A DNA stretch of 60,895 nt from Actinomycetes bacterium (lineage in GTDB: Bacteria > Actinomycetota > Acidimicrobiia > Acidimicrobiales > JAKAVM01): contig JAKAWH010000003.1 in assembly GCA_021817065.1 (NCBI GenBank), positions 1-60,895 of the forward strand. The letters are read 5' to 3'. Position 1 is the stretch's first letter. Each line of letters opens with the position of its first letter. The notes beneath the pieces are model-generated. The model was not told the origin of the DNA. It did no database searches and was given only the letters and a program-made list of their open reading frames with translations. The translations under genes and the position numbers were made by a program. This document shows, in pieces, positions 1-60,895 of this stretch.

Positions 1-2026
<2,026 letters not shown>

Positions 2027-2127
2027 TGGACACCTCCTCTCACATCGCCGGCGGATCCTGCCAGCCCTCTCCAGGGATGGGCGTCTCTTCGCGAATCGCC
2101 CGCCAACTCTGCCAGGTGGCGTGACAG

Positions 2128-2877
2128 GTGCACGGTCCTCGTCTGGCTCACGACCAGATCGGCAGCGGGCCGCGCCTTACCATGGTCCACGGGTTCACCC
2201 AGACGAGCCGGTGCTGGGGACCTTTCAGCGAAGCGCTGGCACATCGGCATGAGCTACTCACCGTAGACGCACCGGGCCACGGGCGCTCCTCCCATATCAG
2301 CGCCGCCCTTCCCGAGGCCGCCGCCCTCACCGTCGCCACCGGGGGGCGGGGGGCCTACCTCGGATATTCGATGGGTGCCCGGATCTGCCTGGCCGCCGCC
2401 CTCGACCATCCGCGGGAGGTCACCCGGCTCGTTCTCGTCTCGGGCTCCCCTGGGATCGCCGACCCCGCCGAGCGGAACGCCCGGCGGGAAGCCGACGAGG
2501 TGCTTGCCGATTCGATCGTCGAGGTGGAGACGTTCATCGACCGGTGGCTCATGCAGCCGCTTTTTGCGGGTCTCGATCCAGGGCGGGCGGAACGGAAGGC
2601 CCGCCTGGAGAACACCCCCGAGGGCCTGCGCTCCAGCCTCCGGATGTGCGGTGCCGGGGCCCAGGAGCCACTTTGGGGCCGCCTGAGCGAGCTGTCCATT
2701 CCAGTCCTGCTGGTGACCGGGTCAGACGATCCCAAGTACTGCTCCCTGGCCGAGGAGATGGTCGCGGGGATCGGCACGAATGCCTCACTGGCGGTGATTC
2801 CCGGTGCAGGACATACCGTTCACCTGGAGAAGCCGAGGGAGACCGCCGGAGCGGTGCTCGAGTTCCTCGCCAGGTAG
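2128..2877 (+). CDS. menH: alpha/beta hydrolase, probable SHCHC synthase
   Basis: 249 aa with HGF oxyanion motif (TMVHGFTQ), nucleophile elbow GYSMG and C-terminal GAGHTVHLEKP. It is divergent from menD inside the men cluster. GTG start. Confidence 0.7.
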   Translation: MHGPRLAHDQIGSGPRLTMVHGFTQTSRCWGPFSEALAHRHELLTVDAPGHGRSSHISAALPEAAALTVATGGRGAYLGYSMGARICLAAALDHPREVTRLVLVSGSPGIADPAERNARREADEVLADSIVEVETFIDRWLMQPLFAGLDPGRAERKARLENTPEGLRSSLRMCGAGAQEPLWGRLSELSIPVLLVTGSDDPKYCSLAEEMVAGIGTNASLAVIPGAGHTVHLEKPRETAGAVLEFLAR

Positions 2878-2927
2878 CCCGGGGAACCCTACACAGATGC
2901 TTTCTGTAGGCATGGTCAGGGCATCGC

Positions 2928-2960
2928 CGTATATCTGATTACCTTCCATTTGTATATAAT
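2928..2960 (+). promoter_or_regulatory. putative leaderless promoter/operator of the first TA pair
   Basis: TATAAT at 2955-2960 lies 7 nt upstream of the ATG at 2968, which is the spacing expected for a leaderless transcript. GTATAT direct repeats occur at 2928-2933 and 2952-2957. The region is locally AT-rich. Confidence 0.4.
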
Positions 2961-2967
2961 CAAGGCT

Positions 2968-3174
2968 ATGCCCAAGACCCTCGTCGACATCGATCCAGAC
3001 CTCCTGGAAGAGGCGAAGAAGGTGCTCGGCACCAAGACCATCAAGGACACGGTGAACGGGGCGATTGCCGAGATCGTATTGCGTGCTCGCCGCCGAGACT
3101 TCATTGAGTGGCTGAAATCAGATCCACTTCCAGATGCCCGCGATCCCGAAGTCATGAAGCAAGCGTGGCGATAG
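2968..3174 (+). CDS. vapB: type II antitoxin, VapB-like (DUF2191-type)
   Basis: MPKTLVDIDPDLLEEAKKVLGTKTIKDTVNGAIAEIV... is the typical N-terminus of VapB-family antitoxins. It overlaps the downstream PIN gene by 10 nt. The ORF-track start at 2950 (TTG) is less likely than the ATG at 2968. Confidence 0.75.
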   Translation: MPKTLVDIDPDLLEEAKKVLGTKTIKDTVNGAIAEIVLRARRRDFIEWLKSDPLPDARDPEVMKQAWR

Positions 3175-3587
3175 GACCCGAGGCGCTGGTCGACACATCT
3201 GCACTCACCCGGATCGGCAAGCCCGCAGTGGGTCTCGTTCTCGAACCGCTCATCAATCGCAATGGGCTTGTGACGTGTGCTCTGGTCGACCTTGAAATGC
3301 TTTACAGCGCCCGAAATGGGCGAGAATGGACTACAGCGCGCTCGAAACTGAGTCGGATTACCGCGGTACCGACCACCCCTGAGGTCTGCAACCGCGCCAT
3401 CGAAGTCCAGGGAATTCTGTGGAACAGTGGCCGGGTTCGCTCTGTGGGCATCGCCGATCTCCTCATCGCTGCGGCCGCGGAGACCGCCGGCCTACCGGTG
3501 CTCCACTACGACGCCGATTTCGACGTCATTGCGTCGGTGAGCGATCTGGAAAGTCGCTGGGTGGTCCCCGCCGGCACGGTCGACTAG
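3165..3587 (+). CDS. vapC: PIN-domain ribonuclease toxin VapC
   Basis: GTG at 3165 is in frame with track ORF 3108..3587. Acidic PIN residues are in the expected order (LVDTS, DLEML, IADLLIAA, HYDADF). Length is about 140 aa, directly downstream of the antitoxin. Confidence 0.8.
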   Translation: MAIGPEALVDTSALTRIGKPAVGLVLEPLINRNGLVTCALVDLEMLYSARNGREWTTARSKLSRITAVPTTPEVCNRAIEVQGILWNSGRVRSVGIADLLIAAAAETAGLPVLHYDADFDVIASVSDLESRWVVPAGTVD

Positions 3588-3668
3588 TACCGGGCCGATC
3601 CCCGCTGGAACGCACAGGACGGCCAGGAGTTGTTGCGGGTTCGGGAGCCTCACGCGGTGCCGTCAACT

Positions 3669-3707
3669 GTGGGTGCACTTTGCATGCGTGGGTGTACGGT
3701 GGGTGCA
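3669..3707 (+). promoter_or_regulatory. putative operator/leaderless promoter of the second TA pair
   Basis: There are three direct copies of GTGGGTG(C/T)A at 3669-3677, 3688-3696 and 3699-3707. The last copy ends on the A of the ATG. A TANNNT-type -10 (TACGGT, 3695-3700) lies 7 nt before the ATG at 3707. Confidence 0.4.
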
Positions 3708-3967
3708 TGGCCAAGATAATCCAGATCCGCAACGTGCCCGACGACCTCCACGACGCTCTCGCCGCCGCTGCCCGCAGCGAAGGGATATCGCTCAGCCGAT
3801 TCGCACAACGGGAACTGGCTGGTGCCGTCCGCAGGCGCCGAGCGATCGAGCAGAACATGGCGAGGATCAGACGAGCACGCCTGCAATCGGCCCGCAGCGG
3901 TAGGAAACCGGTGCCTTTGGACGAGATCACCGCGTCAATTCATGAAGGGCGCGACCGGCTCGAATGA
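3707..3967 (+). CDS. type II antitoxin, ribbon-helix-helix (FitA/Arc-like)
   Basis: MAKIIQIRNVPDDLHDALAAAARSEGISLSRFAQREL is the classic RHH antitoxin N-terminus. The ATG at 3707 lies inside the longer track ORF 3419..3967. It has an ATGA overlap with the downstream PIN gene. Confidence 0.75.
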   Translation: MAKIIQIRNVPDDLHDALAAAARSEGISLSRFAQRELAGAVRRRRAIEQNMARIRRARLQSARSGRKPVPLDEITASIHEGRDRLE

Positions 3968-4341
3968 TCGTCATCGACGCGGGTGCGGCCATCGCAGCAT
4001 CCCTCGGCCAGGTCGATGAGAATATTTCACTGCGAGACGAACTGGCAGCACCGCACCTCATCGATTCTGAGGTGCTAAACGGCCTGCGCAACCTGGTCCT
4101 GCGTGCGGCCATCACGGCCGAGGACGGGGAACGTGCGGTGTCCATCTTCGCCCAGATCGAAATCGAGCGGTACCCGGCCGCATGGTTACGGAAGAGGATA
4201 TGGGAGCTGCGCCACTGCCTCACCGCCTACGACGCCACCTACGTCGCCCTCACCGAGCGACTGGACGCCGACCGGCTGCTGACGACCGACGCCAGATTGA
4301 GCCGGGCTCCAGGTATCCGCTGTTCGGTCGCCGTGGTCTAA
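3964..4341 (+). CDS. vapC: PIN-domain toxin VapC (second copy, unrelated sequence)
   Basis: 125 aa: MIVIDAGAAIAASLG..., with acidic residues at VIDAG, DSEVLNGL, YDATYVAL and TTDARL. It is translationally coupled to the upstream antitoxin. Confidence 0.8.
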   Translation: MIVIDAGAAIAASLGQVDENISLRDELAAPHLIDSEVLNGLRNLVLRAAITAEDGERAVSIFAQIEIERYPAAWLRKRIWELRHCLTAYDATYVALTERLDADRLLTTDARLSRAPGIRCSVAVV

Positions 4342-4450
4342 TCGCCTCGCGCTGGAGTCTCGTGCGCGACGCTGATCCTGCTCCAGGCCCCCCGCCGTGA
4401 CTCAGCCCGGGGCCACCGGAACCGGGGGTCGGGGCGGGAAGCACCCGGAT

Positions 4451-5737
4451 TCATCCGACGTGAGGAAGAGCCCCCACCCGGGAGGCGTCAACCCTGTCTC
4501 CGTCCACTTCCACCCCCAGGCCCGTCCCCGCCGGTACCGCGATTTCACCGCCTTCGACACTGAGGGGTGGCGACACCAGGTCCTCCGCGAAGTAAAAATC
4601 CGAGCTGGCCATGTCTCCCGGCAGGGTGAATCCAGGCTGGGAGGCGAGAGCCAGGTTGGCCGCGCGGCCGATCCCCAGTTCGTGCATTCCCCCGCACCAG
4701 GCATCGATCCCGTGCTCCCGGCACACCGCCAGCAGGTCCAGGGCAGCGGTGAGTCCACCCAAACGGGGAGCTTTTAGCGATACAGCCCGGCAAGAGCCCA
4801 GTGTGATCGCCGCCTCCAGGGCATGGACCGAGGTGATCGCTTCGTCGAGGGCCACCGCTGTTGCCAGGAACTCCTGGAGCCGGGCATGTCCCACCAGGTC
4901 GTCATCGCCCAATGGCTGCTCGATGGCCATCAAGCCCAGGCCATCCAGATCGGCCAGCGCCGCCAGATGCGCAGGATCATCGAAGCGGTAGGCCCCGTTG
5001 GCGTCGGCCACCACAATTAGGGCGGGATGTCGTTCCCGAACCGCCCCGACCACCTGGACATCGCATCCGGGAGCAATCTTGATCTTCACCCGCCGGTAAC
5101 CGGCGGCTACGCACTCGTCGACCCGTCGAAGAATAACGCCGAGGTCGTCCTCCGTCCCCAAGGCCGCTCCTGCGGGAACCCGGGGAGCCGGACGAAGAGA
5201 ACCGGTGGGAACCCGGGGAGCCGGACGAAGAGAACCGGTGGGAACCCGGGGAGCCGGACGAAGAGAACCGGTGGGAACCTTGGAGGCGGGGCGCCCTCCT
5301 GCGAGGTCCGCATAACCAGACAGTGCCAGGGCGAGCGGCAGCCCCTCCGCCCGGCACCACAGGTCCCATGCCGCCATCTCCACCGCCGATCGGGCCAGCG
5401 AGTTCCCCTTCACTCGGAGGAGGGCCCGAGCGACGTCGGAAGGGTGCTCCCAGTCGACACCCACCACCAGAGGTGCCAGGTAGTCGTTGATCACCGTGAG
5501 AGCCGAGCCGGGAGTCTCCCCCACGTAGTAGGGATCGACCGGCGTGGGTGCCTCTCCCCATCCTTCCTCACCGCCCAGCCCGACTAAGTGGACGAGCGGA
5601 TGCCTCACCGAGGTGGTGGTGGATGACGAAGACCGGAAGCTCCGACGGAGCGGCACCTCGACCAGGAAAAGGTCGACCTTGGAAATCCTCACCGACCCGG
5701 ACCGGCCAGCTCTCCCCGAAGCGGCCCGGTCGCCCAC
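4451..5737 (-). CDS. menC: o-succinylbenzoate synthase (enolase superfamily) carrying an internal 3x11-aa repeat
   Basis: Enolase-superfamily motifs are present: VKIKIAPG, VADANGAY, AIEQPLGDDD. It lies in the men cluster. The start is uncertain: GTG at 5737, or GTG at 5692 (VRISKVDLFLVEVPL). It contains VPTGSLRPAPR x3. Confidence 0.8.
   Translation of the reverse strand: MGDRAASGRAGRSGSVRISKVDLFLVEVPLRRSFRSSSSTTTSVRHPLVHLVGLGGEEGWGEAPTPVDPYYVGETPGSALTVINDYLAPLVVGVDWEHPSDVARALLRVKGNSLARSAVEMAAWDLWCRAEGLPLALALSGYADLAGGRPASKVPTGSLRPAPRVPTGSLRPAPRVPTGSLRPAPRVPAGAALGTEDDLGVILRRVDECVAAGYRRVKIKIAPGCDVQVVGAVRERHPALIVVADANGAYRFDDPAHLAALADLDGLGLMAIEQPLGDDDLVGHARLQEFLATAVALDEAITSVHALEAAITLGSCRAVSLKAPRLGGLTAALDLLAVCREHGIDAWCGGMHELGIGRAANLALASQPGFTLPGDMASSDFYFAEDLVSPPLSVEGGEIAVPAGTGLGVEVDGDRVDASRVGALPHVG
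5174..5279. repeat. perfect 33-bp tandem repeat, 3.2 copies, in frame inside menC
   Basis: The unit gggaacccggggagccggacgaagagaaccggt occurs at 5174, 5207 and 5240, with a partial copy at 5273-5279. All copies are identical. Confidence 0.95.
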
Positions 5738-5823
5738 ACCGCGCCGAGACGACTAGTCCGGCGGCGAGGAGGGCCCGCCTTCACCGCGCCGAGACGACTA
5801 GTCCGGCGGCGAGAAGGGCCCCG
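5737..5823. repeat. 45-bp-period direct duplication of the menA 3' end
   Basis: caccgcgccgagacgactagtccggcggcgag is present at 5737-5768 and 5782-5813, and the following ~9 nt are also similar. Copy 2 holds the last 10 codons of menA plus its stop. Copy 1 lies in the menA-menC spacer. Confidence 0.9.
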
Positions 5824-6701
5824 AAAGCGATCTGGAACCTCCCGGTCTCCCCGAGCACCGCCACCAGGGACCGGCCCGATGCTCCGGTGAGGACCTGCCT
5901 GACCGGGCCAACTGCGAACACCGAACCTGCGAGGACCAGGAGGGCCCACCCCGCGTCGAAGAGCACCGCCAGGACTGCCACCAGGGCAAACGGAAGCAGG
6001 CAGCAGGCCGCGTACAGAGCCCGGGTACGAGACGCGCCCAACCGGACCGCCAGGGTCGTCTTGCCCGCCCGCGCATCCCCCTCGATGTCGCGCAAGTTGT
6101 TGGTGACCAGAAGGGCGACCGCCAAGAGCCCGACCGCTCCGGAGGCCAGCAGCGACATGACCGAGAACCTGCCCGCCACCACGTACGCGGTCCCGACCGT
6201 CGCCACCACCCCGAAGAAGACGAAGACGGCAAGCTCACCGAAGCCCGCATAGCCGTACGGGTGGGAGCCGCCAGTGTAGAACCATCCCGCAGCGATACAG
6301 AGTATCCCTATGGCGATCAGCCAGGGCGCTCTCCAGGCCGAGAGCGCGATGCCTGCGAGAGAGCCGACCCCGAAGCTGGCCAGAGCGGCGCGCTTGACCG
6401 CGGCTGGAACCGCAAGGCCGGATGCCACCAAGCGCACCGGACCGACCCGGTCGGCGTCGGTCCCCCGGAGCCCGTCGGAATAGTCGTTCGCATAATTGAC
6501 CCCCACCTGCATAGAAAGGGCCACCGCCAGGGCTAGAGCGGTGGCGAGCCAGGAGCTCGCCGACCAGGACGACGGGAACCTGTCGAAAGCGACCGCGGCC
6601 CCCACCACCACCGGCACCACCGCGGCTGGGAGGGTCCGGGGACGGGCACCCGCCACCCACACGGAAACTGGGGTGGTCACGGCCGCCTCGGCCTGCAACA
6701 T
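5781..6701 (-). CDS. menA: 1,4-dihydroxy-2-naphthoate polyprenyltransferase
   Basis: 306 aa polytopic UbiA-family protein with NDYSDGLRGTD (NxxxD motif), located in the men cluster. Confidence 0.88.
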   Translation of the reverse strand: MLQAEAAVTTPVSVWVAGARPRTLPAAVVPVVVGAAVAFDRFPSSWSASSWLATALALAVALSMQVGVNYANDYSDGLRGTDADRVGPVRLVASGLAVPAAVKRAALASFGVGSLAGIALSAWRAPWLIAIGILCIAAGWFYTGGSHPYGYAGFGELAVFVFFGVVATVGTAYVVAGRFSVMSLLASGAVGLLAVALLVTNNLRDIEGDARAGKTTLAVRLGASRTRALYAACCLLPFALVAVLAVLFDAGWALLVLAGSVFAVGPVRQVLTGASGRSLVAVLGETGRFQIAFGALLAAGLVVSAR

Positions 6702-6773
6702 GGTCCCGTGCTCGGCCTCACGGCCGCCTCGGCCTGCAACATGGTCCCGTGCTCGGCCTCACGGCCGCCTCGG
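6677..6773. repeat. perfect 41-bp tandem repeat, 2.4 copies, spanning the menB stop and menA start
   Basis: The unit tcacggccgcctcggcctgcaacatggtcccgtgctcggcc occurs at 6677 and 6718, with a partial copy at 6759-6773. Each full unit holds a TGA, a 16-nt spacer and an ATG (minus strand). Confidence 0.95.
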
Positions 6774-7631
6774 GAACTTGGAAAAATCCGGTGGGCGCTT
6801 CTCGACGTAGGCGTTGCGTCCCTCCTGCCCCTCTTCGCTCATGTAGAAAAGCATGGTGGCGTCTCCGGCGAGTTGCTGGATACCGGCCAATCCATCGTCG
6901 GCGGCGTTGAAGCCCGCCTTCAACATCCGCAGGGCGATCGGCGAGAGCGCCAGCATCTCCTGGCACCACGACACCGTTTCCTCCTCCAGCGCCTCCACCG
7001 CCACCACCGTGTTGACCAGCCCCATGGCAAGAGCCTGCTCGGCACCGTACTGCCGGCAGAGGAACCAGATCTCCTTGGCCCGCTTGGTCCCGATCGTACG
7101 AGCGAGCAGTCCCGACCCGTAGCCCCCGTCGAAGCTCCCCACCTTGGGACCGGTCTGGCCGAACACCGCGTTGTCCCCGGCGATGGTCAGATCGCACACC
7201 AGGTGGAGTACGTGCCCGCCGCCGACCGCGTACCCGGCCACCATCGCCACCACCGGCTTCGGGAGCCGCCGGATCTGGATCTGCAGGTCGAGCACGTTGA
7301 GCCGCCCGATCCCCGCCTTGGCCACCTTGTCATCGCCCAGGTACCCGTCTTTACCCCGGATCCGCTGGTCTCCGCCGGAGCAGAATGCCTGGCTCCCCTC
7401 CCCGGTGAATATCACCACCCCGATGCCGGGATCGTCCCGGGCCTCGGTGAAAGCATCCGACAGTTCGAAAAGGGTCTGCGGCCGAAAGGCGTTGCGCACC
7501 TCCGGACGGTCGATGGTGATCTTGGCGATCCCGGTGGCAGTCTCGTATCGGATGTCGGAGTAGCCCCTGTCGAGCCCCTCCCACGCCGCACCGGGCCGGA
7601 TCAACCGTATGTCGTCACTCGAAGTGCTCAT
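6759..7631 (-). CDS. menB: 1,4-dihydroxy-2-naphthoyl-CoA synthase
   Basis: 290 aa crotonase-fold protein: [31 protein letters not shown], and a C-terminal FPRRP typical of MenB. Confidence 0.9.
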
Positions 7632-7709
7632 CTGACCGGCATACCCTAGTGATCCATGGCATGTCTTGTCGCCCTGGCCGGGGACTTACCGAACGTGGCC
7701 GGATAGCCG

Positions 7710-8906
7710 GTGCCCCGCCTTGTCGCCCTGGCCATGCCGGGAGGCGATCTCCTGGTCGACAACTTGCGGCGGGTGTGGGACCGTGGCGACGCGGCCTTGG
7801 TCGTCGACATCCGCCTGTCCCCCGCCACCCGGCACGACCTCATAGATGAGCTGGCCGCCAGCACGGTGGTGGACGAGTACGGCTCGGAAACTCCCCTCGG
7901 TGGAGGCCGGTCGGTCGAGGAGGGCGACGCCCTGGTGGTCGCGACCAGCGGCACCACCGGTAAGCCGAAGGGCGCCGTCCTCACCCACCGGGCAATTGCC
8001 CAGCATGCTCGCTCGTCCACTGCACGCCTCATGGTCGACCCTGACCGGGACCGGTGGCTTGCCTGCCTCCCCCTCGCCCACGTGGGAGGACTTTCGGTGG
8101 TCACCCGGGCGCTGGTCACCGGAACACCCCTCACCGTTCTGCCGGGATTCGACCGCGACGCGGTGGAAGTCGCCGCACGGAATGGAGCGAACCTGGTCTC
8201 CCTGGTACCGACTACCCTCGCCCGGATCGAACCGGCGCTCTTCCGGAAGATTCTCCTGGGTGGTTCGACACCTCCCGAGTTGCCCCCTCCCAATGCGGTC
8301 ACCACCTACGGGATGACCGAGTCGGGTGGCGGAGTGGTGTACGACGGGATCCCCTTCGACGGAGTTGAGATCAAGATCACTGGAACCCGGGAGGGGAGCA
8401 GCGGCGAAGAGGGGAGCGGCGGCGGAAAAGGCGCAGGCGAGATCCTCCTGCGCTCGCCTACCCTCGCCCGCTGCTACCGGACTGTTCGGGAAGATCTGCC
8501 GGTGGCTGGCCCAGGTGGCTGGTACGCCACTGGCGACGTCGGCTCGCTGAGCGAAACCGACGGAACCAAAAAGCTCGCCGTTCACGGTCGGGCCGACGAG
8601 ATGATCGTCACCGGTGGCGAGAACGTTTGGCCAGCTCCGATTGAAGCGCTACTTGCCGCGCACCCCGGGATTGCCGACGCTGCCGTCGCCGGCCATCCCG
8701 ATCCGGAATGGGGACAGAAGGTGGTCGCCTACCTCGTCCCGGCCGACCCCACCGCACCCCCCACCATCGACTCGATTCGCAGCTGGGTAAAGGAACGGCT
8801 CTCCCCCTGGGCAGCGCCGCGGGAGATCGTGCTGGCGCGCAAGATTCCCAGGACGGAATCGGGCAAGATCCGAAGGAAGTCCCTGAGCTATCCGACTCCC
8901 CCATGA
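7710..8906 (+). CDS. menE: o-succinylbenzoate-CoA ligase
   Basis: 398 aa short adenylate-forming enzyme with TSGTTGKPKGAV, in the men cluster. GTG start. It contains a Gly/Ser/Glu-rich insert encoded by an imperfect 18-bp duplication at 8391-8427. Confidence 0.8.
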   Translation: MPRLVALAMPGGDLLVDNLRRVWDRGDAALVVDIRLSPATRHDLIDELAASTVVDEYGSETPLGGGRSVEEGDALVVATSGTTGKPKGAVLTHRAIAQHARSSTARLMVDPDRDRWLACLPLAHVGGLSVVTRALVTGTPLTVLPGFDRDAVEVAARNGANLVSLVPTTLARIEPALFRKILLGGSTPPELPPPNAVTTYGMTESGGGVVYDGIPFDGVEIKITGTREGSSGEEGSGGGKGAGEILLRSPTLARCYRTVREDLPVAGPGGWYATGDVGSLSETDGTKKLAVHGRADEMIVTGGENVWPAPIEALLAAHPGIADAAVAGHPDPEWGQKVVAYLVPADPTAPPTIDSIRSWVKERLSPWAAPREIVLARKIPRTESGKIRRKSLSYPTPP

Positions 8907-9670
8907 CCTCCGACCAGAGCCCCGCCGTCGATCACCAACGTGTGGCCGGTCATCCATTCGGACGCGTCGGAGACGAGATAGAGGGCGGCCGACGCGATGT
9001 CTTCGGGCACTCCCAGGCGGCGGCGAGGAAGGCGAGATGCAACCGCTTCCTCCAGGGGCTCCCACAACGACCGAGCGAAATCGGTCTTGACCAGGCCCGG
9101 GGCGATCGCGTTGACCCGAACCAACGGAGCCAGCTCGTAGGCCAGCTGGCGGGTGAGATGGATCACCGCCGCCTTGGTCACGTTGTAGTACCCGATCATC
9201 GGTTCGACGGCCATCCCTCCGATCGAGGCGATGTTGAGGATGGAGCCCCCGAACTGGCTCATCCGGGCCCGCCAGGCCGCCTGCGACCACACCAGTAACG
9301 CCCGCTGGTTCACCTGCACGGTCTTGTCGGCGCGGGGAAGGTCGATGTCGATCATCGGCCCCATGTAGGGATTGGTGGCCGCGTTGTTGACCAGGATGTC
9401 CAGGGCACCGAATCGCTCGATGGTCGCCGCCACACATGCTTCCGCCTGCTCCGGGTCCCCTGCATTGGCAGCAAACCAACCTACCTCCCCAACGGGCCGA
9501 TCGGCCGGAGCCGGCGTGATCTCGGCGGCCGCACTTTTCAAGGATTCCTCCTTGCGCGACGAGATCATCACCCGCGCTCCCGATGCTGCGAATTCGGCGG
9601 CGATCGCCTTGCCGATGCCACGCGATCCACCGGTTACCAGTGCGACTTTGCCGTCGAGCCTGAGTTCCAC
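8888..9670 (-). CDS. SDR-family oxidoreductase (FabG-like)
   Basis: 260 aa with TGGSRGIG cofactor motif and YNVTKAA (YxxxK). Confidence 0.8.
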
Positions 9671-9739
9671 GGGCCCAACCCTAGGCTAGGTGACGATGAA
9701 AAGGCTCCGCAGGGAAACCCACACCCCGGCTCGGCAGCC

Positions 9740-11797
9740 GTGAACAGGCTCAGTAGCGAGTCCAGCCCGTACCTCCTCCAGCACCGCGACAATCCGGTCG
9801 ACTGGTACCCGTGGGGTGCCGAGGCGTTCGAGAGGGCCCGAGCCCAGGACAAGCCGATCCTCCTTTCGGTGGGGTACTCCTCCTGTCATTGGTGCCACGT
9901 CATGGCCCACGAGTCCTTCGAGGACGAAGCAACCGCCCAGGTGATGAACGACCACTTCGTCAGCGTCAAGGTGGATCGGGAGGAACGCCCGGACGTGGAC
10001 GCTGTCTACATGGAGGCCACCCAGGCCATCACCGGCAGGGGCGGATGGCCCATGACCGTCTTCCTCACCCCGGCCGGCAAGCCGTTCTTCGCGGGAACGT
10101 ACTTTCCCAAAGTGGCACGCGGGGGGCTTCCCTCCTTCGTGGAGCTCCTCGAGGCGGTAGCAGATGCCTGGCGCGACCAGCGCGAGGACCTGGAAACCCG
10201 AGCGGGGACGCTGACCGAAGCGATCGCCTCCACTTCGGCGACAATGGATGGCTCCGCGGACCTGGCCGATCTCGCCGAGAGTTCTGCCGGCGCGCTCCGG
10301 CGCTGGGCGCTGGAGGCGTGGGACCCCGGTTGGGGCGGCTTCGGTCGCGCTCCTAAGTTCCCCCAGGCGGGGGTCATCGAGATGGCCTTGCGCTGGGCAC
10401 GAGGCGAACCGTCCGACGACCAGGCGTTCGCGATGGCCGCCACCTCCCTGGCCGGGATGGCGGCGGGAGGGATCTACGACCATCTGGGGGGCGGATTCCA
10501 TCGTTACTCGACGGACCAGCGGTGGCTCGTCCCCCACTTCGAGAAGATGCTCTACGACCAGGCCCAGCTGCTCACCGCCTACGTGACCGGCTGGCAATCG
10601 ACTGGGGAGGCAGCTTGGCTGCAGGTGGCCCGGGAGACAGTCTCCTACGTACTGTCGGGCCTGGCGCTGCCGGGCGGCGGTCTGGCCTCGGCGGAGGACG
10701 CCGACTCGGAGGGCGAGGAGGGTCGTTTCTACCTATGGAGGGCCAAGGAGATCAGGGAGGCGCTGCCCGATCACCTCGCCGATGCCCTCATGGACTTCTA
10801 CGACATCACCTGGAAAGGGAACCTCAGCGGCCTCATGGAAGGCGGTGAGGGACTGAACATCCTGCACCGACCCCCCGGGGCCCCGCTGCTCCGGCCCGCC
10901 GACGTCGAGGAGGCGCGCGCCCTGCTCCTGGAGCACCGCTCCCGGCGCCCGCACCCTGGCCTGGACACCTTGGTGCTGACCGAGTGGAATGCCATGTTCC
11001 TCTCCGCCCTTGCCCGTGCTGCCGGGGCTACCGGCGACCCCGCATGGCACCGGGCGGCCACCGACCTGGGGGATTTCCTCCTCGCCCGCCTGCGGCGCTC
11101 CGGGGACGGGCGCTGGATGCGCTCGTGGCAGGGGGGGAGGGCGCTCCACCTGGGATACGCGGCCGACTACGCCTGGATCGTCGACGCCTTCACCCGCCTG
11201 GGAGAGCTCACCGGACGTCGAGCGTGGACCGAGGCGGCGATCGAGGCCGCCGAGGGGCTTGTGGACCTCTTCTGGGACGACAAGGTCGGTGGCTTCTTCA
11301 CCGCCGGTGCAGACGCGGAGCAGCTAGTGGTCAGGCACAAGGACCTTTTTGACGGGTCGACGCCGTCGGCGAACTCGGCCGCCGCCCTGGCGCTGTGGCG
11401 ACTCGGCGCCCTCACCGGCAACGAGCGCTTCCACGAAACGGCCGGGCGCACTCTCGCCCACCTCGGCGAGGCGATGGCGACCCATCCCGGCGCCAGCTCC
11501 TTCGGAATCGGCGCGCTCCAACTGATCGCCCGAGGGGCCATCGAGGTGGTGGTAGCCGGAGAACGTCCCGACCTTGTCGAGGTGGTCCAGCGCACCTGGG
11601 TGCCCGAAGGGGTTCTCGCCTGGGGTGAGCCCTATCCCACGCCGCTGTGGGAAGGACGAACCCCGCTTGCAGCAGAACCCCAGAAGGAAGGCACCGGTCT
11701 CGCCTACGTGTGCGAGGGATTCACCTGCGAGATGCCGACGGGAGACCCTCTGCTTCTGGCGGCCCAGCTCGACCGACTCCGGCGACCGCCCCGGTAG
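9740..11797 (+). CDS. thioredoxin-domain protein of the DUF255/YyaL family
   Basis: 685 aa: [22 protein letters not shown] and SSCHWCHVM, followed by a long alpha/alpha-toroid-like C-terminal region. Confidence 0.8.
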
Positions 11798-12872
11798 CCG
11801 TCCCGACAACCCGGGCAGGAGTGACCTCACGCTCCGCGGGTTCGATGGACCGGGCGGTCGTCCCTGCTGCCTCCAGGGCCTCGCGGAACCGATGGCTCTC
11901 CAACTTGTCGGCGGTGGCCTCATAGGCCCGGGTGGCGATCCCGTCGAGTCCCTCGCGACGCATCAGATTGAAGCCGTGCTTCTCCACTTCGGCCCGGTTG
12001 GGCCGGAGCAGAAGCACCGTGGCGCCATTCTGGCGAGCCATGGCCACTTCGTGAGCCAGAGTCACTGCGGGTGGACGCCGGAAGAGATTCGCCGGCGAGA
12101 AGATGTTGCGGTCTTCGGTGTCGAAGGCCATCGGGGCCACCCCGATGATCAGGTCGCATCCCCCGGCGACCGCCAGGTCGAGATTGGTGCTCGAATGCAC
12201 CCCTCCGTCCACCAGCACCTTCTTTCCGAGCGACACTGGAGGGTAGACCCCTGGGATGGCACACGAGGCCATCACCGCCCGCGATAGGGTCGCGGGCGGC
12301 GAACCCTCCCTACCGAGCACCAGCCTCTGCCCTGAAACGATGTCCACCGCGCAGAGCCACAGCGGTTGCTCAGGCCAGGCTGCGGGCAAGTCGTGCTCGA
12401 GGCGCTGCCGCCCTTCCCCGAGCGAGAACATCCCGCCGGGAAAAGCGTGCCGGAGGAAGCGCGGCATCGAAGGCAGCGGCACCCGGACCGCCGAGCGAGC
12501 GAGCACGAACGCCGATCCGAGCAGGTGGGCTATCAGGTCGAGCGGCGAGTGGAATGCAGGAGCGAAGATCTGGAGCTTGTCGCGGCTCACGCCGTTCTCA
12601 GCGGAAGCAAGTGGGGAACCCGGAAGCACCGGAACCGCCAGCACTCCGGCTTGCCTCCCTGCATCGCCGTCCCCAAAAGTCTGTTCCCACATCTCCTCCA
12701 ATGCGAGGCCGGAGCGCAGGTACGCGCCGATCACCGATCCTGCACTGGTGCCGATGATGAGATCGGCGCGGGCGGGATCCAGCCCTGCTTCGTCGCGAAG
12801 CGCCCGCAGGACCCCGACGTGATATGCCATTCCGACGGTGCCACCGGCACCGAGAACAAGACCGACCTTCAC
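11721..12872 (-). CDS. patatin-like phospholipase
   Basis: GAGGTVG glycine loop, GTSAGS nucleophile and a VDGG motif are present. The start was trimmed to the GTG at 12872, just after the upstream gene's stop at 12884. The 3' end overlaps the convergent gene by 77 nt. Confidence 0.7.
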
Positions 12873-12883
12873 TGAGTCCAGTG

Positions 12884-13561
12884 CTATTTCATCAGCTTGG
12901 ACGAGGCGAGGTCCTCCGCCATCGCCCAACCGAAGGCGACCAGGCGCTCTCCGGAAATGGGGTGGAGACCGTGAAAGAACTCGCTGAACCCGTCGCCGAT
13001 GCGCTCGGGCTTCGGCGAGGTGTAGTCCAGGCCACCCCACTGCTGGGGTCCCGAAGGAGCAAGCCGGAAGGTGCGGTCGTCAAGCTTCCCGTCCGCCCCA
13101 AACCGTTTGGCCAGCCGCCGCCCCCACGCGCGTTCCTCGCCGGACGCCTTGTGCCCGGGGCGGGGAACCACCTCTTCCAACCCTCGGAAGGCGTCGTAGC
13201 CCCCCACGTCTATCAACCGGGTGCCGACCAGAACATCTTCGTCCGGGAACGCGAGCACCGCCCTCCGGTACTGGTCGGCCATGAGCTGCCGCAACAAGGT
13301 GTCCCGCCGGACCGTTCGTTTCACCGAAGCCACCCCCACCAGAACGGAGGGGGTCCCACCGATCCGCTCCAGAGTGGAGAAGGAAAATGCCTGGAGCTTG
13401 CCCTTCTCCCTCACCTGGGTGGTGAGGACCCATTCCTCCCGCTCCTTGGATAGAAACCCGAGGTCGATACCTGCGTCCCCGCACTCGCAGATGTCGGCCA
13501 TCTCTGCCAGCTCGGAATCTCCGAGCGCCGTACAGTCCTTGGTGTCAACCTCTAGGGCCAT
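12884..13561 (-). CDS. hypothetical protein
   Basis: 225 aa ORF between dnaE and the patatin gene on the same strand. Third-position GC is coding-like. I recognise no motif. Confidence 0.5.
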   Translation of the reverse strand: MALEVDTKDCTALGDSELAEMADICECGDAGIDLGFLSKEREEWVLTTQVREKGKLQAFSFSTLERIGGTPSVLVGVASVKRTVRRDTLLRQLMADQYRRAVLAFPDEDVLVGTRLIDVGGYDAFRGLEEVVPRPGHKASGEERAWGRRLAKRFGADGKLDDRTFRLAPSGPQQWGGLDYTSPKPERIGDGFSEFFHGLHPISGERLVAFGWAMAEDLASSKLMK

Positions 13562-13682
13562 TCCACGTACCTTCCACTCAAGGAACCCTGCTGGTCAGTT
13601 TACCGGGATTCGCAGGGCCGTCGCATACTTGCCCCGGCGCCCCAACCACCGTGAGGCGTGTTCAGGCCCCGCTGAGCCTGCA

Positions 13683-13702
13683 GGGGACCCCGGCCCGTCC
13701 CC
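13683..13702 (-). terminator. possible dnaE terminator hairpin
   Basis: The minus-strand RNA reads GGGGAC-gggccgg-GUCCCC, starting 16 nt after the dnaE stop. There is no U-tract. Confidence 0.3.
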
Positions 13703-13717
13703 GATTCGCAGGTCGGT

Positions 13718-16700
13718 TCAGACCACCACGGCGTCGCGCCCCAGCATCACCCGCAGCTCGGCCAGCAGGCCCGACCGGGGATCCACCCGGCAATCGGGAG
13801 GGAGCTGCCAGCTCCGTGGCCCGACCTTCACGATCACCTCCACCTCTCCCGGATGACGGTCAAGTACCCCGCGGAGCGCCTCGGCTGCCGAACCGTCGAA
13901 GAAAGCCGGTGGCAACGTGATCTCCACCGGGCGGTCCTGCGGGCTCAGCTCCAGGGTCTGGATCTCCATGCACACCAGTTTGGGACGATCGTCCCGGGTG
14001 TCGATCCTTCCCTTCACCGCCACCACCCGGTCGTCCGACAGCATCTCGCCGACATCCTCGTAGGCATTGGGGAACACCCAGACCTCGATGGTCGATTCGA
14101 GATCCTCCAGCGAAAAAGTCGCCATCGCCTTTCCCTGCTTGGTGTATCGCCGGGACACCCCTGTCATCACCCCGGCCAGTCTCTTGACGTCGGTCTGCCC
14201 GTACCCGTTTCCCCCGCCCGTACCGAATGCACCACCAGCCTGGGTCGAGTCGAGCGCCTCGGCGATCGAACAGTCGGCGAAGGAGGACAGCTCCCGCTCG
14301 AAGCCGGACAGGGGGTGGGAACTCACGTAGAGACCCAGCATTTCCTTCTCCGCGGCGAGCAGCGACGCCTGCTCGTACTCAACATCGGGAATCTCCACCT
14401 GCATCTCGTCGCGGCCCGAGGGCTCGGTGGCGTACTCGGCGTCGAGGGACTCGAACAATGACATGATCCCCAGCTCCCTCTCCCGCCGCCGGGCCAGAGT
14501 CGCATTGATGATCGCCTCCGATGCCTGGGCAAGGCCCTTTCGGGGATGGCCCAGAGAATCGAACGCCCCGGCCTTGATGAGCGACTCCACCGTCCTCTTG
14601 TTGAGCACCGTAGGGTCGACCCGCTCGCAAAAGTCGTAGAAGTCCCGGAACGCTCCCCGTTCCCGGCGCTCGGCGGTGATCAGAGCGACCAGCCCCTCCC
14701 CCACATTTCGCACTGCAGAGAGCCCGAAGCTGATCGCCTTGTCCGAGCCGGGGGTGAATTCCGATTCCGAGGTGTTGACGTCGGGGACGGTCACAGTTAT
14801 CCGCATCACTCTGCACTCGGCCAAGTACACCGCCGTCTTGTCCTTGTCGTCCTTGACCGAGGTGAGCAGCGCTGCCATATAGGCCACCGGATGGTTGGCC
14901 TTCAACCATGCAGTCTGGTACGAGACGAGCCCGTAGCCGTAGGAGTGGCTCTTGTTGAACGCGTAGTCGGCGAAGGGCTCGATGATGTCGAACAATTGGG
15001 TGCCCAGGTCCCGCCCGTACCCGGTAGCCTCGCATCCCGATACGAACTTCTCACGCTCGGCAGCCATGATCGAACGGACCTTCTTGCCGGCCGCCTTGCG
15101 GAGATTGTCCGCCTCTTCCAGGGTGTAGCCGGCGAATTTCTGGGCGACCCGCATCACCGATTCCTGGTAGATCATCAGACCGTAGGTGTCGCCGATGATC
15201 TGCTCCAGCTCCGGGTGGAGGTAGGTGATCGGCTTGCGCCCGTTCTTTCGGTCGGCGTAGTCGTTGTGCATGTTGGCCGCCATCGGCCCCGGACGGTAGA
15301 GCGCGACCAGGGCTGCGATGTCGTCGAATGTGGTCGGGTTGAGAGAACGCATGAGCGATCGCATCGCGCCGCCTTCCAGCTGGAAGACACCGATCGAGTC
15401 GCCCCGCCGAAGCATCTCGAACACCCGGGCGTCGTCGAGCGGGATGGAATCGATGTCGGGCCGGGCCCCAGTGGCCCTCTCGATGAGATCCATTGCCCGT
15501 TCGATCACGGTGAGGTTCCGCAGACCAAGGAAGTCCATCTTCAAGAGCCCCAGCTCCTCGACACCGTGCATCTCGTACTGAGTGACGATGGGTGCAGCTT
15601 CCTGATCGGCACCGGCCTCCGGCTTGCGTTGGATTGGAAGGTAGTCAGTGAGCGGACCGTCGGTGATCACCACCGCAGCAGCGTGTATGGAATCCTGCCG
15701 CCGCAGTCCTTCCAGCCCCTTGGCGACGTCGACCACCCGGCGAACCTCGGGGTCGGTGTCGCACATATCGCGCAGCTCGGAAGCCGCCACGAAGCCGTCC
15801 TCGTAGCCCTCGGTCCTTTCCAGGCACGCGTAGAGCGGGGTATCGCGTCCCATCACCAGGGGCGGCATCGCCTTGGCGATCCGGTCCCCCACCTGGTATG
15901 GCAGAGCGAGGACCCGCGCTGCATCGCGCACCGCAGCCCTCGCTTTGATGGTGGAGAACGTCACGATCTGCGCGACGTGGTCCCAGCCGTACTTGTCCGC
16001 CGCGTACTTGATCAGATCGCCCCGGTACCGTTCGTCGAAGTCCATGTCGATGTCGGGCATCTGCTTGCGGCCCGGATTGAGGAACCGCTCGAAGAGGAGG
16101 TCGTAACGGATCGGATCGAGGTCCACGATCCGTAGGCAGTAGGCAACGCAGCACCCTGCCGCCGATCCCCGCCCGGGCCCCACCCGAATACCCTGCCGCT
16201 TCGCATAGGCGATCAAGTCCCACACCACCAGGAAATACGCCTCGAAACCCATGTCTGCGATGACCCCCAGCTCGTACTCGATGCGATCCCTCACCGATGG
16301 TTCGAGTGGTTCCCCGTATCGTTCGGCAGCACCCTGGTAGGTGAGGTGCCGCAAGTAGGCCCGGGTTGAAGCGGCATAGTCGATGCCACCCGCACCGGAG
16401 GCGACGGCGAACTCCGGCGGCACGTCGAAGGACGGAAGGCGGGCATTGCCGAACTCGATATCCACATGGGCCCGCTCCGCGATCCAAAGGGTGTTGTCGC
16501 AGGCTCGCGGCAGCTCCGAGAAAAGCGCTCGCATTTCCGCAGAGGTCTTGAGGAAATGCTCATCGCCGTCGAACTTGAAACGGCCCGGATCGTTCATCGT
16601 TGAGTTGGTCTGGACACACAGCAAAGCGTCGTGAGCTGCCGCGTCCTCACGATGGGTGTAGTGACTGTCGTTGGTGGCGATTAGGGGAGCGTCCAGGTGA

Positions 16701-17338
16701 TCGGCGATCTCGACCAACGCCGGATTGCACTGGTGCTGGAGAGCAATTCCATGGTCCTGGAGCTCGACGAAAAGGTTGTCCTTGCCGAAGATGTCCTGGA
16801 GCCTTCCGGCGATCTTGGTGGCGCCCGCCACATCTCCTGCCGCCAGCGCCTGATTGACGAGCCCACCCAGGCACCCGGTAGTAGCAATAATCCCCTCGTG
16901 ATACTTATCGAGGAGTTCCCAGTCCAGGCGCGGCTTGTAATAGTAACCGGTGAGATATGCCTCGGAACCCAACTTGATCAGGTTCCGGTAGCCCTGAGTG
17001 TTCTCGGCAAGGAGGGTGAGATGGTAGTAGAGCTTCTCGCCCGAGCCGGTGTCCCCCCCGGTGTCGTCGATCTTGCCCCGACGGGAGGGCCGTTCGAAGC
17101 GGCTCTCGGCAGCCATGTACGCCTCCAGCCCGATGATCGGGTTCACGCCCACATCGGTGCACTGCTTGTAGAAGTCGAGGACCCCGTACATGTTGCCGTG
17201 ATCGGTGATGGCGAGAGCCGGCTGCCCGTCGGCGGCGGCGGCACGAACCAGCTCGGCGAGGCGCGAGGCTCCGTCCAGCATGGAGTACTCGGTGTGAACG
17301 TGGAGATGGGCGAATTTGCCGGAAGTCGTGCCGCTCAC
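13718..17338 (-). CDS. dnaE: DNA polymerase III alpha subunit
   Basis: 1206 aa with N-terminal PHP domain HLHVHTEYSMLDG. Length and architecture are typical of DnaE1. Confidence 0.92.
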   Translation of the reverse strand: MSGTTSGKFAHLHVHTEYSMLDGASRLAELVRAAAADGQPALAITDHGNMYGVLDFYKQCTDVGVNPIIGLEAYMAAESRFERPSRRGKIDDTGGDTGSGEKLYYHLTLLAENTQGYRNLIKLGSEAYLTGYYYKPRLDWELLDKYHEGIIATTGCLGGLVNQALAAGDVAGATKIAGRLQDIFGKDNLFVELQDHGIALQHQCNPALVEIADHLDAPLIATNDSHYTHREDAAAHDALLCVQTNSTMNDPGRFKFDGDEHFLKTSAEMRALFSELPRACDNTLWIAERAHVDIEFGNARLPSFDVPPEFAVASGAGGIDYAASTRAYLRHLTYQGAAERYGEPLEPSVRDRIEYELGVIADMGFEAYFLVVWDLIAYAKRQGIRVGPGRGSAAGCCVAYCLRIVDLDPIRYDLLFERFLNPGRKQMPDIDMDFDERYRGDLIKYAADKYGWDHVAQIVTFSTIKARAAVRDAARVLALPYQVGDRIAKAMPPLVMGRDTPLYACLERTEGYEDGFVAASELRDMCDTDPEVRRVVDVAKGLEGLRRQDSIHAAAVVITDGPLTDYLPIQRKPEAGADQEAAPIVTQYEMHGVEELGLLKMDFLGLRNLTVIERAMDLIERATGARPDIDSIPLDDARVFEMLRRGDSIGVFQLEGGAMRSLMRSLNPTTFDDIAALVALYRPGPMAANMHNDYADRKNGRKPITYLHPELEQIIGDTYGLMIYQESVMRVAQKFAGYTLEEADNLRKAAGKKVRSIMAAEREKFVSGCEATGYGRDLGTQLFDIIEPFADYAFNKSHSYGYGLVSYQTAWLKANHPVAYMAALLTSVKDDKDKTAVYLAECRVMRITVTVPDVNTSESEFTPGSDKAISFGLSAVRNVGEGLVALITAERRERGAFRDFYDFCERVDPTVLNKRTVESLIKAGAFDSLGHPRKGLAQASEAIINATLARRRERELGIMSLFESLDAEYATEPSGRDEMQVEIPDVEYEQASLLAAEKEMLGLYVSSHPLSGFERELSSFADCSIAEALDSTQAGGAFGTGGGNGYGQTDVKRLAGVMTGVSRRYTKQGKAMATFSLEDLESTIEVWVFPNAYEDVGEMLSDDRVVAVKGRIDTRDDRPKLVCMEIQTLELSPQDRPVEITLPPAFFDGSAAEALRGVLDRHPGEVEVIVKVGPRSWQLPPDCRVDPRSGLLAELRVMLGRDAVVV

Positions 17339-17443
17339 CCGCTCACCGTATCGCGCTCATCTGGCGCCGGTGTGGTTGGCGGGAACTGGCTACCGGAGCA
17401 CGAATGTGCCGACGTACAGCCGCTGGTGCCCGGCGCCAGCACG

Positions 17444-17974
17444 CTACAGATAGGGCCCGGTGCCCGGTCCGATCCCGGATTCCCCGGGGTTGTGGCCAGC
17501 GGGCAGCCCCCGCTCGCGCATCTGCTCCAACTGAGAGCGAGCTGCCATCTGCTGGGCGAACAGGGTGGCCTGGATCCCGTGGAAGAGACCCTCCAGCCAA
17601 CCCACCAACTGGGCCTGGGCGACCCGGAGCTCGGCCTCCGATGGCGTCTGCTCCCCGAAAGGGAACGAGATCCGGCCCAGTTCGGACGCGAGGTTGCCCG
17701 ACAACCCGCTGGCCAGCTCGTGGACCGAGATCTCGTAGATCTCCTTCATCCTCTCCCGTGAGGCCTCGTCGAGGGGCGCCTGGCGCACTTCGTCGAGAAG
17801 CTGCTTGAGCATCGAACCGATCCTTATGACCTTGCCCGGCTCCGAGACGGTGTCGCCCTCCTCCCCGTCGCTTTCGTCAGAGGGAGGTGGATCCGACCCG
17901 GACGGAGTGCCGCGTGCTCCCGGCCCACCGCCCGGGGAAACCAGTTCTGCTATCTCGTCAGGGTTAGGTACCAC
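17444..17974 (-). CDS. bpa: bacterial proteasome activator
   Basis: VIRIGSMLKQLLDEVRQAPLDEASR...AQAQLVGWLEGLFHGIQATLFAQQMAARSQLEQMR closely parallels mycobacterial Bpa/PafE as I recall it. The C-terminal GPYL resembles the GQYL proteasome-docking tail. The start is uncertain (GTG at 17974 after GAGGAGG; the track start at 18058 would collide with the divergent gene). Confidence 0.8.
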   Translation of the reverse strand: MVPNPDEIAELVSPGGGPGARGTPSGSDPPPSDESDGEEGDTVSEPGKVIRIGSMLKQLLDEVRQAPLDEASRERMKEIYEISVHELASGLSGNLASELGRISFPFGEQTPSEAELRVAQAQLVGWLEGLFHGIQATLFAQQMAARSQLEQMRERGLPAGHNPGESGIGPGTGPYL

Positions 17975-18026
17975 GACCCTCCTCGTGCTCTCTGCGACGT
18001 CCGGACAACCCGGCCACCTGCCCACG

Positions 18027-18512
18027 ATGTCATACCATGGGAAGGTGAAGGTATCCACACGGGGCGATTACGCCTCCCGGGCTTTGCTCTCCCTCGCCCT
18101 CCACCAGGACGACAGCGGCCCGACCTCGGTCAAGGAGATCGCCGAGCGGACCGGCCTTCCCCAACCCTATCTGGAGCAGATCCTCCTCGCCCTCAAGGGC
18201 GCGGGCCTGGTGCGCTCCAAGCGCGGCATGGGCGGCGGCTACGTACTCGCCCGCCCTCCCGGCGAGATCAGCTTGGGACAGATCGTCTCGGCGGTGGACG
18301 GCCCCATCGTGGCCGGTGATTTCGGGAGACCTCACGAGAACGGAGCATGTGACCACGAGGGCCAGTGCGTCCTGCTCGCGGTGTGGGCCGACGTCGGGGA
18401 GCACATGCGAGAGCACCTCGACTCGTTCACCCTGGCCGATATGGTCCGCCGAGCGCGGGGATCGGCGACCGAGGACTCGCGGACCCGTTCCCTGGCCGCT
18501 CCGCTGGCTTAG
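18027..18512 (+). CDS. Rrf2-family transcriptional regulator
   Basis: KVSTRGDYASRALLSLAL...VKEIAERTGLPQPYLEQILLALKGAGLVRSKRGMGGGY is a winged-helix Rrf2 signature. Start is the ATG at 18027 or the GTG at 18045. Confidence 0.8.
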   Translation: MSYHGKVKVSTRGDYASRALLSLALHQDDSGPTSVKEIAERTGLPQPYLEQILLALKGAGLVRSKRGMGGGYVLARPPGEISLGQIVSAVDGPIVAGDFGRPHENGACDHEGQCVLLAVWADVGEHMREHLDSFTLADMVRRARGSATEDSRTRSLAAPLA

Positions 18513-18521
18513 CCATCCGCC

Positions 18522-19208
18522 GTGCCCTCCGTCCCGGCTCGGCAGCCGACCGTGCCTGACACCCGCGCCGAGCTGTCGCTCGAGGTGCATCCCTCTCCAG
18601 CCCCGGTGATCACCCTCGTCCGGCACGGGCAGACCGAGTGGAGCCTGGACGGTCGCCATACCAGCGTCACTGACATCCCCCTGACCACCGACGGCGAGAA
18701 AGAAGCCCGAGCGCTGCGGGCTCCGCTCGCCAGAACCGACTTCGACCTTGTCGTGGTGAGCCCGATGCACCGTGCACGGGCGACCGCCGATCTGGCCGGT
18801 CTTGGAAGTCGGGCCGAAGTCTGGGAGGACCTGAGGGAGTGGAACTACGGCTCCTACGAGGGCATTGCCACGCCGGAGATCCGGAGCTCCCGTCCCGACT
18901 GGAACATCTTCGAGCACGGAGCACCGGGGGGCGAGAGCACCGAGGATGTCGGCGAACGAGCGGACCGGGTGATCGCACGGTTTCGGAGCAGCGGTGCGCG
19001 GCGGATCGCCGCCTTCGCCCACAGCCACATCCTCCGGGTGATCGGTGCACGGTGGATCGACCTCCATCCATCGGGAGGCATCCGGCTGGTCCTCTCCACC
19101 GCCTCGATCTCCGAGCTGGGCTACGAGAGGGAAACGCCTGCCCTCACCCGCTGGAACGATACCGGGCACCTCTGGAACGGATCGGCCCCACCAGCAACGG
19201 CTAGCTAG
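18522..19208 (+). CDS. histidine phosphatase (phosphoglycerate-mutase-like) family protein
   Basis: LVRHGQTEW (RHG motif) and later AHSHILR. 228 aa; the start may lie further in. Confidence 0.75.
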   Translation: MPSVPARQPTVPDTRAELSLEVHPSPAPVITLVRHGQTEWSLDGRHTSVTDIPLTTDGEKEARALRAPLARTDFDLVVVSPMHRARATADLAGLGSRAEVWEDLREWNYGSYEGIATPEIRSSRPDWNIFEHGAPGGESTEDVGERADRVIARFRSSGARRIAAFAHSHILRVIGARWIDLHPSGGIRLVLSTASISELGYERETPALTRWNDTGHLWNGSAPPATAS

Positions 19209-19213
19209 GAAAG

Positions 19214-19243
19214 CTTCGGCGCTTCGGGCAGGGATCGCCGAAG
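19214..19243. terminator. hairpin between convergent genes
   Basis: CTTCGGCG (19214-19221) pairs with CGCCGAAG (19236-19243): an 8-bp stem with a 14-nt loop. It lies between the stops at 19208 (+) and 19277 (-). Confidence 0.4.
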
Positions 19244-19276
19244 GAAGCCGAGTATCTACCCACCCGGCTCGGCCGG

Positions 19277-19969
19277 CTAGGAACGCCCGGACCTGCGCAC
19301 AACCACGAACGGCGTCAACTGCCCGCCCTGGCCGATCGGGTTGTCCATCAGGATGCTCCGGGCTTCGCTGGGAGTCACCGGCAGGTCGCGGCTGGAGCCG
19401 AGGACCTCAACGTTGATGTTGTTGGCATCGATGATCGCCACCGGGCAGTCCAGGTGGGACCCGTAGCGCTCGGAGGCAGCGGCTGGATCCTCGGGGCCCA
19501 GCATCGCGAATTCGTCGAAGGGCGCCACGGTTTCCGGGTTGAAACCGTCGATCTCCGAGATCCGGTGCCCGGCAATCCGGTAAAAGTCACCATGCCTGCC
19601 GAAGAGCCGCGTGACCCCACCTGCTGCCATGGCCAACGCCGTGCGCGACCACCCCGCCTGCATGATCGCCACCTGCATCTTGCGGGGATCCGAGTAGCCG
19701 ACGTCGTTCTCGTACTTCTTGACCCCCTTGACGATCAACTTGGCCAGCAACCCGGGCCGCACGACAGAACGGTGGATCACCCTACCCTCCGAAATGGCCA
19801 CCACCTTCTCCGACAGGGCCACCCAGTCCCCTGGAGCGAGAAGCGGTCGGACGTAGGTGTCGAGCACCGGTTCCAGGGGTTCCTTGACATGTATCAGATG
19901 GGTCGTGACCGGAATCCGCTCCCAGGTCGCTCCGGCTGCCTCGATCGTTGACTCGATATCTTCGGGCAA
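19277..19969 (-). CDS. CofE-like protein (F420-0:gamma-glutamyl ligase family)
   Basis: LLAPGDWVALSEKVVAISEGRVI, AIIDANN and C-terminal GQGGQLTPFVVVR mirror the CofE pattern (GD..v..S...SkaEGR, iTDtNG, G.PaVVVRG). TTG start lies 7 nt after GGAGGA and 3 nt after the upstream stop. Confidence 0.55.
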   Translation of the reverse strand: MPEDIESTIEAAGATWERIPVTTHLIHVKEPLEPVLDTYVRPLLAPGDWVALSEKVVAISEGRVIHRSVVRPGLLAKLIVKGVKKYENDVGYSDPRKMQVAIMQAGWSRTALAMAAGGVTRLFGRHGDFYRIAGHRISEIDGFNPETVAPFDEFAMLGPEDPAAASERYGSHLDCPVAIIDANNINVEVLGSSRDLPVTPSEARSILMDNPIGQGGQLTPFVVVRRSGRS

Positions 19970-19972
19970 TTG

Positions 19973-21916
19973 CTATCCTCCTGATCCCACGTTGGCCGCG
20001 TCTCCGAAGGCCCAGACTTCCCCGGCGCGGTCGGCCAGCCAGTACCCACCCCCATCGGGGGTAAATGCGACGGCCACGATTGGACTGACCAATGTCACCG
20101 CGTTGGAGCCCCCCGGCGGCGACGAAGGATTCACCTGACCCATGGAGCCCCAATACAGGGCATCGCCGTAGGTGTAGACATCGCCCGAACTGTCGACCAC
20201 CAGGTAACCCTTGCCGCTCGGTGTGGCTGCCATCCCCACCGTCGGAGCCAGTACCTGCATGGCATTGCTCCCCCCCGGCGAAACGGTGGGATTAACCTGG
20301 CCCAAAGAGCCCTCGAAAAGAGCGTCGCCATAGGTGAAGATGCCCCCGTCGGAAGCGACCAGCCAGTACCCACCCCCGTCGGGAGTGGCGGCCATGCCGA
20401 CAATCGGCTTGGCCAGGGGCAATGCACCGGCCGACCCGAAGAAGCCCGCATCGCCGAAAGTGAAGACGCCCCCGTCGGAAGCCACTTCCCAGTAACCCCT
20501 CCCGTCGGGAGTCGCTGCCATGCCGACAATCGGCTTGGCCAGGTTGACCGCGTTGGACCCACCCGGCGGTGCGGATGGATCGAGCTGGCTGGGGCCCCCG
20601 AAGTAGCCGGCCCCACCGAAGGTATAGAGATCACCGAAGCCGTCGACCAGCCAGTAGCCGCCTCCGCTGGGAGTGGATGCCATTCCTACCACAGCTCCCC
20701 CGAGTGTTATCGACGATGCATCCCCGAATGGCTGGGCGTCGCCCTGATTGGCGACCGCGCCCGCTGCTGAAGCAAGCCAGTAGCCAGCGCCGTCGGGGGT
20801 GGACCGAATGGAGACCACCGGGGAGGAGGCCACGGCCACCCCCGCCGGACCGCATCCGGTGGCGATGGAGGAACCAGCGACTCCCGAGCCCAGGTCGATG
20901 GGGGTGACGCCACAGGAGAATCCGTCCGCCACGTAGGCGGTCGAGCCGTCCGGAGTGATTGCGATACCCCAAGGGCCCGGGCCCACCGTGATGGGGGATC
21001 CCGGAGTGTTGGTCGCCAGGTTGATCGGGGTGACCGTACCCGGGGTGCTCGAGGACCCCGCATCGATGCTCGCATTGCGATCGGTGACATACGCCGTGCT
21101 CCCGTCGGGGGTTATTGCGATGTCCATCGGGGTGGTCCCCACCGCGATGGGGCTACCCGGCGTGTTGGTCGCCAGGTCGATCGGGGTAACCGTGTTGCCG
21201 TCGGCGTTGGCCACGTAAGCCGTCCGCCCGTCGGGGGTTATGGCGATCGCCAGGGGGAACGCACCCACCGGAATCGACGCACCCACCGCCTCGGTTGCGA
21301 GATCGATGGGAGTGACCAGGTTCTTGTCGGCATCGGTCACGTAGGCGGTCCGCCCGTCGGGGGTAATGGCGATCCCAGCAGGTCCCGACGGCACCGGTAT
21401 CGGCCAGCCGGCCCGGCCGGTGGCGAGATCGATGGGGCTGACCGTGTTGTCGGTGTTGTTGGCGACGTAGGCAGTCCTCCCGTCGGGGGTAATGGCGATC
21501 GCCCACGGGCCGAACCCGACGGTGATCGGTGCACCCGCCACACCTGTCGCCAGGTTGATCGGGGTGACCGTGTTCCCGACCGCCGCCGACGACGGGGACC
21601 GGTTGGTCCCGTAGTCGGTCACGTATGCGGTCCTTCCGTCGGGGGTGACGGCGATCCCGAACGGACCGCCACCGGTGTTCTGAATGACCGGCCCGGGGGA
21701 ATTGCTGGCCGAGTCGATTGGGGTGACTCCCCCGCTGAAATCGTCGGTGACATAAACGGTGGGCGAGGGAAGACCATGCGACGTGGAAGTTGCGCGGGGG
21801 GCCGGCAGCGCGCCGGCGAGCAGTGGTCCGCCGCCCGCGAGGTACAGGACCGGCCAACCCACAATCGCAGCGGTCAGGAAGGCCACCAGCCGCAACAGGC
21901 GCACGCGCACGCTCAC
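19973..21916 (-). CDS. membrane-anchored or secreted protein with two repeat propeller modules
   Basis: The N-terminus has a hydrophobic anchor (LLRLVAFLTAAIVGWPVLYLAGG). About 7 repeats of ITPDGRTAYV(T/A)(D/N)...VTPIDLATN...I.VG..P.GIA follow (YVTN-type blades). Then come 6 repeats of VGMAATPDG.GYW.V.SDGG.FTFGDA.F.GS. The GTG at 21916 overlaps the asnB stop (GTGA). Confidence 0.75.
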   Translation of the reverse strand: MSVRVRLLRLVAFLTAAIVGWPVLYLAGGGPLLAGALPAPRATSTSHGLPSPTVYVTDDFSGGVTPIDSASNSPGPVIQNTGGGPFGIAVTPDGRTAYVTDYGTNRSPSSAAVGNTVTPINLATGVAGAPITVGFGPWAIAITPDGRTAYVANNTDNTVSPIDLATGRAGWPIPVPSGPAGIAITPDGRTAYVTDADKNLVTPIDLATEAVGASIPVGAFPLAIAITPDGRTAYVANADGNTVTPIDLATNTPGSPIAVGTTPMDIAITPDGSTAYVTDRNASIDAGSSSTPGTVTPINLATNTPGSPITVGPGPWGIAITPDGSTAYVADGFSCGVTPIDLGSGVAGSSIATGCGPAGVAVASSPVVSIRSTPDGAGYWLASAAGAVANQGDAQPFGDASSITLGGAVVGMASTPSGGGYWLVDGFGDLYTFGGAGYFGGPSQLDPSAPPGGSNAVNLAKPIVGMAATPDGRGYWEVASDGGVFTFGDAGFFGSAGALPLAKPIVGMAATPDGGGYWLVASDGGIFTYGDALFEGSLGQVNPTVSPGGSNAMQVLAPTVGMAATPSGKGYLVVDSSGDVYTYGDALYWGSMGQVNPSSPPGGSNAVTLVSPIVAVAFTPDGGGYWLADRAGEVWAFGDAANVGSGG

Positions 21917-23751
21917 CGATGCCCCAGTGCCACCGGAGCATCCACGAAGCGGCGCATCCACAGCTCGGCAACCAGCGCCCTCCAGAAGATCAAGCCGTCA
22001 CCGGGTTTGCCTGCTTGCCACGCGTCGAACTCGGCGACCAGCCGCTTGGGATCGAACACCCCCCGCTCGGCGGTCCTCGAGTCGGCGAAGATCCGGAGGA
22101 TCGAATCGGCGCGATCCTTCATCCACCCGACCTCCGGATTGGTAAAGCCGATCTTGGACCTGCGGGTTCGGTTCTTCTCAGGCATCCTCCCCTTCATCGC
22201 CTGCCGGTAAACGTAACGGTTCCATCCTCGCTTGATCTTCTGGTCGATCGGGAGCGCGAAAATGAACTCGACAAGCTCGTGATCCAGAAATGGAACCCGC
22301 GACTCGATGGAAAAAGCCATAGAGTTCTTGTCCTCATAGCGCAGCAGGTTCGGCGTCGAATATCGCGTCACATCGTCGGCGAGGCGCCGGTTCAGGTTCC
22401 GGCTCGCCGAGTAGTCGAATGCGGCCAGGGCGGATGGCGATGAGGCCAGAACCGATCGCATGGAAAGAGTGTCGGGAGCTCCCGGCCGCCGGGTTCGCCA
22501 CACCTCAGCGAAATACTTTGAGTAGAGGTCCCACCCACGAACGGTTTCCCGGACCGCCGAGCCGATGCGGTGCTGAGAGAGAGCTGAGGTGAGGTAGGCA
22601 TAGAAATACGGGATGTATCCGGCCAAGAGCTCGTCTCCCCCGTTGCCCGATAGAATCACCTTGACGTTGCCCTTCGCGATGCGATATACAGAGTAATAGG
22701 CGTACGGCGCGGAGGATATGGTGGGTTCTTCCTGGTACCAGATCCACTCGTCGATCTCGCTCCAGAACTCCTCGACTGAGGGATACGCGTAATGGGGCAC
22801 GGAGCCCACGTACCGCTCGACTTCGTGAATGTAATCGCTTTCGTCGATCGTCTGCCCAGGATAGAGCGCCGAGAAGGTGTGAAGCGTTCCACGAGTGTGG
22901 GTATCGGCACCGGTGCCCATCAGGGCAGCCATCACCGACGAGACCCCGCTTGAGTCAAGCCCACCCGAAAGCGACACCCCTACCGCCACGTCGGAAATCA
23001 TGTGGCGGCGGATCACCCGAGTGAATAGGTCGGCAAAAGCCTCCGCATAGGACGCGTCGGATAGATGGCCGGAAAATTCGGTGTTGACCTCCGGGTACCA
23101 GTACCGCTGGATCCGCCTTATCCCCGACGGCCCCACGATCATCCAATGGCCAGGCTGCAGGCGCTTGATCCCCCGGAAGAAAGTGTCCTCCCGGTCGTCG
23201 TGGACCCGGTACAGGAGAAAGCGGTGAAGGACGTCTAGATCAGGTGCGCGCTCCACGTCCGGGTCCTGCAAGAGCGCCTTGATCTCGGAGGCGAAAGCTA
23301 CCTTGCTCCCGCGGGCACGGTAGTACAGGGGCTTGATTCCAAGCCGGTCCCGGGCGATGAACAACTCGCGTCTTGCCGGGTCGGCGATGGCGAAGGCGAA
23401 CATTCCGGTCAGGCGGGATACGCAGGCGGTTCCCCACTCTTCGTAGGCCTTGAGGATAGTCTCGGTGTCCGAATGGTCCGAGGCAAATCGGTGCCCCTTG
23501 GATGCCAGTTCCGCCCTCAGCTCAGGACTGTTGTACAGCTCGCCGTTGAAGACGATGCAGCAGGCACTCTCCTTGGAGTAGAGGGGTTGCTCGCCGCCTT
23601 CGATGTCGACGATGGAAAGCCGCCTCATCCCGATGGAGAAATCGGCACCCACCTCGATGCCCCACGAATCGGGACCGCGGTGCTCGATTGAGGTGAGCAT
23701 CCTCTCCAGAAGATCACGATCGGTACCGGTAACGCCGGCGATGCCGCACAC
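21913..23751 (-). CDS. asnB: asparagine synthase (glutamine-hydrolysing) family amidotransferase
   Basis: A GTG at 23751 followed by Cys (V-CGIAGV) gives the Ntn catalytic Cys2. The PP-loop SLSGGLDSS is present. 612 aa. The longer track ORF was trimmed. Confidence 0.85.
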   Translation of the reverse strand: MCGIAGVTGTDRDLLERMLTSIEHRGPDSWGIEVGADFSIGMRRLSIVDIEGGEQPLYSKESACCIVFNGELYNSPELRAELASKGHRFASDHSDTETILKAYEEWGTACVSRLTGMFAFAIADPARRELFIARDRLGIKPLYYRARGSKVAFASEIKALLQDPDVERAPDLDVLHRFLLYRVHDDREDTFFRGIKRLQPGHWMIVGPSGIRRIQRYWYPEVNTEFSGHLSDASYAEAFADLFTRVIRRHMISDVAVGVSLSGGLDSSGVSSVMAALMGTGADTHTRGTLHTFSALYPGQTIDESDYIHEVERYVGSVPHYAYPSVEEFWSEIDEWIWYQEEPTISSAPYAYYSVYRIAKGNVKVILSGNGGDELLAGYIPYFYAYLTSALSQHRIGSAVRETVRGWDLYSKYFAEVWRTRRPGAPDTLSMRSVLASSPSALAAFDYSASRNLNRRLADDVTRYSTPNLLRYEDKNSMAFSIESRVPFLDHELVEFIFALPIDQKIKRGWNRYVYRQAMKGRMPEKNRTRRSKIGFTNPEVGWMKDRADSILRIFADSRTAERGVFDPKRLVAEFDAWQAGKPGDGLIFWRALVAELWMRRFVDAPVALGHR

Positions 23752-23814
23752 GCCAGCCGAGCATACAGTGGCGGCATGGGAACTCCGCTTACCCAAGGAA
23801 ATTCGGATCCGGCG

Positions 23815-24543
23815 ATGACTCTGTGCATCGACATCGGCGGGACCGGCCTCAAAGCCGCCGTCCTCGCCGAGGACGGAACCATGGCGGGTGATATCGCTCG
23901 AACCCCCACCACCTATCCGATGTCGCCGGACAAGCTTGTCGAGGAACTGGCCGGCCTGGCCGGGCATCTCCCTTCCCACCACCGGGCCTCAGCAGGCTTT
24001 CCCGGCATGGTCCGCTCCGGCGTCGTTCTTTCGGCACCCCATTTCGTCACCAAGTCCGGGCCGGGCTCCGAACTCGATCCCGAGCTGCAGGCGAGATGGT
24101 CTGGATATGACCTGGCTGCGGCGCTCTCTGCAAAGCTGGGCTGCCCCACCCGGGTGGACAACGACGCCGACCAGCAGGGTGCCGCGGTCGTCCTGGGACG
24201 TGGTCTGGAGATGGTGATCACCCTGGGAACTGGCTTCGGTACTGCGCTCTTCTCTGATGGGAAGCTGTGCCCCCATCTGGAGATCGCCCACCAGCCCTTC
24301 CGTCACGGGCAGACCTACAACGAGGCCATCGGGGAAGCCGCTCGCAAAGATCTGGGGAATGAGCGGTGGTCGGAGCTGGTGGCGCGGGCGGTAACCAACA
24401 TGGAGGCGCTCACGTTCTACGACCATCTTTACGTGGGGGGCGGCAACGCCAAGAAGCTCAAGGTCGACCTGGGTTCCAAGGTGACCCTGGTGGACAACGT
24501 CTCCGGGATTCTGGGCGGGGTCAAGCTCTGGGCGATGAGCTGA
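23815..24543 (+). CDS. ppgK: ROK-family polyphosphate/ATP glucokinase-like protein
   Basis: MTLCIDIGGTGLKAAV, NDADQQG and a short ROK lacking the Cys zinc motif, as in PpgK. ATG at 23815. Confidence 0.65.
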   Translation: MTLCIDIGGTGLKAAVLAEDGTMAGDIARTPTTYPMSPDKLVEELAGLAGHLPSHHRASAGFPGMVRSGVVLSAPHFVTKSGPGSELDPELQARWSGYDLAAALSAKLGCPTRVDNDADQQGAAVVLGRGLEMVITLGTGFGTALFSDGKLCPHLEIAHQPFRHGQTYNEAIGEAARKDLGNERWSELVARAVTNMEALTFYDHLYVGGGNAKKLKVDLGSKVTLVDNVSGILGGVKLWAMS

Positions 24544-24578
24544 CGGTACCGAGGAAAGTCACTCGCAGCGACCAGGGC

Positions 24579-25553
24579 CTACCCGCCCACCCCGGAGCTG
24601 AGGAGCGAGAGTACCCGCTCGAGATCAGAGGGCAGCGGAGAAGTGAAGGAGAGCGGCTTTCCGGACACCGGGTGGGCGAAAGCCAGCTCGGCAGCATGGA
24701 GAAATGGCCTGTCCAGCTCGATAGTCCCACCCGGATCGCGCCGACGGGTGATCCCGCCCCCATATCGGGAGTCCCCCACCACCGGATGGCCGAGTGCGGA
24801 GAGGTGGACCCGGATCTGGTGGGTGCGCCCCGAGTCCAGAGTAGCAGTGAGCAGGGTTGCCGATACGGGTGACGCGAACCTCGTCTCGACCCGGAAGCGG
24901 GTCACCGCGGGCTTTCCGGCGGCCGACACGGCCATCAAGGTCCGATCGCGAGCAGATCGGCCGACCGGGGCGTCGATGATCGCCTCGTCGTCGTCGAATG
25001 CCCCCCACCCCAGGACGGTGTAGATCCGCCGTACCTCACGTCCGGCGATCTTGGCAGTGAGACTATGGAAGCTCCTCTCGGAGAGGGCAGCCACCATCAG
25101 CCCCGAGGTCCCCTTGTCGAGCCGGTGGACGATCCCCGGCCGCGCCGGATCACAGACTCCTTGTTCGACCAGAAGGCCCACGGCCGGATAGCGAGCGACA
25201 AGGCCGTTCACCAGGGTCCCCGCAGCGGTGCCCGCTCCCGGATGGACAACCAGGCCGGCTGGCTTGTCGATCACCGCGATGTCCTCGTCCTCGTATACGA
25301 CCGCGAGCACCAGAGCAGAGTCCCCCTGGATCGGACCGGCGGGAACCGGGTCCGGCGAGTTGAGGTCGATCCGGCTCCCCACCCGGACCGGCCGCGAGGC
25401 CTGGCCAACGATTGCGCCGTCCAACCGGACATCTCCCGCCCCGATCCGCTGTGCCACCTCGCTCCGCGACATGCCAGTGAGGGCTGCGACCGCCCGGTCG
25501 ATTCGCACCCCAGCGAGGGATGCGGGAACGGTGAGCCCGACCGGCCCGCTCAC
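24579..25553 (-). CDS. rluD: RluA-family 23S rRNA pseudouridine synthase
   Basis: N-terminal S4-like segment and catalytic HRLDKGTSGLMV. It is conserved downstream of lspA. Confidence 0.85.
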   Translation of the reverse strand: MSGPVGLTVPASLAGVRIDRAVAALTGMSRSEVAQRIGAGDVRLDGAIVGQASRPVRVGSRIDLNSPDPVPAGPIQGDSALVLAVVYEDEDIAVIDKPAGLVVHPGAGTAAGTLVNGLVARYPAVGLLVEQGVCDPARPGIVHRLDKGTSGLMVAALSERSFHSLTAKIAGREVRRIYTVLGWGAFDDDEAIIDAPVGRSARDRTLMAVSAAGKPAVTRFRVETRFASPVSATLLTATLDSGRTHQIRVHLSALGHPVVGDSRYGGGITRRRDPGGTIELDRPFLHAAELAFAHPVSGKPLSFTSPLPSDLERVLSLLSSGVGG

Positions 25554-25605
25554 AACAGTCCACCGTGAGCGGTTTCTGCTCGCCCTCTCGGCGTATCCGA
25601 CCCGC

Positions 25606-26067
25606 TCACGCCGGCTCGGACGGAACTGGCCTGCGCTGCCAGGCCAGCATCACCGCCAGGACGACCACGCCGATGGTGATGCACGCGTCAGCCAGATTGA
25701 AGGTGGGCCAAAAGCTCGTCCAGATGAAGTCGATCACGGAACCGTGGTTATCGCGAAATACCCGATCTGCAAGGTTGCCCAGCGCCCCGCCGGCCAGCAT
25801 CCCTCCGGCGATGACCACCGTCCACGAGGACGCCCGTCTGGTGACCACGAAGATGGCCACCACAGCTAGTACGGCAAGGATCGCCAGCGCCGGCGCCAAT
25901 CCCCTTCCGAGGGAAAAGGCAGCTCCCGAGTTGTAGGTGAGGCGAAACCATACCGGTCCGAGAACGTGGCGCGAGTGGTACGCCAGATGGTCCTCTGCCC
26001 AGGTCTTGGACGCCTGGTCGGCGGTCACCACCGCCGCCGCGACACAAGCGGCCAGCAGGAGCCTCAG
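25606..26067 (-). CDS. lspA: lipoprotein signal peptidase II
   Basis: DQASKTW, NSGAAFS, GGALGNLADR and FNLADACI motifs are present. The first canonical start (GTG at 26031) removes TM1. An in-frame CTG at 26067 overlapping the upstream stop (CTGA) would restore RLLLAACVAAAVV. The 5' end is therefore uncertain. Confidence 0.8.
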   Translation of the reverse strand: MRLLLAACVAAAVVTADQASKTWAEDHLAYHSRHVLGPVWFRLTYNSGAAFSLGRGLAPALAILAVLAVVAIFVVTRRASSWTVVIAGGMLAGGALGNLADRVFRDNHGSVIDFIWTSFWPTFNLADACITIGVVVLAVMLAWQRRPVPSEPA

Positions 26068-26879
26068 CGGCGGGCCACCAGACTGCCGCTCTTACACGCC
26101 ACGCACAGCCGCGCCTGGGGAATCGCCTTGAGCCGAGCCTTCGGAATGGGCTGGTAGCAACTCTCGCAGGCTCCGTACACCTTGTCCTCGATCTTTGCCA
26201 ATGCGTGGTCGATCTCCTCGACCTCGCCGAGGGCCTGGGCAGACAGCATCAGGTCAACTTCGCGGTCGATGTTCCCGGTTCCCCCCTCGCCGGACTCCTC
26301 GTCGAACTGGGCTTCCCCAGGCTCCTTCTCTTCGGCAAGGGCGTCAGCCTCTTCCCGGAGGCGTTGGGCCTGCTCGAGATAGGTCAACCGCTCCGCCTCC
26401 AGGAGGAGCCTCTGCTCGGCGAGGAACTTGTCGTCCACACCGGGAACTCCCTCCCCCTTGCGGGGAGGGGTTGCCTTCTCCACCCCACCGGTCACCAGGA
26501 TGGCCGGCCTGCTCGGGGTGGGGGCCTTCTCTTCCTTTGCCGGCAGGGTCACGGCCAGGGAAGCTGCCGTGCTAGCCGGTTCCTTGGTGGCCGGAGACTT
26601 CTTCGCCGGTTCCTTGGTAGCTGCAGCCTTCTTGGCCTTCGAGGTGGCGGGGGACTTCTTCGCCGGTTCCTTGATGGCGGGGGCCTTCTTGGCCTTCGAG
26701 GTGGCGGGGGACTTCTTCGCCGGTTCCTTGGTGGCGGGGGCCTTCTTGGCCGTCGAGGTGGCGGGGGACTTCTTCGCCGGTTCCTTGGTGGCGGGGGCCT
26801 GTGCCTTGGTGGTGGAGACGCCCTTGGACCCCGTGGCCTTGCCAGTCCGATCCTGTCTCTTGGTTCCGAAGATCGGCAT
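26064..26879 (-). CDS. DksA/TraR C4 zinc-finger protein with a Lys/Ala/Pro-rich histone-H1-like N-terminal repeat tail
   Basis: The C-terminus has a coiled coil plus CESCYQPIPKARLKAIPQARLCVACK (CxxC-N17-CxxC). The N-terminal ~110 aa consists of KEPAKKSPATSKAKKAPA(I/T) repeats. Confidence 0.8.
   Translation of the reverse strand: MPIFGTKRQDRTGKATGSKGVSTTKAQAPATKEPAKKSPATSTAKKAPATKEPAKKSPATSKAKKAPAIKEPAKKSPATSKAKKAAATKEPAKKSPATKEPASTAASLAVTLPAKEEKAPTPSRPAILVTGGVEKATPPRKGEGVPGVDDKFLAEQRLLLEAERLTYLEQAQRLREEADALAEEKEPGEAQFDEESGEGGTGNIDREVDLMLSAQALGEVEEIDHALAKIEDKVYGACESCYQPIPKARLKAIPQARLCVACKSGSLVARR
26584..26798. repeat. 57-bp tandem repeat, about 3.8 copies, in frame (19-aa KEPAKKSPATSKAKKAPAx units)
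   Basis: Units start at 26584, 26641, 26698 and 26755. The two central copies differ at only 2 positions. Confidence 0.9.
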
Positions 26880-27085
26880 CTGCTCGATTTCCTCTTCTCG
26901 TGCGCTGTCTTGCTCGGTGCTGCCGGCCCGTATTCACCTCAGGCTCAAGCGGGCCATCATAGGACCAACCCGGCTGGCCAGCAGACATTCCCCGCTCCAT
27001 AGTCCCTCGACGTCTGCGCGCTCTCCTCTTCGGCCGCTCGAAGTCCCACCAGGCACCGTGCCCCGTGCCGTTAGAGTCGTTACCC

Positions 27086-30000
27086 ATGCCCAGCCGCGCC
27101 GAGCACTCCTACCCGGAGGTTCCCCAGCAGCCCCACTGGCCGATCCTCGAAGAGGAGGTACTGAAGTACTGGGCGTCCGACGACACCTTCGCCGCCACGG
27201 TTCACCAGCGGGAAGCCGGAACCAATGAATACGTGTTCTACGACGGCCCTCCCTTCGCAAACGGGCTCCCCCACTACGGACATCTCCTCACCGGCTTCGT
27301 CAAGGACGCCGTTCCCCGCTACCAGACTATGAGGGGCCGGAGGGTAGAACGGCGTTTCGGTTGGGACTGCCACGGGCTCCCCGCCGAGGTGGAGGCCGAG
27401 AAGGAGCTGGGGCTGACCGGTCGGGCGGGCATCACCGGTCTCGGCATCGGTCAGTTCAACGATCACTGCCGGACGCTGGTCCTCCGCACCACCGACGCGT
27501 GGGAACACTTCGTGACCCGCCAGGCCCGCTGGGTGGACTTCGTCCACGACTACAAGACCATGGACCTTCCATACATGGAGTCGGTCATGTGGGCTTTCTC
27601 ACAGCTCTGGAAGAAGGGGCTTGCCTACGAGGGCTATCGAGTGCTCCCCTACTGCTGGGAGTGCGAGACCCCCCTCTCGAACTTCGAGACGCGCCAGGAC
27701 GACTCTTACCGTCCGCGCCAGGATCCTGCCCTTACCGTGTCCTTCACCCTGGGCGAGGACCTGCCCCCGGAATTGGCCGCGGTCGCCGGGAACCGGACGG
27801 TCAAGGCGATCGTGTGGACCACCACCCCGTGGACCCTTCCCTCCAACCTCGCTCTGAGCGTCGGGGCGGACATCGAGTACGCGATCGTCGACCGAGGCGG
27901 TGAGCTGTGGCTGCTCGCCACCACGCGGCTCGGCGCCTACGCTGGCGTTCTCGGCGACAGCCCAACGGTCGTCGGAACCGTTCCGGGATCCGCACTGGTC
28001 GGAGCCAGCTACCGGCCCCTTTTCCCATATTTTGCGGATCATCCGGGAGCCTTCCGGGTGCTGGCGGGCGACTTCGTGGGCGAGGAGGAAGGAACCGGGA
28101 TAGTCCACATCGCTCCCGGTTTCGGCGAGGACGATCAGCGTGTTTGCGACTCCAATGGCATCACGGTCGTGTGCCCGGTCGACGACCGGGGGCGCTTCAC
28201 CGCTCCTGTATCTGACTACGATGGGATGCAGGTGTTCGAGGCCAATGCTCCGATCGCACGGACCCTCAAGGCTGCCGGTGCGGTAGTGGCCCACGAGACG
28301 TACGAGCACTCCTATCCCCACTGCTGGCGCACCGACACCCCTCTCATCTACAAGGCGATGAGTTCGTGGTTCGTCGCGGTCACCGCGATCAAGGACCGGA
28401 TGGTCGAGCTCAATCGGCAGATAACCTGGGTTCCCGAGCACGTCCGCGACGGCGCGTTCGGCAAGTGGCTGGAGGGCGCGCGCGATTGGTCGATCAGCCG
28501 GAACCGGTTCTGGGGAGCACCGATTCCGGTTTGGAAGAGCGACGACCCTCGCTATCCGCGAATCGACGTATACGGCAGCCTCGACGAGTTGGAGAACGAC
28601 TTCGGGGTTCGACCGTCCGACCTCCACCGCCCGGACATCGACGCGCTGACCCGTCCCAATCCCGACGACCCCACCGGTGCATCGACAATGCGGCGGGTGC
28701 CTGACGTGCTCGACTGCTGGTTCGAATCGGGATCGATGCCCTTTGCGCAACTGCACTATCCCTTCGAGAACGCCGACCGGTTCGAATCGCACTTCCCGGC
28801 CGACTTCATCGTCGAATACATGGCACAGACCCGGGGCTGGTTCTACACCTTGCACGTGCTTTCCACGGCTCTTTTCGACTGCCCACCTTTTCGAAGCTGC
28901 ATCGCTCACGGCGTGGTGCTCGGCGACGACGGACGCAAGCTGTCCAAGCGCCTGGGAAACTATCCCGACCCACAGGAGGTATTCGACTCCTTCGGAGCCG
29001 ACGCAATGCGCTGGTTCCTCCTGTCCTCGGCGGTCCTGCGCGGCGGCGACATCGTGGTCGAGCGATCCGGAATGGCCGAGGCGGTACGGCAGGTGCTCAA
29101 CCCTATCTGGAATGCCTGGTACTTCCTCTCCCTCTACTCGGCCACCGACCGGGTGACCGGGAGGATCCGGACCGATCAGAGCGGTGTTCTCGATCGCTAC
29201 ATCCTCGCCAAGACCGCTTCCCTGGTGTCCGGGGTCACCGCCTCCCTCGATGCCTACGACCTACCCGGCGCCACCTCCCACATCGCCTCGTTCATCGATG
29301 CTTTGAACAACTGGTACATACGCCGGAGCCGCGACCGATTCTGGCGGGGATGGAACGGCACGGTTCCCGGTGACGGGATTAGTGACGATCCGGAAGACAA
29401 CGACAAGATTGACGCCTACGACACCCTCCACACCGTCCTGGAGGTGTTGCTGCGGGCGGTGGCGCCGCTCCTGCCGCTCCTCTCCGAGGCCATCTACCGG
29501 GGACTGACCGGTGCCCGCAGCGTCCACCTCGCAGATTGGCCGGCTCCCGCCGACCTGCCCTCCGACCCGGCTTTGGTCGAGACCATGGACCTGATCCGGG
29601 AGGCCTGCTCGGCCGCCCACTCGATCCGCAAAGCGTGCGGGCTCCGCGCCCGGCTCCCCCTCGCCTCGCTCACCGTGGCACACCCGGATGCCGAGCGCTT
29701 CCGGCCCTACGCAGAGCTGATCGCCGAGGAGGTCAACGTCAAGGAGGTCATCCTCACCGCCCAGGTATCTTCCCATGCCGATCAGGTGGTGAACGTGGTC
29801 CCCTCCGCCCTCGGACCGCGGTTGGGCCCGAAGACCCAGGAGGTCATCCGTGCAGTAAGGGCCGGCAATTGGAGACTGGACGGAGACGTCCTGGAGGCTG
29901 CGGGTGAACGGCTCGGATCCGGCGAGTTCGCGGTGAAATTGGAACCCCGCGACCCGGCAACGTCTCGCGCCCTGCCTGAGTCGAGCGGTGTCGTCATCCT

Positions 30001-30304
30001 CGATACGACGCTCTCTCCCGCGCTCGAAGCCGAAGGGCTCGCTCGTGACCTGGTACGACTGGTTCAGAACACCCGCCGGGACGCCGGGTTCCACGTGGCG
30101 GACCGGATCAAGCTCCAGGTGTGCGCCGAACCCGGGATCACCGACCAGCTGCTGCCTCATTTCGACCATGTCGCCCACGAGACACTGGCAGTTTCCCTGG
30201 ACTGGGCCGGACCGGGCACGCCCCCTGCCTACCGGTTCACTGCCGCCGGAGAGCTGACCGGAGGTTACCGAGTGGATCTGTCACTGGAACGGGTTGCAGG
30301 GTAA
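27086..30304 (+). CDS. ileS: isoleucyl-tRNA synthetase
   Basis: HIGH (HYGHLL) and KMSKS (KLSKRL) motifs are present, and the large editing insertion is there. About 1072 aa from the ATG at 27086. The GTG at 27065 would add codons that include two rare TTA codons. Confidence 0.92.
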
Positions 30305-30328
30305 GAGCGTGCGCCGTCCCGGCACTAC

Positions 30329-31096
30329 CTAATCGCCCGCCGACCCCTTGCCAGTAGTCGCTGCAAGCATCTCCCGCACCGCGTCGCGTGCCGATCCCTG
30401 CCGGCTCGGAGCAGGTTGGCCCGCTGGAGGACCGGATGGCGGTGCGGTTGGCGGGGCAGCCGTTGCAGCTACTGGCGCGCCGGGAGGTTCGGGGAGTCGC
30501 GCCACATTCTCCTCCAGGATGCGAGCAGCGTCGGTGAGACCCTGCCGCAGACGAGCGTGCTCGGTCTCGAGGAACTTCTTCAAGTCCCGGACGTGGCCCT
30601 CCATCGCGACCCGCGACGTCTCGAGGGCGCGAACGCGCCCCTGGACGTCCTTCTCCGCTTCGCTGGTTATCTTGCGGGCGTCCTCCTTGGCGCGCTCGAC
30701 CACCGAAAGTGCCTCCGCCTTGGCCTTGGTGGCGATCTCCTCGGCTTCTTGCTTGGCTTCTGCGACCGCCATATCGGCGGTACGCTGGGCCAGGAGGAGC
30801 GTCCGCTTCAGTTGCTCCTCCGTCTCCCGGGACGGCGACGGCGCAGCAGCAGGCGGAGGCGGGACCCGCGATGCGGCCTCGGCACGTGCGGAGGTTTCGG
30901 CCAGTTGCTTGGCCTGCTCGGCGAGCTGGCGCTCCAGATGGTTGATTCGTTCGGTCGCCTGCCGGAGCTTCTCCTGGTAAACCTCGATACCAACGGCGAC
31001 CCTCTCCAGGAACTCGTCGACATCGTCCGGGTGATACCCACCCAGCTTCTTCTCGCGGAACTCGACCTCGCGAAGGGTCTTGGGAGAAACCTCCAT
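30329..31096 (-). CDS. divIVA: DivIVA/Wag31 cell-pole protein
   Basis: LREVEFREKKLGGYHPDDVDEFLERV followed by long coiled coils and a Pro/Ala tail. Confidence 0.88.
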   Translation of the reverse strand: MEVSPKTLREVEFREKKLGGYHPDDVDEFLERVAVGIEVYQEKLRQATERINHLERQLAEQAKQLAETSARAEAASRVPPPPAAAPSPSRETEEQLKRTLLLAQRTADMAVAEAKQEAEEIATKAKAEALSVVERAKEDARKITSEAEKDVQGRVRALETSRVAMEGHVRDLKKFLETEHARLRQGLTDAARILEENVARLPEPPGAPVAATAAPPTAPPSGPPAGQPAPSRQGSARDAVREMLAATTGKGSAGD

Positions 31097-31186
31097 CAGG
31101 CGCCCCGGATTTCAGTCATTGAAGACGTCACGGAGGCCGATCCTAACCGACTCGGCTGGCCGCATGGCGCGAGTGCTCGGCTGTAG

Positions 31187-31450
31187 TCAGAGCGCCGACA
31201 CAAGGGGCAGCACCACCACAAGCAGGACCAAGATCACGATCATCGGTGCGATATCGACCGCCATGCCCGATCCTGCCCGGATGGGAGGGATCACCCGGCG
31301 GACCGGTGCATATATCGGGTTGACGACCCGGGTCAGGAACGCCTGCACCGAATAGAGGGGGGAATCTGGATGGGTGGGTATCCAGGTGAGAACAGCTTGG
31401 CAAACCATTACCAGAATAAGGAGATCGACGAGGACTCGTAGGATGCTCAC
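31187..31450 (-). CDS. yggT: YggT-family membrane protein
   Basis: 87 aa, two TM helices, VVNPIYAPVRRVIPP motif, in the conserved position between sepF and divIVA. Confidence 0.8.
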   Translation of the reverse strand: MSILRVLVDLLILVMVCQAVLTWIPTHPDSPLYSVQAFLTRVVNPIYAPVRRVIPPIRAGSGMAVDIAPMIVILVLLVVVLPLVSAL

Positions 31451-31484
31451 CCCTGGTCTCCGTCCTGGTCGCGGCCCGACATCG

Positions 31485-32033
31485 TCAGTACCTGAATTGC
31501 CCGTTCTCCAGCCGCTGCCGCTCCTCTTCGGTCACTTCCACGTTGGGTGGAGTGATAAGAAAGACCTGGTCGGCCACCTTGTCCATCGACCCGCCCAGCG
31601 CGTAGGTCATCCCCGAACAGAAATCGATCATCCTCCGCGACAAGTCGCGGTCGACGTTCTGCAGGTTGACGATAACCGGCTGGCTGGCCTTGACGTTGTC
31701 TGCGATGCGCTGTGCGTCCTTGAATCTCTCGGGCATGACGATGTGAACATTGGAAGCCTGTGTCGGTGCGATAGGGCGCACCACGGCAGGCCGTGGCGAC
31801 ACTGCAGTCACCCGTGGTGCCTCGTCGCCTCCGAAGGTTCGGATCGATCCCATTCCCACTGCCGACTCGACTGGCGCCGGTGCGGTTGGCGCCGACCTCG
31901 ATCGGACCGGGGATACCGGAGCCGGAGCTGAAGCCGGGTACTCCCCATAGTCGCCGTAGGCGTCGTCGTCGTACTCGTCGTCATCGACGAGTCCTAGGTA
32001 CACCATCGCGCGGTGCACGATCGAGGAAGCCAT
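31485..32033 (-). CDS. sepF: cell division protein SepF
   Basis: N-terminus MVYLGLVDDDEY and C-terminal domain VIVNLQNVDRDLSRRMIDFCSGMTYALGGSMDKV. Confidence 0.88.
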   Translation of the reverse strand: MASSIVHRAMVYLGLVDDDEYDDDAYGDYGEYPASAPAPVSPVRSRSAPTAPAPVESAVGMGSIRTFGGDEAPRVTAVSPRPAVVRPIAPTQASNVHIVMPERFKDAQRIADNVKASQPVIVNLQNVDRDLSRRMIDFCSGMTYALGGSMDKVADQVFLITPPNVEVTEEERQRLENGQFRY

Positions 32034-32150
32034 CCATCTCCTTGAACGCAGGATTGTCTCACCGCCGGTAACTCGGGAGTAACCGGCGGGGGGCCGAAGC
32101 CGCCGCTCAGCTTACAGGCTCGGCAGAAAGGACTGTAGTGACCCACCCGG

Positions 32151-32184
32151 CAGCCGGGAATGCCAGCCGGGAATGTCAGCCGGA
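32151..32184. repeat. 13-bp tandem repeat, 2.6 copies, at the yggS stop codon
   Basis: cagccgggaatgc (32151), cagccgggaatgt (32164) and cagccgga (32177). The yggS stop (tca, 32176-32178) lies on the junction of copies 2 and 3. Confidence 0.85.
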
Positions 32185-32880
32185 GTCGGGTCTGTCCCCG
32201 AACAGAGCCCGCCCGATCCGGACCATGGTCGATCCTTCGGACACCGCGACTTCCAGATCGTCGGTCATCCCCATGGACAGTTCAGCGAGCCCGAGCTCAT
32301 CACGGCGGGCGGCCAACCAGGAGAAGCCTCTCCGCGATTCCTCAGGAAAGCCGTGAGGCCCGACCGCCATGAGCCCCTCTACCGCCAGCCCGAAGCTCCT
32401 TAGCCCGTGAACCAGCTCCTCCAGCTCGTCCGGAGCGCATCCGCCCCGGACCCCGGGCACCTGAACCGGCGGTCCGAACGAGTCCAGGTTGACCTGCACC
32501 AGGACCGCCGCCCCGGGCATCCTCCGGGCGATCGCCGCACCCGCTTCCAGGCGGTCCACCGACTGCCACAGCGTGACCCATTCGACCAGGCGAGGCACCT
32601 TGTTTCGTTGGACTCTCCCGAGGTAATGCCAACGAAATGGAACGTCGCTCTCCAGCGCCGAAGCTTTTCGTACCAGGTCGTCCGCGTAGTTCTCTCCCAG
32701 GTCGACCAGCCCAGTTTCGAGTGCGAGGCGGACTGCCTCCAGGTCATGGCCCTTGGTCACCGCGATCACCCTCACCCTTTCGGGATCGCCACCAGCCCGG
32801 ACGATCCGTTCCCGCACCATCTCGATCCGGGACTCCAGCCTGCGGAGGCGCTCCTGCCCCGGACTCAGCCTTTCCTCCAT
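32176..32880 (-). CDS. yggS: YggS-family PLP homeostasis protein
   Basis: VIAVTKGH (PLP lysine), LGENY and HYLGRVQRNK. The ATG at 32880 overlaps the end of pgeF by 16 nt. Confidence 0.85.
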   Translation of the reverse strand: MEERLSPGQERLRRLESRIEMVRERIVRAGGDPERVRVIAVTKGHDLEAVRLALETGLVDLGENYADDLVRKASALESDVPFRWHYLGRVQRNKVPRLVEWVTLWQSVDRLEAGAAIARRMPGAAVLVQVNLDSFGPPVQVPGVRGGCAPDELEELVHGLRSFGLAVEGLMAVGPHGFPEESRRGFSWLAARRDELGLAELSMGMTDDLEVAVSEGSTMVRIGRALFGDRPDSG

Positions 32881-33611
32881 ATCAGCCCAGCTTGGCGCTC
32901 GGCCTCCCCCCGGGCACGAGCCGAGTAATAGCGGGAGGCTTCGCAGGCGGTGCATCGCCCATCCCGGTAAACAGTCTCGACCCCCTCTGCGGCCAGCAGG
33001 TGGCCGACCGCCCGGCGAAGATCGAGTGCCGGCTTTCCGGAAGCGGCCGCCGCCCGGACCCCCGGTCGATTTCCACCGAAGGCGGCTTCGACCCTCTCCA
33101 GGTCCTCCTCCCCGAATTCATAGCACTCGGAACCGATACACGGACCGACTGCGGACTGGATTCTCCTCGCCCCCTGGGCTCGCATCACTTCGACTGCGGC
33201 AGGAATCACTCCAGCCACCAGTCCTCGCCAGCCGCAATGGACCGACGCGATGATCCCCTCTGGACTGGCAAGCAGGACTGGGGTGCAGTCAGCCACCATG
33301 ACCGCCAGACTGGCCGGCGACGCCGCCACCAGAGCGTCTCCATCCTCTCCTGTCGGGTCGCTCACACCGACAACCCGAACATCCCCGCCGTGGACCTGGT
33401 GGAGCCAGTGCCAACCACCTTCCCGCACCCCAGAGCGCGCGTCTCCCTGTCGGCGACCAGTGAACGCGAAGTAGGCACCGGTCTCGCCCAGCTCCCTGGC
33501 CGGAACCCCCGCCGGCCAGCCAGTCAGCGGAATTGCCTCACTTGAGGAAGGAAGGCACGTCGAAGTCGTCGTCGCCGATATCGAGGTCGTCGCCGCCCAA
33601 TCCCTCATCAT
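32865..33611 (-). CDS. pgeF: PgeF/YfiH-family (laccase-domain) protein
   Basis: ADCTPVLL and HCGWRG motifs. The 5' end is uncertain: the only ATG/GTG/TTG starts (33611/33608) lie 70+ nt inside ftsZ. Confidence 0.75.
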
Positions 33612-34641
33612 CGTCAGACATCAATCCAAGGCCCAGGCCGGTGGCCGGTCGGGAGCTGCGGGAGCCACCGCGTTCGTCCCAGCGCTCGAACCCGGCCGCG
33701 ATGACGGTGACTCGGACCGTGTCACCCAGCGAATCGTCGATCACGTTTCCGAAGATGATATTGGCATCAGGGTGGGCCACCTTGTGAATTATCTCGGCGG
33801 CTTCGTTCACCTCGAAAAGTCCGAGATCCGGCCCGCCGGCGATGTTGAGCAATATTCCTCGGGCCCCTTCGATGGATGCCTCCAGCAGGGGGCTTGTGAT
33901 GGCCGAACGGGCTGCGTTGACTGCCCGGCCTTCGCCGGTCGACGTCCCGATGCCCATGATCGCCGTACCCGCGTTCTGCATGATCATCTTCACATCGGCA
34001 AAGTCGGTGTTGATCAGCCCGGGAGTGGTGATGAGGTCAGTGATCCCCTGGACGCCGTGAAGCAGGACCTCGTCCGCGATCTTAAAGGCTGCCACGATCG
34101 GGGTCTTCTCGTTGGCCACCGAAAGGAGGCGATCGTTGGGGATGATGATGAGGGTGTCCACCTTCTCCTTGAGACGCTGGATACCCTGCTCGGCCTGAAC
34201 CGAGCGGCGCTTGCCCTCGAAAGTGAATGGCCGGGTGACCACCCCGATGGTGAGAGCACCGAGTCCCTTGGCTATTTCTGCCACGACCGGTGCTGCTCCG
34301 GTACCGGTTCCTCCGCCCTTGCCCGCGGTAATGAAGACCATATCGGCACCCTTGAGGGTCTCGGCGATCTCCTCGGTGTGGTCCGCGGCTGCCTGGCGAC
34401 CGACCTCCGGGTCGCTGCCCGCCCCCAGACCCTTGGTCAGTTCTCGTCCGATGTCCAGCTTGACGTCGGCATCGCTGGACAGGAGTGCTTGCGCGTCCGT
34501 ATTGACCGCCACGAACTCCACTCCGCGAAGACCGGCCTCCACCATCCGGTTGACGGCGTTGCAGCCAGCTCCCCCGACTCCGACCACCTTGATGACGGCG
34601 ATGTAATTGCCATGCCGTCCGCCCTGGAATGTGTCGACCAT
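33538..34641 (-). CDS. ftsZ: cell division GTPase FtsZ
   Basis: [14 protein letters not shown] tubulin signature and an acidic C-terminal [10 protein letters not shown] peptide. Confidence 0.95.
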
Positions 34642-34811
34642 CAGACTCGTCTCATCTCCCTTGGAGGGTTGCCGGGTGTCGGCGTCTGTCCATCACCCGC
34701 ATTATCCGTGCTAGGCACGCACAATAATGGGTATTACTTTAGGCAGAACACCTTCTCCCATGCGGGGATGACCGTCAAGTTCTCGGGAGGGGATGACCAC
34801 AGTTATCGGGC

Positions 34812-35732
34812 CTACGGGGACGCAGTCGGCTGGGATGGGAGTGTCAGGTCGACCCGGGTCATGCCTTTCAGGTCGGCCTCGGTGACCAGAGTCGCCAGAG
34901 CATCGTACTTGGCGCCAAGCTCGATCGGGGGTCCGAGCAGGACCTGGAGGGTACTTCCCCAGGTCAATTTGACCTCGCTGCCCGGCAAGACGGTGATTCC
35001 CGTGACACCTGAGTTCGGTGCAGCGGCATTGGGCTCCAGGCTGGACGGTAGCGACCCAGCAACCGTGAGGGCCGGTCGCGCCGAGCTTCGGAGCCTTCTC
35101 CCCGGAACCGGCGCGGTGAAACCGTTCATGACCGGCAGTCTCTCTCCCCCCGCCGGACCGAGCACCCTCCCGGTGGCGTCGACGAGCTCGGTCACACCCG
35201 CCTTCCCAGCCACTTTGGCTACCGGTGTGCGCTCGACCACTTCTATTGACATGGTCCAGGGCCAGTGTCGCACCACCGTGGCTGATGCAATCCACGGAAG
35301 AGAATCCAGCCTCCGGGCGATCGAAGCGGGATCGGCATCGATCATCGGGGTGGCGCCGATGCGGATGCCGGCCACCTGGGCGACCAGGCCTTCCGGTTCA
35401 TGACTGTTCCCGGTGACCTCCAGGTGCTTGACCGAAAGAAGCGAGGAATGGAAGACGAATAGGGCGAACACCGCAGCGAGAGCGGTCCAGACAACCCCGA
35501 TCAGGATGCGGAGACGGTGGCGACCCTCTTGCCGAGTCACTTCCACCCGACGTTGGCGAATCCGCGGGTTGATGGGAACGGCCTGGCGGGTCCTGGTGCC
35601 TTCTTTCCGGGCGTCCTTCCCCCGGGTCCTGGTGCCTTCTTTCCGGGCGTCCTTCCCCCGGGTCCTGGTGCCTTCTTTCCGGGCGTCCTTCCCCCGGGTC
35701 CGGGTTCGCGCCCGGTCAGTTCGTACCAACAT
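34812..35732 (-). CDS. ftsQ: cell division protein FtsQ/DivIB with a repeat-expanded N-terminal tail
   Basis: Arg-rich tail, single TM (LRILIGVVWTALAAVFALFVF) and a POTRA-like segment (VKHLEVTGN). The position between murB and ftsZ fits. RGKDARKEGTRT occurs 3 times. Confidence 0.8.
   Translation of the reverse strand: MLVRTDRARTRTRGKDARKEGTRTRGKDARKEGTRTRGKDARKEGTRTRQAVPINPRIRQRRVEVTRQEGRHRLRILIGVVWTALAAVFALFVFHSSLLSVKHLEVTGNSHEPEGLVAQVAGIRIGATPMIDADPASIARRLDSLPWIASATVVRHWPWTMSIEVVERTPVAKVAGKAGVTELVDATGRVLGPAGGERLPVMNGFTAPVPGRRLRSSARPALTVAGSLPSSLEPNAAAPNSGVTGITVLPGSEVKLTWGSTLQVLLGPPIELGAKYDALATLVTEADLKGMTRVDLTLPSQPTASP
35588..35701. repeat. perfect 36-bp tandem repeat, 3.2 copies, in frame in the ftsQ 5' end
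   Basis: The unit gggtcctggtgccttctttccgggcgtccttccccc occurs at 35588, 35624 and 35660, with a partial copy at 35696-35701. Confidence 0.95.
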
Positions 35733-36903
35733 GGCGACCTCCCATCGAAACGGCCCATTCCGGTTCTCCCGATCCGGGTGAGAACGGGTACCGCGCGCTG
35801 AATTCGTCCCATCCGGCTATGACCGGCTCTCCCAGAACCCGGACCTCGGGGATGAGTTCGATACCCAGCCGCCGGCGGACCTCCCCCGCAATGTGGGCTC
35901 CGACCGTCACGATCTGGTCCCCGCACGCACCTCCGAGATTGCACAGCGCCAGGATATGGCGAGCCCCCAGCCCAACCGGCCCCCACCTGTCACCGTTCAT
36001 GAAACCTGCTGCTCGGAGCACGATGGCGGCCGGCAACCGGACTGCCGCGACATCGGGCCGGTACCACTCGAGAAAGCGCTCGGCGAACTCAGGACCCCGG
36101 ACTGATTCAGCAATCTCCTTCGCCGAATCCGGGGGCACCGAGGGACCGACGAAGAAACTCCCCGAGCAGGGCACCCATCCTTCGCCACCCACCACCATTC
36201 CCTTGGTGGAGCGAAGTTCAAGAACCGATTGCCGCCGGGCTCCGAGGTCGGCCTCGGAGCGGCCCCGATCGCGGTGCCACCTGGCAAGATCCGCATATCG
36301 AAGAGGCTCCGGCGCATGGCGGGAAAGGAGCAGATGGACCGCCAGGATGACCAATGGGGGAGAAAATCCGCCGGAAGCCTTGAGGCTGCTCCGTCGATAG
36401 GCGAATGCCAGCTCGGTAGGACCGAGCCGCACCTCTTCGCCTGTCGACATATCCAGAGCCTCAGCGGTGACGAAAACGTCAGAGATGGACTGCCCGTAGG
36501 CCGCGACGTTCTGCGCCACCGCGGCACCGATCGTTCCGGGGATTCCCGAGAGCAATTCGATGCCCGCCAGTCCCTCCGAGCACGACGCTTGGACCGCCGC
36601 ATCCAGGCTGCAACTCGCTTCCACCTCCATGAGCACGTCTCCCCCGCTTCGCACCTCGAAATCCCCCAGGGAACCGCCCCGGAAGATGACCAACCTGCCC
36701 TCGAACTTCTCACTCACAATGGTGTTGGAAAGCTCGCCCGCAACCATGAGAAAGCGCCTCTCGGACTGGTCGGTGAGGCGGACCAATTCGGCCAGTTCCT
36801 GTGGAGCGGAGACGGCTACCGCGTCCCCAGAGAGCGACGCCACCTCCGACGTATTCATGAAGGCGAGCTCGCCGAGCGGGACATCCCGCATCCCGGCTGT
36901 CAT
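35716..36903 (-). CDS. murB: UDP-N-acetylenolpyruvoylglucosamine reductase
   Basis: FAD-binding-domain pattern with GIPGTIGAAVAQNVAAYG. ATGA overlap with the murC stop. 395 aa. Confidence 0.75.
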   Translation of the reverse strand: MTAGMRDVPLGELAFMNTSEVASLSGDAVAVSAPQELAELVRLTDQSERRFLMVAGELSNTIVSEKFEGRLVIFRGGSLGDFEVRSGGDVLMEVEASCSLDAAVQASCSEGLAGIELLSGIPGTIGAAVAQNVAAYGQSISDVFVTAEALDMSTGEEVRLGPTELAFAYRRSSLKASGGFSPPLVILAVHLLLSRHAPEPLRYADLARWHRDRGRSEADLGARRQSVLELRSTKGMVVGGEGWVPCSGSFFVGPSVPPDSAKEIAESVRGPEFAERFLEWYRPDVAAVRLPAAIVLRAAGFMNGDRWGPVGLGARHILALCNLGGACGDQIVTVGAHIAGEVRRRLGIELIPEVRVLGEPVIAGWDEFSARYPFSPGSGEPEWAVSMGGRHVGTN

Positions 36904-38264
36904 TGCCCGTAAACCTCGGGTCCCATCCCGATCATGTCGCCCGCCGACATAACTAAGCAGAGGTCACCGGGCCGGAGGATCTCTCGGAGCACTCCGGCGA
37001 GCTCCGAGCGGTCCGGCACGTAACGGACCGGGATCTCGGGGTTCTCCCGAGCGACGGACCGCGCCACCACTTCGCCGGTCACCCCAGGAACCGGTTGCTC
37101 CCCGGCCGGATAGATGCCGGTGACCACCACCTGATGGGCTCCCCGGAATGCGTCCCCGTAGGTCTCCCCCAGCGCTGCGATCCGGGAAAAGCGGTGCGGC
37201 TGGAAAACGCAGACGATCCGGTCCCATTGGCCGGCTGCTGCTGAAATAGTGGCTGCGATCTCTCCGGGCAGGTGGGCGTAGTCGTCCACGAAAGTGACGC
37301 CCTGCAGTGTCCCCCGAATCTGGAAGCGGCGTGCGACCCCCGAGAAGCGCTCCAATGCCCGCACCGCCGCCTGCAGGCTAGCTCCCAGCTCGCACGCAAC
37401 GGCAAGCGCGCCGGTCGCATTGCGAGCCACATGGAGGCCAGGAGCGGGGACTGCTATCTTGCCGAGCGGCTCACCGCGAAGGGCGATCTCGAAACGCACC
37501 GAGTTGCGGGAGGCAATCGGGTCGACGATCCGGTAATCCGCGGTCACTGAAGTTCCGTAGGTGACAGCACGGGCGCCCGCCCGTCCTGTGAGGGCCGCAG
37601 CGCAAGGATCGTCGGCGCAAAGAACCACCGGCCCCTCAACCCTGCCGACGAACTCCTCGAAGGCCGCCACCAAAGCATCGAAAGACCCGTAGTTGTCGAT
37701 GTGGTCCGGCTCCACATTGGTCACCACCGCGGCGCGGGCATCGAGGCCAAGGAATGTGCCGTCGCTCTCGTCGGCTTCGACGACCATCCACCTGCCGGAG
37801 CCGAGTGACGCACCGGAGCCGATCTCGTTCAGCTCGCCCCCGACGATGAATCCCGGATCCCATCCTGCTTCGATCAGGACCAGAGTCAGCATCGAGGAGG
37901 TAGTGGTCTTGCCGTGGGTTCCTGCCACCGCCACGGTCTCTCGCAAGCTCGACATGGCACCGAGGAGCTCGGACCTGCGAAACACCGGAATGTCGTTGAG
38001 TCGTGCGGATCGCACCTCTGGATTGTCCGGACCGATCGCGGTCGAAATTCCGACCAGCTCGGCACCGTCGACGTTGGAGGGGTCGTGTCCCACCGACACC
38101 ACCACGCCCAGAGCACGCAGCCGATCCAGAGCGGGCGACCCCTTGAGATCGCTCCCGGACACGATATGTCCCAGCTCAGCCAGAACGGTCCCGATGGCAC
38201 TCATTCCGGCTCCACCTGCTCCCACCAGGTGGATGCGTCGCGGACGGCTCAGGTCCGGGCGCAT
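36900..38264 (-). CDS. murC: UDP-N-acetylmuramate-L-alanine ligase
   Basis: From the ATG at 38264: MRPDLSRPRRIHLVGAGGAGMSAIG..., GTHGKTTT. The upstream 219 codons of the track ORF overlap murG out of frame and were discarded. Confidence 0.88.
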   Translation of the reverse strand: MRPDLSRPRRIHLVGAGGAGMSAIGTVLAELGHIVSGSDLKGSPALDRLRALGVVVSVGHDPSNVDGAELVGISTAIGPDNPEVRSARLNDIPVFRRSELLGAMSSLRETVAVAGTHGKTTTSSMLTLVLIEAGWDPGFIVGGELNEIGSGASLGSGRWMVVEADESDGTFLGLDARAAVVTNVEPDHIDNYGSFDALVAAFEEFVGRVEGPVVLCADDPCAAALTGRAGARAVTYGTSVTADYRIVDPIASRNSVRFEIALRGEPLGKIAVPAPGLHVARNATGALAVACELGASLQAAVRALERFSGVARRFQIRGTLQGVTFVDDYAHLPGEIAATISAAAGQWDRIVCVFQPHRFSRIAALGETYGDAFRGAHQVVVTGIYPAGEQPVPGVTGEVVARSVARENPEIPVRYVPDRSELAGVLREILRPGDLCLVMSAGDMIGMGPEVYGQ

Positions 38265-39568
38265 CGCTCCACCAGCTCGGCAATCGCCTGGGCGGCCCCA
38301 GGGCGCGCCAGAGCTCGCGCGTTCCTTCCCATGCATTGGGTCCGGGCGGGATCGGTAGCAAGGTCGGTGATCACCGCGGCAAGCTCTTCGCCAGTGCACG
38401 CGCCGTCGGGCAGGACGACCGCCGCCCCCCCCTGTTCGAGCACCCGGGCATTGGCCCCCTGGTGATCGCCCGGCGAACCGGGGAGCGGTACCAGCAACGC
38501 CGCCCGTGAGGCGGCGCACACCTCGGCGACGGTGGTCGCCCCCGCCCGGGAAACAATAAGGTCGGCCGCAGCCAGAGCGAGATCCATCCGATCCTCGTAC
38601 TCGACCGCTTGGTAGAGGAGATGCCCGCGGGGAGGGCCTGCCTGCCCGACCGGATCCTGGGCTGGCTCGCCGTGGCTGATATCGGAGCCGACCGGATCCT
38701 GGGCTGGCTCGCCGTGGCTGATATCGGAGCCGACCGGATCCTGGGCTGGCTCGCCGTGGCTGATATCGGAGCCGACCGGATCCTGGGCTGGCTCGCCGTG
38801 GCTGATATCGGAGCCGACCGCTCCAAACACCTCCGAGATTGCCCGTTGGGTTCCTGGCCAGTCGCGCCGGCCGAACACGTGCCGAACGGCGATGTCGCTC
38901 CGACCCGACAGGGCACGGCACATTCCCGTCGTTGCCTCGTTGATCCGCCGGGCCCCCAGCGAACCACCGAATGCCAGTACGGTGAATCGGTCAGCGGGGA
39001 GTCCCAATTCCTCCCTCGCCCGCGCCCGAGCATTCGGATCCTCGCCGATCGCGGTGATGGCCGGCCTGACCGGGTTGCCGGTCACCACTTCGTTGCGCAA
39101 CCCCGTCCCGGGAAAAGCCACCGCACACCCTGCGGCGAATCGAGAGGCCAGGCGGTTGGATATTCCCGCCACCGCGTTGGACTCGGCGACCACAACCGGG
39201 ATCCGGCACAGCCGAGCGGCGAGGGCGGCAGGGAATCCCGCATAGCCACCCACGGTTACCACAGCACGGGGGCGGTGTCGGAGCAGGGACACTACCGAGA
39301 GGACGAAAGCCCAGCCGATACCCGCCACAGCACCCAGGACCGCTGGCGAGAGGCGGCGCGGAATGCCCCTGCCGGGCATCAGCTCCAGCGGGAACTTTGC
39401 CCGGGGCACCAGAGTGGCTTCCAGTCCCCGCCGGGAGCCGACGAAGCCAATCGAATCCCGGGAGTAGCCCCGCTCGACCAGGGCCTCGGCAATGGACAGG
39501 GCAGGCATAACGTGCCCGGCCGTCCCCCCCCCTGCGACGACCAGGCTCCAACGTCCTCCGGCCACCAC
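38249..39568 (-). CDS. murG: MurG glycosyltransferase (lipid II synthesis) with a 4x14-aa insertion
   Basis: GTG at 39568 lies after GAGGAAA and 5 nt after the ftsW stop. GGGTAGHVMPA G-loop and VSRAGATTVAE are present. GSDISHGEPAQDPV x4 is inserted before the C-domain helix. Confidence 0.85.
   Translation of the reverse strand: MVAGGRWSLVVAGGGTAGHVMPALSIAEALVERGYSRDSIGFVGSRRGLEATLVPRAKFPLELMPGRGIPRRLSPAVLGAVAGIGWAFVLSVVSLLRHRPRAVVTVGGYAGFPAALAARLCRIPVVVAESNAVAGISNRLASRFAAGCAVAFPGTGLRNEVVTGNPVRPAITAIGEDPNARARAREELGLPADRFTVLAFGGSLGARRINEATTGMCRALSGRSDIAVRHVFGRRDWPGTQRAISEVFGAVGSDISHGEPAQDPVGSDISHGEPAQDPVGSDISHGEPAQDPVGSDISHGEPAQDPVGQAGPPRGHLLYQAVEYEDRMDLALAAADLIVSRAGATTVAEVCAASRAALLVPLPGSPGDHQGANARVLEQGGAAVVLPDGACTGEELAAVITDLATDPARTQCMGRNARALARPGAAQAIAELVERCART
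38646..38820. repeat. perfect 42-bp tandem repeat, 4.2 copies, in frame inside murG
   Basis: The unit ccgaccggatcctgggctggctcgccgtggctgatatcggag occurs at 38646, 38688, 38730 and 38772, with a partial copy at 38814-38820. Confidence 0.95.
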
Positions 39569-39573
39569 TTTCC

Positions 39574-40878
39574 TCAAGTCCTGCCCGCGCGAAGATGCCG
39601 TTTGGTCACGCCGGCTCGGCGGGCATATCGGCCGACGTGGGCAGGACGGGTGGACTCGCGGTCGGATCGATGACTTCCCGCGCCGCGTGAACGCTCGCCA
39701 ACCGACTGGCCCGCGACGTTGAACACCATTCCCATCGCGATCATCATCACCACGAGAGACGAGCCCCCGTACGAGATGAACGGAAGAGGCACGCCGGTCA
39801 CCGGCATCAACCCCACTACGGTTCCCATGTTCACCACCGCCTGCCCCACGACCCAGCAGGTGACGCCGCCTACCAGAAGCATCCCGAAACGATCGGGAGA
39901 GCGCCGGGCGATTCGGATTCCCACCACCGCCAGCAAGGCGAACAGGCCGACGATCACCAGTGTGCCGATTACACCCAGTTCCTCGCCGATCACCGTGAAG
40001 ATAAAATCGGTATAGGCATTGGGCAAGAATCCCCATTTGGCTCGCCCAGCTCCCAATCCCACCCCCCACAGATGGCCGGAGCCGAGAGCACTGAGTGACT
40101 GGACTACTTGGTACCCGGCGTTGTTTCGCTGGGCGAAGGGGTGCAGGAACGAGGTCATTCGCTGGCGGCGATATGGAGCCGACAAGGCGAACACCACCGC
40201 GGCCACCACCACCGCGCTCCCGAAGAAGCCAAGCTGCCGACCGGGTACCTCTCCAAGGTAGAGGAGCCCCAGCGCTGCCATCACCAGAATCATGGCGGTG
40301 CCCATGTCGGGCTGCTTGAGGATCAAGAGGGACATGAACCCCATGACGATGGCGAATGGTCGCAGGCAGGAGCGCCATTCACCGATCTTCTCGCTGCGGC
40401 GTGCGAGGAGATCGGCCCCGAAGAGGATGAAGGCGAGCTTGGCCAGCTCTGACGGCTGGAGCTTGAGTGGACCCGCTCCCACCCATCTGGTCGAGCCGTC
40501 CGCGTGGTGGCCAAGGCCCGGGACCAGCACAACCATGAGGAGGCAGCAAGCGATCCCGAGGATCGGCACCGAGAAACGCTGCCATTGCCGGTAGTCCACC
40601 CGGGATACCAGCACGAAAGCCGCCGTTCCGATGACCACCCAGAGCAACTGGTGCTCGAACACCGACCAGGGCGTCCCATACTGCTGGATCGACTCGACCG
40701 ACGACGCTGAGAGGATCATCACCATACCGACGACGTTCAAGAGGACTAGGAGCCAGAGGAAGATGGTTCGTTCGGTGAGCGATGTGCGCTCACCCAGGTC
40801 TCTGGACGTGCCCTTCGACGAACGGTATCGGTGGACCGGGCTAGCCCCCGCCCGCCGGAGAGAAACCAGTGCCTTCAT
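39574..40878 (-). CDS. ftsW: SEDS-family peptidoglycan polymerase FtsW
   Basis: Polytopic SEDS pattern (PSELAKL, GLMPVTGVPLPFISYGGSS). The ATG at 40878 overlaps the murD stop (ATGA). Confidence 0.88.
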   Translation of the reverse strand: MKALVSLRRAGASPVHRYRSSKGTSRDLGERTSLTERTIFLWLLVLLNVVGMVMILSASSVESIQQYGTPWSVFEHQLLWVVIGTAAFVLVSRVDYRQWQRFSVPILGIACCLLMVVLVPGLGHHADGSTRWVGAGPLKLQPSELAKLAFILFGADLLARRSEKIGEWRSCLRPFAIVMGFMSLLILKQPDMGTAMILVMAALGLLYLGEVPGRQLGFFGSAVVVAAVVFALSAPYRRQRMTSFLHPFAQRNNAGYQVVQSLSALGSGHLWGVGLGAGRAKWGFLPNAYTDFIFTVIGEELGVIGTLVIVGLFALLAVVGIRIARRSPDRFGMLLVGGVTCWVVGQAVVNMGTVVGLMPVTGVPLPFISYGGSSLVVMMIAMGMVFNVAGQSVGERSRGAGSHRSDRESTRPAHVGRYARRAGVTKRHLRAGRT

Positions 40879-42266
40879 CTTCCCTCCTTGATCTGCCGGC
40901 GAACCGCCCGGGCGTAATCGTCCCCGCGCTCCCCGTAGGAGCGGTACCAGTCGAACGAAGCGCAACCAGGTGATAGGAGCACTGCGTCGCCGGGACGGGC
41001 CATCTCGGTGGCTCGGCGGACAGCCTCCTCCATCGACGGGGCGCGCACCACCTGACAGTCCAAGGTGACCGAGCGAAACGCCTCCTCCACCTCGCCGGCG
41101 GACTCGCCGATCGCGACCACTCCCCGGCAGCGCTCCGCCTGGCTGGCCAGAGGGGAGAGGTCCAGGCCCTTGTTTCGCCCACCGGCTATCAGCACCACCG
41201 AGGTGAATCCGGCCAGAGCCGCCTCGACCGAAGCTGGAGTGGTCGCCTTAGAGTCGTCGAAATACCGTACGCCTAGCTTTTCTCCCACCAACTCGATCCG
41301 GTGGCGGAGCCCGCTGAATTCCCGGAGGACCCGGGAACACGCGTCGGAATTGGCTCCTGCCTCCAACGCCGCCGCCGATGCCGCCAGCCCGTTGACCAGA
41401 TCGTGAGGAAACGATCGGGCCATTTCAGCGATGGGGACGATCACCGTCCCGCCGGGACTCCGGAGAGCGCCGTCCTCGATCCGGTAGTCACCCTTCTCGA
41501 AACCGAAGGAGATCACGCGGGACGGAGCGCTGTAACCCGCAGACATCACCGTCGGATCGTTGGCATTGACGATAGCGAGGTCCCCCTCCCCCTGGTTGGC
41601 CCAGATCCGGGCCTTCGCGGCAACGTACTCCTCCACAGAGCGATGGACGTCCAGATGATCCTCCGACAGGTTCAACCACACCGCGATGTCGGGCCGGAAA
41701 GTTCGGGTAAGGGCGAGCTGGAATGACGAGGTCTCCACCACCACAGCACGGATCGGCTCCTTCCCGGACTCGCGTGCGCCTCGCACGGTCGCCAGCGCGT
41801 CGAGGAGGGGGACCCCGATGTTGCCGGCGGCGACAGCAGTTACGCCCGCCTCTGCCAGCATCCGGACGATCATGGTGACGACAGTGGTCTTCCCGTTGGT
41901 CCCGGTCACCGCCACCACAGTCGGTGGGGCCTCCAGGGATGCCAATTCGGTCCCGGCTAGCTCGATCTCCGTCGTCACCGCGAGCCCGAGCGAATCGCAG
42001 AGCGAGAAGACCGGATGGGACGGGGGCACCCCCGGGCTCACCACCGCCCCCGAAGAACCGGCAAGCACCTTCGACAGGTGCCCGCGGTCGGGAGCGCTGA
42101 CGAGCGGCACGTCGAGCTGGGCAGCGCTAGCCACCACTGCTTCATCGGTCGCGTCGTCGACGACCACGACCGGGCGACCTCCGGCCAGCAGGTAGCGCAC
42201 CACCGCTTCGCCGGTGACGCCCAGTCCGATCACCACCACCGGCCGAGAGGAGACTTCGTCGCTCAC
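40875..42266 (-). CDS. murD: UDP-N-acetylmuramoylalanine-D-glutamate ligase
   Basis: VVVIGLGVTGEAVVRYL Rossmann N-terminus and GTNGKTTV. The start was chosen as the GTG at 42266; upstream alternatives would overlap mraY. Confidence 0.85.
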   Translation of the reverse strand: MSDEVSSRPVVVIGLGVTGEAVVRYLLAGGRPVVVVDDATDEAVVASAAQLDVPLVSAPDRGHLSKVLAGSSGAVVSPGVPPSHPVFSLCDSLGLAVTTEIELAGTELASLEAPPTVVAVTGTNGKTTVVTMIVRMLAEAGVTAVAAGNIGVPLLDALATVRGARESGKEPIRAVVVETSSFQLALTRTFRPDIAVWLNLSEDHLDVHRSVEEYVAAKARIWANQGEGDLAIVNANDPTVMSAGYSAPSRVISFGFEKGDYRIEDGALRSPGGTVIVPIAEMARSFPHDLVNGLAASAAALEAGANSDACSRVLREFSGLRHRIELVGEKLGVRYFDDSKATTPASVEAALAGFTSVVLIAGGRNKGLDLSPLASQAERCRGVVAIGESAGEVEEAFRSVTLDCQVVRAPSMEEAVRRATEMARPGDAVLLSPGCASFDWYRSYGERGDDYARAVRRQIKEGR

Positions 42267-42312
42267 TGGGCGATGCCCCTCTTGCCGAATCGCTTGGCCG
42301 ATTCCCAACCGT

Positions 42313-43347
42313 TCACGAAACCAAGCCCAGGGACACGAAGTCGGCATAGAAAATTCCAAGAGCGAGTGCGGTGCAGAGCCCCGCAATGATCCAGAAACGG
42401 ACGATCACCGTGGTCTCGGGCCACCCGATCAGCTCGAAGTGGTGATGGAGGGGCGCCATCTTGAAGACGCGGCGACGGAACAGGCGGAAGCTCACCACCT
42501 GGATGATCACCGAGAGGGTCACCACCACGAAGAGACCGCCCAGGAGCGGGAGGAGCAGGTCGAGATTCATCTGGAGACACAAGGCGGCCAGACCCGAACC
42601 GATCGCGAGGGAACCGGTGTCTCCCATGAAGATCTTCGCGGGAGCTGCATTCCACCAGAGGAATCCCGCACACGCCCCGGCAAGAGCGGTGGCGACCAGA
42701 GCTAGGTCGAGAGCCGGGTGCACGTGGTAGATGGCGAAATGCCGGTACTGCCAGTAGCCGACGATCGACAGGAACGAGAAGTTGAAGACCGCCGACCCCG
42801 AAGCCAGCCCGTCCAGCCCGTCGGTCAGGTTGACGGCGTTGGCAGTGCCGGTGAGGACGAAGACGGCGAAGATCGCCCACCCGATCTTGCCCAGGTCGAT
42901 GCCCGTCGAGGTGTATCGGGTGAACGAGAGGTGGGTGTCGACGCCTGACCAATAGAGCGAGAGGAGAACGTACACGAGAGCCACTATGAGCTGGCCCCCA
43001 AACTTGGTCCGCTTGGACAACCCCAGGTTCCTCTGGTGCCGGACCTTCAGCCAATCGTCAAGCAACCCGACGAATCCGGCAAGCGCGACAGTGAGAACGA
43101 CGATCAGGCCCGATCGCCAATAGGGGACACCGATGACCAGGTGGCCGACCATGTAACCCACGATGACTGCCACCACGATGGCGATACCCCCCATGGTGGG
43201 CGTACCCGCCTTGGTGGTGTGACCGGAGGGCCCGTCCTCGCGAATCTGCTGCCCGATTCCGTGGGCGCGCAACCATCGGATGAGCAAAGCCACCGTACCC
43301 GCGGCCAGGAGCATGGCCGCAGCACCGGCGGAGAGGATGGCGATCAT
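42313..43347 (-). CDS. mraY: phospho-N-acetylmuramoyl-pentapeptide transferase
   Basis: QQIREDGPSGHTTKAGTPTMGG and NAVNLTDGLDGLA motifs. 344 aa. Confidence 0.92.
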   Translation of the reverse strand: MIAILSAGAAAMLLAAGTVALLIRWLRAHGIGQQIREDGPSGHTTKAGTPTMGGIAIVVAVIVGYMVGHLVIGVPYWRSGLIVVLTVALAGFVGLLDDWLKVRHQRNLGLSKRTKFGGQLIVALVYVLLSLYWSGVDTHLSFTRYTSTGIDLGKIGWAIFAVFVLTGTANAVNLTDGLDGLASGSAVFNFSFLSIVGYWQYRHFAIYHVHPALDLALVATALAGACAGFLWWNAAPAKIFMGDTGSLAIGSGLAALCLQMNLDLLLPLLGGLFVVVTLSVIIQVVSFRLFRRRVFKMAPLHHHFELIGWPETTVIVRFWIIAGLCTALALGIFYADFVSLGLVS

Positions 43348-44798
43348 CGTTCGGTACCGCGGCGAGCAAGGAGCCCGGCTGCCACTTCCCGGTCGTCGAA
43401 GGGAACTCGCCGGCCGGCCATCTCCTGGCCGGTCTCGTGGCCTTTTCCGGCGATGAGGAGGATGCCGTCGGGGCCGGCCATCTCGATGCCGGCAGCGATG
43501 GCCCTTTCGCGGTCCGGCTCGATCCGCAGCTCGGCCCGGCTGCCCGGTCGGAAACCTCCGGCTATCTCGCCGATGATGGAGGCGGGGTCCTCACCGCGCG
43601 GGTTGTCCGACGTGACGATCGCTACGTCGGTACAGTCTCCGGCGACCCGTCCCATTTCAGGTCGCTTGGAACGATCCCGGTTGCCCCCGCAGCCGAACAC
43701 CACTACCAGGCGTCGCCCCGGGGCGAGCTCGGCGAGGGCTGCGCATGCTGCGGACAGGCCATCAGGGGTGTGGGCGAAGTCGACGAAGACTGTTGGGGAG
43801 CAAGCCGGGGAAGGGACCCTTTCAAGGCGTCCCGGAACGCCAGGTAGATCCGAAAGTCCCCGGACGATGTCGTCGTTTTCGATACCGAGCACTTGTGCCG
43901 CCCGGAATGCCCCGACCGCATTGGCCACGTTGAACCGTCCCGCGAGACCGATCCGGACAGGGACTCCATCCAGTTCGAAGGTCGACCCCCCCTGGTCCAT
44001 GTGGAGCGCGGTTACCTCTTCGACCGAAAAGGACCGAACCGGAATCTCTGACTGTCGTTCGAGCCGACGCCCCCACGAGTCGTCGATCCCGATCACCCCG
44101 GCGCGGGCATGGCGGGGAGTGAAAAGCTCAGCCTTGGCGGCAAAATACTCCTCGATGCTGTGATGAAAGTCGAGATGGTCGTGGCCGAGGTTGGTGAAGA
44201 CAGCGACGTCGAAGATGATCCCGTCCACCCTGTGGCCCGCCATCCCATGCGAGGAGATTTCCATCGCCACCGCCTGCTCTCCCTCCGCCACCCGCTTGGC
44301 CAGGACCCTCTGCAATTCGGGTGCATCCGGCGTGGTCATAGGCCCGCTCAGAGTGCCAAGGGGGGTGGACTTCCACCCGCGTGCACGGAAGATCGACGAA
44401 AGAAGGTGTGTGACGGTGGTCTTCCCGTTGGTACCGGTCACCCCTGCCATCGTCATCCGGTCAGCCGGGTGGTCCCAGAGGGTTGCCGCAATCTCGGCCA
44501 TCGCAGCACGCACATCGTGTTTCCGTACCTGCACCTGTGGAACCTCCACCTCCACCTCCCTGGAGCACAGGACAGCAACAGCCCCCCGGTCCACCGCCTC
44601 TGCCGCGAAATCGTGCCCGTCCCGGGTTCCGCCTGCAATGCAACAGAAGAGCGAGCCTGGCTCGCATCTACGGGTGTCGCAGCACACGGAGGTGACCGAC
44701 ACCCCTGTTAGATTTCCCCGGATCTCCTGCACGGGACTGTCGCCGCGCATCCTCTCCAGCAGTGCGTTCAATGGGGTGCCCACCTTCCGATAATCCAC
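43344..44798 (-). CDS. murE: UDP-MurNAc-L-Ala-D-Glu:meso-diaminopimelate ligase
   Basis: CDTRRCEPGSLFCCIAGGTRDGHDF, GVTGTNGKTT, AMEISSHG and the MurE-specific DNPR motif (VTSDNPRGEDP). The stop overlaps the mraY ATG (ATGA). Confidence 0.88.
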   Translation of the reverse strand: MDYRKVGTPLNALLERMRGDSPVQEIRGNLTGVSVTSVCCDTRRCEPGSLFCCIAGGTRDGHDFAAEAVDRGAVAVLCSREVEVEVPQVQVRKHDVRAAMAEIAATLWDHPADRMTMAGVTGTNGKTTVTHLLSSIFRARGWKSTPLGTLSGPMTTPDAPELQRVLAKRVAEGEQAVAMEISSHGMAGHRVDGIIFDVAVFTNLGHDHLDFHHSIEEYFAAKAELFTPRHARAGVIGIDDSWGRRLERQSEIPVRSFSVEEVTALHMDQGGSTFELDGVPVRIGLAGRFNVANAVGAFRAAQVLGIENDDIVRGLSDLPGVPGRLERVPSPACSPTVFVDFAHTPDGLSAACAALAELAPGRRLVVVFGCGGNRDRSKRPEMGRVAGDCTDVAIVTSDNPRGEDPASIIGEIAGGFRPGSRAELRIEPDRERAIAAGIEMAGPDGILLIAGKGHETGQEMAGRRVPFDDREVAAGLLARRGTER

Positions 44799-44875
44799 GG
44801 AAGTTCACTCACCTGTCACATCCGCACCGAGCGAACGGCGCCGATCCCCGGGCACGGAGGGAGGCAGGGACCCTT

Positions 44876-46795
44876 TCAGCCACCAGTCACATCCGAGCTG
44901 AGCGGAACCGTGGTGGAGGAGGACCCCGTGGCGGGAGGAGCAGCCGGTGCCTGAAGAGTGACGGTCCCTCCGTTAACGTCCGCCGGAGGCGGGATGGCAA
45001 GCACCCGGAGTGAATACCGTGCGATCTGGGCGAACACCGGCGCTGCCACCGAACCGCCGTAAATGGATGTCTTCGGGTCCTGGAGGGACACCACGATGGT
45101 CAGGGCCGGTGCCTGCGCCGGGACGAACCCGACAAAAGTCGCCATGAACTGGCCCGCGAGGTACCCCGGCCCCTTCGGGTTGGGGATCTGGGCAGTGCCG
45201 GTCTTGCCGGCCACCGTGTACCCGGGGACCACCGCTTCAGCTCCGGTCCCCGCAGAAACCACCTGCTCCAGCATGCCTCGCAATTCCCCGGCGATGGCGG
45301 AGCTCAGGACCCGGTGGGTTGGGGCCGGTGCCACTGCAACCCGGTCGCCCTTCGAGTTCATGGTGGCCTCGACCAGGCGCGGCGGGACAAAGACGCCGCC
45401 ATTGGCGATGACGTTGTATGCATCGGCGATCTGCAAAGGAGTCACTGCCGCGTCCTGGCCGATCGGATCGGACCCGATGGTCGATCCGTCCCACTGGGAG
45501 AGGGGGATCAATATCCCGTTGCTCTCGCCCGGGAAGGCCAGGCCGCTGGGCTCACCGAAGCCGAACAGGCGCATGTACCGGTCGACCCGGGCTGCTCCGA
45601 GCTTCTGGGCGATCTCGATCGTCCCGATGTTGGAGGACTGAGCCAGAATCTCGGTGGCGCTGAGGGTCTCGGTCCCATGGCTCTCGGCATCGTGGAACGC
45701 ATAGCCACCAACCTCGAGCTGGGGAGGCACGGTGAACATCGTGGTTGGATCGATGATTCCCTCGTTCAATGCTCCGGCGAAGGTGGTTACCTTCATCACC
45801 GATCCCGGCTCGAAGACAGCGTCGGTGGCCAGGTTATAGCCCGCCTCCCTCGGAGTCGCCGCCGGCGCCGTGCCAGCCTCGAGGTTAGCCATGGCCAGGA
45901 TTCCCCCGGAATGGGAATCGAGCACCACCACGGTCCCTGCCTTGGCACCGCTGATCTGGATCTCGCTCGCCAGGGCCGCCTCCGCCTCGTACTGGATTGA
46001 GGTGTCCAGGGTGAGCAGCACGCCTGTACCCGGGCGGGCCGCCCGAACCAGCTGGGTGCTACCCGGGATCTGGCTCCCTCCCGGTCCTTCCTCCTCGAAC
46101 ATCTGGCCCGCCCGGCCGGCCAGCTCACCCTGGAGCTGGGCTTCCAGACCGGAGAGGCCGGTGCCGTCCACGCCCACCAAACCCAGCAGAGGCAACGCCA
46201 GAGCACCGTTGGGGTCGAATCTCTTCGGTTCGGTTAAGAACCCGATGCCCGCCAGGTGGAGGGCCTTCGCCGCGTCTCCGGCGTGATTGCCTATCTCGCG
46301 GGCTAGGTAGACGAAACCGACGTTCTCGCGCAGTTCGCGTTCGAGCTGCGCCTCGGGAACTCCCAACACGGGAGCCAACTGGGTCGCCTCGCCAGCCGGA
46401 TCGCTGATCTGGTGGGGGTCCGCGTAGACGGTGGTCTCGGGTATCGACGTGGCAAGAAGGTTCCCGTTCCGGTCGAATATCTCGCCCCGGGGTGCGGCAA
46501 TTGTGACAAGGTGCTCGAGCTGCGAGTTGTCATAGGCGGCATATTTTGCCGAAGAGGTGATCTGGACGTTGATCAGGCGCGCCCCGATCAACAGGAAGAG
46601 AAGGAAGAACACGACGAGGAGCACCCCGAGGCGCCGCTTCGGTTGCCCATTCCCCGCTGCGTTTTTTCGGTGACGGGACCTGCCTGAAGGGAATTCCGCA
46701 CTATGCGTGTGCAGCCGACCACTCGGATTCGGTCCGCGGAAATGCTGGACCGACCGGGAGCCGGGCTCGGAAGCCCCGAGACGAGGGGGCCTCAC
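44876..46795 (-). CDS. ftsI: class B penicillin-binding protein (FtsI-type transpeptidase)
   Basis: SxxK (SVMK), SSN and KTGT motifs are present, with an N-terminal TM. The GTG at 46795 overlaps the ftsL stop (GTGA). The upstream part of the track ORF was discarded. Confidence 0.85.
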   Translation of the reverse strand: MRPPRLGASEPGSRSVQHFRGPNPSGRLHTHSAEFPSGRSRHRKNAAGNGQPKRRLGVLLVVFFLLFLLIGARLINVQITSSAKYAAYDNSQLEHLVTIAAPRGEIFDRNGNLLATSIPETTVYADPHQISDPAGEATQLAPVLGVPEAQLERELRENVGFVYLAREIGNHAGDAAKALHLAGIGFLTEPKRFDPNGALALPLLGLVGVDGTGLSGLEAQLQGELAGRAGQMFEEEGPGGSQIPGSTQLVRAARPGTGVLLTLDTSIQYEAEAALASEIQISGAKAGTVVVLDSHSGGILAMANLEAGTAPAATPREAGYNLATDAVFEPGSVMKVTTFAGALNEGIIDPTTMFTVPPQLEVGGYAFHDAESHGTETLSATEILAQSSNIGTIEIAQKLGAARVDRYMRLFGFGEPSGLAFPGESNGILIPLSQWDGSTIGSDPIGQDAAVTPLQIADAYNVIANGGVFVPPRLVEATMNSKGDRVAVAPAPTHRVLSSAIAGELRGMLEQVVSAGTGAEAVVPGYTVAGKTGTAQIPNPKGPGYLAGQFMATFVGFVPAQAPALTIVVSLQDPKTSIYGGSVAAPVFAQIARYSLRVLAIPPPADVNGGTVTLQAPAAPPATGSSSTTVPLSSDVTGG

Positions 46796-47406
46796 CGTCC
46801 CGGAGCCCGTGCCCTGGCGGATCCTGATGGGGAAGTGGACGTCGATGAGGGCGACGGCTGTACACCCGCCGCCGCGCGCGGAGTGACAGGCGACATGGCA
46901 ACCGGAACTAGGTAGGTCACCTGTGACGGAGTCACCATGCCTAGGGCCTCCGCGGAGGCGATGATCTTCTGCGGTGCCTCGAGTTGGGCGAGCCGGAATT
47001 GGAGTGTGGTCTGACGGGCCTGGGCGTTCGCTACCTGCTCTTGCATGGCGTCGATACGGAACTGCTTCTGGTCGATGACGACGTGAGCCACCACCACCAT
47101 GAAGATGCCGGCCACCGCTACTGCAATCGCTGCGGTCCGCACCGCCGTCGACTGCCACGGCGAGCGGGAAACCACCTCGGCGGGCCGGCGAGCGGTGGAC
47201 CGAGCAGGAACCCGAATCGCGGGAGTACCCCTTTTCTTGCGAGTCGAAGGTTCGATAACCCGCATCCGGCTCTCACGTACCGCGCGCTCTTGTCGACCGG
47301 CCCCAGCCAATACCGCGCTCTCTCGTTGAGCGGCCCCAGCCAATACCGCGCGCTCTCGTTGAGCGGCCCCAGCCCGCGACGGCGCCGACGAGGCCGCAGG
47401 AGTCAC
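46792..47406 (-). CDS. ftsL: FtsL-like division protein (Arg-rich tail, TM, coiled coil, Pro/Ser tail)
   Basis: Position between rsmH and ftsI. TM segment AAIAVAVAGIFMVVVAHVVI followed by a heptad-like QKQFRIDAMQEQVANAQARQTTLQFRLAQLE. The GTG at 47406 overlaps the rsmH stop. Confidence 0.7.
   Translation of the reverse strand: MTPAASSAPSRAGAAQRERAVLAGAAQRESAVLAGAGRQERAVRESRMRVIEPSTRKKRGTPAIRVPARSTARRPAEVVSRSPWQSTAVRTAAIAVAVAGIFMVVVAHVVIDQKQFRIDAMQEQVANAQARQTTLQFRLAQLEAPQKIIASAEALGMVTPSQVTYLVPVAMSPVTPRAAAGVQPSPSSTSTSPSGSARARAPGR
47265..47374. repeat. 33-bp tandem repeat in the ftsL 5' end (2.3 near-perfect copies plus one degenerate copy)
   Basis: cggccccagccaataccgcgc[t/g]ctctcgttgag occurs at 47298 and 47331 with 1 mismatch. 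A partial copy lies at 47364-47374 and a degenerate copy at 47265-47297. It encodes AGAAQRE(R/S)AVL. Confidence 0.9.
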
Positions 47407-48359
47407 CGGAGCTCCGGAGCGGGCACCACCTCGACGACCCTCAAACGGGCCGACGCGGCACGCCGGTTGCTCGCCACCTCCGCTTCAGAGGGCCGGATCG
47501 CCCCGCTACGCCGGACGAACGCGGCCCTCGGACGAGCTCCGCACACGCAGGGCAATCCGGAGGGACACGAGCACCCACCGGTGACCGCCTCGACAAACGC
47601 CCTCTTGACGATACGATCTTCCCCCGAGTGATATGAGATAACGCATATTCGGCCGGACGGGACCACCACATCTAGCGCCTGCCCGAGGGCGGCGCGCAAG
47701 ACGTCCAGCTCGCCGTTCACCGCAATGCGAATCGCCTGGAAGACCCGCGTGGCCGGATGTCCTCCGTGCCGCCGAGCCCGGGCCGGGATGGCGGACTTAA
47801 CCGCTTCGGCGAGCTCCAGTGTGGTGGAAAGAGGGCGCGCCGCTACGATAGCCCGGGCAATCGCCCGGGCATAGACCGGCTCCCCGTTGGCGGCGATCAG
47901 CTCGGCCAAGTGGCGCGGATCCATCGCATTCACCACGTCGGCGGCGGTCAACCCACCCGATGCGTCCATTCTCATGTCCAGGGGACCTCCCTGGCGGTAC
48001 GAAAACCCCCGCCGGGCAACGTCGAGCTGGTGCGAACTAACCCCCAAGTCGAAAAGCACACCGGTCACCGGCTCCGCGCCACGGGCGCGGACGATCGCCG
48101 CCAAGGCGTCGAAGCGACCCTGCACTACCCGAGCGCGGGAACCGAATTCGGCAAGTTCCGCAGTGGCAGCAGCCACCGCCTCCTCATCTGCATCGATCCC
48201 CAGAACTGTCACGCCGGGATGGGATTCCAGGATCGCCCGGCTGTGCCCACCACCACCAACGGTGGCATCGACCACCGTTCCGCTCGGCACCCCGACCAAC
48301 AGCTCCACGACTTCGCCGGCCATCACCGGCCGGTGGCGAAAAGTGTCTTCCGAGCTCAT
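47403..48359 (-). CDS. rsmH: 16S rRNA (cytosine1402-N4)-methyltransferase
   Basis: From the ATG at 48359: MSSEDTFRHRPVMAGEVVELL..., DATVGGGGHS SAM motif. The track ORF is extended upstream by 300 non-homologous codons. Confidence 0.88.
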   Translation of the reverse strand: MSSEDTFRHRPVMAGEVVELLVGVPSGTVVDATVGGGGHSRAILESHPGVTVLGIDADEEAVAAATAELAEFGSRARVVQGRFDALAAIVRARGAEPVTGVLFDLGVSSHQLDVARRGFSYRQGGPLDMRMDASGGLTAADVVNAMDPRHLAELIAANGEPVYARAIARAIVAARPLSTTLELAEAVKSAIPARARRHGGHPATRVFQAIRIAVNGELDVLRAALGQALDVVVPSGRICVISYHSGEDRIVKRAFVEAVTGGCSCPSGLPCVCGARPRAAFVRRSGAIRPSEAEVASNRRAASARLRVVEVVPAPELR

Positions 48360-48649
48360 CTGCAACCCCTCGACCGCAAGTGCGCCGCCGGCAGTGCTCC
48401 CCGAACGACGTGGATGGAAGTGGGCGGAGTAGGAGTCTTCCACCACTGCGGTCGAGGGGCTGCGCATGAGCCCCGATTGCTGGATACTGCGTCCGGCGCC
48501 GGGTTCGCCCCCCGCCGTCCGCAATCTGGTTATCGCCCCGTACAGCTCGGTGGGCGTCGCCCCTCGTCCGGAGGAGCCAGCGGGCCGGCACCCGCTCAAT
48601 CTCCCTCGCATGGTTCCTCCCCCCCGGACCACGCTCGGGTGCGGCGCGG

Positions 48650-49069
48650 TCAGCCCTCCTCGCGGAGCCTGCCCTCCATGGCCTGCCGGATCGGCTCCCA
48701 GAGTCCGGGATTCCACAGCTCCACCCGGTCGACCGCTCCGTTCACCCACACCGTTCCGGTCAACCCGGCGAACTCCCGCAATCGGGGAGGGATCATCATC
48801 CGCCCCTGCCCGTCCACCGACACCTCCTCCGATGCCTGCGCCCAAAGCCGCATCAAGTTGCGCGCTTCTCCCCCTCCGGCCGCCTCTGCCTGCCGGAGCG
48901 CCAGTTGCCTCTCGAACTCCTCGGGGGTCCACAAGGCAAGACAGCCTCCGTGGTGTTCGGACAGGTACCCGCCGTGCTCGAACGCAGTTCGGAACTTGGC
49001 CGGCAGGATCACCCGCCCCTTCGGGTCGATCGAGTGCTCGTACCCTCCGAAAAACCTTGTCGGTGCCAA
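48650..49069 (-). CDS. mraZ: transcriptional regulator MraZ
   Basis: FFGGYEHSIDPKGRVILPAKFR plus a second DxxxR-type half (VDGQGRMMIPPRLRE). TTG start. First gene of the dcw cluster. Confidence 0.9.
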   Translation of the reverse strand: MAPTRFFGGYEHSIDPKGRVILPAKFRTAFEHGGYLSEHHGGCLALWTPEEFERQLALRQAEAAGGGEARNLMRLWAQASEEVSVDGQGRMMIPPRLREFAGLTGTVWVNGAVDRVELWNPGLWEPIRQAMEGRLREEG

Positions 49070-49161
49070 CTGCTTCCACTTGTCTCCTCGAAATCCGGAC
49101 GCTCACCGGAAGGTCGACCCTTGGTACCCAGATTCGACTGGCTCCCTTTGGACGCCGGATC

Positions 49162-49187
49162 CTCCCCTTTGCTCCACTTCGCACCAC
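49162..49187 (-). promoter_or_regulatory. putative MraZ operator: three hexamer direct repeats at 10-bp spacing
   Basis: The minus strand reads GTGGTG-cgaa-GTGGAG-caaa-GGGGAG (49187 down to 49162). It starts inside the -10 box of the promoter below. Confidence 0.5.
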
Positions 49188-49214
49188 TATAAACCCCAAT
49201 CCACCACACGTCAA
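49186..49214 (-). promoter_or_regulatory. putative dcw (Pmra) promoter
   Basis: The minus strand reads TTGACG (49214-49209), a 17-nt spacer, then TATAGT (49191-49186). It lies about 115 nt upstream of the mraZ start in a lower-GC spacer. Confidence 0.5.
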
Positions 49215-49304
49215 CACTTTGGATCGGAATTTGAGGCATGAGCGCTCCACTATCAGCATTTTTCGGAAAAGGCGGGGCGCTGGCTGGAAGCTTGTGGGGA
49301 AGAT

Positions 49305-50075
49305 TCAGCTGGGAAGGCTGGAGACCAGCGCTTCCCACAGAAGCGTCTCCACGTCGCTGGGGTAAGCGTCGCTGGCAGGGCCGTTTGCGATCAGCGGGCC
49401 GATCCCGATCGCTGACCCTGCTAGATGCGCAACTAGATCCCGACCCTCAGGGGCGTCCAGAGCGAGTAGCCGCACCAGGTCCTCGGGTCGCCAGGCAATC
49501 AGCGCTGCGCAGTGGAAGATAGCGCCGTCCCGGCTGCGCCGCTGGCAGACACCCACCACCTTGCACCCACGCACCTCCACTTCGCCTGCCGCGGTCCCCG
49601 CGAAACACGCCAACCGGGACCAGCCGCTGCAAGCCGGCGCTGCAACTGGCACCATCGAGGCAGGTACGCCGGCGCGCTCCAGTGCGTGCCTCCACACCTC
49701 CCCGACCCAGTGGCTAGATCGCACGACATCGTCATCCCACAAGGGGTCGTGCCGCGGGATAAAAAGATCCACCCAGAAGACATCCCCGGGCACCACGAGC
49801 ACTGCGCCACCGCCGCTCCGCCGGCGCACCACCTCGATCGACGCCGCCGCCACGGCCGCGACATCGACCACCGAGCACGGCTGGGTCGAACCGAGGACCA
49901 GGGCAGGTTTGCTGGGACGGCACCACGTCACCAGTCGCTCGCCCTTCGCCTGAAAAGGGCGTGCGTGTAGCTCGGCGGGCGTGGCAACCCGCGCTTCCGC
50001 TCGCCATCGGTCGCCGCCTGTCTCCGCCCCGCCCCCGACAACCAGCGCCTCCGCTCTCCATCGATCGCCCACCAC
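49305..50075 (-). CDS. biotin/lipoate A/B protein ligase (LplA/LipB) family protein
   Basis: VVRRRSGGGAVLV and VRGCKVVGVCQRR (catalytic-Lys motif) parallel LplA RRxSGGGAV and GRKxSGSA. The start is uncertain (GTG at 50075 or 50072 at the HNH stop). The N-terminus has a duplicated GDRWRAEA segment. Confidence 0.65.
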   Translation of the reverse strand: MVGDRWRAEALVVGGGAETGGDRWRAEARVATPAELHARPFQAKGERLVTWCRPSKPALVLGSTQPCSVVDVAAVAAASIEVVRRRSGGGAVLVVPGDVFWVDLFIPRHDPLWDDDVVRSSHWVGEVWRHALERAGVPASMVPVAAPACSGWSRLACFAGTAAGEVEVRGCKVVGVCQRRSRDGAIFHCAALIAWRPEDLVRLLALDAPEGRDLVAHLAGSAIGIGPLIANGPASDAYPSDVETLLWEALVSSLPS

Positions 50076-50713
50076 TAGTCGATGTATGACGGCACCGCCA
50101 CCTTCACCGGTCCGTGGCAACCGTTGGAACCGGGGAGCGGAATATCGAGCATCGCCGCGTGCCCGCTGCCGTCGACCGGGGAGACCGAATGTCCATTGCC
50201 GTCGACCGGGAACACTCCGTGCCCGTTGCCGAGATAGGGCACCCATTCCTCCCGGATCGGCGAACCGTGCACGAGAATCCAGATCCGTTCCCGGGGCTGA
50301 AAAGGCTGGCGCGCGAGCTTCAATCCCGCCTCGTGGGGTAGGTGGTCCTCCTTCTTCGCGTTGCACCGCCTGCACGCGGCGACCACGTTCTCCCACTCGT
50401 GCCGGCCTCCGCGGCTCCGGGGAATCACGTGATCGATGTTCTCAGCCCCACAGCCGCAATACTGGCAGACCCCCCCGTCCCGAAAGAAGATCGCCCTACG
50501 ATTGAGAGCCATCCTTCTCTGGTACGGGACCCGGACATATCGCGAGAGACGGACCACCGACGGTTCCGGCACTGCCAGTCGGGCCGAGTGAAAAGCCCGC
50601 CCGGTCGTGTGCACCAGTTCCGCCTTCTCCCCCATCACCAGCGACAGTGCTCGCCTGGAAGCAACGACGCACAGTGGCTCGTACGTCATGTTCAAGACGA
50701 GCGCCTGACTCAT
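50075..50713 (-). CDS. HNH endonuclease with a His/Gly-rich C-terminal repeat tail
   Basis: CQYCG...DHVIPRSRGGRHEWENVVAACRRCNAKK is an HNH core. ATG at 50713 (MSQALVLNMTYEPL). The tail is GNGHGVFPVD / GNGHSVSPVD / GSGHAAMLDI. Confidence 0.8.
   Translation of the reverse strand: MSQALVLNMTYEPLCVVASRRALSLVMGEKAELVHTTGRAFHSARLAVPEPSVVRLSRYVRVPYQRRMALNRRAIFFRDGGVCQYCGCGAENIDHVIPRSRGGRHEWENVVAACRRCNAKKEDHLPHEAGLKLARQPFQPRERIWILVHGSPIREEWVPYLGNGHGVFPVDGNGHSVSPVDGSGHAAMLDIPLPGSNGCHGPVKVAVPSYID
50141..50230. repeat. degenerate 30-bp tandem repeat (3 copies) in the HNH gene 3' end
   Basis: Units at 50141, 50171 and 50201. The last two share gtcgaccggg...gcc ends. Roughly 70-80% identity by eye. Confidence 0.7.
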
Positions 50714-50855
50714 GGTCGGCGCCCGGCCGGTAGGTCCTTCGTGAGCGACCAACCTCCCGCCCCGGGGCATGTCGCCAGCATCGGCTTTCTACCGGTTGTC
50801 CTTTCGGATCCGGGATACCGACCACCCTGACCGGGGCCGTTTGCCTGGCCACGTT

Positions 50856-51161
50856 TCATTGAACCCGAGGATACAGGGTGCCGGTGGACATCCGGTCCAT
50901 CATCCGGCACCATAGGAGGTACTCGACGAGCCGTTGGGCTCCGATGACATGGAGCGGGCTGGGAGAAGCCCCGAAAACGGTCTCCACCCGAAATTTCCAA
51001 TACGACCGATCGGGCAGGGGAAGAAACGGCGGGCGGCGCCACCATCCGTCCGGCGTGAACCGGATTGCCTGCCTCACCGCTGGAATCCAGAGAGAGGGGT
51101 GGAACAAGACCGCCACAAACGCGATCCGTCTCACCGTCTGTGCTTCACAGGCGGCCACCAT
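50856..51161 (-). CDS. hypothetical small protein (one N-terminal hydrophobic segment)
   Basis: 101 aa with coding-like GC3 on this strand only. Contains WWRRPPFLPLPDRSYWKFRVETVFG. No family recognised. Confidence 0.4.
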   Translation of the reverse strand: MVAACEAQTVRRIAFVAVLFHPSLWIPAVRQAIRFTPDGWWRRPPFLPLPDRSYWKFRVETVFGASPSPLHVIGAQRLVEYLLWCRMMDRMSTGTLYPRVQ

Positions 51162-51203
51162 GCGAGTCGGGAAACGTGTCCTCTCGACACTGTGGACCGG
51201 TGG

Positions 51204-52451
51204 TCAACGGCGAGCACTGCTCCACGGCCCAGCGTCCCCCCTTGGTTCCTTGGGCAATCCCAGCACCCGCTCGCCGAGAATGTTCCGTTGCACTTGAGAG
51301 GTTCCCGCGTAGATGGTCCCCGATCGGGCTTTGAGGAACACGTCGTACCAGTTCGCCGCGATGTTATCGGAGCCAAAATAGTCGGTGGGGAACGTCACCG
51401 GCCCGTCTTTCGCTCCGGGAACTGTTGCCTCCATGCCGAGGATGTCCATCGCCAGCTCCGTCGCTCGCTGGTGGTACTCGCTCCAGAAGATCTTGAACAC
51501 CGAAGACTCCGGTCCAGGCTGCTCTCCAGCAAGGAATCGGTTCAACGAGCGCATTCCCAGGAACCGCATCATCTCGACCTCTGCATAGCACTGCGCGATT
51601 CGTTGCCGGATAATCGGATTCCGGTCTGCGCCCCGGCTCCGGGCTAGCGCGATCAGCTTGTCCAACTCCTCACGGAAGCGGAGTGGAAAGGTGGCTGCCG
51701 CCTCGCCCCTCTCGTAGCCAAGGAGGGTCATCGCCACCGCCCAGCCACCGTTGACCTCTCCAACCACGTTGGCCAACCCCGTCCGCGCTCCGGTGAAGAA
51801 CACCTCGTTGAACTCCGAGTCCCCCGACAGCATCCGGATGGGCCGGACCTCGACTCCCGGCTGGTCCATCGGCACCAAGAGAAAGGTGATTCCCTGGTGT
51901 TTGGGAACCGACGGATCGGTGCGGGCAACCACGAAGATCCAGTTGGCCAGGTGACCGTAGGAGGTCCAGATCTTCTGGCCGTCGATCACCCACTGGTCGC
52001 CGTCGGCCACCGCCCGGGTGGAGAGATTCCCCAGGTCGGAACCGGCGTCCGGCTCCGAATAGCCCTGACACCATATATCCTCTCCCGAGAGGATTCTAGG
52101 TAGGAAGTGCCGCTTCTGATCTTCGGTGCCCCAGTCGAGAAGGGTGTTCCCGATCATCTGGATCCCGAAGACGTCGTTGGGCCCACCCCCCGGTACGCCT
52201 GCACGGGTGAGCTCCTCCATCAACACCACTTGCTCGAGGGCGCTCAGGTCCGAGCCCCCGTACTCCTTCGGCCACGACACCGCGAGGTATCCCGCCTGGT
52301 GCAGGCGGCGACGCCACTCGTCGACGAACCGGTACCCCTCCTCGGCGCTCAGTGCCCCGACACCCTTCCATCCCGCTGGGAGCTGCCTGCCAAGGAAGTC
52401 GCGCACCGTGGAACGAAACGCTTCCGCTTCGGGCGGGTACCTGTTATTCAT
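51204..52451 (-). CDS. acyl-CoA dehydrogenase family protein
   Basis: 415 aa with CQGYSEPDAGSDL and DGQKIWTSYG, typical of FadE-type ACADs. Confidence 0.85.
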   Translation of the reverse strand: MNNRYPPEAEAFRSTVRDFLGRQLPAGWKGVGALSAEEGYRFVDEWRRRLHQAGYLAVSWPKEYGGSDLSALEQVVLMEELTRAGVPGGGPNDVFGIQMIGNTLLDWGTEDQKRHFLPRILSGEDIWCQGYSEPDAGSDLGNLSTRAVADGDQWVIDGQKIWTSYGHLANWIFVVARTDPSVPKHQGITFLLVPMDQPGVEVRPIRMLSGDSEFNEVFFTGARTGLANVVGEVNGGWAVAMTLLGYERGEAAATFPLRFREELDKLIALARSRGADRNPIIRQRIAQCYAEVEMMRFLGMRSLNRFLAGEQPGPESSVFKIFWSEYHQRATELAMDILGMEATVPGAKDGPVTFPTDYFGSDNIAANWYDVFLKARSGTIYAGTSQVQRNILGERVLGLPKEPRGDAGPWSSARR

Positions 52452-53351
52452 TCAGAAAATCCTACCGGTCCAGGGCCCCTTCAGTCCCCAACCGCGCCAT
52501 CCAACTGCCGCAGCGCCCACCAACGGCCCCCGGGCGCCGAGGAGAGCTGGCGCAATCCGCGTTCCACGGGAAAAGTCGGTCCTCGCCCTCTCGTCGATCT
52601 CCTCCTGGGCAGATTCGAAGAACGGAGTGCCGAAGCCGAGCGCTACCGATCCGGCCACCAGGGCCAGGTCGAGGTCGAGCAGATTGGCCACTGATGCAAC
52701 TGCCCTTCCGACCAGCCGCCCCGTGCGCTCGATCACCTCGGGAGTGGCGCTCTCGGGATCGTCGCCAGTGATTGCGGCAATGGCCGGTCCCGATGCTTCT
52801 GCTTCCAAACAGCCGCGCGCTCCGCATGCACACAACCTCCCGTTCGGCTCGACGATCAGGTGGCCAATGTGTCCTGCATTACCGCTCAGCCCGTCGAGGA
52901 GCCTCCCATCCAGCACTATGCCTCCTCCCACGCCGGTCGACACGACCATGGCAAGAAAGCTGGACTTGCCTCGGGCCCCCCCTTGCCACCATTCACCAAG
53001 AGCAAGTGCCTTGGCGTCATTGTCGACGAACACCGGCAGGACGGTGAGAATCCGGAGACGATCGAGAAGAGGGAACTCGCGCCAGGCGGGAATGTTGAGC
53101 GGGGAGACGTTCTCACCCCGGGCGGCCATAGGGCCGCCGCATCCCACGCCGCATACCACCGCACCCTGCGGCAACCGACCGATCAGACCGGCAAGGCTGC
53201 CCAAGAGCTCCTCGGCATCGCCGGTGGCAGGTGTCGGCATGCGAAGCTCATCGACCACCCGACCACAGGCATCGACCAGCCCGGCCGAGAATTTTGTACC
53301 GCCGATATCGATTGCAAGGCATAGTTCGCCTCCGCTCCGATCAGGCGTCAC
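52452..53351 (-). CDS. ROK-family sugar kinase
   Basis: DIGGTKF, NDAKALALGE and the zinc motif CACGARGCLE. The stop abuts the next ATG (TGAATG). Confidence 0.8.
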   Translation of the reverse strand: MTPDRSGGELCLAIDIGGTKFSAGLVDACGRVVDELRMPTPATGDAEELLGSLAGLIGRLPQGAVVCGVGCGGPMAARGENVSPLNIPAWREFPLLDRLRILTVLPVFVDNDAKALALGEWWQGGARGKSSFLAMVVSTGVGGGIVLDGRLLDGLSGNAGHIGHLIVEPNGRLCACGARGCLEAEASGPAIAAITGDDPESATPEVIERTGRLVGRAVASVANLLDLDLALVAGSVALGFGTPFFESAQEEIDERARTDFSRGTRIAPALLGARGPLVGAAAVGWRGWGLKGPWTGRIF

Positions 53352-53387
53352 CCACCCCTCCCCCTCGGCCAGAGACCGATCGCCGGT

Positions 53388-53762
53388 TCAGGTCTCGCGA
53401 TGGAAACGATGCCGAAGCTTCTGTCGAACATCGCCCATCATGCCGGTCAAGCCGTGCTCGCGGCTGGCGGCAGCCAGATCGGCAAGCCCTGCCCGACCCA
53501 TCCTGCGCGCATTGCGCTGGATGAGGACGCCGGAGACCAACATCACTGCGAAACCGCCCAGTGCTACGGCCGTGTTGGTGGTGAACGACACGATGATGAT
53601 CACCAGACCTGCACACAACCCGGCGGCCCCCCACTTGATGTACCGGCCCGAATGGCTATAGACGGTCTCCGAACGAAACTTCTCCGCGGACTCCGGGTCC
53701 TGCTCATAGAAGCTTCGCTCGATCTCGTAGAGAATCCGCTGCTCTTCTTCTGATAGCGGCAC
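53388..53762 (-). CDS. DUF3040 membrane protein
   Basis: MPLSEEEQRILYEIERSFYEQDP followed by two TM helices. Confidence 0.8.
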   Translation of the reverse strand: MPLSEEEQRILYEIERSFYEQDPESAEKFRSETVYSHSGRYIKWGAAGLCAGLVIIIVSFTTNTAVALGGFAVMLVSGVLIQRNARRMGRAGLADLAAASREHGLTGMMGDVRQKLRHRFHRET

Positions 53763-53912
53763 CGCTACTCCTTAGACACCGGCATCGAGATCACTTCCAC
53801 CCCCAATCTTCGCGCATCCCGAGCCGTCCAACAACGGGTACCGATGGCTCGAGACGTACCCAGGGGAGATCCGGACGTTTCGCACCCTGTTCCTGGCCCT
53901 GCAGCGCGCGGG

Positions 53913-55241
53913 TCAGTCGGTCCATGTCTCCTCCGAGGGTCCCCACTGGGTGTCACCCCGCCGCTTCATGGCAAGGCCCTCCGGGGACACCAGGCTGGCT
54001 GCTCCGACCGCCCGATTCCCAAAGCGTTGACGGATCGCAGCGACCGCAGCGGCGATCTTCACCCCTCCCGGATCTCGCGTCACGCCTCCTTCCCTCTGCG
54101 TCGGAGCGAGGTCGAAACTGAGCTGGGTCCCCGCTATATTGGCTGGCAGGAAATGGCTTGCGCTCACCCCTGCCAAACGCACACCGTCTCCCATCTCGAC
54201 CTGCGCGGCAAGCCTCTTGGCAACGGCGGAAATCGCGTGACCTCCCACCAGCGGATCCGGTACCGTCTCCGATCTGCTCACCGTCTCGAACCCGGTATTG
54301 CGGACCTTGATGGTCACCGTTCGGCAGGCTAGCGCAGCTGCGCTCAGGCGCTGCGCGACGGCATCGGACAGCCTCACGAACTCGCGATCGAGAACTGTGC
54401 GGTCAGTTATGTCGGTGGCATAGGTCTCTTCGTGGCCGATCGACTTCGGCGGGAGAAAGGGCTCCACCCGGCGCGGGTCCCTCGCCCAGGCCAGCTCATG
54501 GAGTTGGTGTCCGGCCGCCGGCCCGAGCGCGCCGACCAGCGATGCGAGAGGGACCCGTGCGAGATCGCCGACCGTCTCGACGCCGATCTTCCGAAGGCTC
54601 CCCAAGGTCGCCGGCCCGACCCCCCACAATGCGCCGACCGACATCGGATGCAGGAAGTCGAGCTCGCCATCGGGCTCGACCACCACCACCCCGGGACCGG
54701 TTCGGACACCCGATCGCGAAAAACGCGGTTTCGCCGCTCGGGACCCGAGTTTGGCGAGGAACTTGGTGCGGGCGACCCCAATGCAGGCTTCGAGACCGGT
54801 CACGCTGCGGATCTCGGAGCGAAGCCGGCGGGCAATCTCCGGGCCGTCCCCGAACAACCGGCGGCAACCAGAAACATCCAGGAAAGCTTCGTCGAGCGAG
54901 ATGGTCTCCACCAATGGGGTATAGGCCATCAGGACGCCACGAAACTCCTCGCTCACCTGTTCATATCGTGAATAGCGGCCCGAGAGGAACACGGCCTGGG
55001 GGCAAAGCTGCCGTGCCCGGCTGGTGGGCATCGCCGAACGGATCCCAAATACCCGAGCCTCGTAAGAACATGCGGCCACAACCCCTCGGGACCCGGTGCC
55101 GCCCACCACCACGGGAATGCCGAAGAGCTCCGGCCGGTCAGCCACCTCGACGGCAGCGAAGAAACAGTCCATATCGACATGAAGGATCGGGGTATCCGGT
55201 CCGCCCGGCTGCTCGACCGGTTCCCGAGCCCCGGATACCAT
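53913..55241 (-). CDS. dinB: DNA polymerase IV (Y-family)
   Basis: ILHVDMDCFFAAVE and SLDEAFLDVSG. Start is the ATG at 55241 or the GTG at 55268 (GTGA overlap with the upstream stop). Confidence 0.88.
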   Translation of the reverse strand: MVSGAREPVEQPGGPDTPILHVDMDCFFAAVEVADRPELFGIPVVVGGTGSRGVVAACSYEARVFGIRSAMPTSRARQLCPQAVFLSGRYSRYEQVSEEFRGVLMAYTPLVETISLDEAFLDVSGCRRLFGDGPEIARRLRSEIRSVTGLEACIGVARTKFLAKLGSRAAKPRFSRSGVRTGPGVVVVEPDGELDFLHPMSVGALWGVGPATLGSLRKIGVETVGDLARVPLASLVGALGPAAGHQLHELAWARDPRRVEPFLPPKSIGHEETYATDITDRTVLDREFVRLSDAVAQRLSAAALACRTVTIKVRNTGFETVSRSETVPDPLVGGHAISAVAKRLAAQVEMGDGVRLAGVSASHFLPANIAGTQLSFDLAPTQREGGVTRDPGGVKIAAAVAAIRQRFGNRAVGAASLVSPEGLAMKRRGDTQWGPSEETWTD

Positions 55242-55264
55242 CGGCCGGCAGTTAATGTGCTCGC

Positions 55265-55969
55265 TCACCCGGCCAGATGCTGCCGTCGAAAAGTTTCCGC
55301 GAACCGTACTCCAGCCGTGCCCCCCGCCTCCTCGGCCCGGCGACGGACCATCGACTCGACCCATTCAGGCGAGGCCCCCACCTGGCTCCGATGGCATTGG
55401 AGCGCGGCCACCTTGCGCTCCAACGTCTCGCTCACGTCGACGGCAATGTCTGGGAAGAGCGTCCCGGAAAGGAAGAGCATCTCCACCTGGTGGGGCGGTC
55501 CCGCCGCTGGAAAATAAAGCGGAAGTGCCGCCGCCGGAGCCACCGCATCGACCGCGCACCACCCGGCCGCCCGATGATCGCGATGGTTAACGTATTCCTG
55601 CCCGAAGAAAGCTGCGGTCGGGTCGGGACACACCACCACGTGCGGCTTGATCGTACGGACCAACCGAACCAGCTCCTCCCGAAGGGACAGGGTGTCCCCC
55701 ACCTCGCCATCCGGGTAGCCCAAGGTGATCCTCCCGGCCAATCCGAGTACCCGTGATGCTTCGGCCATCTCCTCCGCCCGGCGTTGGACCAACCCCTCCG
55801 CGTTGCCGTCCGCTGCCCCCTTGTCACCAGAGGTGATCACCACCACGTGAACTTCAGAACCCTGCGATGCCCACAGTGCTAGGGTGCCGCCGCATGCCAC
55901 CTCGGCATCGTCCGGATGGGCGTAGACAGCAAGGGCCACTGCTGGGACAAGGGAGACCAGTTCGGGCAC
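55265..55969 (-). CDS. PIG-L/LmbE-family deacetylase
   Basis: AHPDDAE zinc motif and HRDH. The start was trimmed to the GTG at 55969 to clear the divergent gene. Confidence 0.75.
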   Translation of the reverse strand: MPELVSLVPAVALAVYAHPDDAEVACGGTLALWASQGSEVHVVVITSGDKGAADGNAEGLVQRRAEEMAEASRVLGLAGRITLGYPDGEVGDTLSLREELVRLVRTIKPHVVVCPDPTAAFFGQEYVNHRDHRAAGWCAVDAVAPAAALPLYFPAAGPPHQVEMLFLSGTLFPDIAVDVSETLERKVAALQCHRSQVGASPEWVESMVRRRAEEAGGTAGVRFAETFRRQHLAG

Positions 55970-56105
55970 CCTTCGAGAGTACCGGGGGAGTGGGTGGGAG
56001 GGAACCACCTCCAAGCCGCCAGGCGGTAACAATCCATTGTCGACGCGGGAGCGGCTTCCCCGTAGTATGTTGCAGCCCCGCTCCCCCCCGCAGCAACAAT
56101 GCGCC

Positions 56106-57158
56106 ATGAGTCAAACCATCACCCGTGCCACATCCTCCCTGCGAGTCGTCCTCGCGACCGTCGCGGTCTTCGCCGGGTCGGTGGCGATTAGTGGACGTGC
56201 TTCTGCAACGCCTCCCGCCGGCGCGGCCGACCCGACCCGGGGAACGTCTGGCGAGACCGACGCTTCCCTGGTCCTCCAGATCGCAAAGCTGACCGACCAG
56301 GTCCAAACTGCCGAAGAGCGCATCGCGGTCGACCAGGTGCATCAAGCCATCGACTCGCTCGCCCTTCATCAGGCAGAGCAGATCCTGCGAACCGATGCGG
56401 TCGACGCCTTCATCACCGGAGGCCAGCCTTCGATCCCGGTCCTGTCGAACCCCTCACCGGTGTCCCGTTACTACACCGACCTGGCGGTGCAGGACCAGAG
56501 AGAGGTGGTGTCGGCCCTCCACCTTGCAGGGGCAAAGGCGAGCCGCGATGAGCGAACCGATCAGACCGACTACCACTTGCTCACCGCCCTCAGTGGGCAG
56601 CTCGACCAGGAACGTGCCTCTCTTGAAGCCCGAACCTCCCTCGATGCGCAACTGGCAGTTCAGCAGCAAGCCGATGCAGCCCGGGCCGCCGCAATGCAAG
56701 CGCAGCAACAAGAAAGGCAACAGGCGCTCGATGCGGCGGCCAATAGCGGCTCGGTCGCTCCGGTGGGGACCGCTGTGGCGGCAACCCAGGGACAACAGGG
56801 TCTCATGTCCCAATACCCCTTCGGGCCCCTCTCCACCGCGCAGCTGGCCGGCTACGGGCTGGCCGAGACCGGACAAACCGTGTCGGGGGTGGCTTCCTGG
56901 TACGGGCCGGGCTTCGACGGCCGCTCGACGGCAAGCGGCGCCATCTACGATGAGAATGGCTGGACCTGCGCCAGCCCCGACCTTCCCTTCGGAACCCTTC
57001 TGCTGGTCACAGCGGGAGCATCGGGAGTTCTCGTCGAGGTCAACGACCGCGGCCCCTACGTGGCCGGAAGGGTGCTGGACCTGAGTCACGCTGCTGCCCA
57101 AGCTCTCGGTTCGACCGGCCTCATCTCGGTGGTGGCCTACGTCGTCGCTCCGTCCTAG
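56106..57158 (+). CDS. secreted RlpA-like double-psi beta-barrel protein with a coiled-coil middle region
   Basis: Signal-like N-terminus (VVLATVAVFAGSVAISGRASA), a Gln/Ala-rich coiled region, and a C-terminal GVASWYGPGFDGRSTASGAIYDENGWTCASPDLPFGTLLLV...VNDRGPY. Confidence 0.75.
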   Translation: MSQTITRATSSLRVVLATVAVFAGSVAISGRASATPPAGAADPTRGTSGETDASLVLQIAKLTDQVQTAEERIAVDQVHQAIDSLALHQAEQILRTDAVDAFITGGQPSIPVLSNPSPVSRYYTDLAVQDQREVVSALHLAGAKASRDERTDQTDYHLLTALSGQLDQERASLEARTSLDAQLAVQQQADAARAAAMQAQQQERQQALDAAANSGSVAPVGTAVAATQGQQGLMSQYPFGPLSTAQLAGYGLAETGQTVSGVASWYGPGFDGRSTASGAIYDENGWTCASPDLPFGTLLLVTAGASGVLVEVNDRGPYVAGRVLDLSHAAAQALGSTGLISVVAYVVAPS

Positions 57159-57160
57159 CG

Positions 57161-57625
57161 CTACGCCTTCGGCGAGGTCGACTTGGAGATCAGACCCACT
57201 TCGCGCTCGAAATCGGCAAGATCCGAGAACTCCTTGTACACGCTGGCGAATCGCAGGTAAGCAACCTCGTCCAGAGCGCGAAGCCGTTCCAGCACGGCAA
57301 ACCCGATCTTCTCGGAGGGCACCACCGGACCGAGCTCCCGCATGGACTCCTCCACCTGGGCAGCCAGTCTCTCGATCTCGTTCTCGCCAACCGGCCGGCT
57401 CTTGGTGGCAGCCTGCACTCCTCGCACCACTTTGTCGCGATCGAAAGACTCGCGCCCGCCAGAGCGCTTCTGCACCGTCAGAGCGGCTTCCTCGACCCTC
57501 TCGAAGGTGGTGAACCGATATCCGCATCCGAGACATTCACGCCTCCTGCGAATAGCGATCCCGTCCTCGGCGAGCCGCGAATCAACCACCTTGTCGTCGG
57601 GTCCCGTACATATTGGACAACGCAT
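57161..57625 (-). CDS. nrdR: transcriptional repressor NrdR
   Basis: MRCPICTGPDDKVVDSR...CLGCGYRFTTFE zinc ribbon plus an ATP-cone. Confidence 0.92.
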   Translation of the reverse strand: MRCPICTGPDDKVVDSRLAEDGIAIRRRRECLGCGYRFTTFERVEEAALTVQKRSGGRESFDRDKVVRGVQAATKSRPVGENEIERLAAQVEESMRELGPVVPSEKIGFAVLERLRALDEVAYLRFASVYKEFSDLADFEREVGLISKSTSPKA

Positions 57626-57652
57626 CCCTATGACGCTACCGAGCATTGGCGC

Positions 57653-58015
57653 TCAGGGCACTTCGATCGATTCTCCGGCCTGGAGCACCCGACCGTGCAA
57701 CTCCGCCGACATCCGGTCGACATATGGTCTCGGGTCCGCGTGGGGATGGGCCGCCACTGCGATCGCCCAGAGGGTATCTCCCGGTTCGACCACGTGAACG
57801 GCCGGTCTCGCCCGGCCGGCAGACCCATCGGCTGCGGCTGGCGAGGGCCCCGACAGCAAGGGCGAGAAGAAACCCAACAAGGCCATCACCGACCCCACCA
57901 ACCCGACCACCATCGCCCCTGCGACCCTCCTACGGATACGGAACCGCAGTTCGTTACGCAAGTGAATCGCTTGCTGCTTATGCCCCATCGGCCTGGCCCT
58001 CTTCCGTTCGATCAT
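57653..58015 (-). CDS. LysM-domain membrane protein (Rv2719c-like position)
   Basis: TM helix followed by HVVEPGDTLWAIA (LysM). It is divergent from lexA and upstream of nrdR, as in mycobacteria. Confidence 0.75.
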   Translation of the reverse strand: MIERKRARPMGHKQQAIHLRNELRFRIRRRVAGAMVVGLVGSVMALLGFFSPLLSGPSPAAADGSAGRARPAVHVVEPGDTLWAIAVAAHPHADPRPYVDRMSAELHGRVLQAGESIEVP

Positions 58016-58037
58016 CGTCTATTGCTCCTATTGAAAC

Positions 58038-58053
58038 ACGAACATCTGTTCGA
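58038..58053. promoter_or_regulatory. SOS box (LexA operator)
   Basis: ACGAACATCTGTTCGA matches 15 of the 16 positions of TCGAAC-N4-GTTCGA (11 of 12 defined bases). It lies 23 nt upstream of the LysM gene start. Confidence 0.8.
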
Positions 58054-58135
58054 TGTCAAGGCGGGAAGATGTGCCGGCAGGTATACCGGTGGCCAGAGCG
58101 GCCCGGCTGCGGTGCAATCAAGAGCACAAAGCAGC

Positions 58136-58151
58136 AGGAACGAATGTTTGC
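58136..58151. promoter_or_regulatory. weaker SOS-box-like site
   Basis: AGGAACGAATGTTTGC: the GAAC half is intact and the second half is GTTT. Confidence 0.4.
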
Positions 58152-58178
58152 GTATCGGTCTGGACGGGAGTAGTCTGC

Positions 58179-58194
58179 GGGAACTCACGTTCGA
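58179..58194. promoter_or_regulatory. SOS box (LexA operator) upstream of lexA
   Basis: GGGAACTCACGTTCGA has a perfect GAAC-N4-GTTC core. It lies about 96 nt upstream of the lexA ATG. Confidence 0.75.
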
Positions 58195-58289
58195 TATGTA
58201 CACGAAGGGTGTGACAACCCACGAGAGCCCGCAGACCGGATGACCCGGGACGCACTCTCCCGGGTCGCCGCAGCCAAGAGGAAGGTCTC

Positions 58290-58946
58290 ATGGCACCGAA
58301 ATTGATTCCCCTGAGCGACAAGCGGAGGGAGATCCTCGACTACATCAGCGGCTTTCTCCGTGACCGCGGATACCCGCCCACCGTTCGCGAGATCGGCGAA
58401 GCGGTGGGGCTCCAGTCACCCTCCACCGTCCATTCACACCTGAACATCCTGGAAAAGGCTGGACTGATTGCCCGGGACCCCACCAAGTCCCGTTCTATCG
58501 AGGTCCGCTACGACCCGGTGTCCGGTGCGACCCTGGAACGCAGACCGGTGCAGCACGTCCCCCTGATCGGCGACGTGGCCGCCGGCACCGGCGTCCTCGC
58601 CCAGGAGAACGTGGAAGAGCTGATGCCGCTCCCGACCGACTTCACCGGGACTGGGCAGCTCTTCATGCTCCGCGTGCGCGGCGATTCCATGATCGAAGCG
58701 GGCATCCTCGACGGCGACTTCGTGGTGGCACGAGTGCAGCCGGACGCGAACAACGGCGACATCGTGGTCGCCGGGATTCCCGGGCCCGAAGGTGACCGGG
58801 GAGGGGAAGGCACCGTGAAGACTTTTCGGCGGCGCGACGGTCGGATCTTGCTGGAGCCCGCCAATCCGGGTTTCGAACCGATAGACCTCAGCCCAGACGA
58901 AGTGGTCGTCTATGGCAAGGTGGTGACGGTGCTCCGCAAACTGTGA
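58290..58946 (+). CDS. lexA: LexA repressor
   Basis: wHTH N-terminus (GYPPTVREIGEAVGL), an AAG cleavage site, RGDSM (Ser) and VKTF (Lys). RBS AGGAAGG. Confidence 0.92.
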   Translation: MAPKLIPLSDKRREILDYISGFLRDRGYPPTVREIGEAVGLQSPSTVHSHLNILEKAGLIARDPTKSRSIEVRYDPVSGATLERRPVQHVPLIGDVAAGTGVLAQENVEELMPLPTDFTGTGQLFMLRVRGDSMIEAGILDGDFVVARVQPDANNGDIVVAGIPGPEGDRGGEGTVKTFRRRDGRILLEPANPGFEPIDLSPDEVVVYGKVVTVLRKL

Positions 58947-59033
58947 CCCGGGGTCCTACAAGCCACCGGACCACGCCACCTTCTGGGCTCGCCGCCGCCC
59001 GTGAATTGCACGTCTGGGGGGATGGAATCGTGC

Positions 59034-59513
59034 TCAGATGAGCCCGGCCAGCGCCGCCTCGTAGTCGGCGCGTTCTCGGGGTGTCCCGATGTCCTCCGAA
59101 CAGAACCGAGCCGCGACCCTGCCCGACTTGTCGATAACGAAGGTGGTCCTCTCCGCGCAACCGAGTTCCTCGTTGAATACCCCGAAGGCCCGCGCTACTG
59201 CACCGTGCGGCCAGAAATCAGACAGCAGCGGAAACGAGAAGCCGTGTTCCCCAGCCCACTTAGCTTGAGCAAAGGTGCTGTCACAGGACACACCGAACAC
59301 CTTGGCATTGACCTTCTCGAATGCCGGTTGATCGTCCCGGAGCGCGCACAGCTCTCCCTGGCAAACGGCTGTGAAGGTGAACGGATAGAAGACGAGGACC
59401 ACATTCTCCTTGCCCCGGTACTCCGACAGCCGAACCGTTTGCCCTCCGGGTCCTGGAAGCTCGAAATCCGGTGCCTGGTCTCCGGCCGATATCAACCCGT
59501 CCGCATTGGGCAT
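59034..59513 (-). CDS. ahpE: 1-Cys peroxiredoxin, AhpE type
   Basis: VLVFYPFTFTAVCQGEL and FPLLSDFWPHGAVARAFGVFNE closely match mycobacterial AhpE as I recall it. Confidence 0.8.
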   Translation of the reverse strand: MPNADGLISAGDQAPDFELPGPGGQTVRLSEYRGKENVVLVFYPFTFTAVCQGELCALRDDQPAFEKVNAKVFGVSCDSTFAQAKWAGEHGFSFPLLSDFWPHGAVARAFGVFNEELGCAERTTFVIDKSGRVAARFCSEDIGTPRERADYEAALAGLI

Positions 59514-59563
59514 CGCCTCTCCTCTCCCGCTTCTCTACCTGTTCAGAATTCCTCGCGCCAACG

Positions 59564-60679
59564 CTACTCGGATGGCAAGCCGATGAGGTTCTGTCCGGGG
59601 ACTGGCAACCCGGATGGAATGCCGGCGAGACACGCCAGGACGCGGTAAGCGTGATCCAGCTCCCGGGCTGAAACCTTCTCGTTCGGGGAATGTGCGAGAG
59701 AGGAGTCCCCGGGGCCGAAGTTGAGGGCTGGAATCCCCATCTCTGCGAATAGTGCGACGTCGGTCCATCCGAGCTTGGCCTTGGGAGGCTCCGCCACTAT
59801 CTCCGCCAACCTCCTGCACACCGGGTGGTTCAGGCGTGGCAGAGCCCCTCCGACCGCGTCGACAAGTGTGAACCGATCCCCTCCCCCGAAGTCGACCGCG
59901 GGCGACAACAACTCGACCAGAAGTGCCGATGCTTCGTCCACCGACCGATCGGGGGCAAAGCGGTGGTTGACGACAAGGCGCGCCTGGTCGGGGACGACGT
60001 TGCCGGCTACTCCTCCCTCCACCCACACAGCCTGAAGAGATTCCCGGTACTCGCACCCCTCGATGGTCGGCTTCCGCCCCTCGTACGCTTCGACCAGCGC
60101 GATCACCCGCCCCAAGCGGTGGATCGCGTTCCGGCCCATCCAGGGGCGGGCGGTGTGGGCCCGCGTGCCGGAGACGACCACTTCAGCCCGCAGAGTCCCT
60201 TGGCAACCTGCTTCGATCCCTCCGGCAGTGGGCTCGCACAGGATCGCGGTATCACAAGCGAGGAGGTCGGGGCGCTGCCGGCTGAGGATCCGCAGGGCGT
60301 TGTCGGCACGGTCGATTTCCTCGCATGCGTAGAAGACCATGCTCAGATCGAGCTCGGTGGGCTCCCCGGCAACTGCCAGTGCGAGCATCACCGCGATGCC
60401 TCCCTTCATGTCGACTGCCCCGACCCCCGAGCAGGTGTTCCCTTCGGTGACCGACGGGAAGTTCGCGCCGGGCGGCACGGTATCGAGGTGCCCGGCGACC
60501 ACGACCCGGTGCGGTCTTCCCAGATCGGTCCGGGCTACCACCGTGTCGCCGACTCTCTCGACGGACAGCCACGGAACCCCACTGAGTTCCTCCTCCACTC
60601 GATCGGCGATCTGCTGCTCAGACCGGCTGACCGAGGGGATGTCTACCAACTCGGCCGTGAGAGCCAATAGGTCTCTCAC
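59564..60679 (-). CDS. dapE: succinyl-diaminopimelate desuccinylase (M20 peptidase)
   Basis: LLALTAELVDIPSVS, GHLDTVP and DMKGG. Start is the GTG at 60679 (clear of dapD) or the GTG at 60706 (14-nt overlap). Confidence 0.8.
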   Translation of the reverse strand: MRDLLALTAELVDIPSVSRSEQQIADRVEEELSGVPWLSVERVGDTVVARTDLGRPHRVVVAGHLDTVPPGANFPSVTEGNTCSGVGAVDMKGGIAVMLALAVAGEPTELDLSMVFYACEEIDRADNALRILSRQRPDLLACDTAILCEPTAGGIEAGCQGTLRAEVVVSGTRAHTARPWMGRNAIHRLGRVIALVEAYEGRKPTIEGCEYRESLQAVWVEGGVAGNVVPDQARLVVNHRFAPDRSVDEASALLVELLSPAVDFGGGDRFTLVDAVGGALPRLNHPVCRRLAEIVAEPPKAKLGWTDVALFAEMGIPALNFGPGDSSLAHSPNEKVSARELDHAYRVLACLAGIPSGLPVPGQNLIGLPSE

Positions 60680-60696
60680 GAATGAAGGTCTCTCAC
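60669..60696. repeat. 11-bp direct repeat (17-bp period) on the dapD stop / dapE start
   Basis: aggtctctcac occurs at 60669-60679 and 60686-60696. On the minus strand, one copy carries the dapD TGA and the other a candidate dapE GTG. Confidence 0.8.
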
Positions 60697-60895
60697 ACCG
60701 ATACACCGTGGTGGCGCAGGATACCGTTGAGTTGCGCCTTGTCGTGGCGCTCTCCCTCGGTGAGCCTGCGAATCACCAGGACACAGGGTAGAAAGAACTC
60801 CCCTCCTGGGTATTCCCTCCGCCGCGAAGCCGACACTGCTACGCACCACGGTGGGATTCTTCCTCGATGTATCTCGGCGCCGTTCTCGGCGTCGA
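60693..60895 (-). CDS. dapD: tetrahydrodipicolinate N-succinyltransferase, C-terminal fragment running off the window end
   Basis: Manual reverse translation gives ...EYPGGEFFLPCVLVIRRLTEGERHDKAQLNGILRHHGVSV*. This parallels the DapD C-terminus (..LYCAVIVKKVDAKT..KVGINELLR). Confidence 0.6.
   Translation of the reverse strand, partial: DAENGAEIHRGRIPPWCVAVSASRRREYPGGEFFLPCVLVIRRLTEGERHDKAQLNGILRHHGVSV

Follow-up and report, generated by a model that had tools for sequence, protein, structure and literature searches.

Why does one stretch of an actinobacterial genome carry so many short tandem duplications, both inside core genes and on the junctions between them? The window analysed here, of 60,895 nucleotides, is one entire contig of a metagenome-assembled genome (MAG); its source is an uncultured member of the Acidimicrobiales rather than one of the classical cultivated actinobacteria. 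Together with 17.8 kb of flanks, ~79 kb of this genome was covered. We propose that the arrays are very probably independent, locally generated minisatellite (variable-number tandem repeat, VNTR) loci of slippage type, filtered by selection.

Tandem arrays in genes and on junctions

We searched the window with Tandem Repeats Finder (TRF). As a result, seven arrays with unit identity of at least 90% were detected, the strongest six being the MenC-like, menB/menA, DksA-like, FtsQ, MurG and FtsL arrays, along with a further 6-7 weaker ones (Table 1). When the window was shuffled 100 times with dinucleotides preserved, no array scored 150 or more, and the mean number at a score of at least 50 was 0.04. 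The arrays are thus real and far beyond chance, confirming the claim of an earlier note, made from the sequence alone, that many tandem duplications lie in core genes and on junctions. The PBP/murF duplication and the LplA-like 15-bp polymorphism, located at about 49350-49351, are additions to that note.

Table 1. Positions and build of the arrays (TRF: unit in bp x copies, with percentage match)
Feature	Positions	Strand	Unit x copies	Match	Remark
MenC-like gene	5174-5279	-	TRF 33x3.2	100%
menA end / menC start	5689-5820	-	45-bp duplication	93%	menA 3' end, 5731-5820
menB stop / menA start	6677-6773	-	TRF 41x2.4	100%
MenE (AMP-binding enzyme)	8389-8424	+	18x2		imperfect duplication
DksA-like gene	26586-26800	-	TRF 57x3.8	94%
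yggS stop	32151-32183	-	TRF 13x2.5	95%
FtsQ	35587-35705	-	TRF 36x3.3	98%
MurG	38646-38820	-	TRF 42x4.2	100%
PBP end / murF start spacer	44804-44904	-	71-bp period	80%	degenerate duplication of PBP 3' end
FtsL	47278-47374	-	TRF 33x2.9	92%
LplA-like C-terminal tail	49349-49380	-	single-copy here		15-bp duplication in L050, L052, L068
LplA-like N-terminus	49985-50069	-	54-bp period	87% over 31 nt	GDRWRAEA x2
HNH protein C-terminal tail	50155-50231	-	30x2.5	70-77%	degenerate
dapD stop / dapE start	60669-60696	-	17-bp period		GTGAGAGACCT twice

Units of different arrays resemble one another over at most 8 nt, and none of them turned up a second time in the window and flanks (~79 kb of this genome) or in 40 related loci, in agreement with the earlier statement that the units share no sequence. 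All nine in-gene periods (33, 18, 57, 36, 42, 33, 30, 54 and 15 bp) are multiples of 3 and in frame, with a probability of ~5e-5 under a 1/3 null, and the periods of 41, 13 and 17 bp, which are not multiples of 3, are located on the stop/start junctions of menB/menA, yggS and dapD/dapE; both rules had been proposed in the note. Repeats with a 126-bp period at 20322-21574, the blades of a beta-propeller protein, were left out of this pattern and are the only ones of the ancient protein-domain type, conserved in orthologues with diverged DNA. The arrays are not of this type: MurG, FtsQ and FtsL of relatives are without inserts, and the copies are 92-100% identical.

The in-gene arrays encode tails, linkers and loops. 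In the MenC-like gene (MR_MLE family), the repeats encode RPA(S/P)(K/R)VPTGSL in the linker joining the N-terminal and barrel domains, and the MenE duplication encodes a Gly/Ser/Glu-rich loop. The DksA-like array lies in the gene for a DksA/TraR zinc-finger protein and encodes its N-terminal tail, which is rich in Lys, Pro and Ala and repeats the peptide KKAPATKEPAKKSPATSKA. FtsQ and FtsL carry their arrays in the N-terminal tail, which in FtsQ is cytoplasmic and has the sequence TRTRGKDARKEG. The perfect MurG array, with the sequence VGSDISHGEPAQDP, falls within the C-terminal domain, in a loop whose length varies among relatives; the insert was modelled as coil with pLDDT <50 and the rest of the fold was confident, suggesting a disordered loop.

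At the junctions, the arrays follow a different geometry. The perfect menB/menA array consists of 41-bp units that each form a 14-aa mini-ORF, chained from GTGA to GTGA, and in a second haplogroup this site is occupied by a 44-bp insert of unrelated sequence. These inserts are bounded by direct repeats of the target (15 nt for the 41-bp and 9 nt for the 44-bp insert), and the ORF within each is coupled to its neighbours on either side with -4 nt spacing. No likeness of either insert to the surrounding 1.2 kb was found, and simple local duplication does not account for the source of the DNA within them. At the menA/menC junction, the duplication is accompanied by a mini-ORF of 96 nt (5689-5784), both being present in all haplotypes; the GTG of this mini-ORF overlaps the menA TGA and its TGA overlaps the menC GTG. 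At dapD/dapE, just an 11-nt motif is repeated at 17 bp; this makes a poor repeat, though its position coincides exactly with the stop/start junction, and a 6-aa mini-ORF is linked from GTGA to GTGA. The four GTGA-to-GTGA spacings (41, 44, 92 and 17 nt) each leave a remainder of 2 on division by 3, and the predicted mini-ORFs are probably translated. The yggS array, spanning the stop codon, is invariant in 9 of 9 covering assemblies.

Copy-number variation between near-identical assemblies

We then compared independent same-species assemblies, which share 99.7-100% identity in the flanks of the arrays. Whole-unit differences were observed at the MenC, menB/menA, MenE, DksA-like, FtsQ, MurG and LplA-like loci, and also, 1.6 kb beyond the window, at an array of 67-bp units. 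The alleles comprise 1.2, 2.2 and 3.2 copies for the MenC-like array, 1.4 or 2.4 for menB/menA, 1.8, 2.8, 3.7 and 3.8 for the DksA-like array, 1.3, 2.3 and 3.3 for FtsQ, and 1.2, 2.2 and 4.2 for MurG; the MenE unit is single-copy in L045 and L046, and the FtsL array is the same in 8 of 8 covering assemblies. Unit identity is 94-100% in the polymorphic TRF-scored arrays and 77-95% in the fixed ones. Even where SNP divergence is 0-0.03%, assemblies are whole units apart at most of the young arrays, which bears out the earlier prediction that copy number varies between strains. Indeed, 10 of 13 locus comparisons between near-clonal assemblies differed in array allele, as against 8 SNPs in 96.5 kb, and array change per locus is roughly 10^4 times higher than base change.

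These copy numbers were read from metagenome assemblies, mostly MEGAHIT k141 contigs, and as short-read values they may be too low through collapse, or cut short close to the k-mer limit. De Bruijn graph assemblers collapse or mis-traverse loops, and the arrays or their copy differences might on this account be absent from the cells. All of the data are such assemblies, the longest perfect array (MurG, 175 bp versus 141+42 resolvable at k=141) is just below the resolvable length, and k=31 Logan contigs break 30 nt inside the FtsQ array, although a real 36-bp repeat in the reads would itself break them. Furthermore, in the MAG GCA_027388385.1 every locus is at its lowest copy number, a pattern that fits a divergent strain but also a collapsing assembly. 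However, tandem repeats get collapsed by assemblers, not created, and most alleles are shorter than k and therefore unambiguously resolved. Multi-copy alleles were also found more than once among assemblies made independently: FtsQ 3.3 occurs in two, as do MenC 3.2 and the 41x2.4 array, and at least three contain the 271-aa DksA-like allele of 3.7-3.8 copies. The MurG allele of 1.2 copies travels with flanking SNPs at 38474 and 39229 in three assemblies, and both the order of units and their internal variants distinguish the DksA-like alleles. Because of this recurrence, linkage and internal variation, the alleles are very unlikely to be assembler noise, and an artefact is highly improbable.

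Density, relatives and known repeat systems

The density of arrays is ~10 per 100 kb in this window, a figure to be read in the light of the window having been picked for its density, as compared with 1.65 in 33 relatives and 4.8 in long-read relatives, and the excess is thus ~6-fold and ~2-fold, respectively. No arrays were found in the E. coli dcw region, and the 17.8 kb flanking the window contain only one further strong array. The unusual density claimed in the earlier note therefore stands as a real excess, but a moderate one within the order. The inserts are lineage-specific, as it had anticipated, in that orthologues in 33 Acidimicrobiales relatives lack them, and they fall outside the regions alignable with these relatives, in non-conserved tails or loops. 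Essential genes are affected, as claimed, whereas their description as normally length-conserved was overstated, since the affected tails and loops vary in length among relatives too, and relatives own separate arrays in PBP, FtsW, RsmH and YggS tails.

The arrays are in kind ordinary bacterial VNTRs, present here at unusually high density. As in the minisatellites used for MLVA typing, head-to-tail units of 10-100 bp (here 13-57 bp, with 92-100% match) lie at unique loci, and strains differ by whole units with conserved flanks, as compared across assemblies; the difference is that the arrays here lie in core division, cell-wall and menaquinone genes, and no literature report of such arrays in this uncultured Acidimicrobiales lineage was found. 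Actinobacterial nucleoid-associated proteins have repetitive, basic Lys/Pro/Ala-rich tails, which the DksA-like tail may resemble in composition and build, but the likeness is limited to this locus, where the repeat is young in DNA and strain-variable. The contingency repeats of Haemophilus and Neisseria have 1-8 bp units and turn genes on or off through shifts of the reading frame. While the present arrays would share with these phase-variable tracts a slippage-driven hypermutability, their units are of 13-67 bp, always in frame or on junctions and without switching, and no 1-8 bp unit shifting frame or promoter spacing was found among them. In prokaryotic satellites, multiples of 3 dominate, and the bacterial medians are 0-3 per Mb with a criterion of at least 4 repeats (Subirana & Messeguer 2019, PMC6749651). 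Multiples of 3 likewise prevail here in genes encoding amino-acid repeats, and there are ~2 arrays of at least 4 repeats in 61 kb, or ~33 per Mb, by an estimate made by eye and not with the program of that paper.

MIRUs are a dispersed family with shared sequence. Here, in contrast, each unit is unique to its own locus, most arrays are within genes, and no consensus shared over many loci was found in ~79 kb of genome and the related loci. The likeness consists in tandem units of ~40-50 bp at co-directional gene junctions with polymorphic copy number, and within each MIRU unit a short ORF is coupled, at -4 nt spacing, to the start that follows (PMC12548453). Junction position together with a predicted unit ORF coupled at -4 nt is indeed found at menB/menA (both inserts), menA/menC and dapD/dapE. 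At least the 41-bp and 44-bp inserts might hence be small mobile MIRU-like elements inserting at start codons, given that one GTGA junction holds two unrelated inserts in two haplogroups, each flanked by target repeats, coupled on both sides, unlike its surroundings and of an architecture that matches the described MIRUs (PMC12548453). Nevertheless, no second copy of either insert was found in the window, flanks and 40 related loci, a weak test at ~79 kb of genome, and the other arrays plainly duplicate local coding sequence; we thus regard mobile insertion as very unlikely.

Origin of the arrays and their meaning

Selection for variability itself would offer another account, in which copy-number change in FtsQ, FtsL, MurG, MenC and the DksA-like protein is adaptive, tuning interactions or expression as in contingency loci, and the arrays are therefore maintained. 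The coexistence of several alleles in near-clonal backgrounds, the independent gain of arrays by relatives in tails of the same division-protein class, and the coupling-compatible geometry preserved by the junction arrays are consistent with this. However, the proteins concerned are cytoplasmic housekeeping enzymes or tails without obvious need for fast variation, the peptide differs at every locus, older arrays decay and fix as neutral passengers would, and the arrays cannot switch genes on or off because they are in frame. Adaptive maintenance is thus unlikely, and the inserts are probably neutral.

Local duplication filtered by selection accords with the partial terminal copies of the young arrays, which show microhomology of 7, 7, 11 and 15 nt, compared with ~0.3 nt expected by chance; no specific slippage trigger (hairpins, shared motifs) was found in the unit sequences. 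An array would start by replication slippage or unequal sister-strand exchange between direct repeats of 7-15 nt lying 13-67 bp apart, yielding a tandem duplication. While the copies are identical, whole units would be gained or lost far faster than point mutations build up, and with diverging copies the array would freeze and decay. Selection would pass in-frame arrays, with periods that are multiples of 3, in disordered tails and surface loops, as well as arrays over a stop/start junction, since the first stop still terminates the upstream protein. At GTGA-overlap gene pairs, it would pass 2 mod 3 periods, since each unit then becomes a short ORF whose start overlaps the preceding stop and whose stop overlaps the following start, and translational coupling would persist. 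A high-rate duplication process filtered by selection, as the earlier note had suggested, is supported by the whole-unit alleles, the frame rule and the junction placement. More speculatively, and with considerable doubt, the lineage or perhaps the order may have an intrinsically raised rate of microhomology-primed tandem duplication through a peculiarity of replication or repair, in which case the birth and turnover of minisatellites would be a main source of new loops and tails, essential proteins included, and operon junctions would be reshaped into chains of coupled mini-ORFs, giving MIRU-like structures a local, non-mobile origin.

The near-zero background of point mutations in this uncultured population makes the turnover of tandem repeats measurable against SNPs, and the arrays show which parts of MurG, FtsQ, FtsL and MenC tolerate insertions of 11-56 residues. 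They also account for breaks in contigs and for genes of unequal length in MAGs of the same species, and the loci are ready markers for strain tracking of this Acidimicrobiales organism in metagenomes. Finally, the duplications found where genes overlap as GTGA point to a simple way in which MIRU-like arrays of coupled mini-ORFs could arise locally.

Tandem arrays and encoded peptides

We analyzed the window with Tandem Repeats Finder (TRF), which yielded seven arrays at a period of at least 10 and matches of at least 90%. Together with the weaker items confirmed by repeat finding and alignments, these arrays bear out the dense tandem duplications that the earlier note had described from the sequence, including the 17-bp period on the dapD/dapE junction. 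The duplications at the PBP/murF junction and the LplA-like C-terminus were absent from its list. As a control, arrays with a score of at least 150 appeared in 0 of 100 dinucleotide-preserving shuffles of the window. Repeats with a 126-bp period at 20322–21574 are not part of this pattern, being beta-propeller blades of a minus-strand gene (19973–21961; Pfam YNCE, SGL and NHL); they are 70–85% identical, and are old protein repeats, not VNTRs.

Tandem duplications in the window and 1.6 kb beyond its start (last row). L numbers are compared loci; alleles are those of same-species assemblies.
Feature	Position	Strand	Period, copies, match (method)	Peptide and site	Alleles (copies)
MenC-like	5174–5279	minus	33 x 3.2, 100% (TRF)	RPASKVPTGSL, between Pfam MR_MLE_N (23–136) and MR_MLE_C (204–414)	1.2, 2.2, 3.2
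menA end	5731–5820	minus	45 bp, 93% (repeat finding, alignment)		
menB/menA junction	6677–6773	minus	41 x 2.4, 100% (TRF)		1.4, 2.4
MenE	8389–8424	plus	18 bp x 2 (alignment)	Gly/Ser/Glu-rich, loop	1 or 2
DksA-like (DksA/TraR zinc-finger)	26586–26800	minus	57 x 3.8, 94% (TRF)	KKAPATKEPAKKSPATSKA-like, N-terminal tail	1.8, 2.8, 3.7, 3.8
yggS	32151–32183	minus	13 x 2.5, 95% (TRF)		
FtsQ	35587–35705	minus	36 x 3.3, 98% (TRF)	TRTRGKDARKEG, residues 10–45	1.3, 2.3, 3.3
MurG	38646–38820	minus	42 x 4.2, 100% (TRF)	VGSDISHGEPAQDP, residues 251–306	1.2, 2.2, 4.2
FtsL	47278–47374	minus	33 x 2.9, 92% (TRF)	LAGAAQRERAV-like, residues 11–43	
HNH tail		minus	30 bp; confirmed, weaker		
LplA-like N-terminus		minus	54 bp; confirmed, weaker		
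LplA-like C-terminus			15 bp		with or without 15 bp
dapD/dapE junction			11-nt motif again at 17 bp		
PBP/murF junction			71 bp, degenerate		
Flavin reductase stop codon	L043 19214–19365; L064 13609–13759		67 x 2.3, 97%		2.3; 1.3 (L042, L045)

All of the array-bearing genes except menE lie on the minus strand, and each in-gene array encodes an in-frame peptide repeat, hydrophilic in all cases. Indeed, 9/9 in-gene periods (33, 18, 57, 36, 42, 33, 30, 54 and 15) were multiples of three, as had been claimed. Orthologue alignment indicated that the inserts are lineage-specific: MurG of the relatives lacks the insert, and their FtsQ and FtsL could be aligned only downstream of the tails that carry the repeats. 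On the P. aeruginosa structure 3S2U, the MurG insert maps to a variable-length loop between residues 222 and 245. In the AlphaFold model (pLDDT 86, pTM 0.83), residues 259–309 are coil with a pLDDT below 50.

Copy-number variation and origin of the units

The window is one entire contig (60,895 bp) of an NCBI MAG. About a dozen further assemblies contain the same species: four are NCBI MAGs, five are MEGAHIT assemblies from ENA and five come from Logan. Two haplogroups were distinguished by blastn, with 0–0.03% versus 0.12–0.31% divergence from the window outside the arrays. The array differences between the assemblies were exact whole units, seen even at 0–0.03% flank divergence, and the variation between strains raised by the earlier note is thus present in the assemblies. 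The length classes of protein clusters matched the alleles (397/411/439 aa for MurG, 282/294/306 aa for FtsQ and 233/252/271 aa for the DksA-like protein). Near-clonal assemblies differed by 8 SNPs in a total of 96.5 kb compared, versus differing array alleles in 10 of 13 locus comparisons, so that arrays change per locus at about 10^4 times the per-base rate. FtsL, yggS and the more degenerate arrays were the same in every assembly. Among the TRF-scored arrays, unit identity was 94–100% in polymorphic and 77–95% in fixed ones, which is the expected VNTR life cycle.

Since the data are assemblies, collapse by the assembler must be considered as the source of the copy-number differences. However, multi-copy alleles were found repeatedly in independent assemblies, and k = 141 exceeds the length of most alleles. 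In three assemblies the MurG 1.2-copy allele occurred together with SNPs 38474 and 39229, neither of which accompanied the 2.2-copy allele. Furthermore, the DksA-like alleles carry different unit variants, so they did not arise by truncating a single sequence, and Logan k = 31 contigs break off precisely 30 nt inside the ftsQ array (window 35616), the outcome expected from a true repeat in the reads. The exact copy numbers, above all 4.2 for MurG (175 bp), are provisional. At the other recurring contig ends, 42412 (two Logan) and 30501/30502 in divIVA (one each from MEGAHIT and Logan), no repeat was seen.

As to the origin of the units, blastn-short of the units against one another, against the window and against 40 related loci returned nothing outside the arrays themselves. 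A single mobile or dispersed element is excluded because the units are unrelated, as the earlier note had stated, and absent elsewhere in the DNA compared. Hairpin- or structure-driven slippage was also rejected, since two-unit ssDNA folds of seven arrays (z-scores −1.84 to +0.42) gave no single-strand structure signal. The terminal partial copies of four young arrays are 7, 7, 11 and 15 nt long, and in the shortest alleles they are short direct repeats on both sides of one unit. Such flanking repeats are the hallmark of an initial duplication primed by microhomology, which is probably how these arrays began.

Other differences and features were seen alongside the arrays. SNP-dense patches between the haplogroups at 5680–5810 and 8486–8590, the latter, in MenE, also with a 9-bp indel, hold roughly one third of the men-region mismatches, most of the remaining alignment being near-identical; their appearance suggests either short stretches imported by recombination or local hypervariability. 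The essential ftsW of GCA_027388385.1 has GAG changed to TAG at codon 144 (window 40449) and is called as two fragments (locus L001, 3962–5266); an error in sequencing or assembly, heterogeneity within the population or a true pseudogene could each explain this. In the stretch separating the men genes from a hydrolase gene (window 3500–4800; 13187–14578 in locus L042) lie two toxin-antitoxin-like pairs, one made up of a PIN protein and a VapB-like partner, the other of a FitA-like RHH protein and a small ORF.

Duplicated gene junctions

Four-nucleotide gene overlaps are common in this operon-rich region, and the GTGA stop/start overlap was found duplicated at four junctions. The GTGA-to-GTGA spacing is 41 bp at menB/menA (once or twice; predicted mini-ORF of 14 aa per unit), 44 bp there in the second haplogroup (15 aa), 92 nt at menA/menC (31 aa, including the 45-bp duplication) and 17 bp at dapD/dapE (6 aa). 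In all cases it equals 2 mod 3, which leaves an open mini-ORF from the upstream stop to the downstream start. The probability of 4/4 is about 0.012 under a 1/3 null, and this rule, read from the sequence, is suggestive only. The predicted mini-ORFs share this geometry with those known from MIRUs (PMC12548453). The units that are not multiples of three sit on junctions, as had been noted, with 41 and 17 bp on GTGA overlaps and 13 bp over the yggS stop. At yggS (13 bp), PBP (71 bp) and flavin reductase (67 bp), the duplicated stretch simply contains the stop codon of the upstream gene, and neither protein is altered.

The two haplogroups carry unrelated inserts at menB/menA, 41 bp in the window and 44 bp in L042 (10874–10917). 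Smith–Waterman scores of both inserts against 600 bp on each side did not exceed the shuffle median, and a local origin was rejected, as the inserted DNA matches nothing nearby. This double insert and the junction mini-ORF geometry are the leads of greatest interest.

Array density in a sparsely sampled lineage

The nearest MurG proteins among GTDB species representatives belong to Acidimicrobiales MAGs (40–56% identity); that scan found no genome of this species, the top MurG match being 56% identical. The next MurG relative in about 15 billion proteins is 54–61% identical, and JGI metagenomes scanned with the MurB-like protein for more alleles gave only relatives (45–56%).

We then compared array densities under the same TRF settings, with a score of at least 150. 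The window (61 kb) holds 6 strong arrays, or 9.85 per 100 kb, versus 10 in 33 Acidimicrobiales dcw loci (604 kb; 1.65), of which the six long-read (MFD) loci hold 6 (126 kb; about 4.8), and 0 in the E. coli K-12 dcw region (50 kb; 0). The flanks of the window in longer same-species contigs, the sole sample free of bias from the choice of window, hold 1 (17.8 kb; about 5.6). Given the relatives' rate, the count in the window has a post hoc Poisson probability of 6e-4. A survey of 119 bacterial genomes (PMC6749651) reported a median of 0–3 satellites per Mb, and just 18 species exceeded 4 per Mb. These comparisons make the window clearly repeat-rich. The literature search turned up no relevant work on tandem repeats in this class, Acidimicrobiia, and no paper on the run and assembly accessions of the samples.

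The relatives have arrays of their own, in the tails of PBP, FtsW and RsmH and at the YggS start. Four relatives' loci (L024, L030, L032 and L034) carry young arrays, some inside or adjoining PBP, including 48 bp x 2.5 in L030 (100%) and 48 bp x 2.5 in L034, there in the N-terminus of FtsW. Division proteins with repeats in their tails seem common in the order, and the window is the upper end of an order-wide tendency, not a singular anomaly.

The arrays belong to a known class, VNTRs of the slippage type on which selection has acted as a filter. Here they occur at high density in the core genes of a lineage that has hardly been sampled. The earlier observation stands, as does the interpretation of a high-rate duplication process under selection, now with direct population evidence of turnover.
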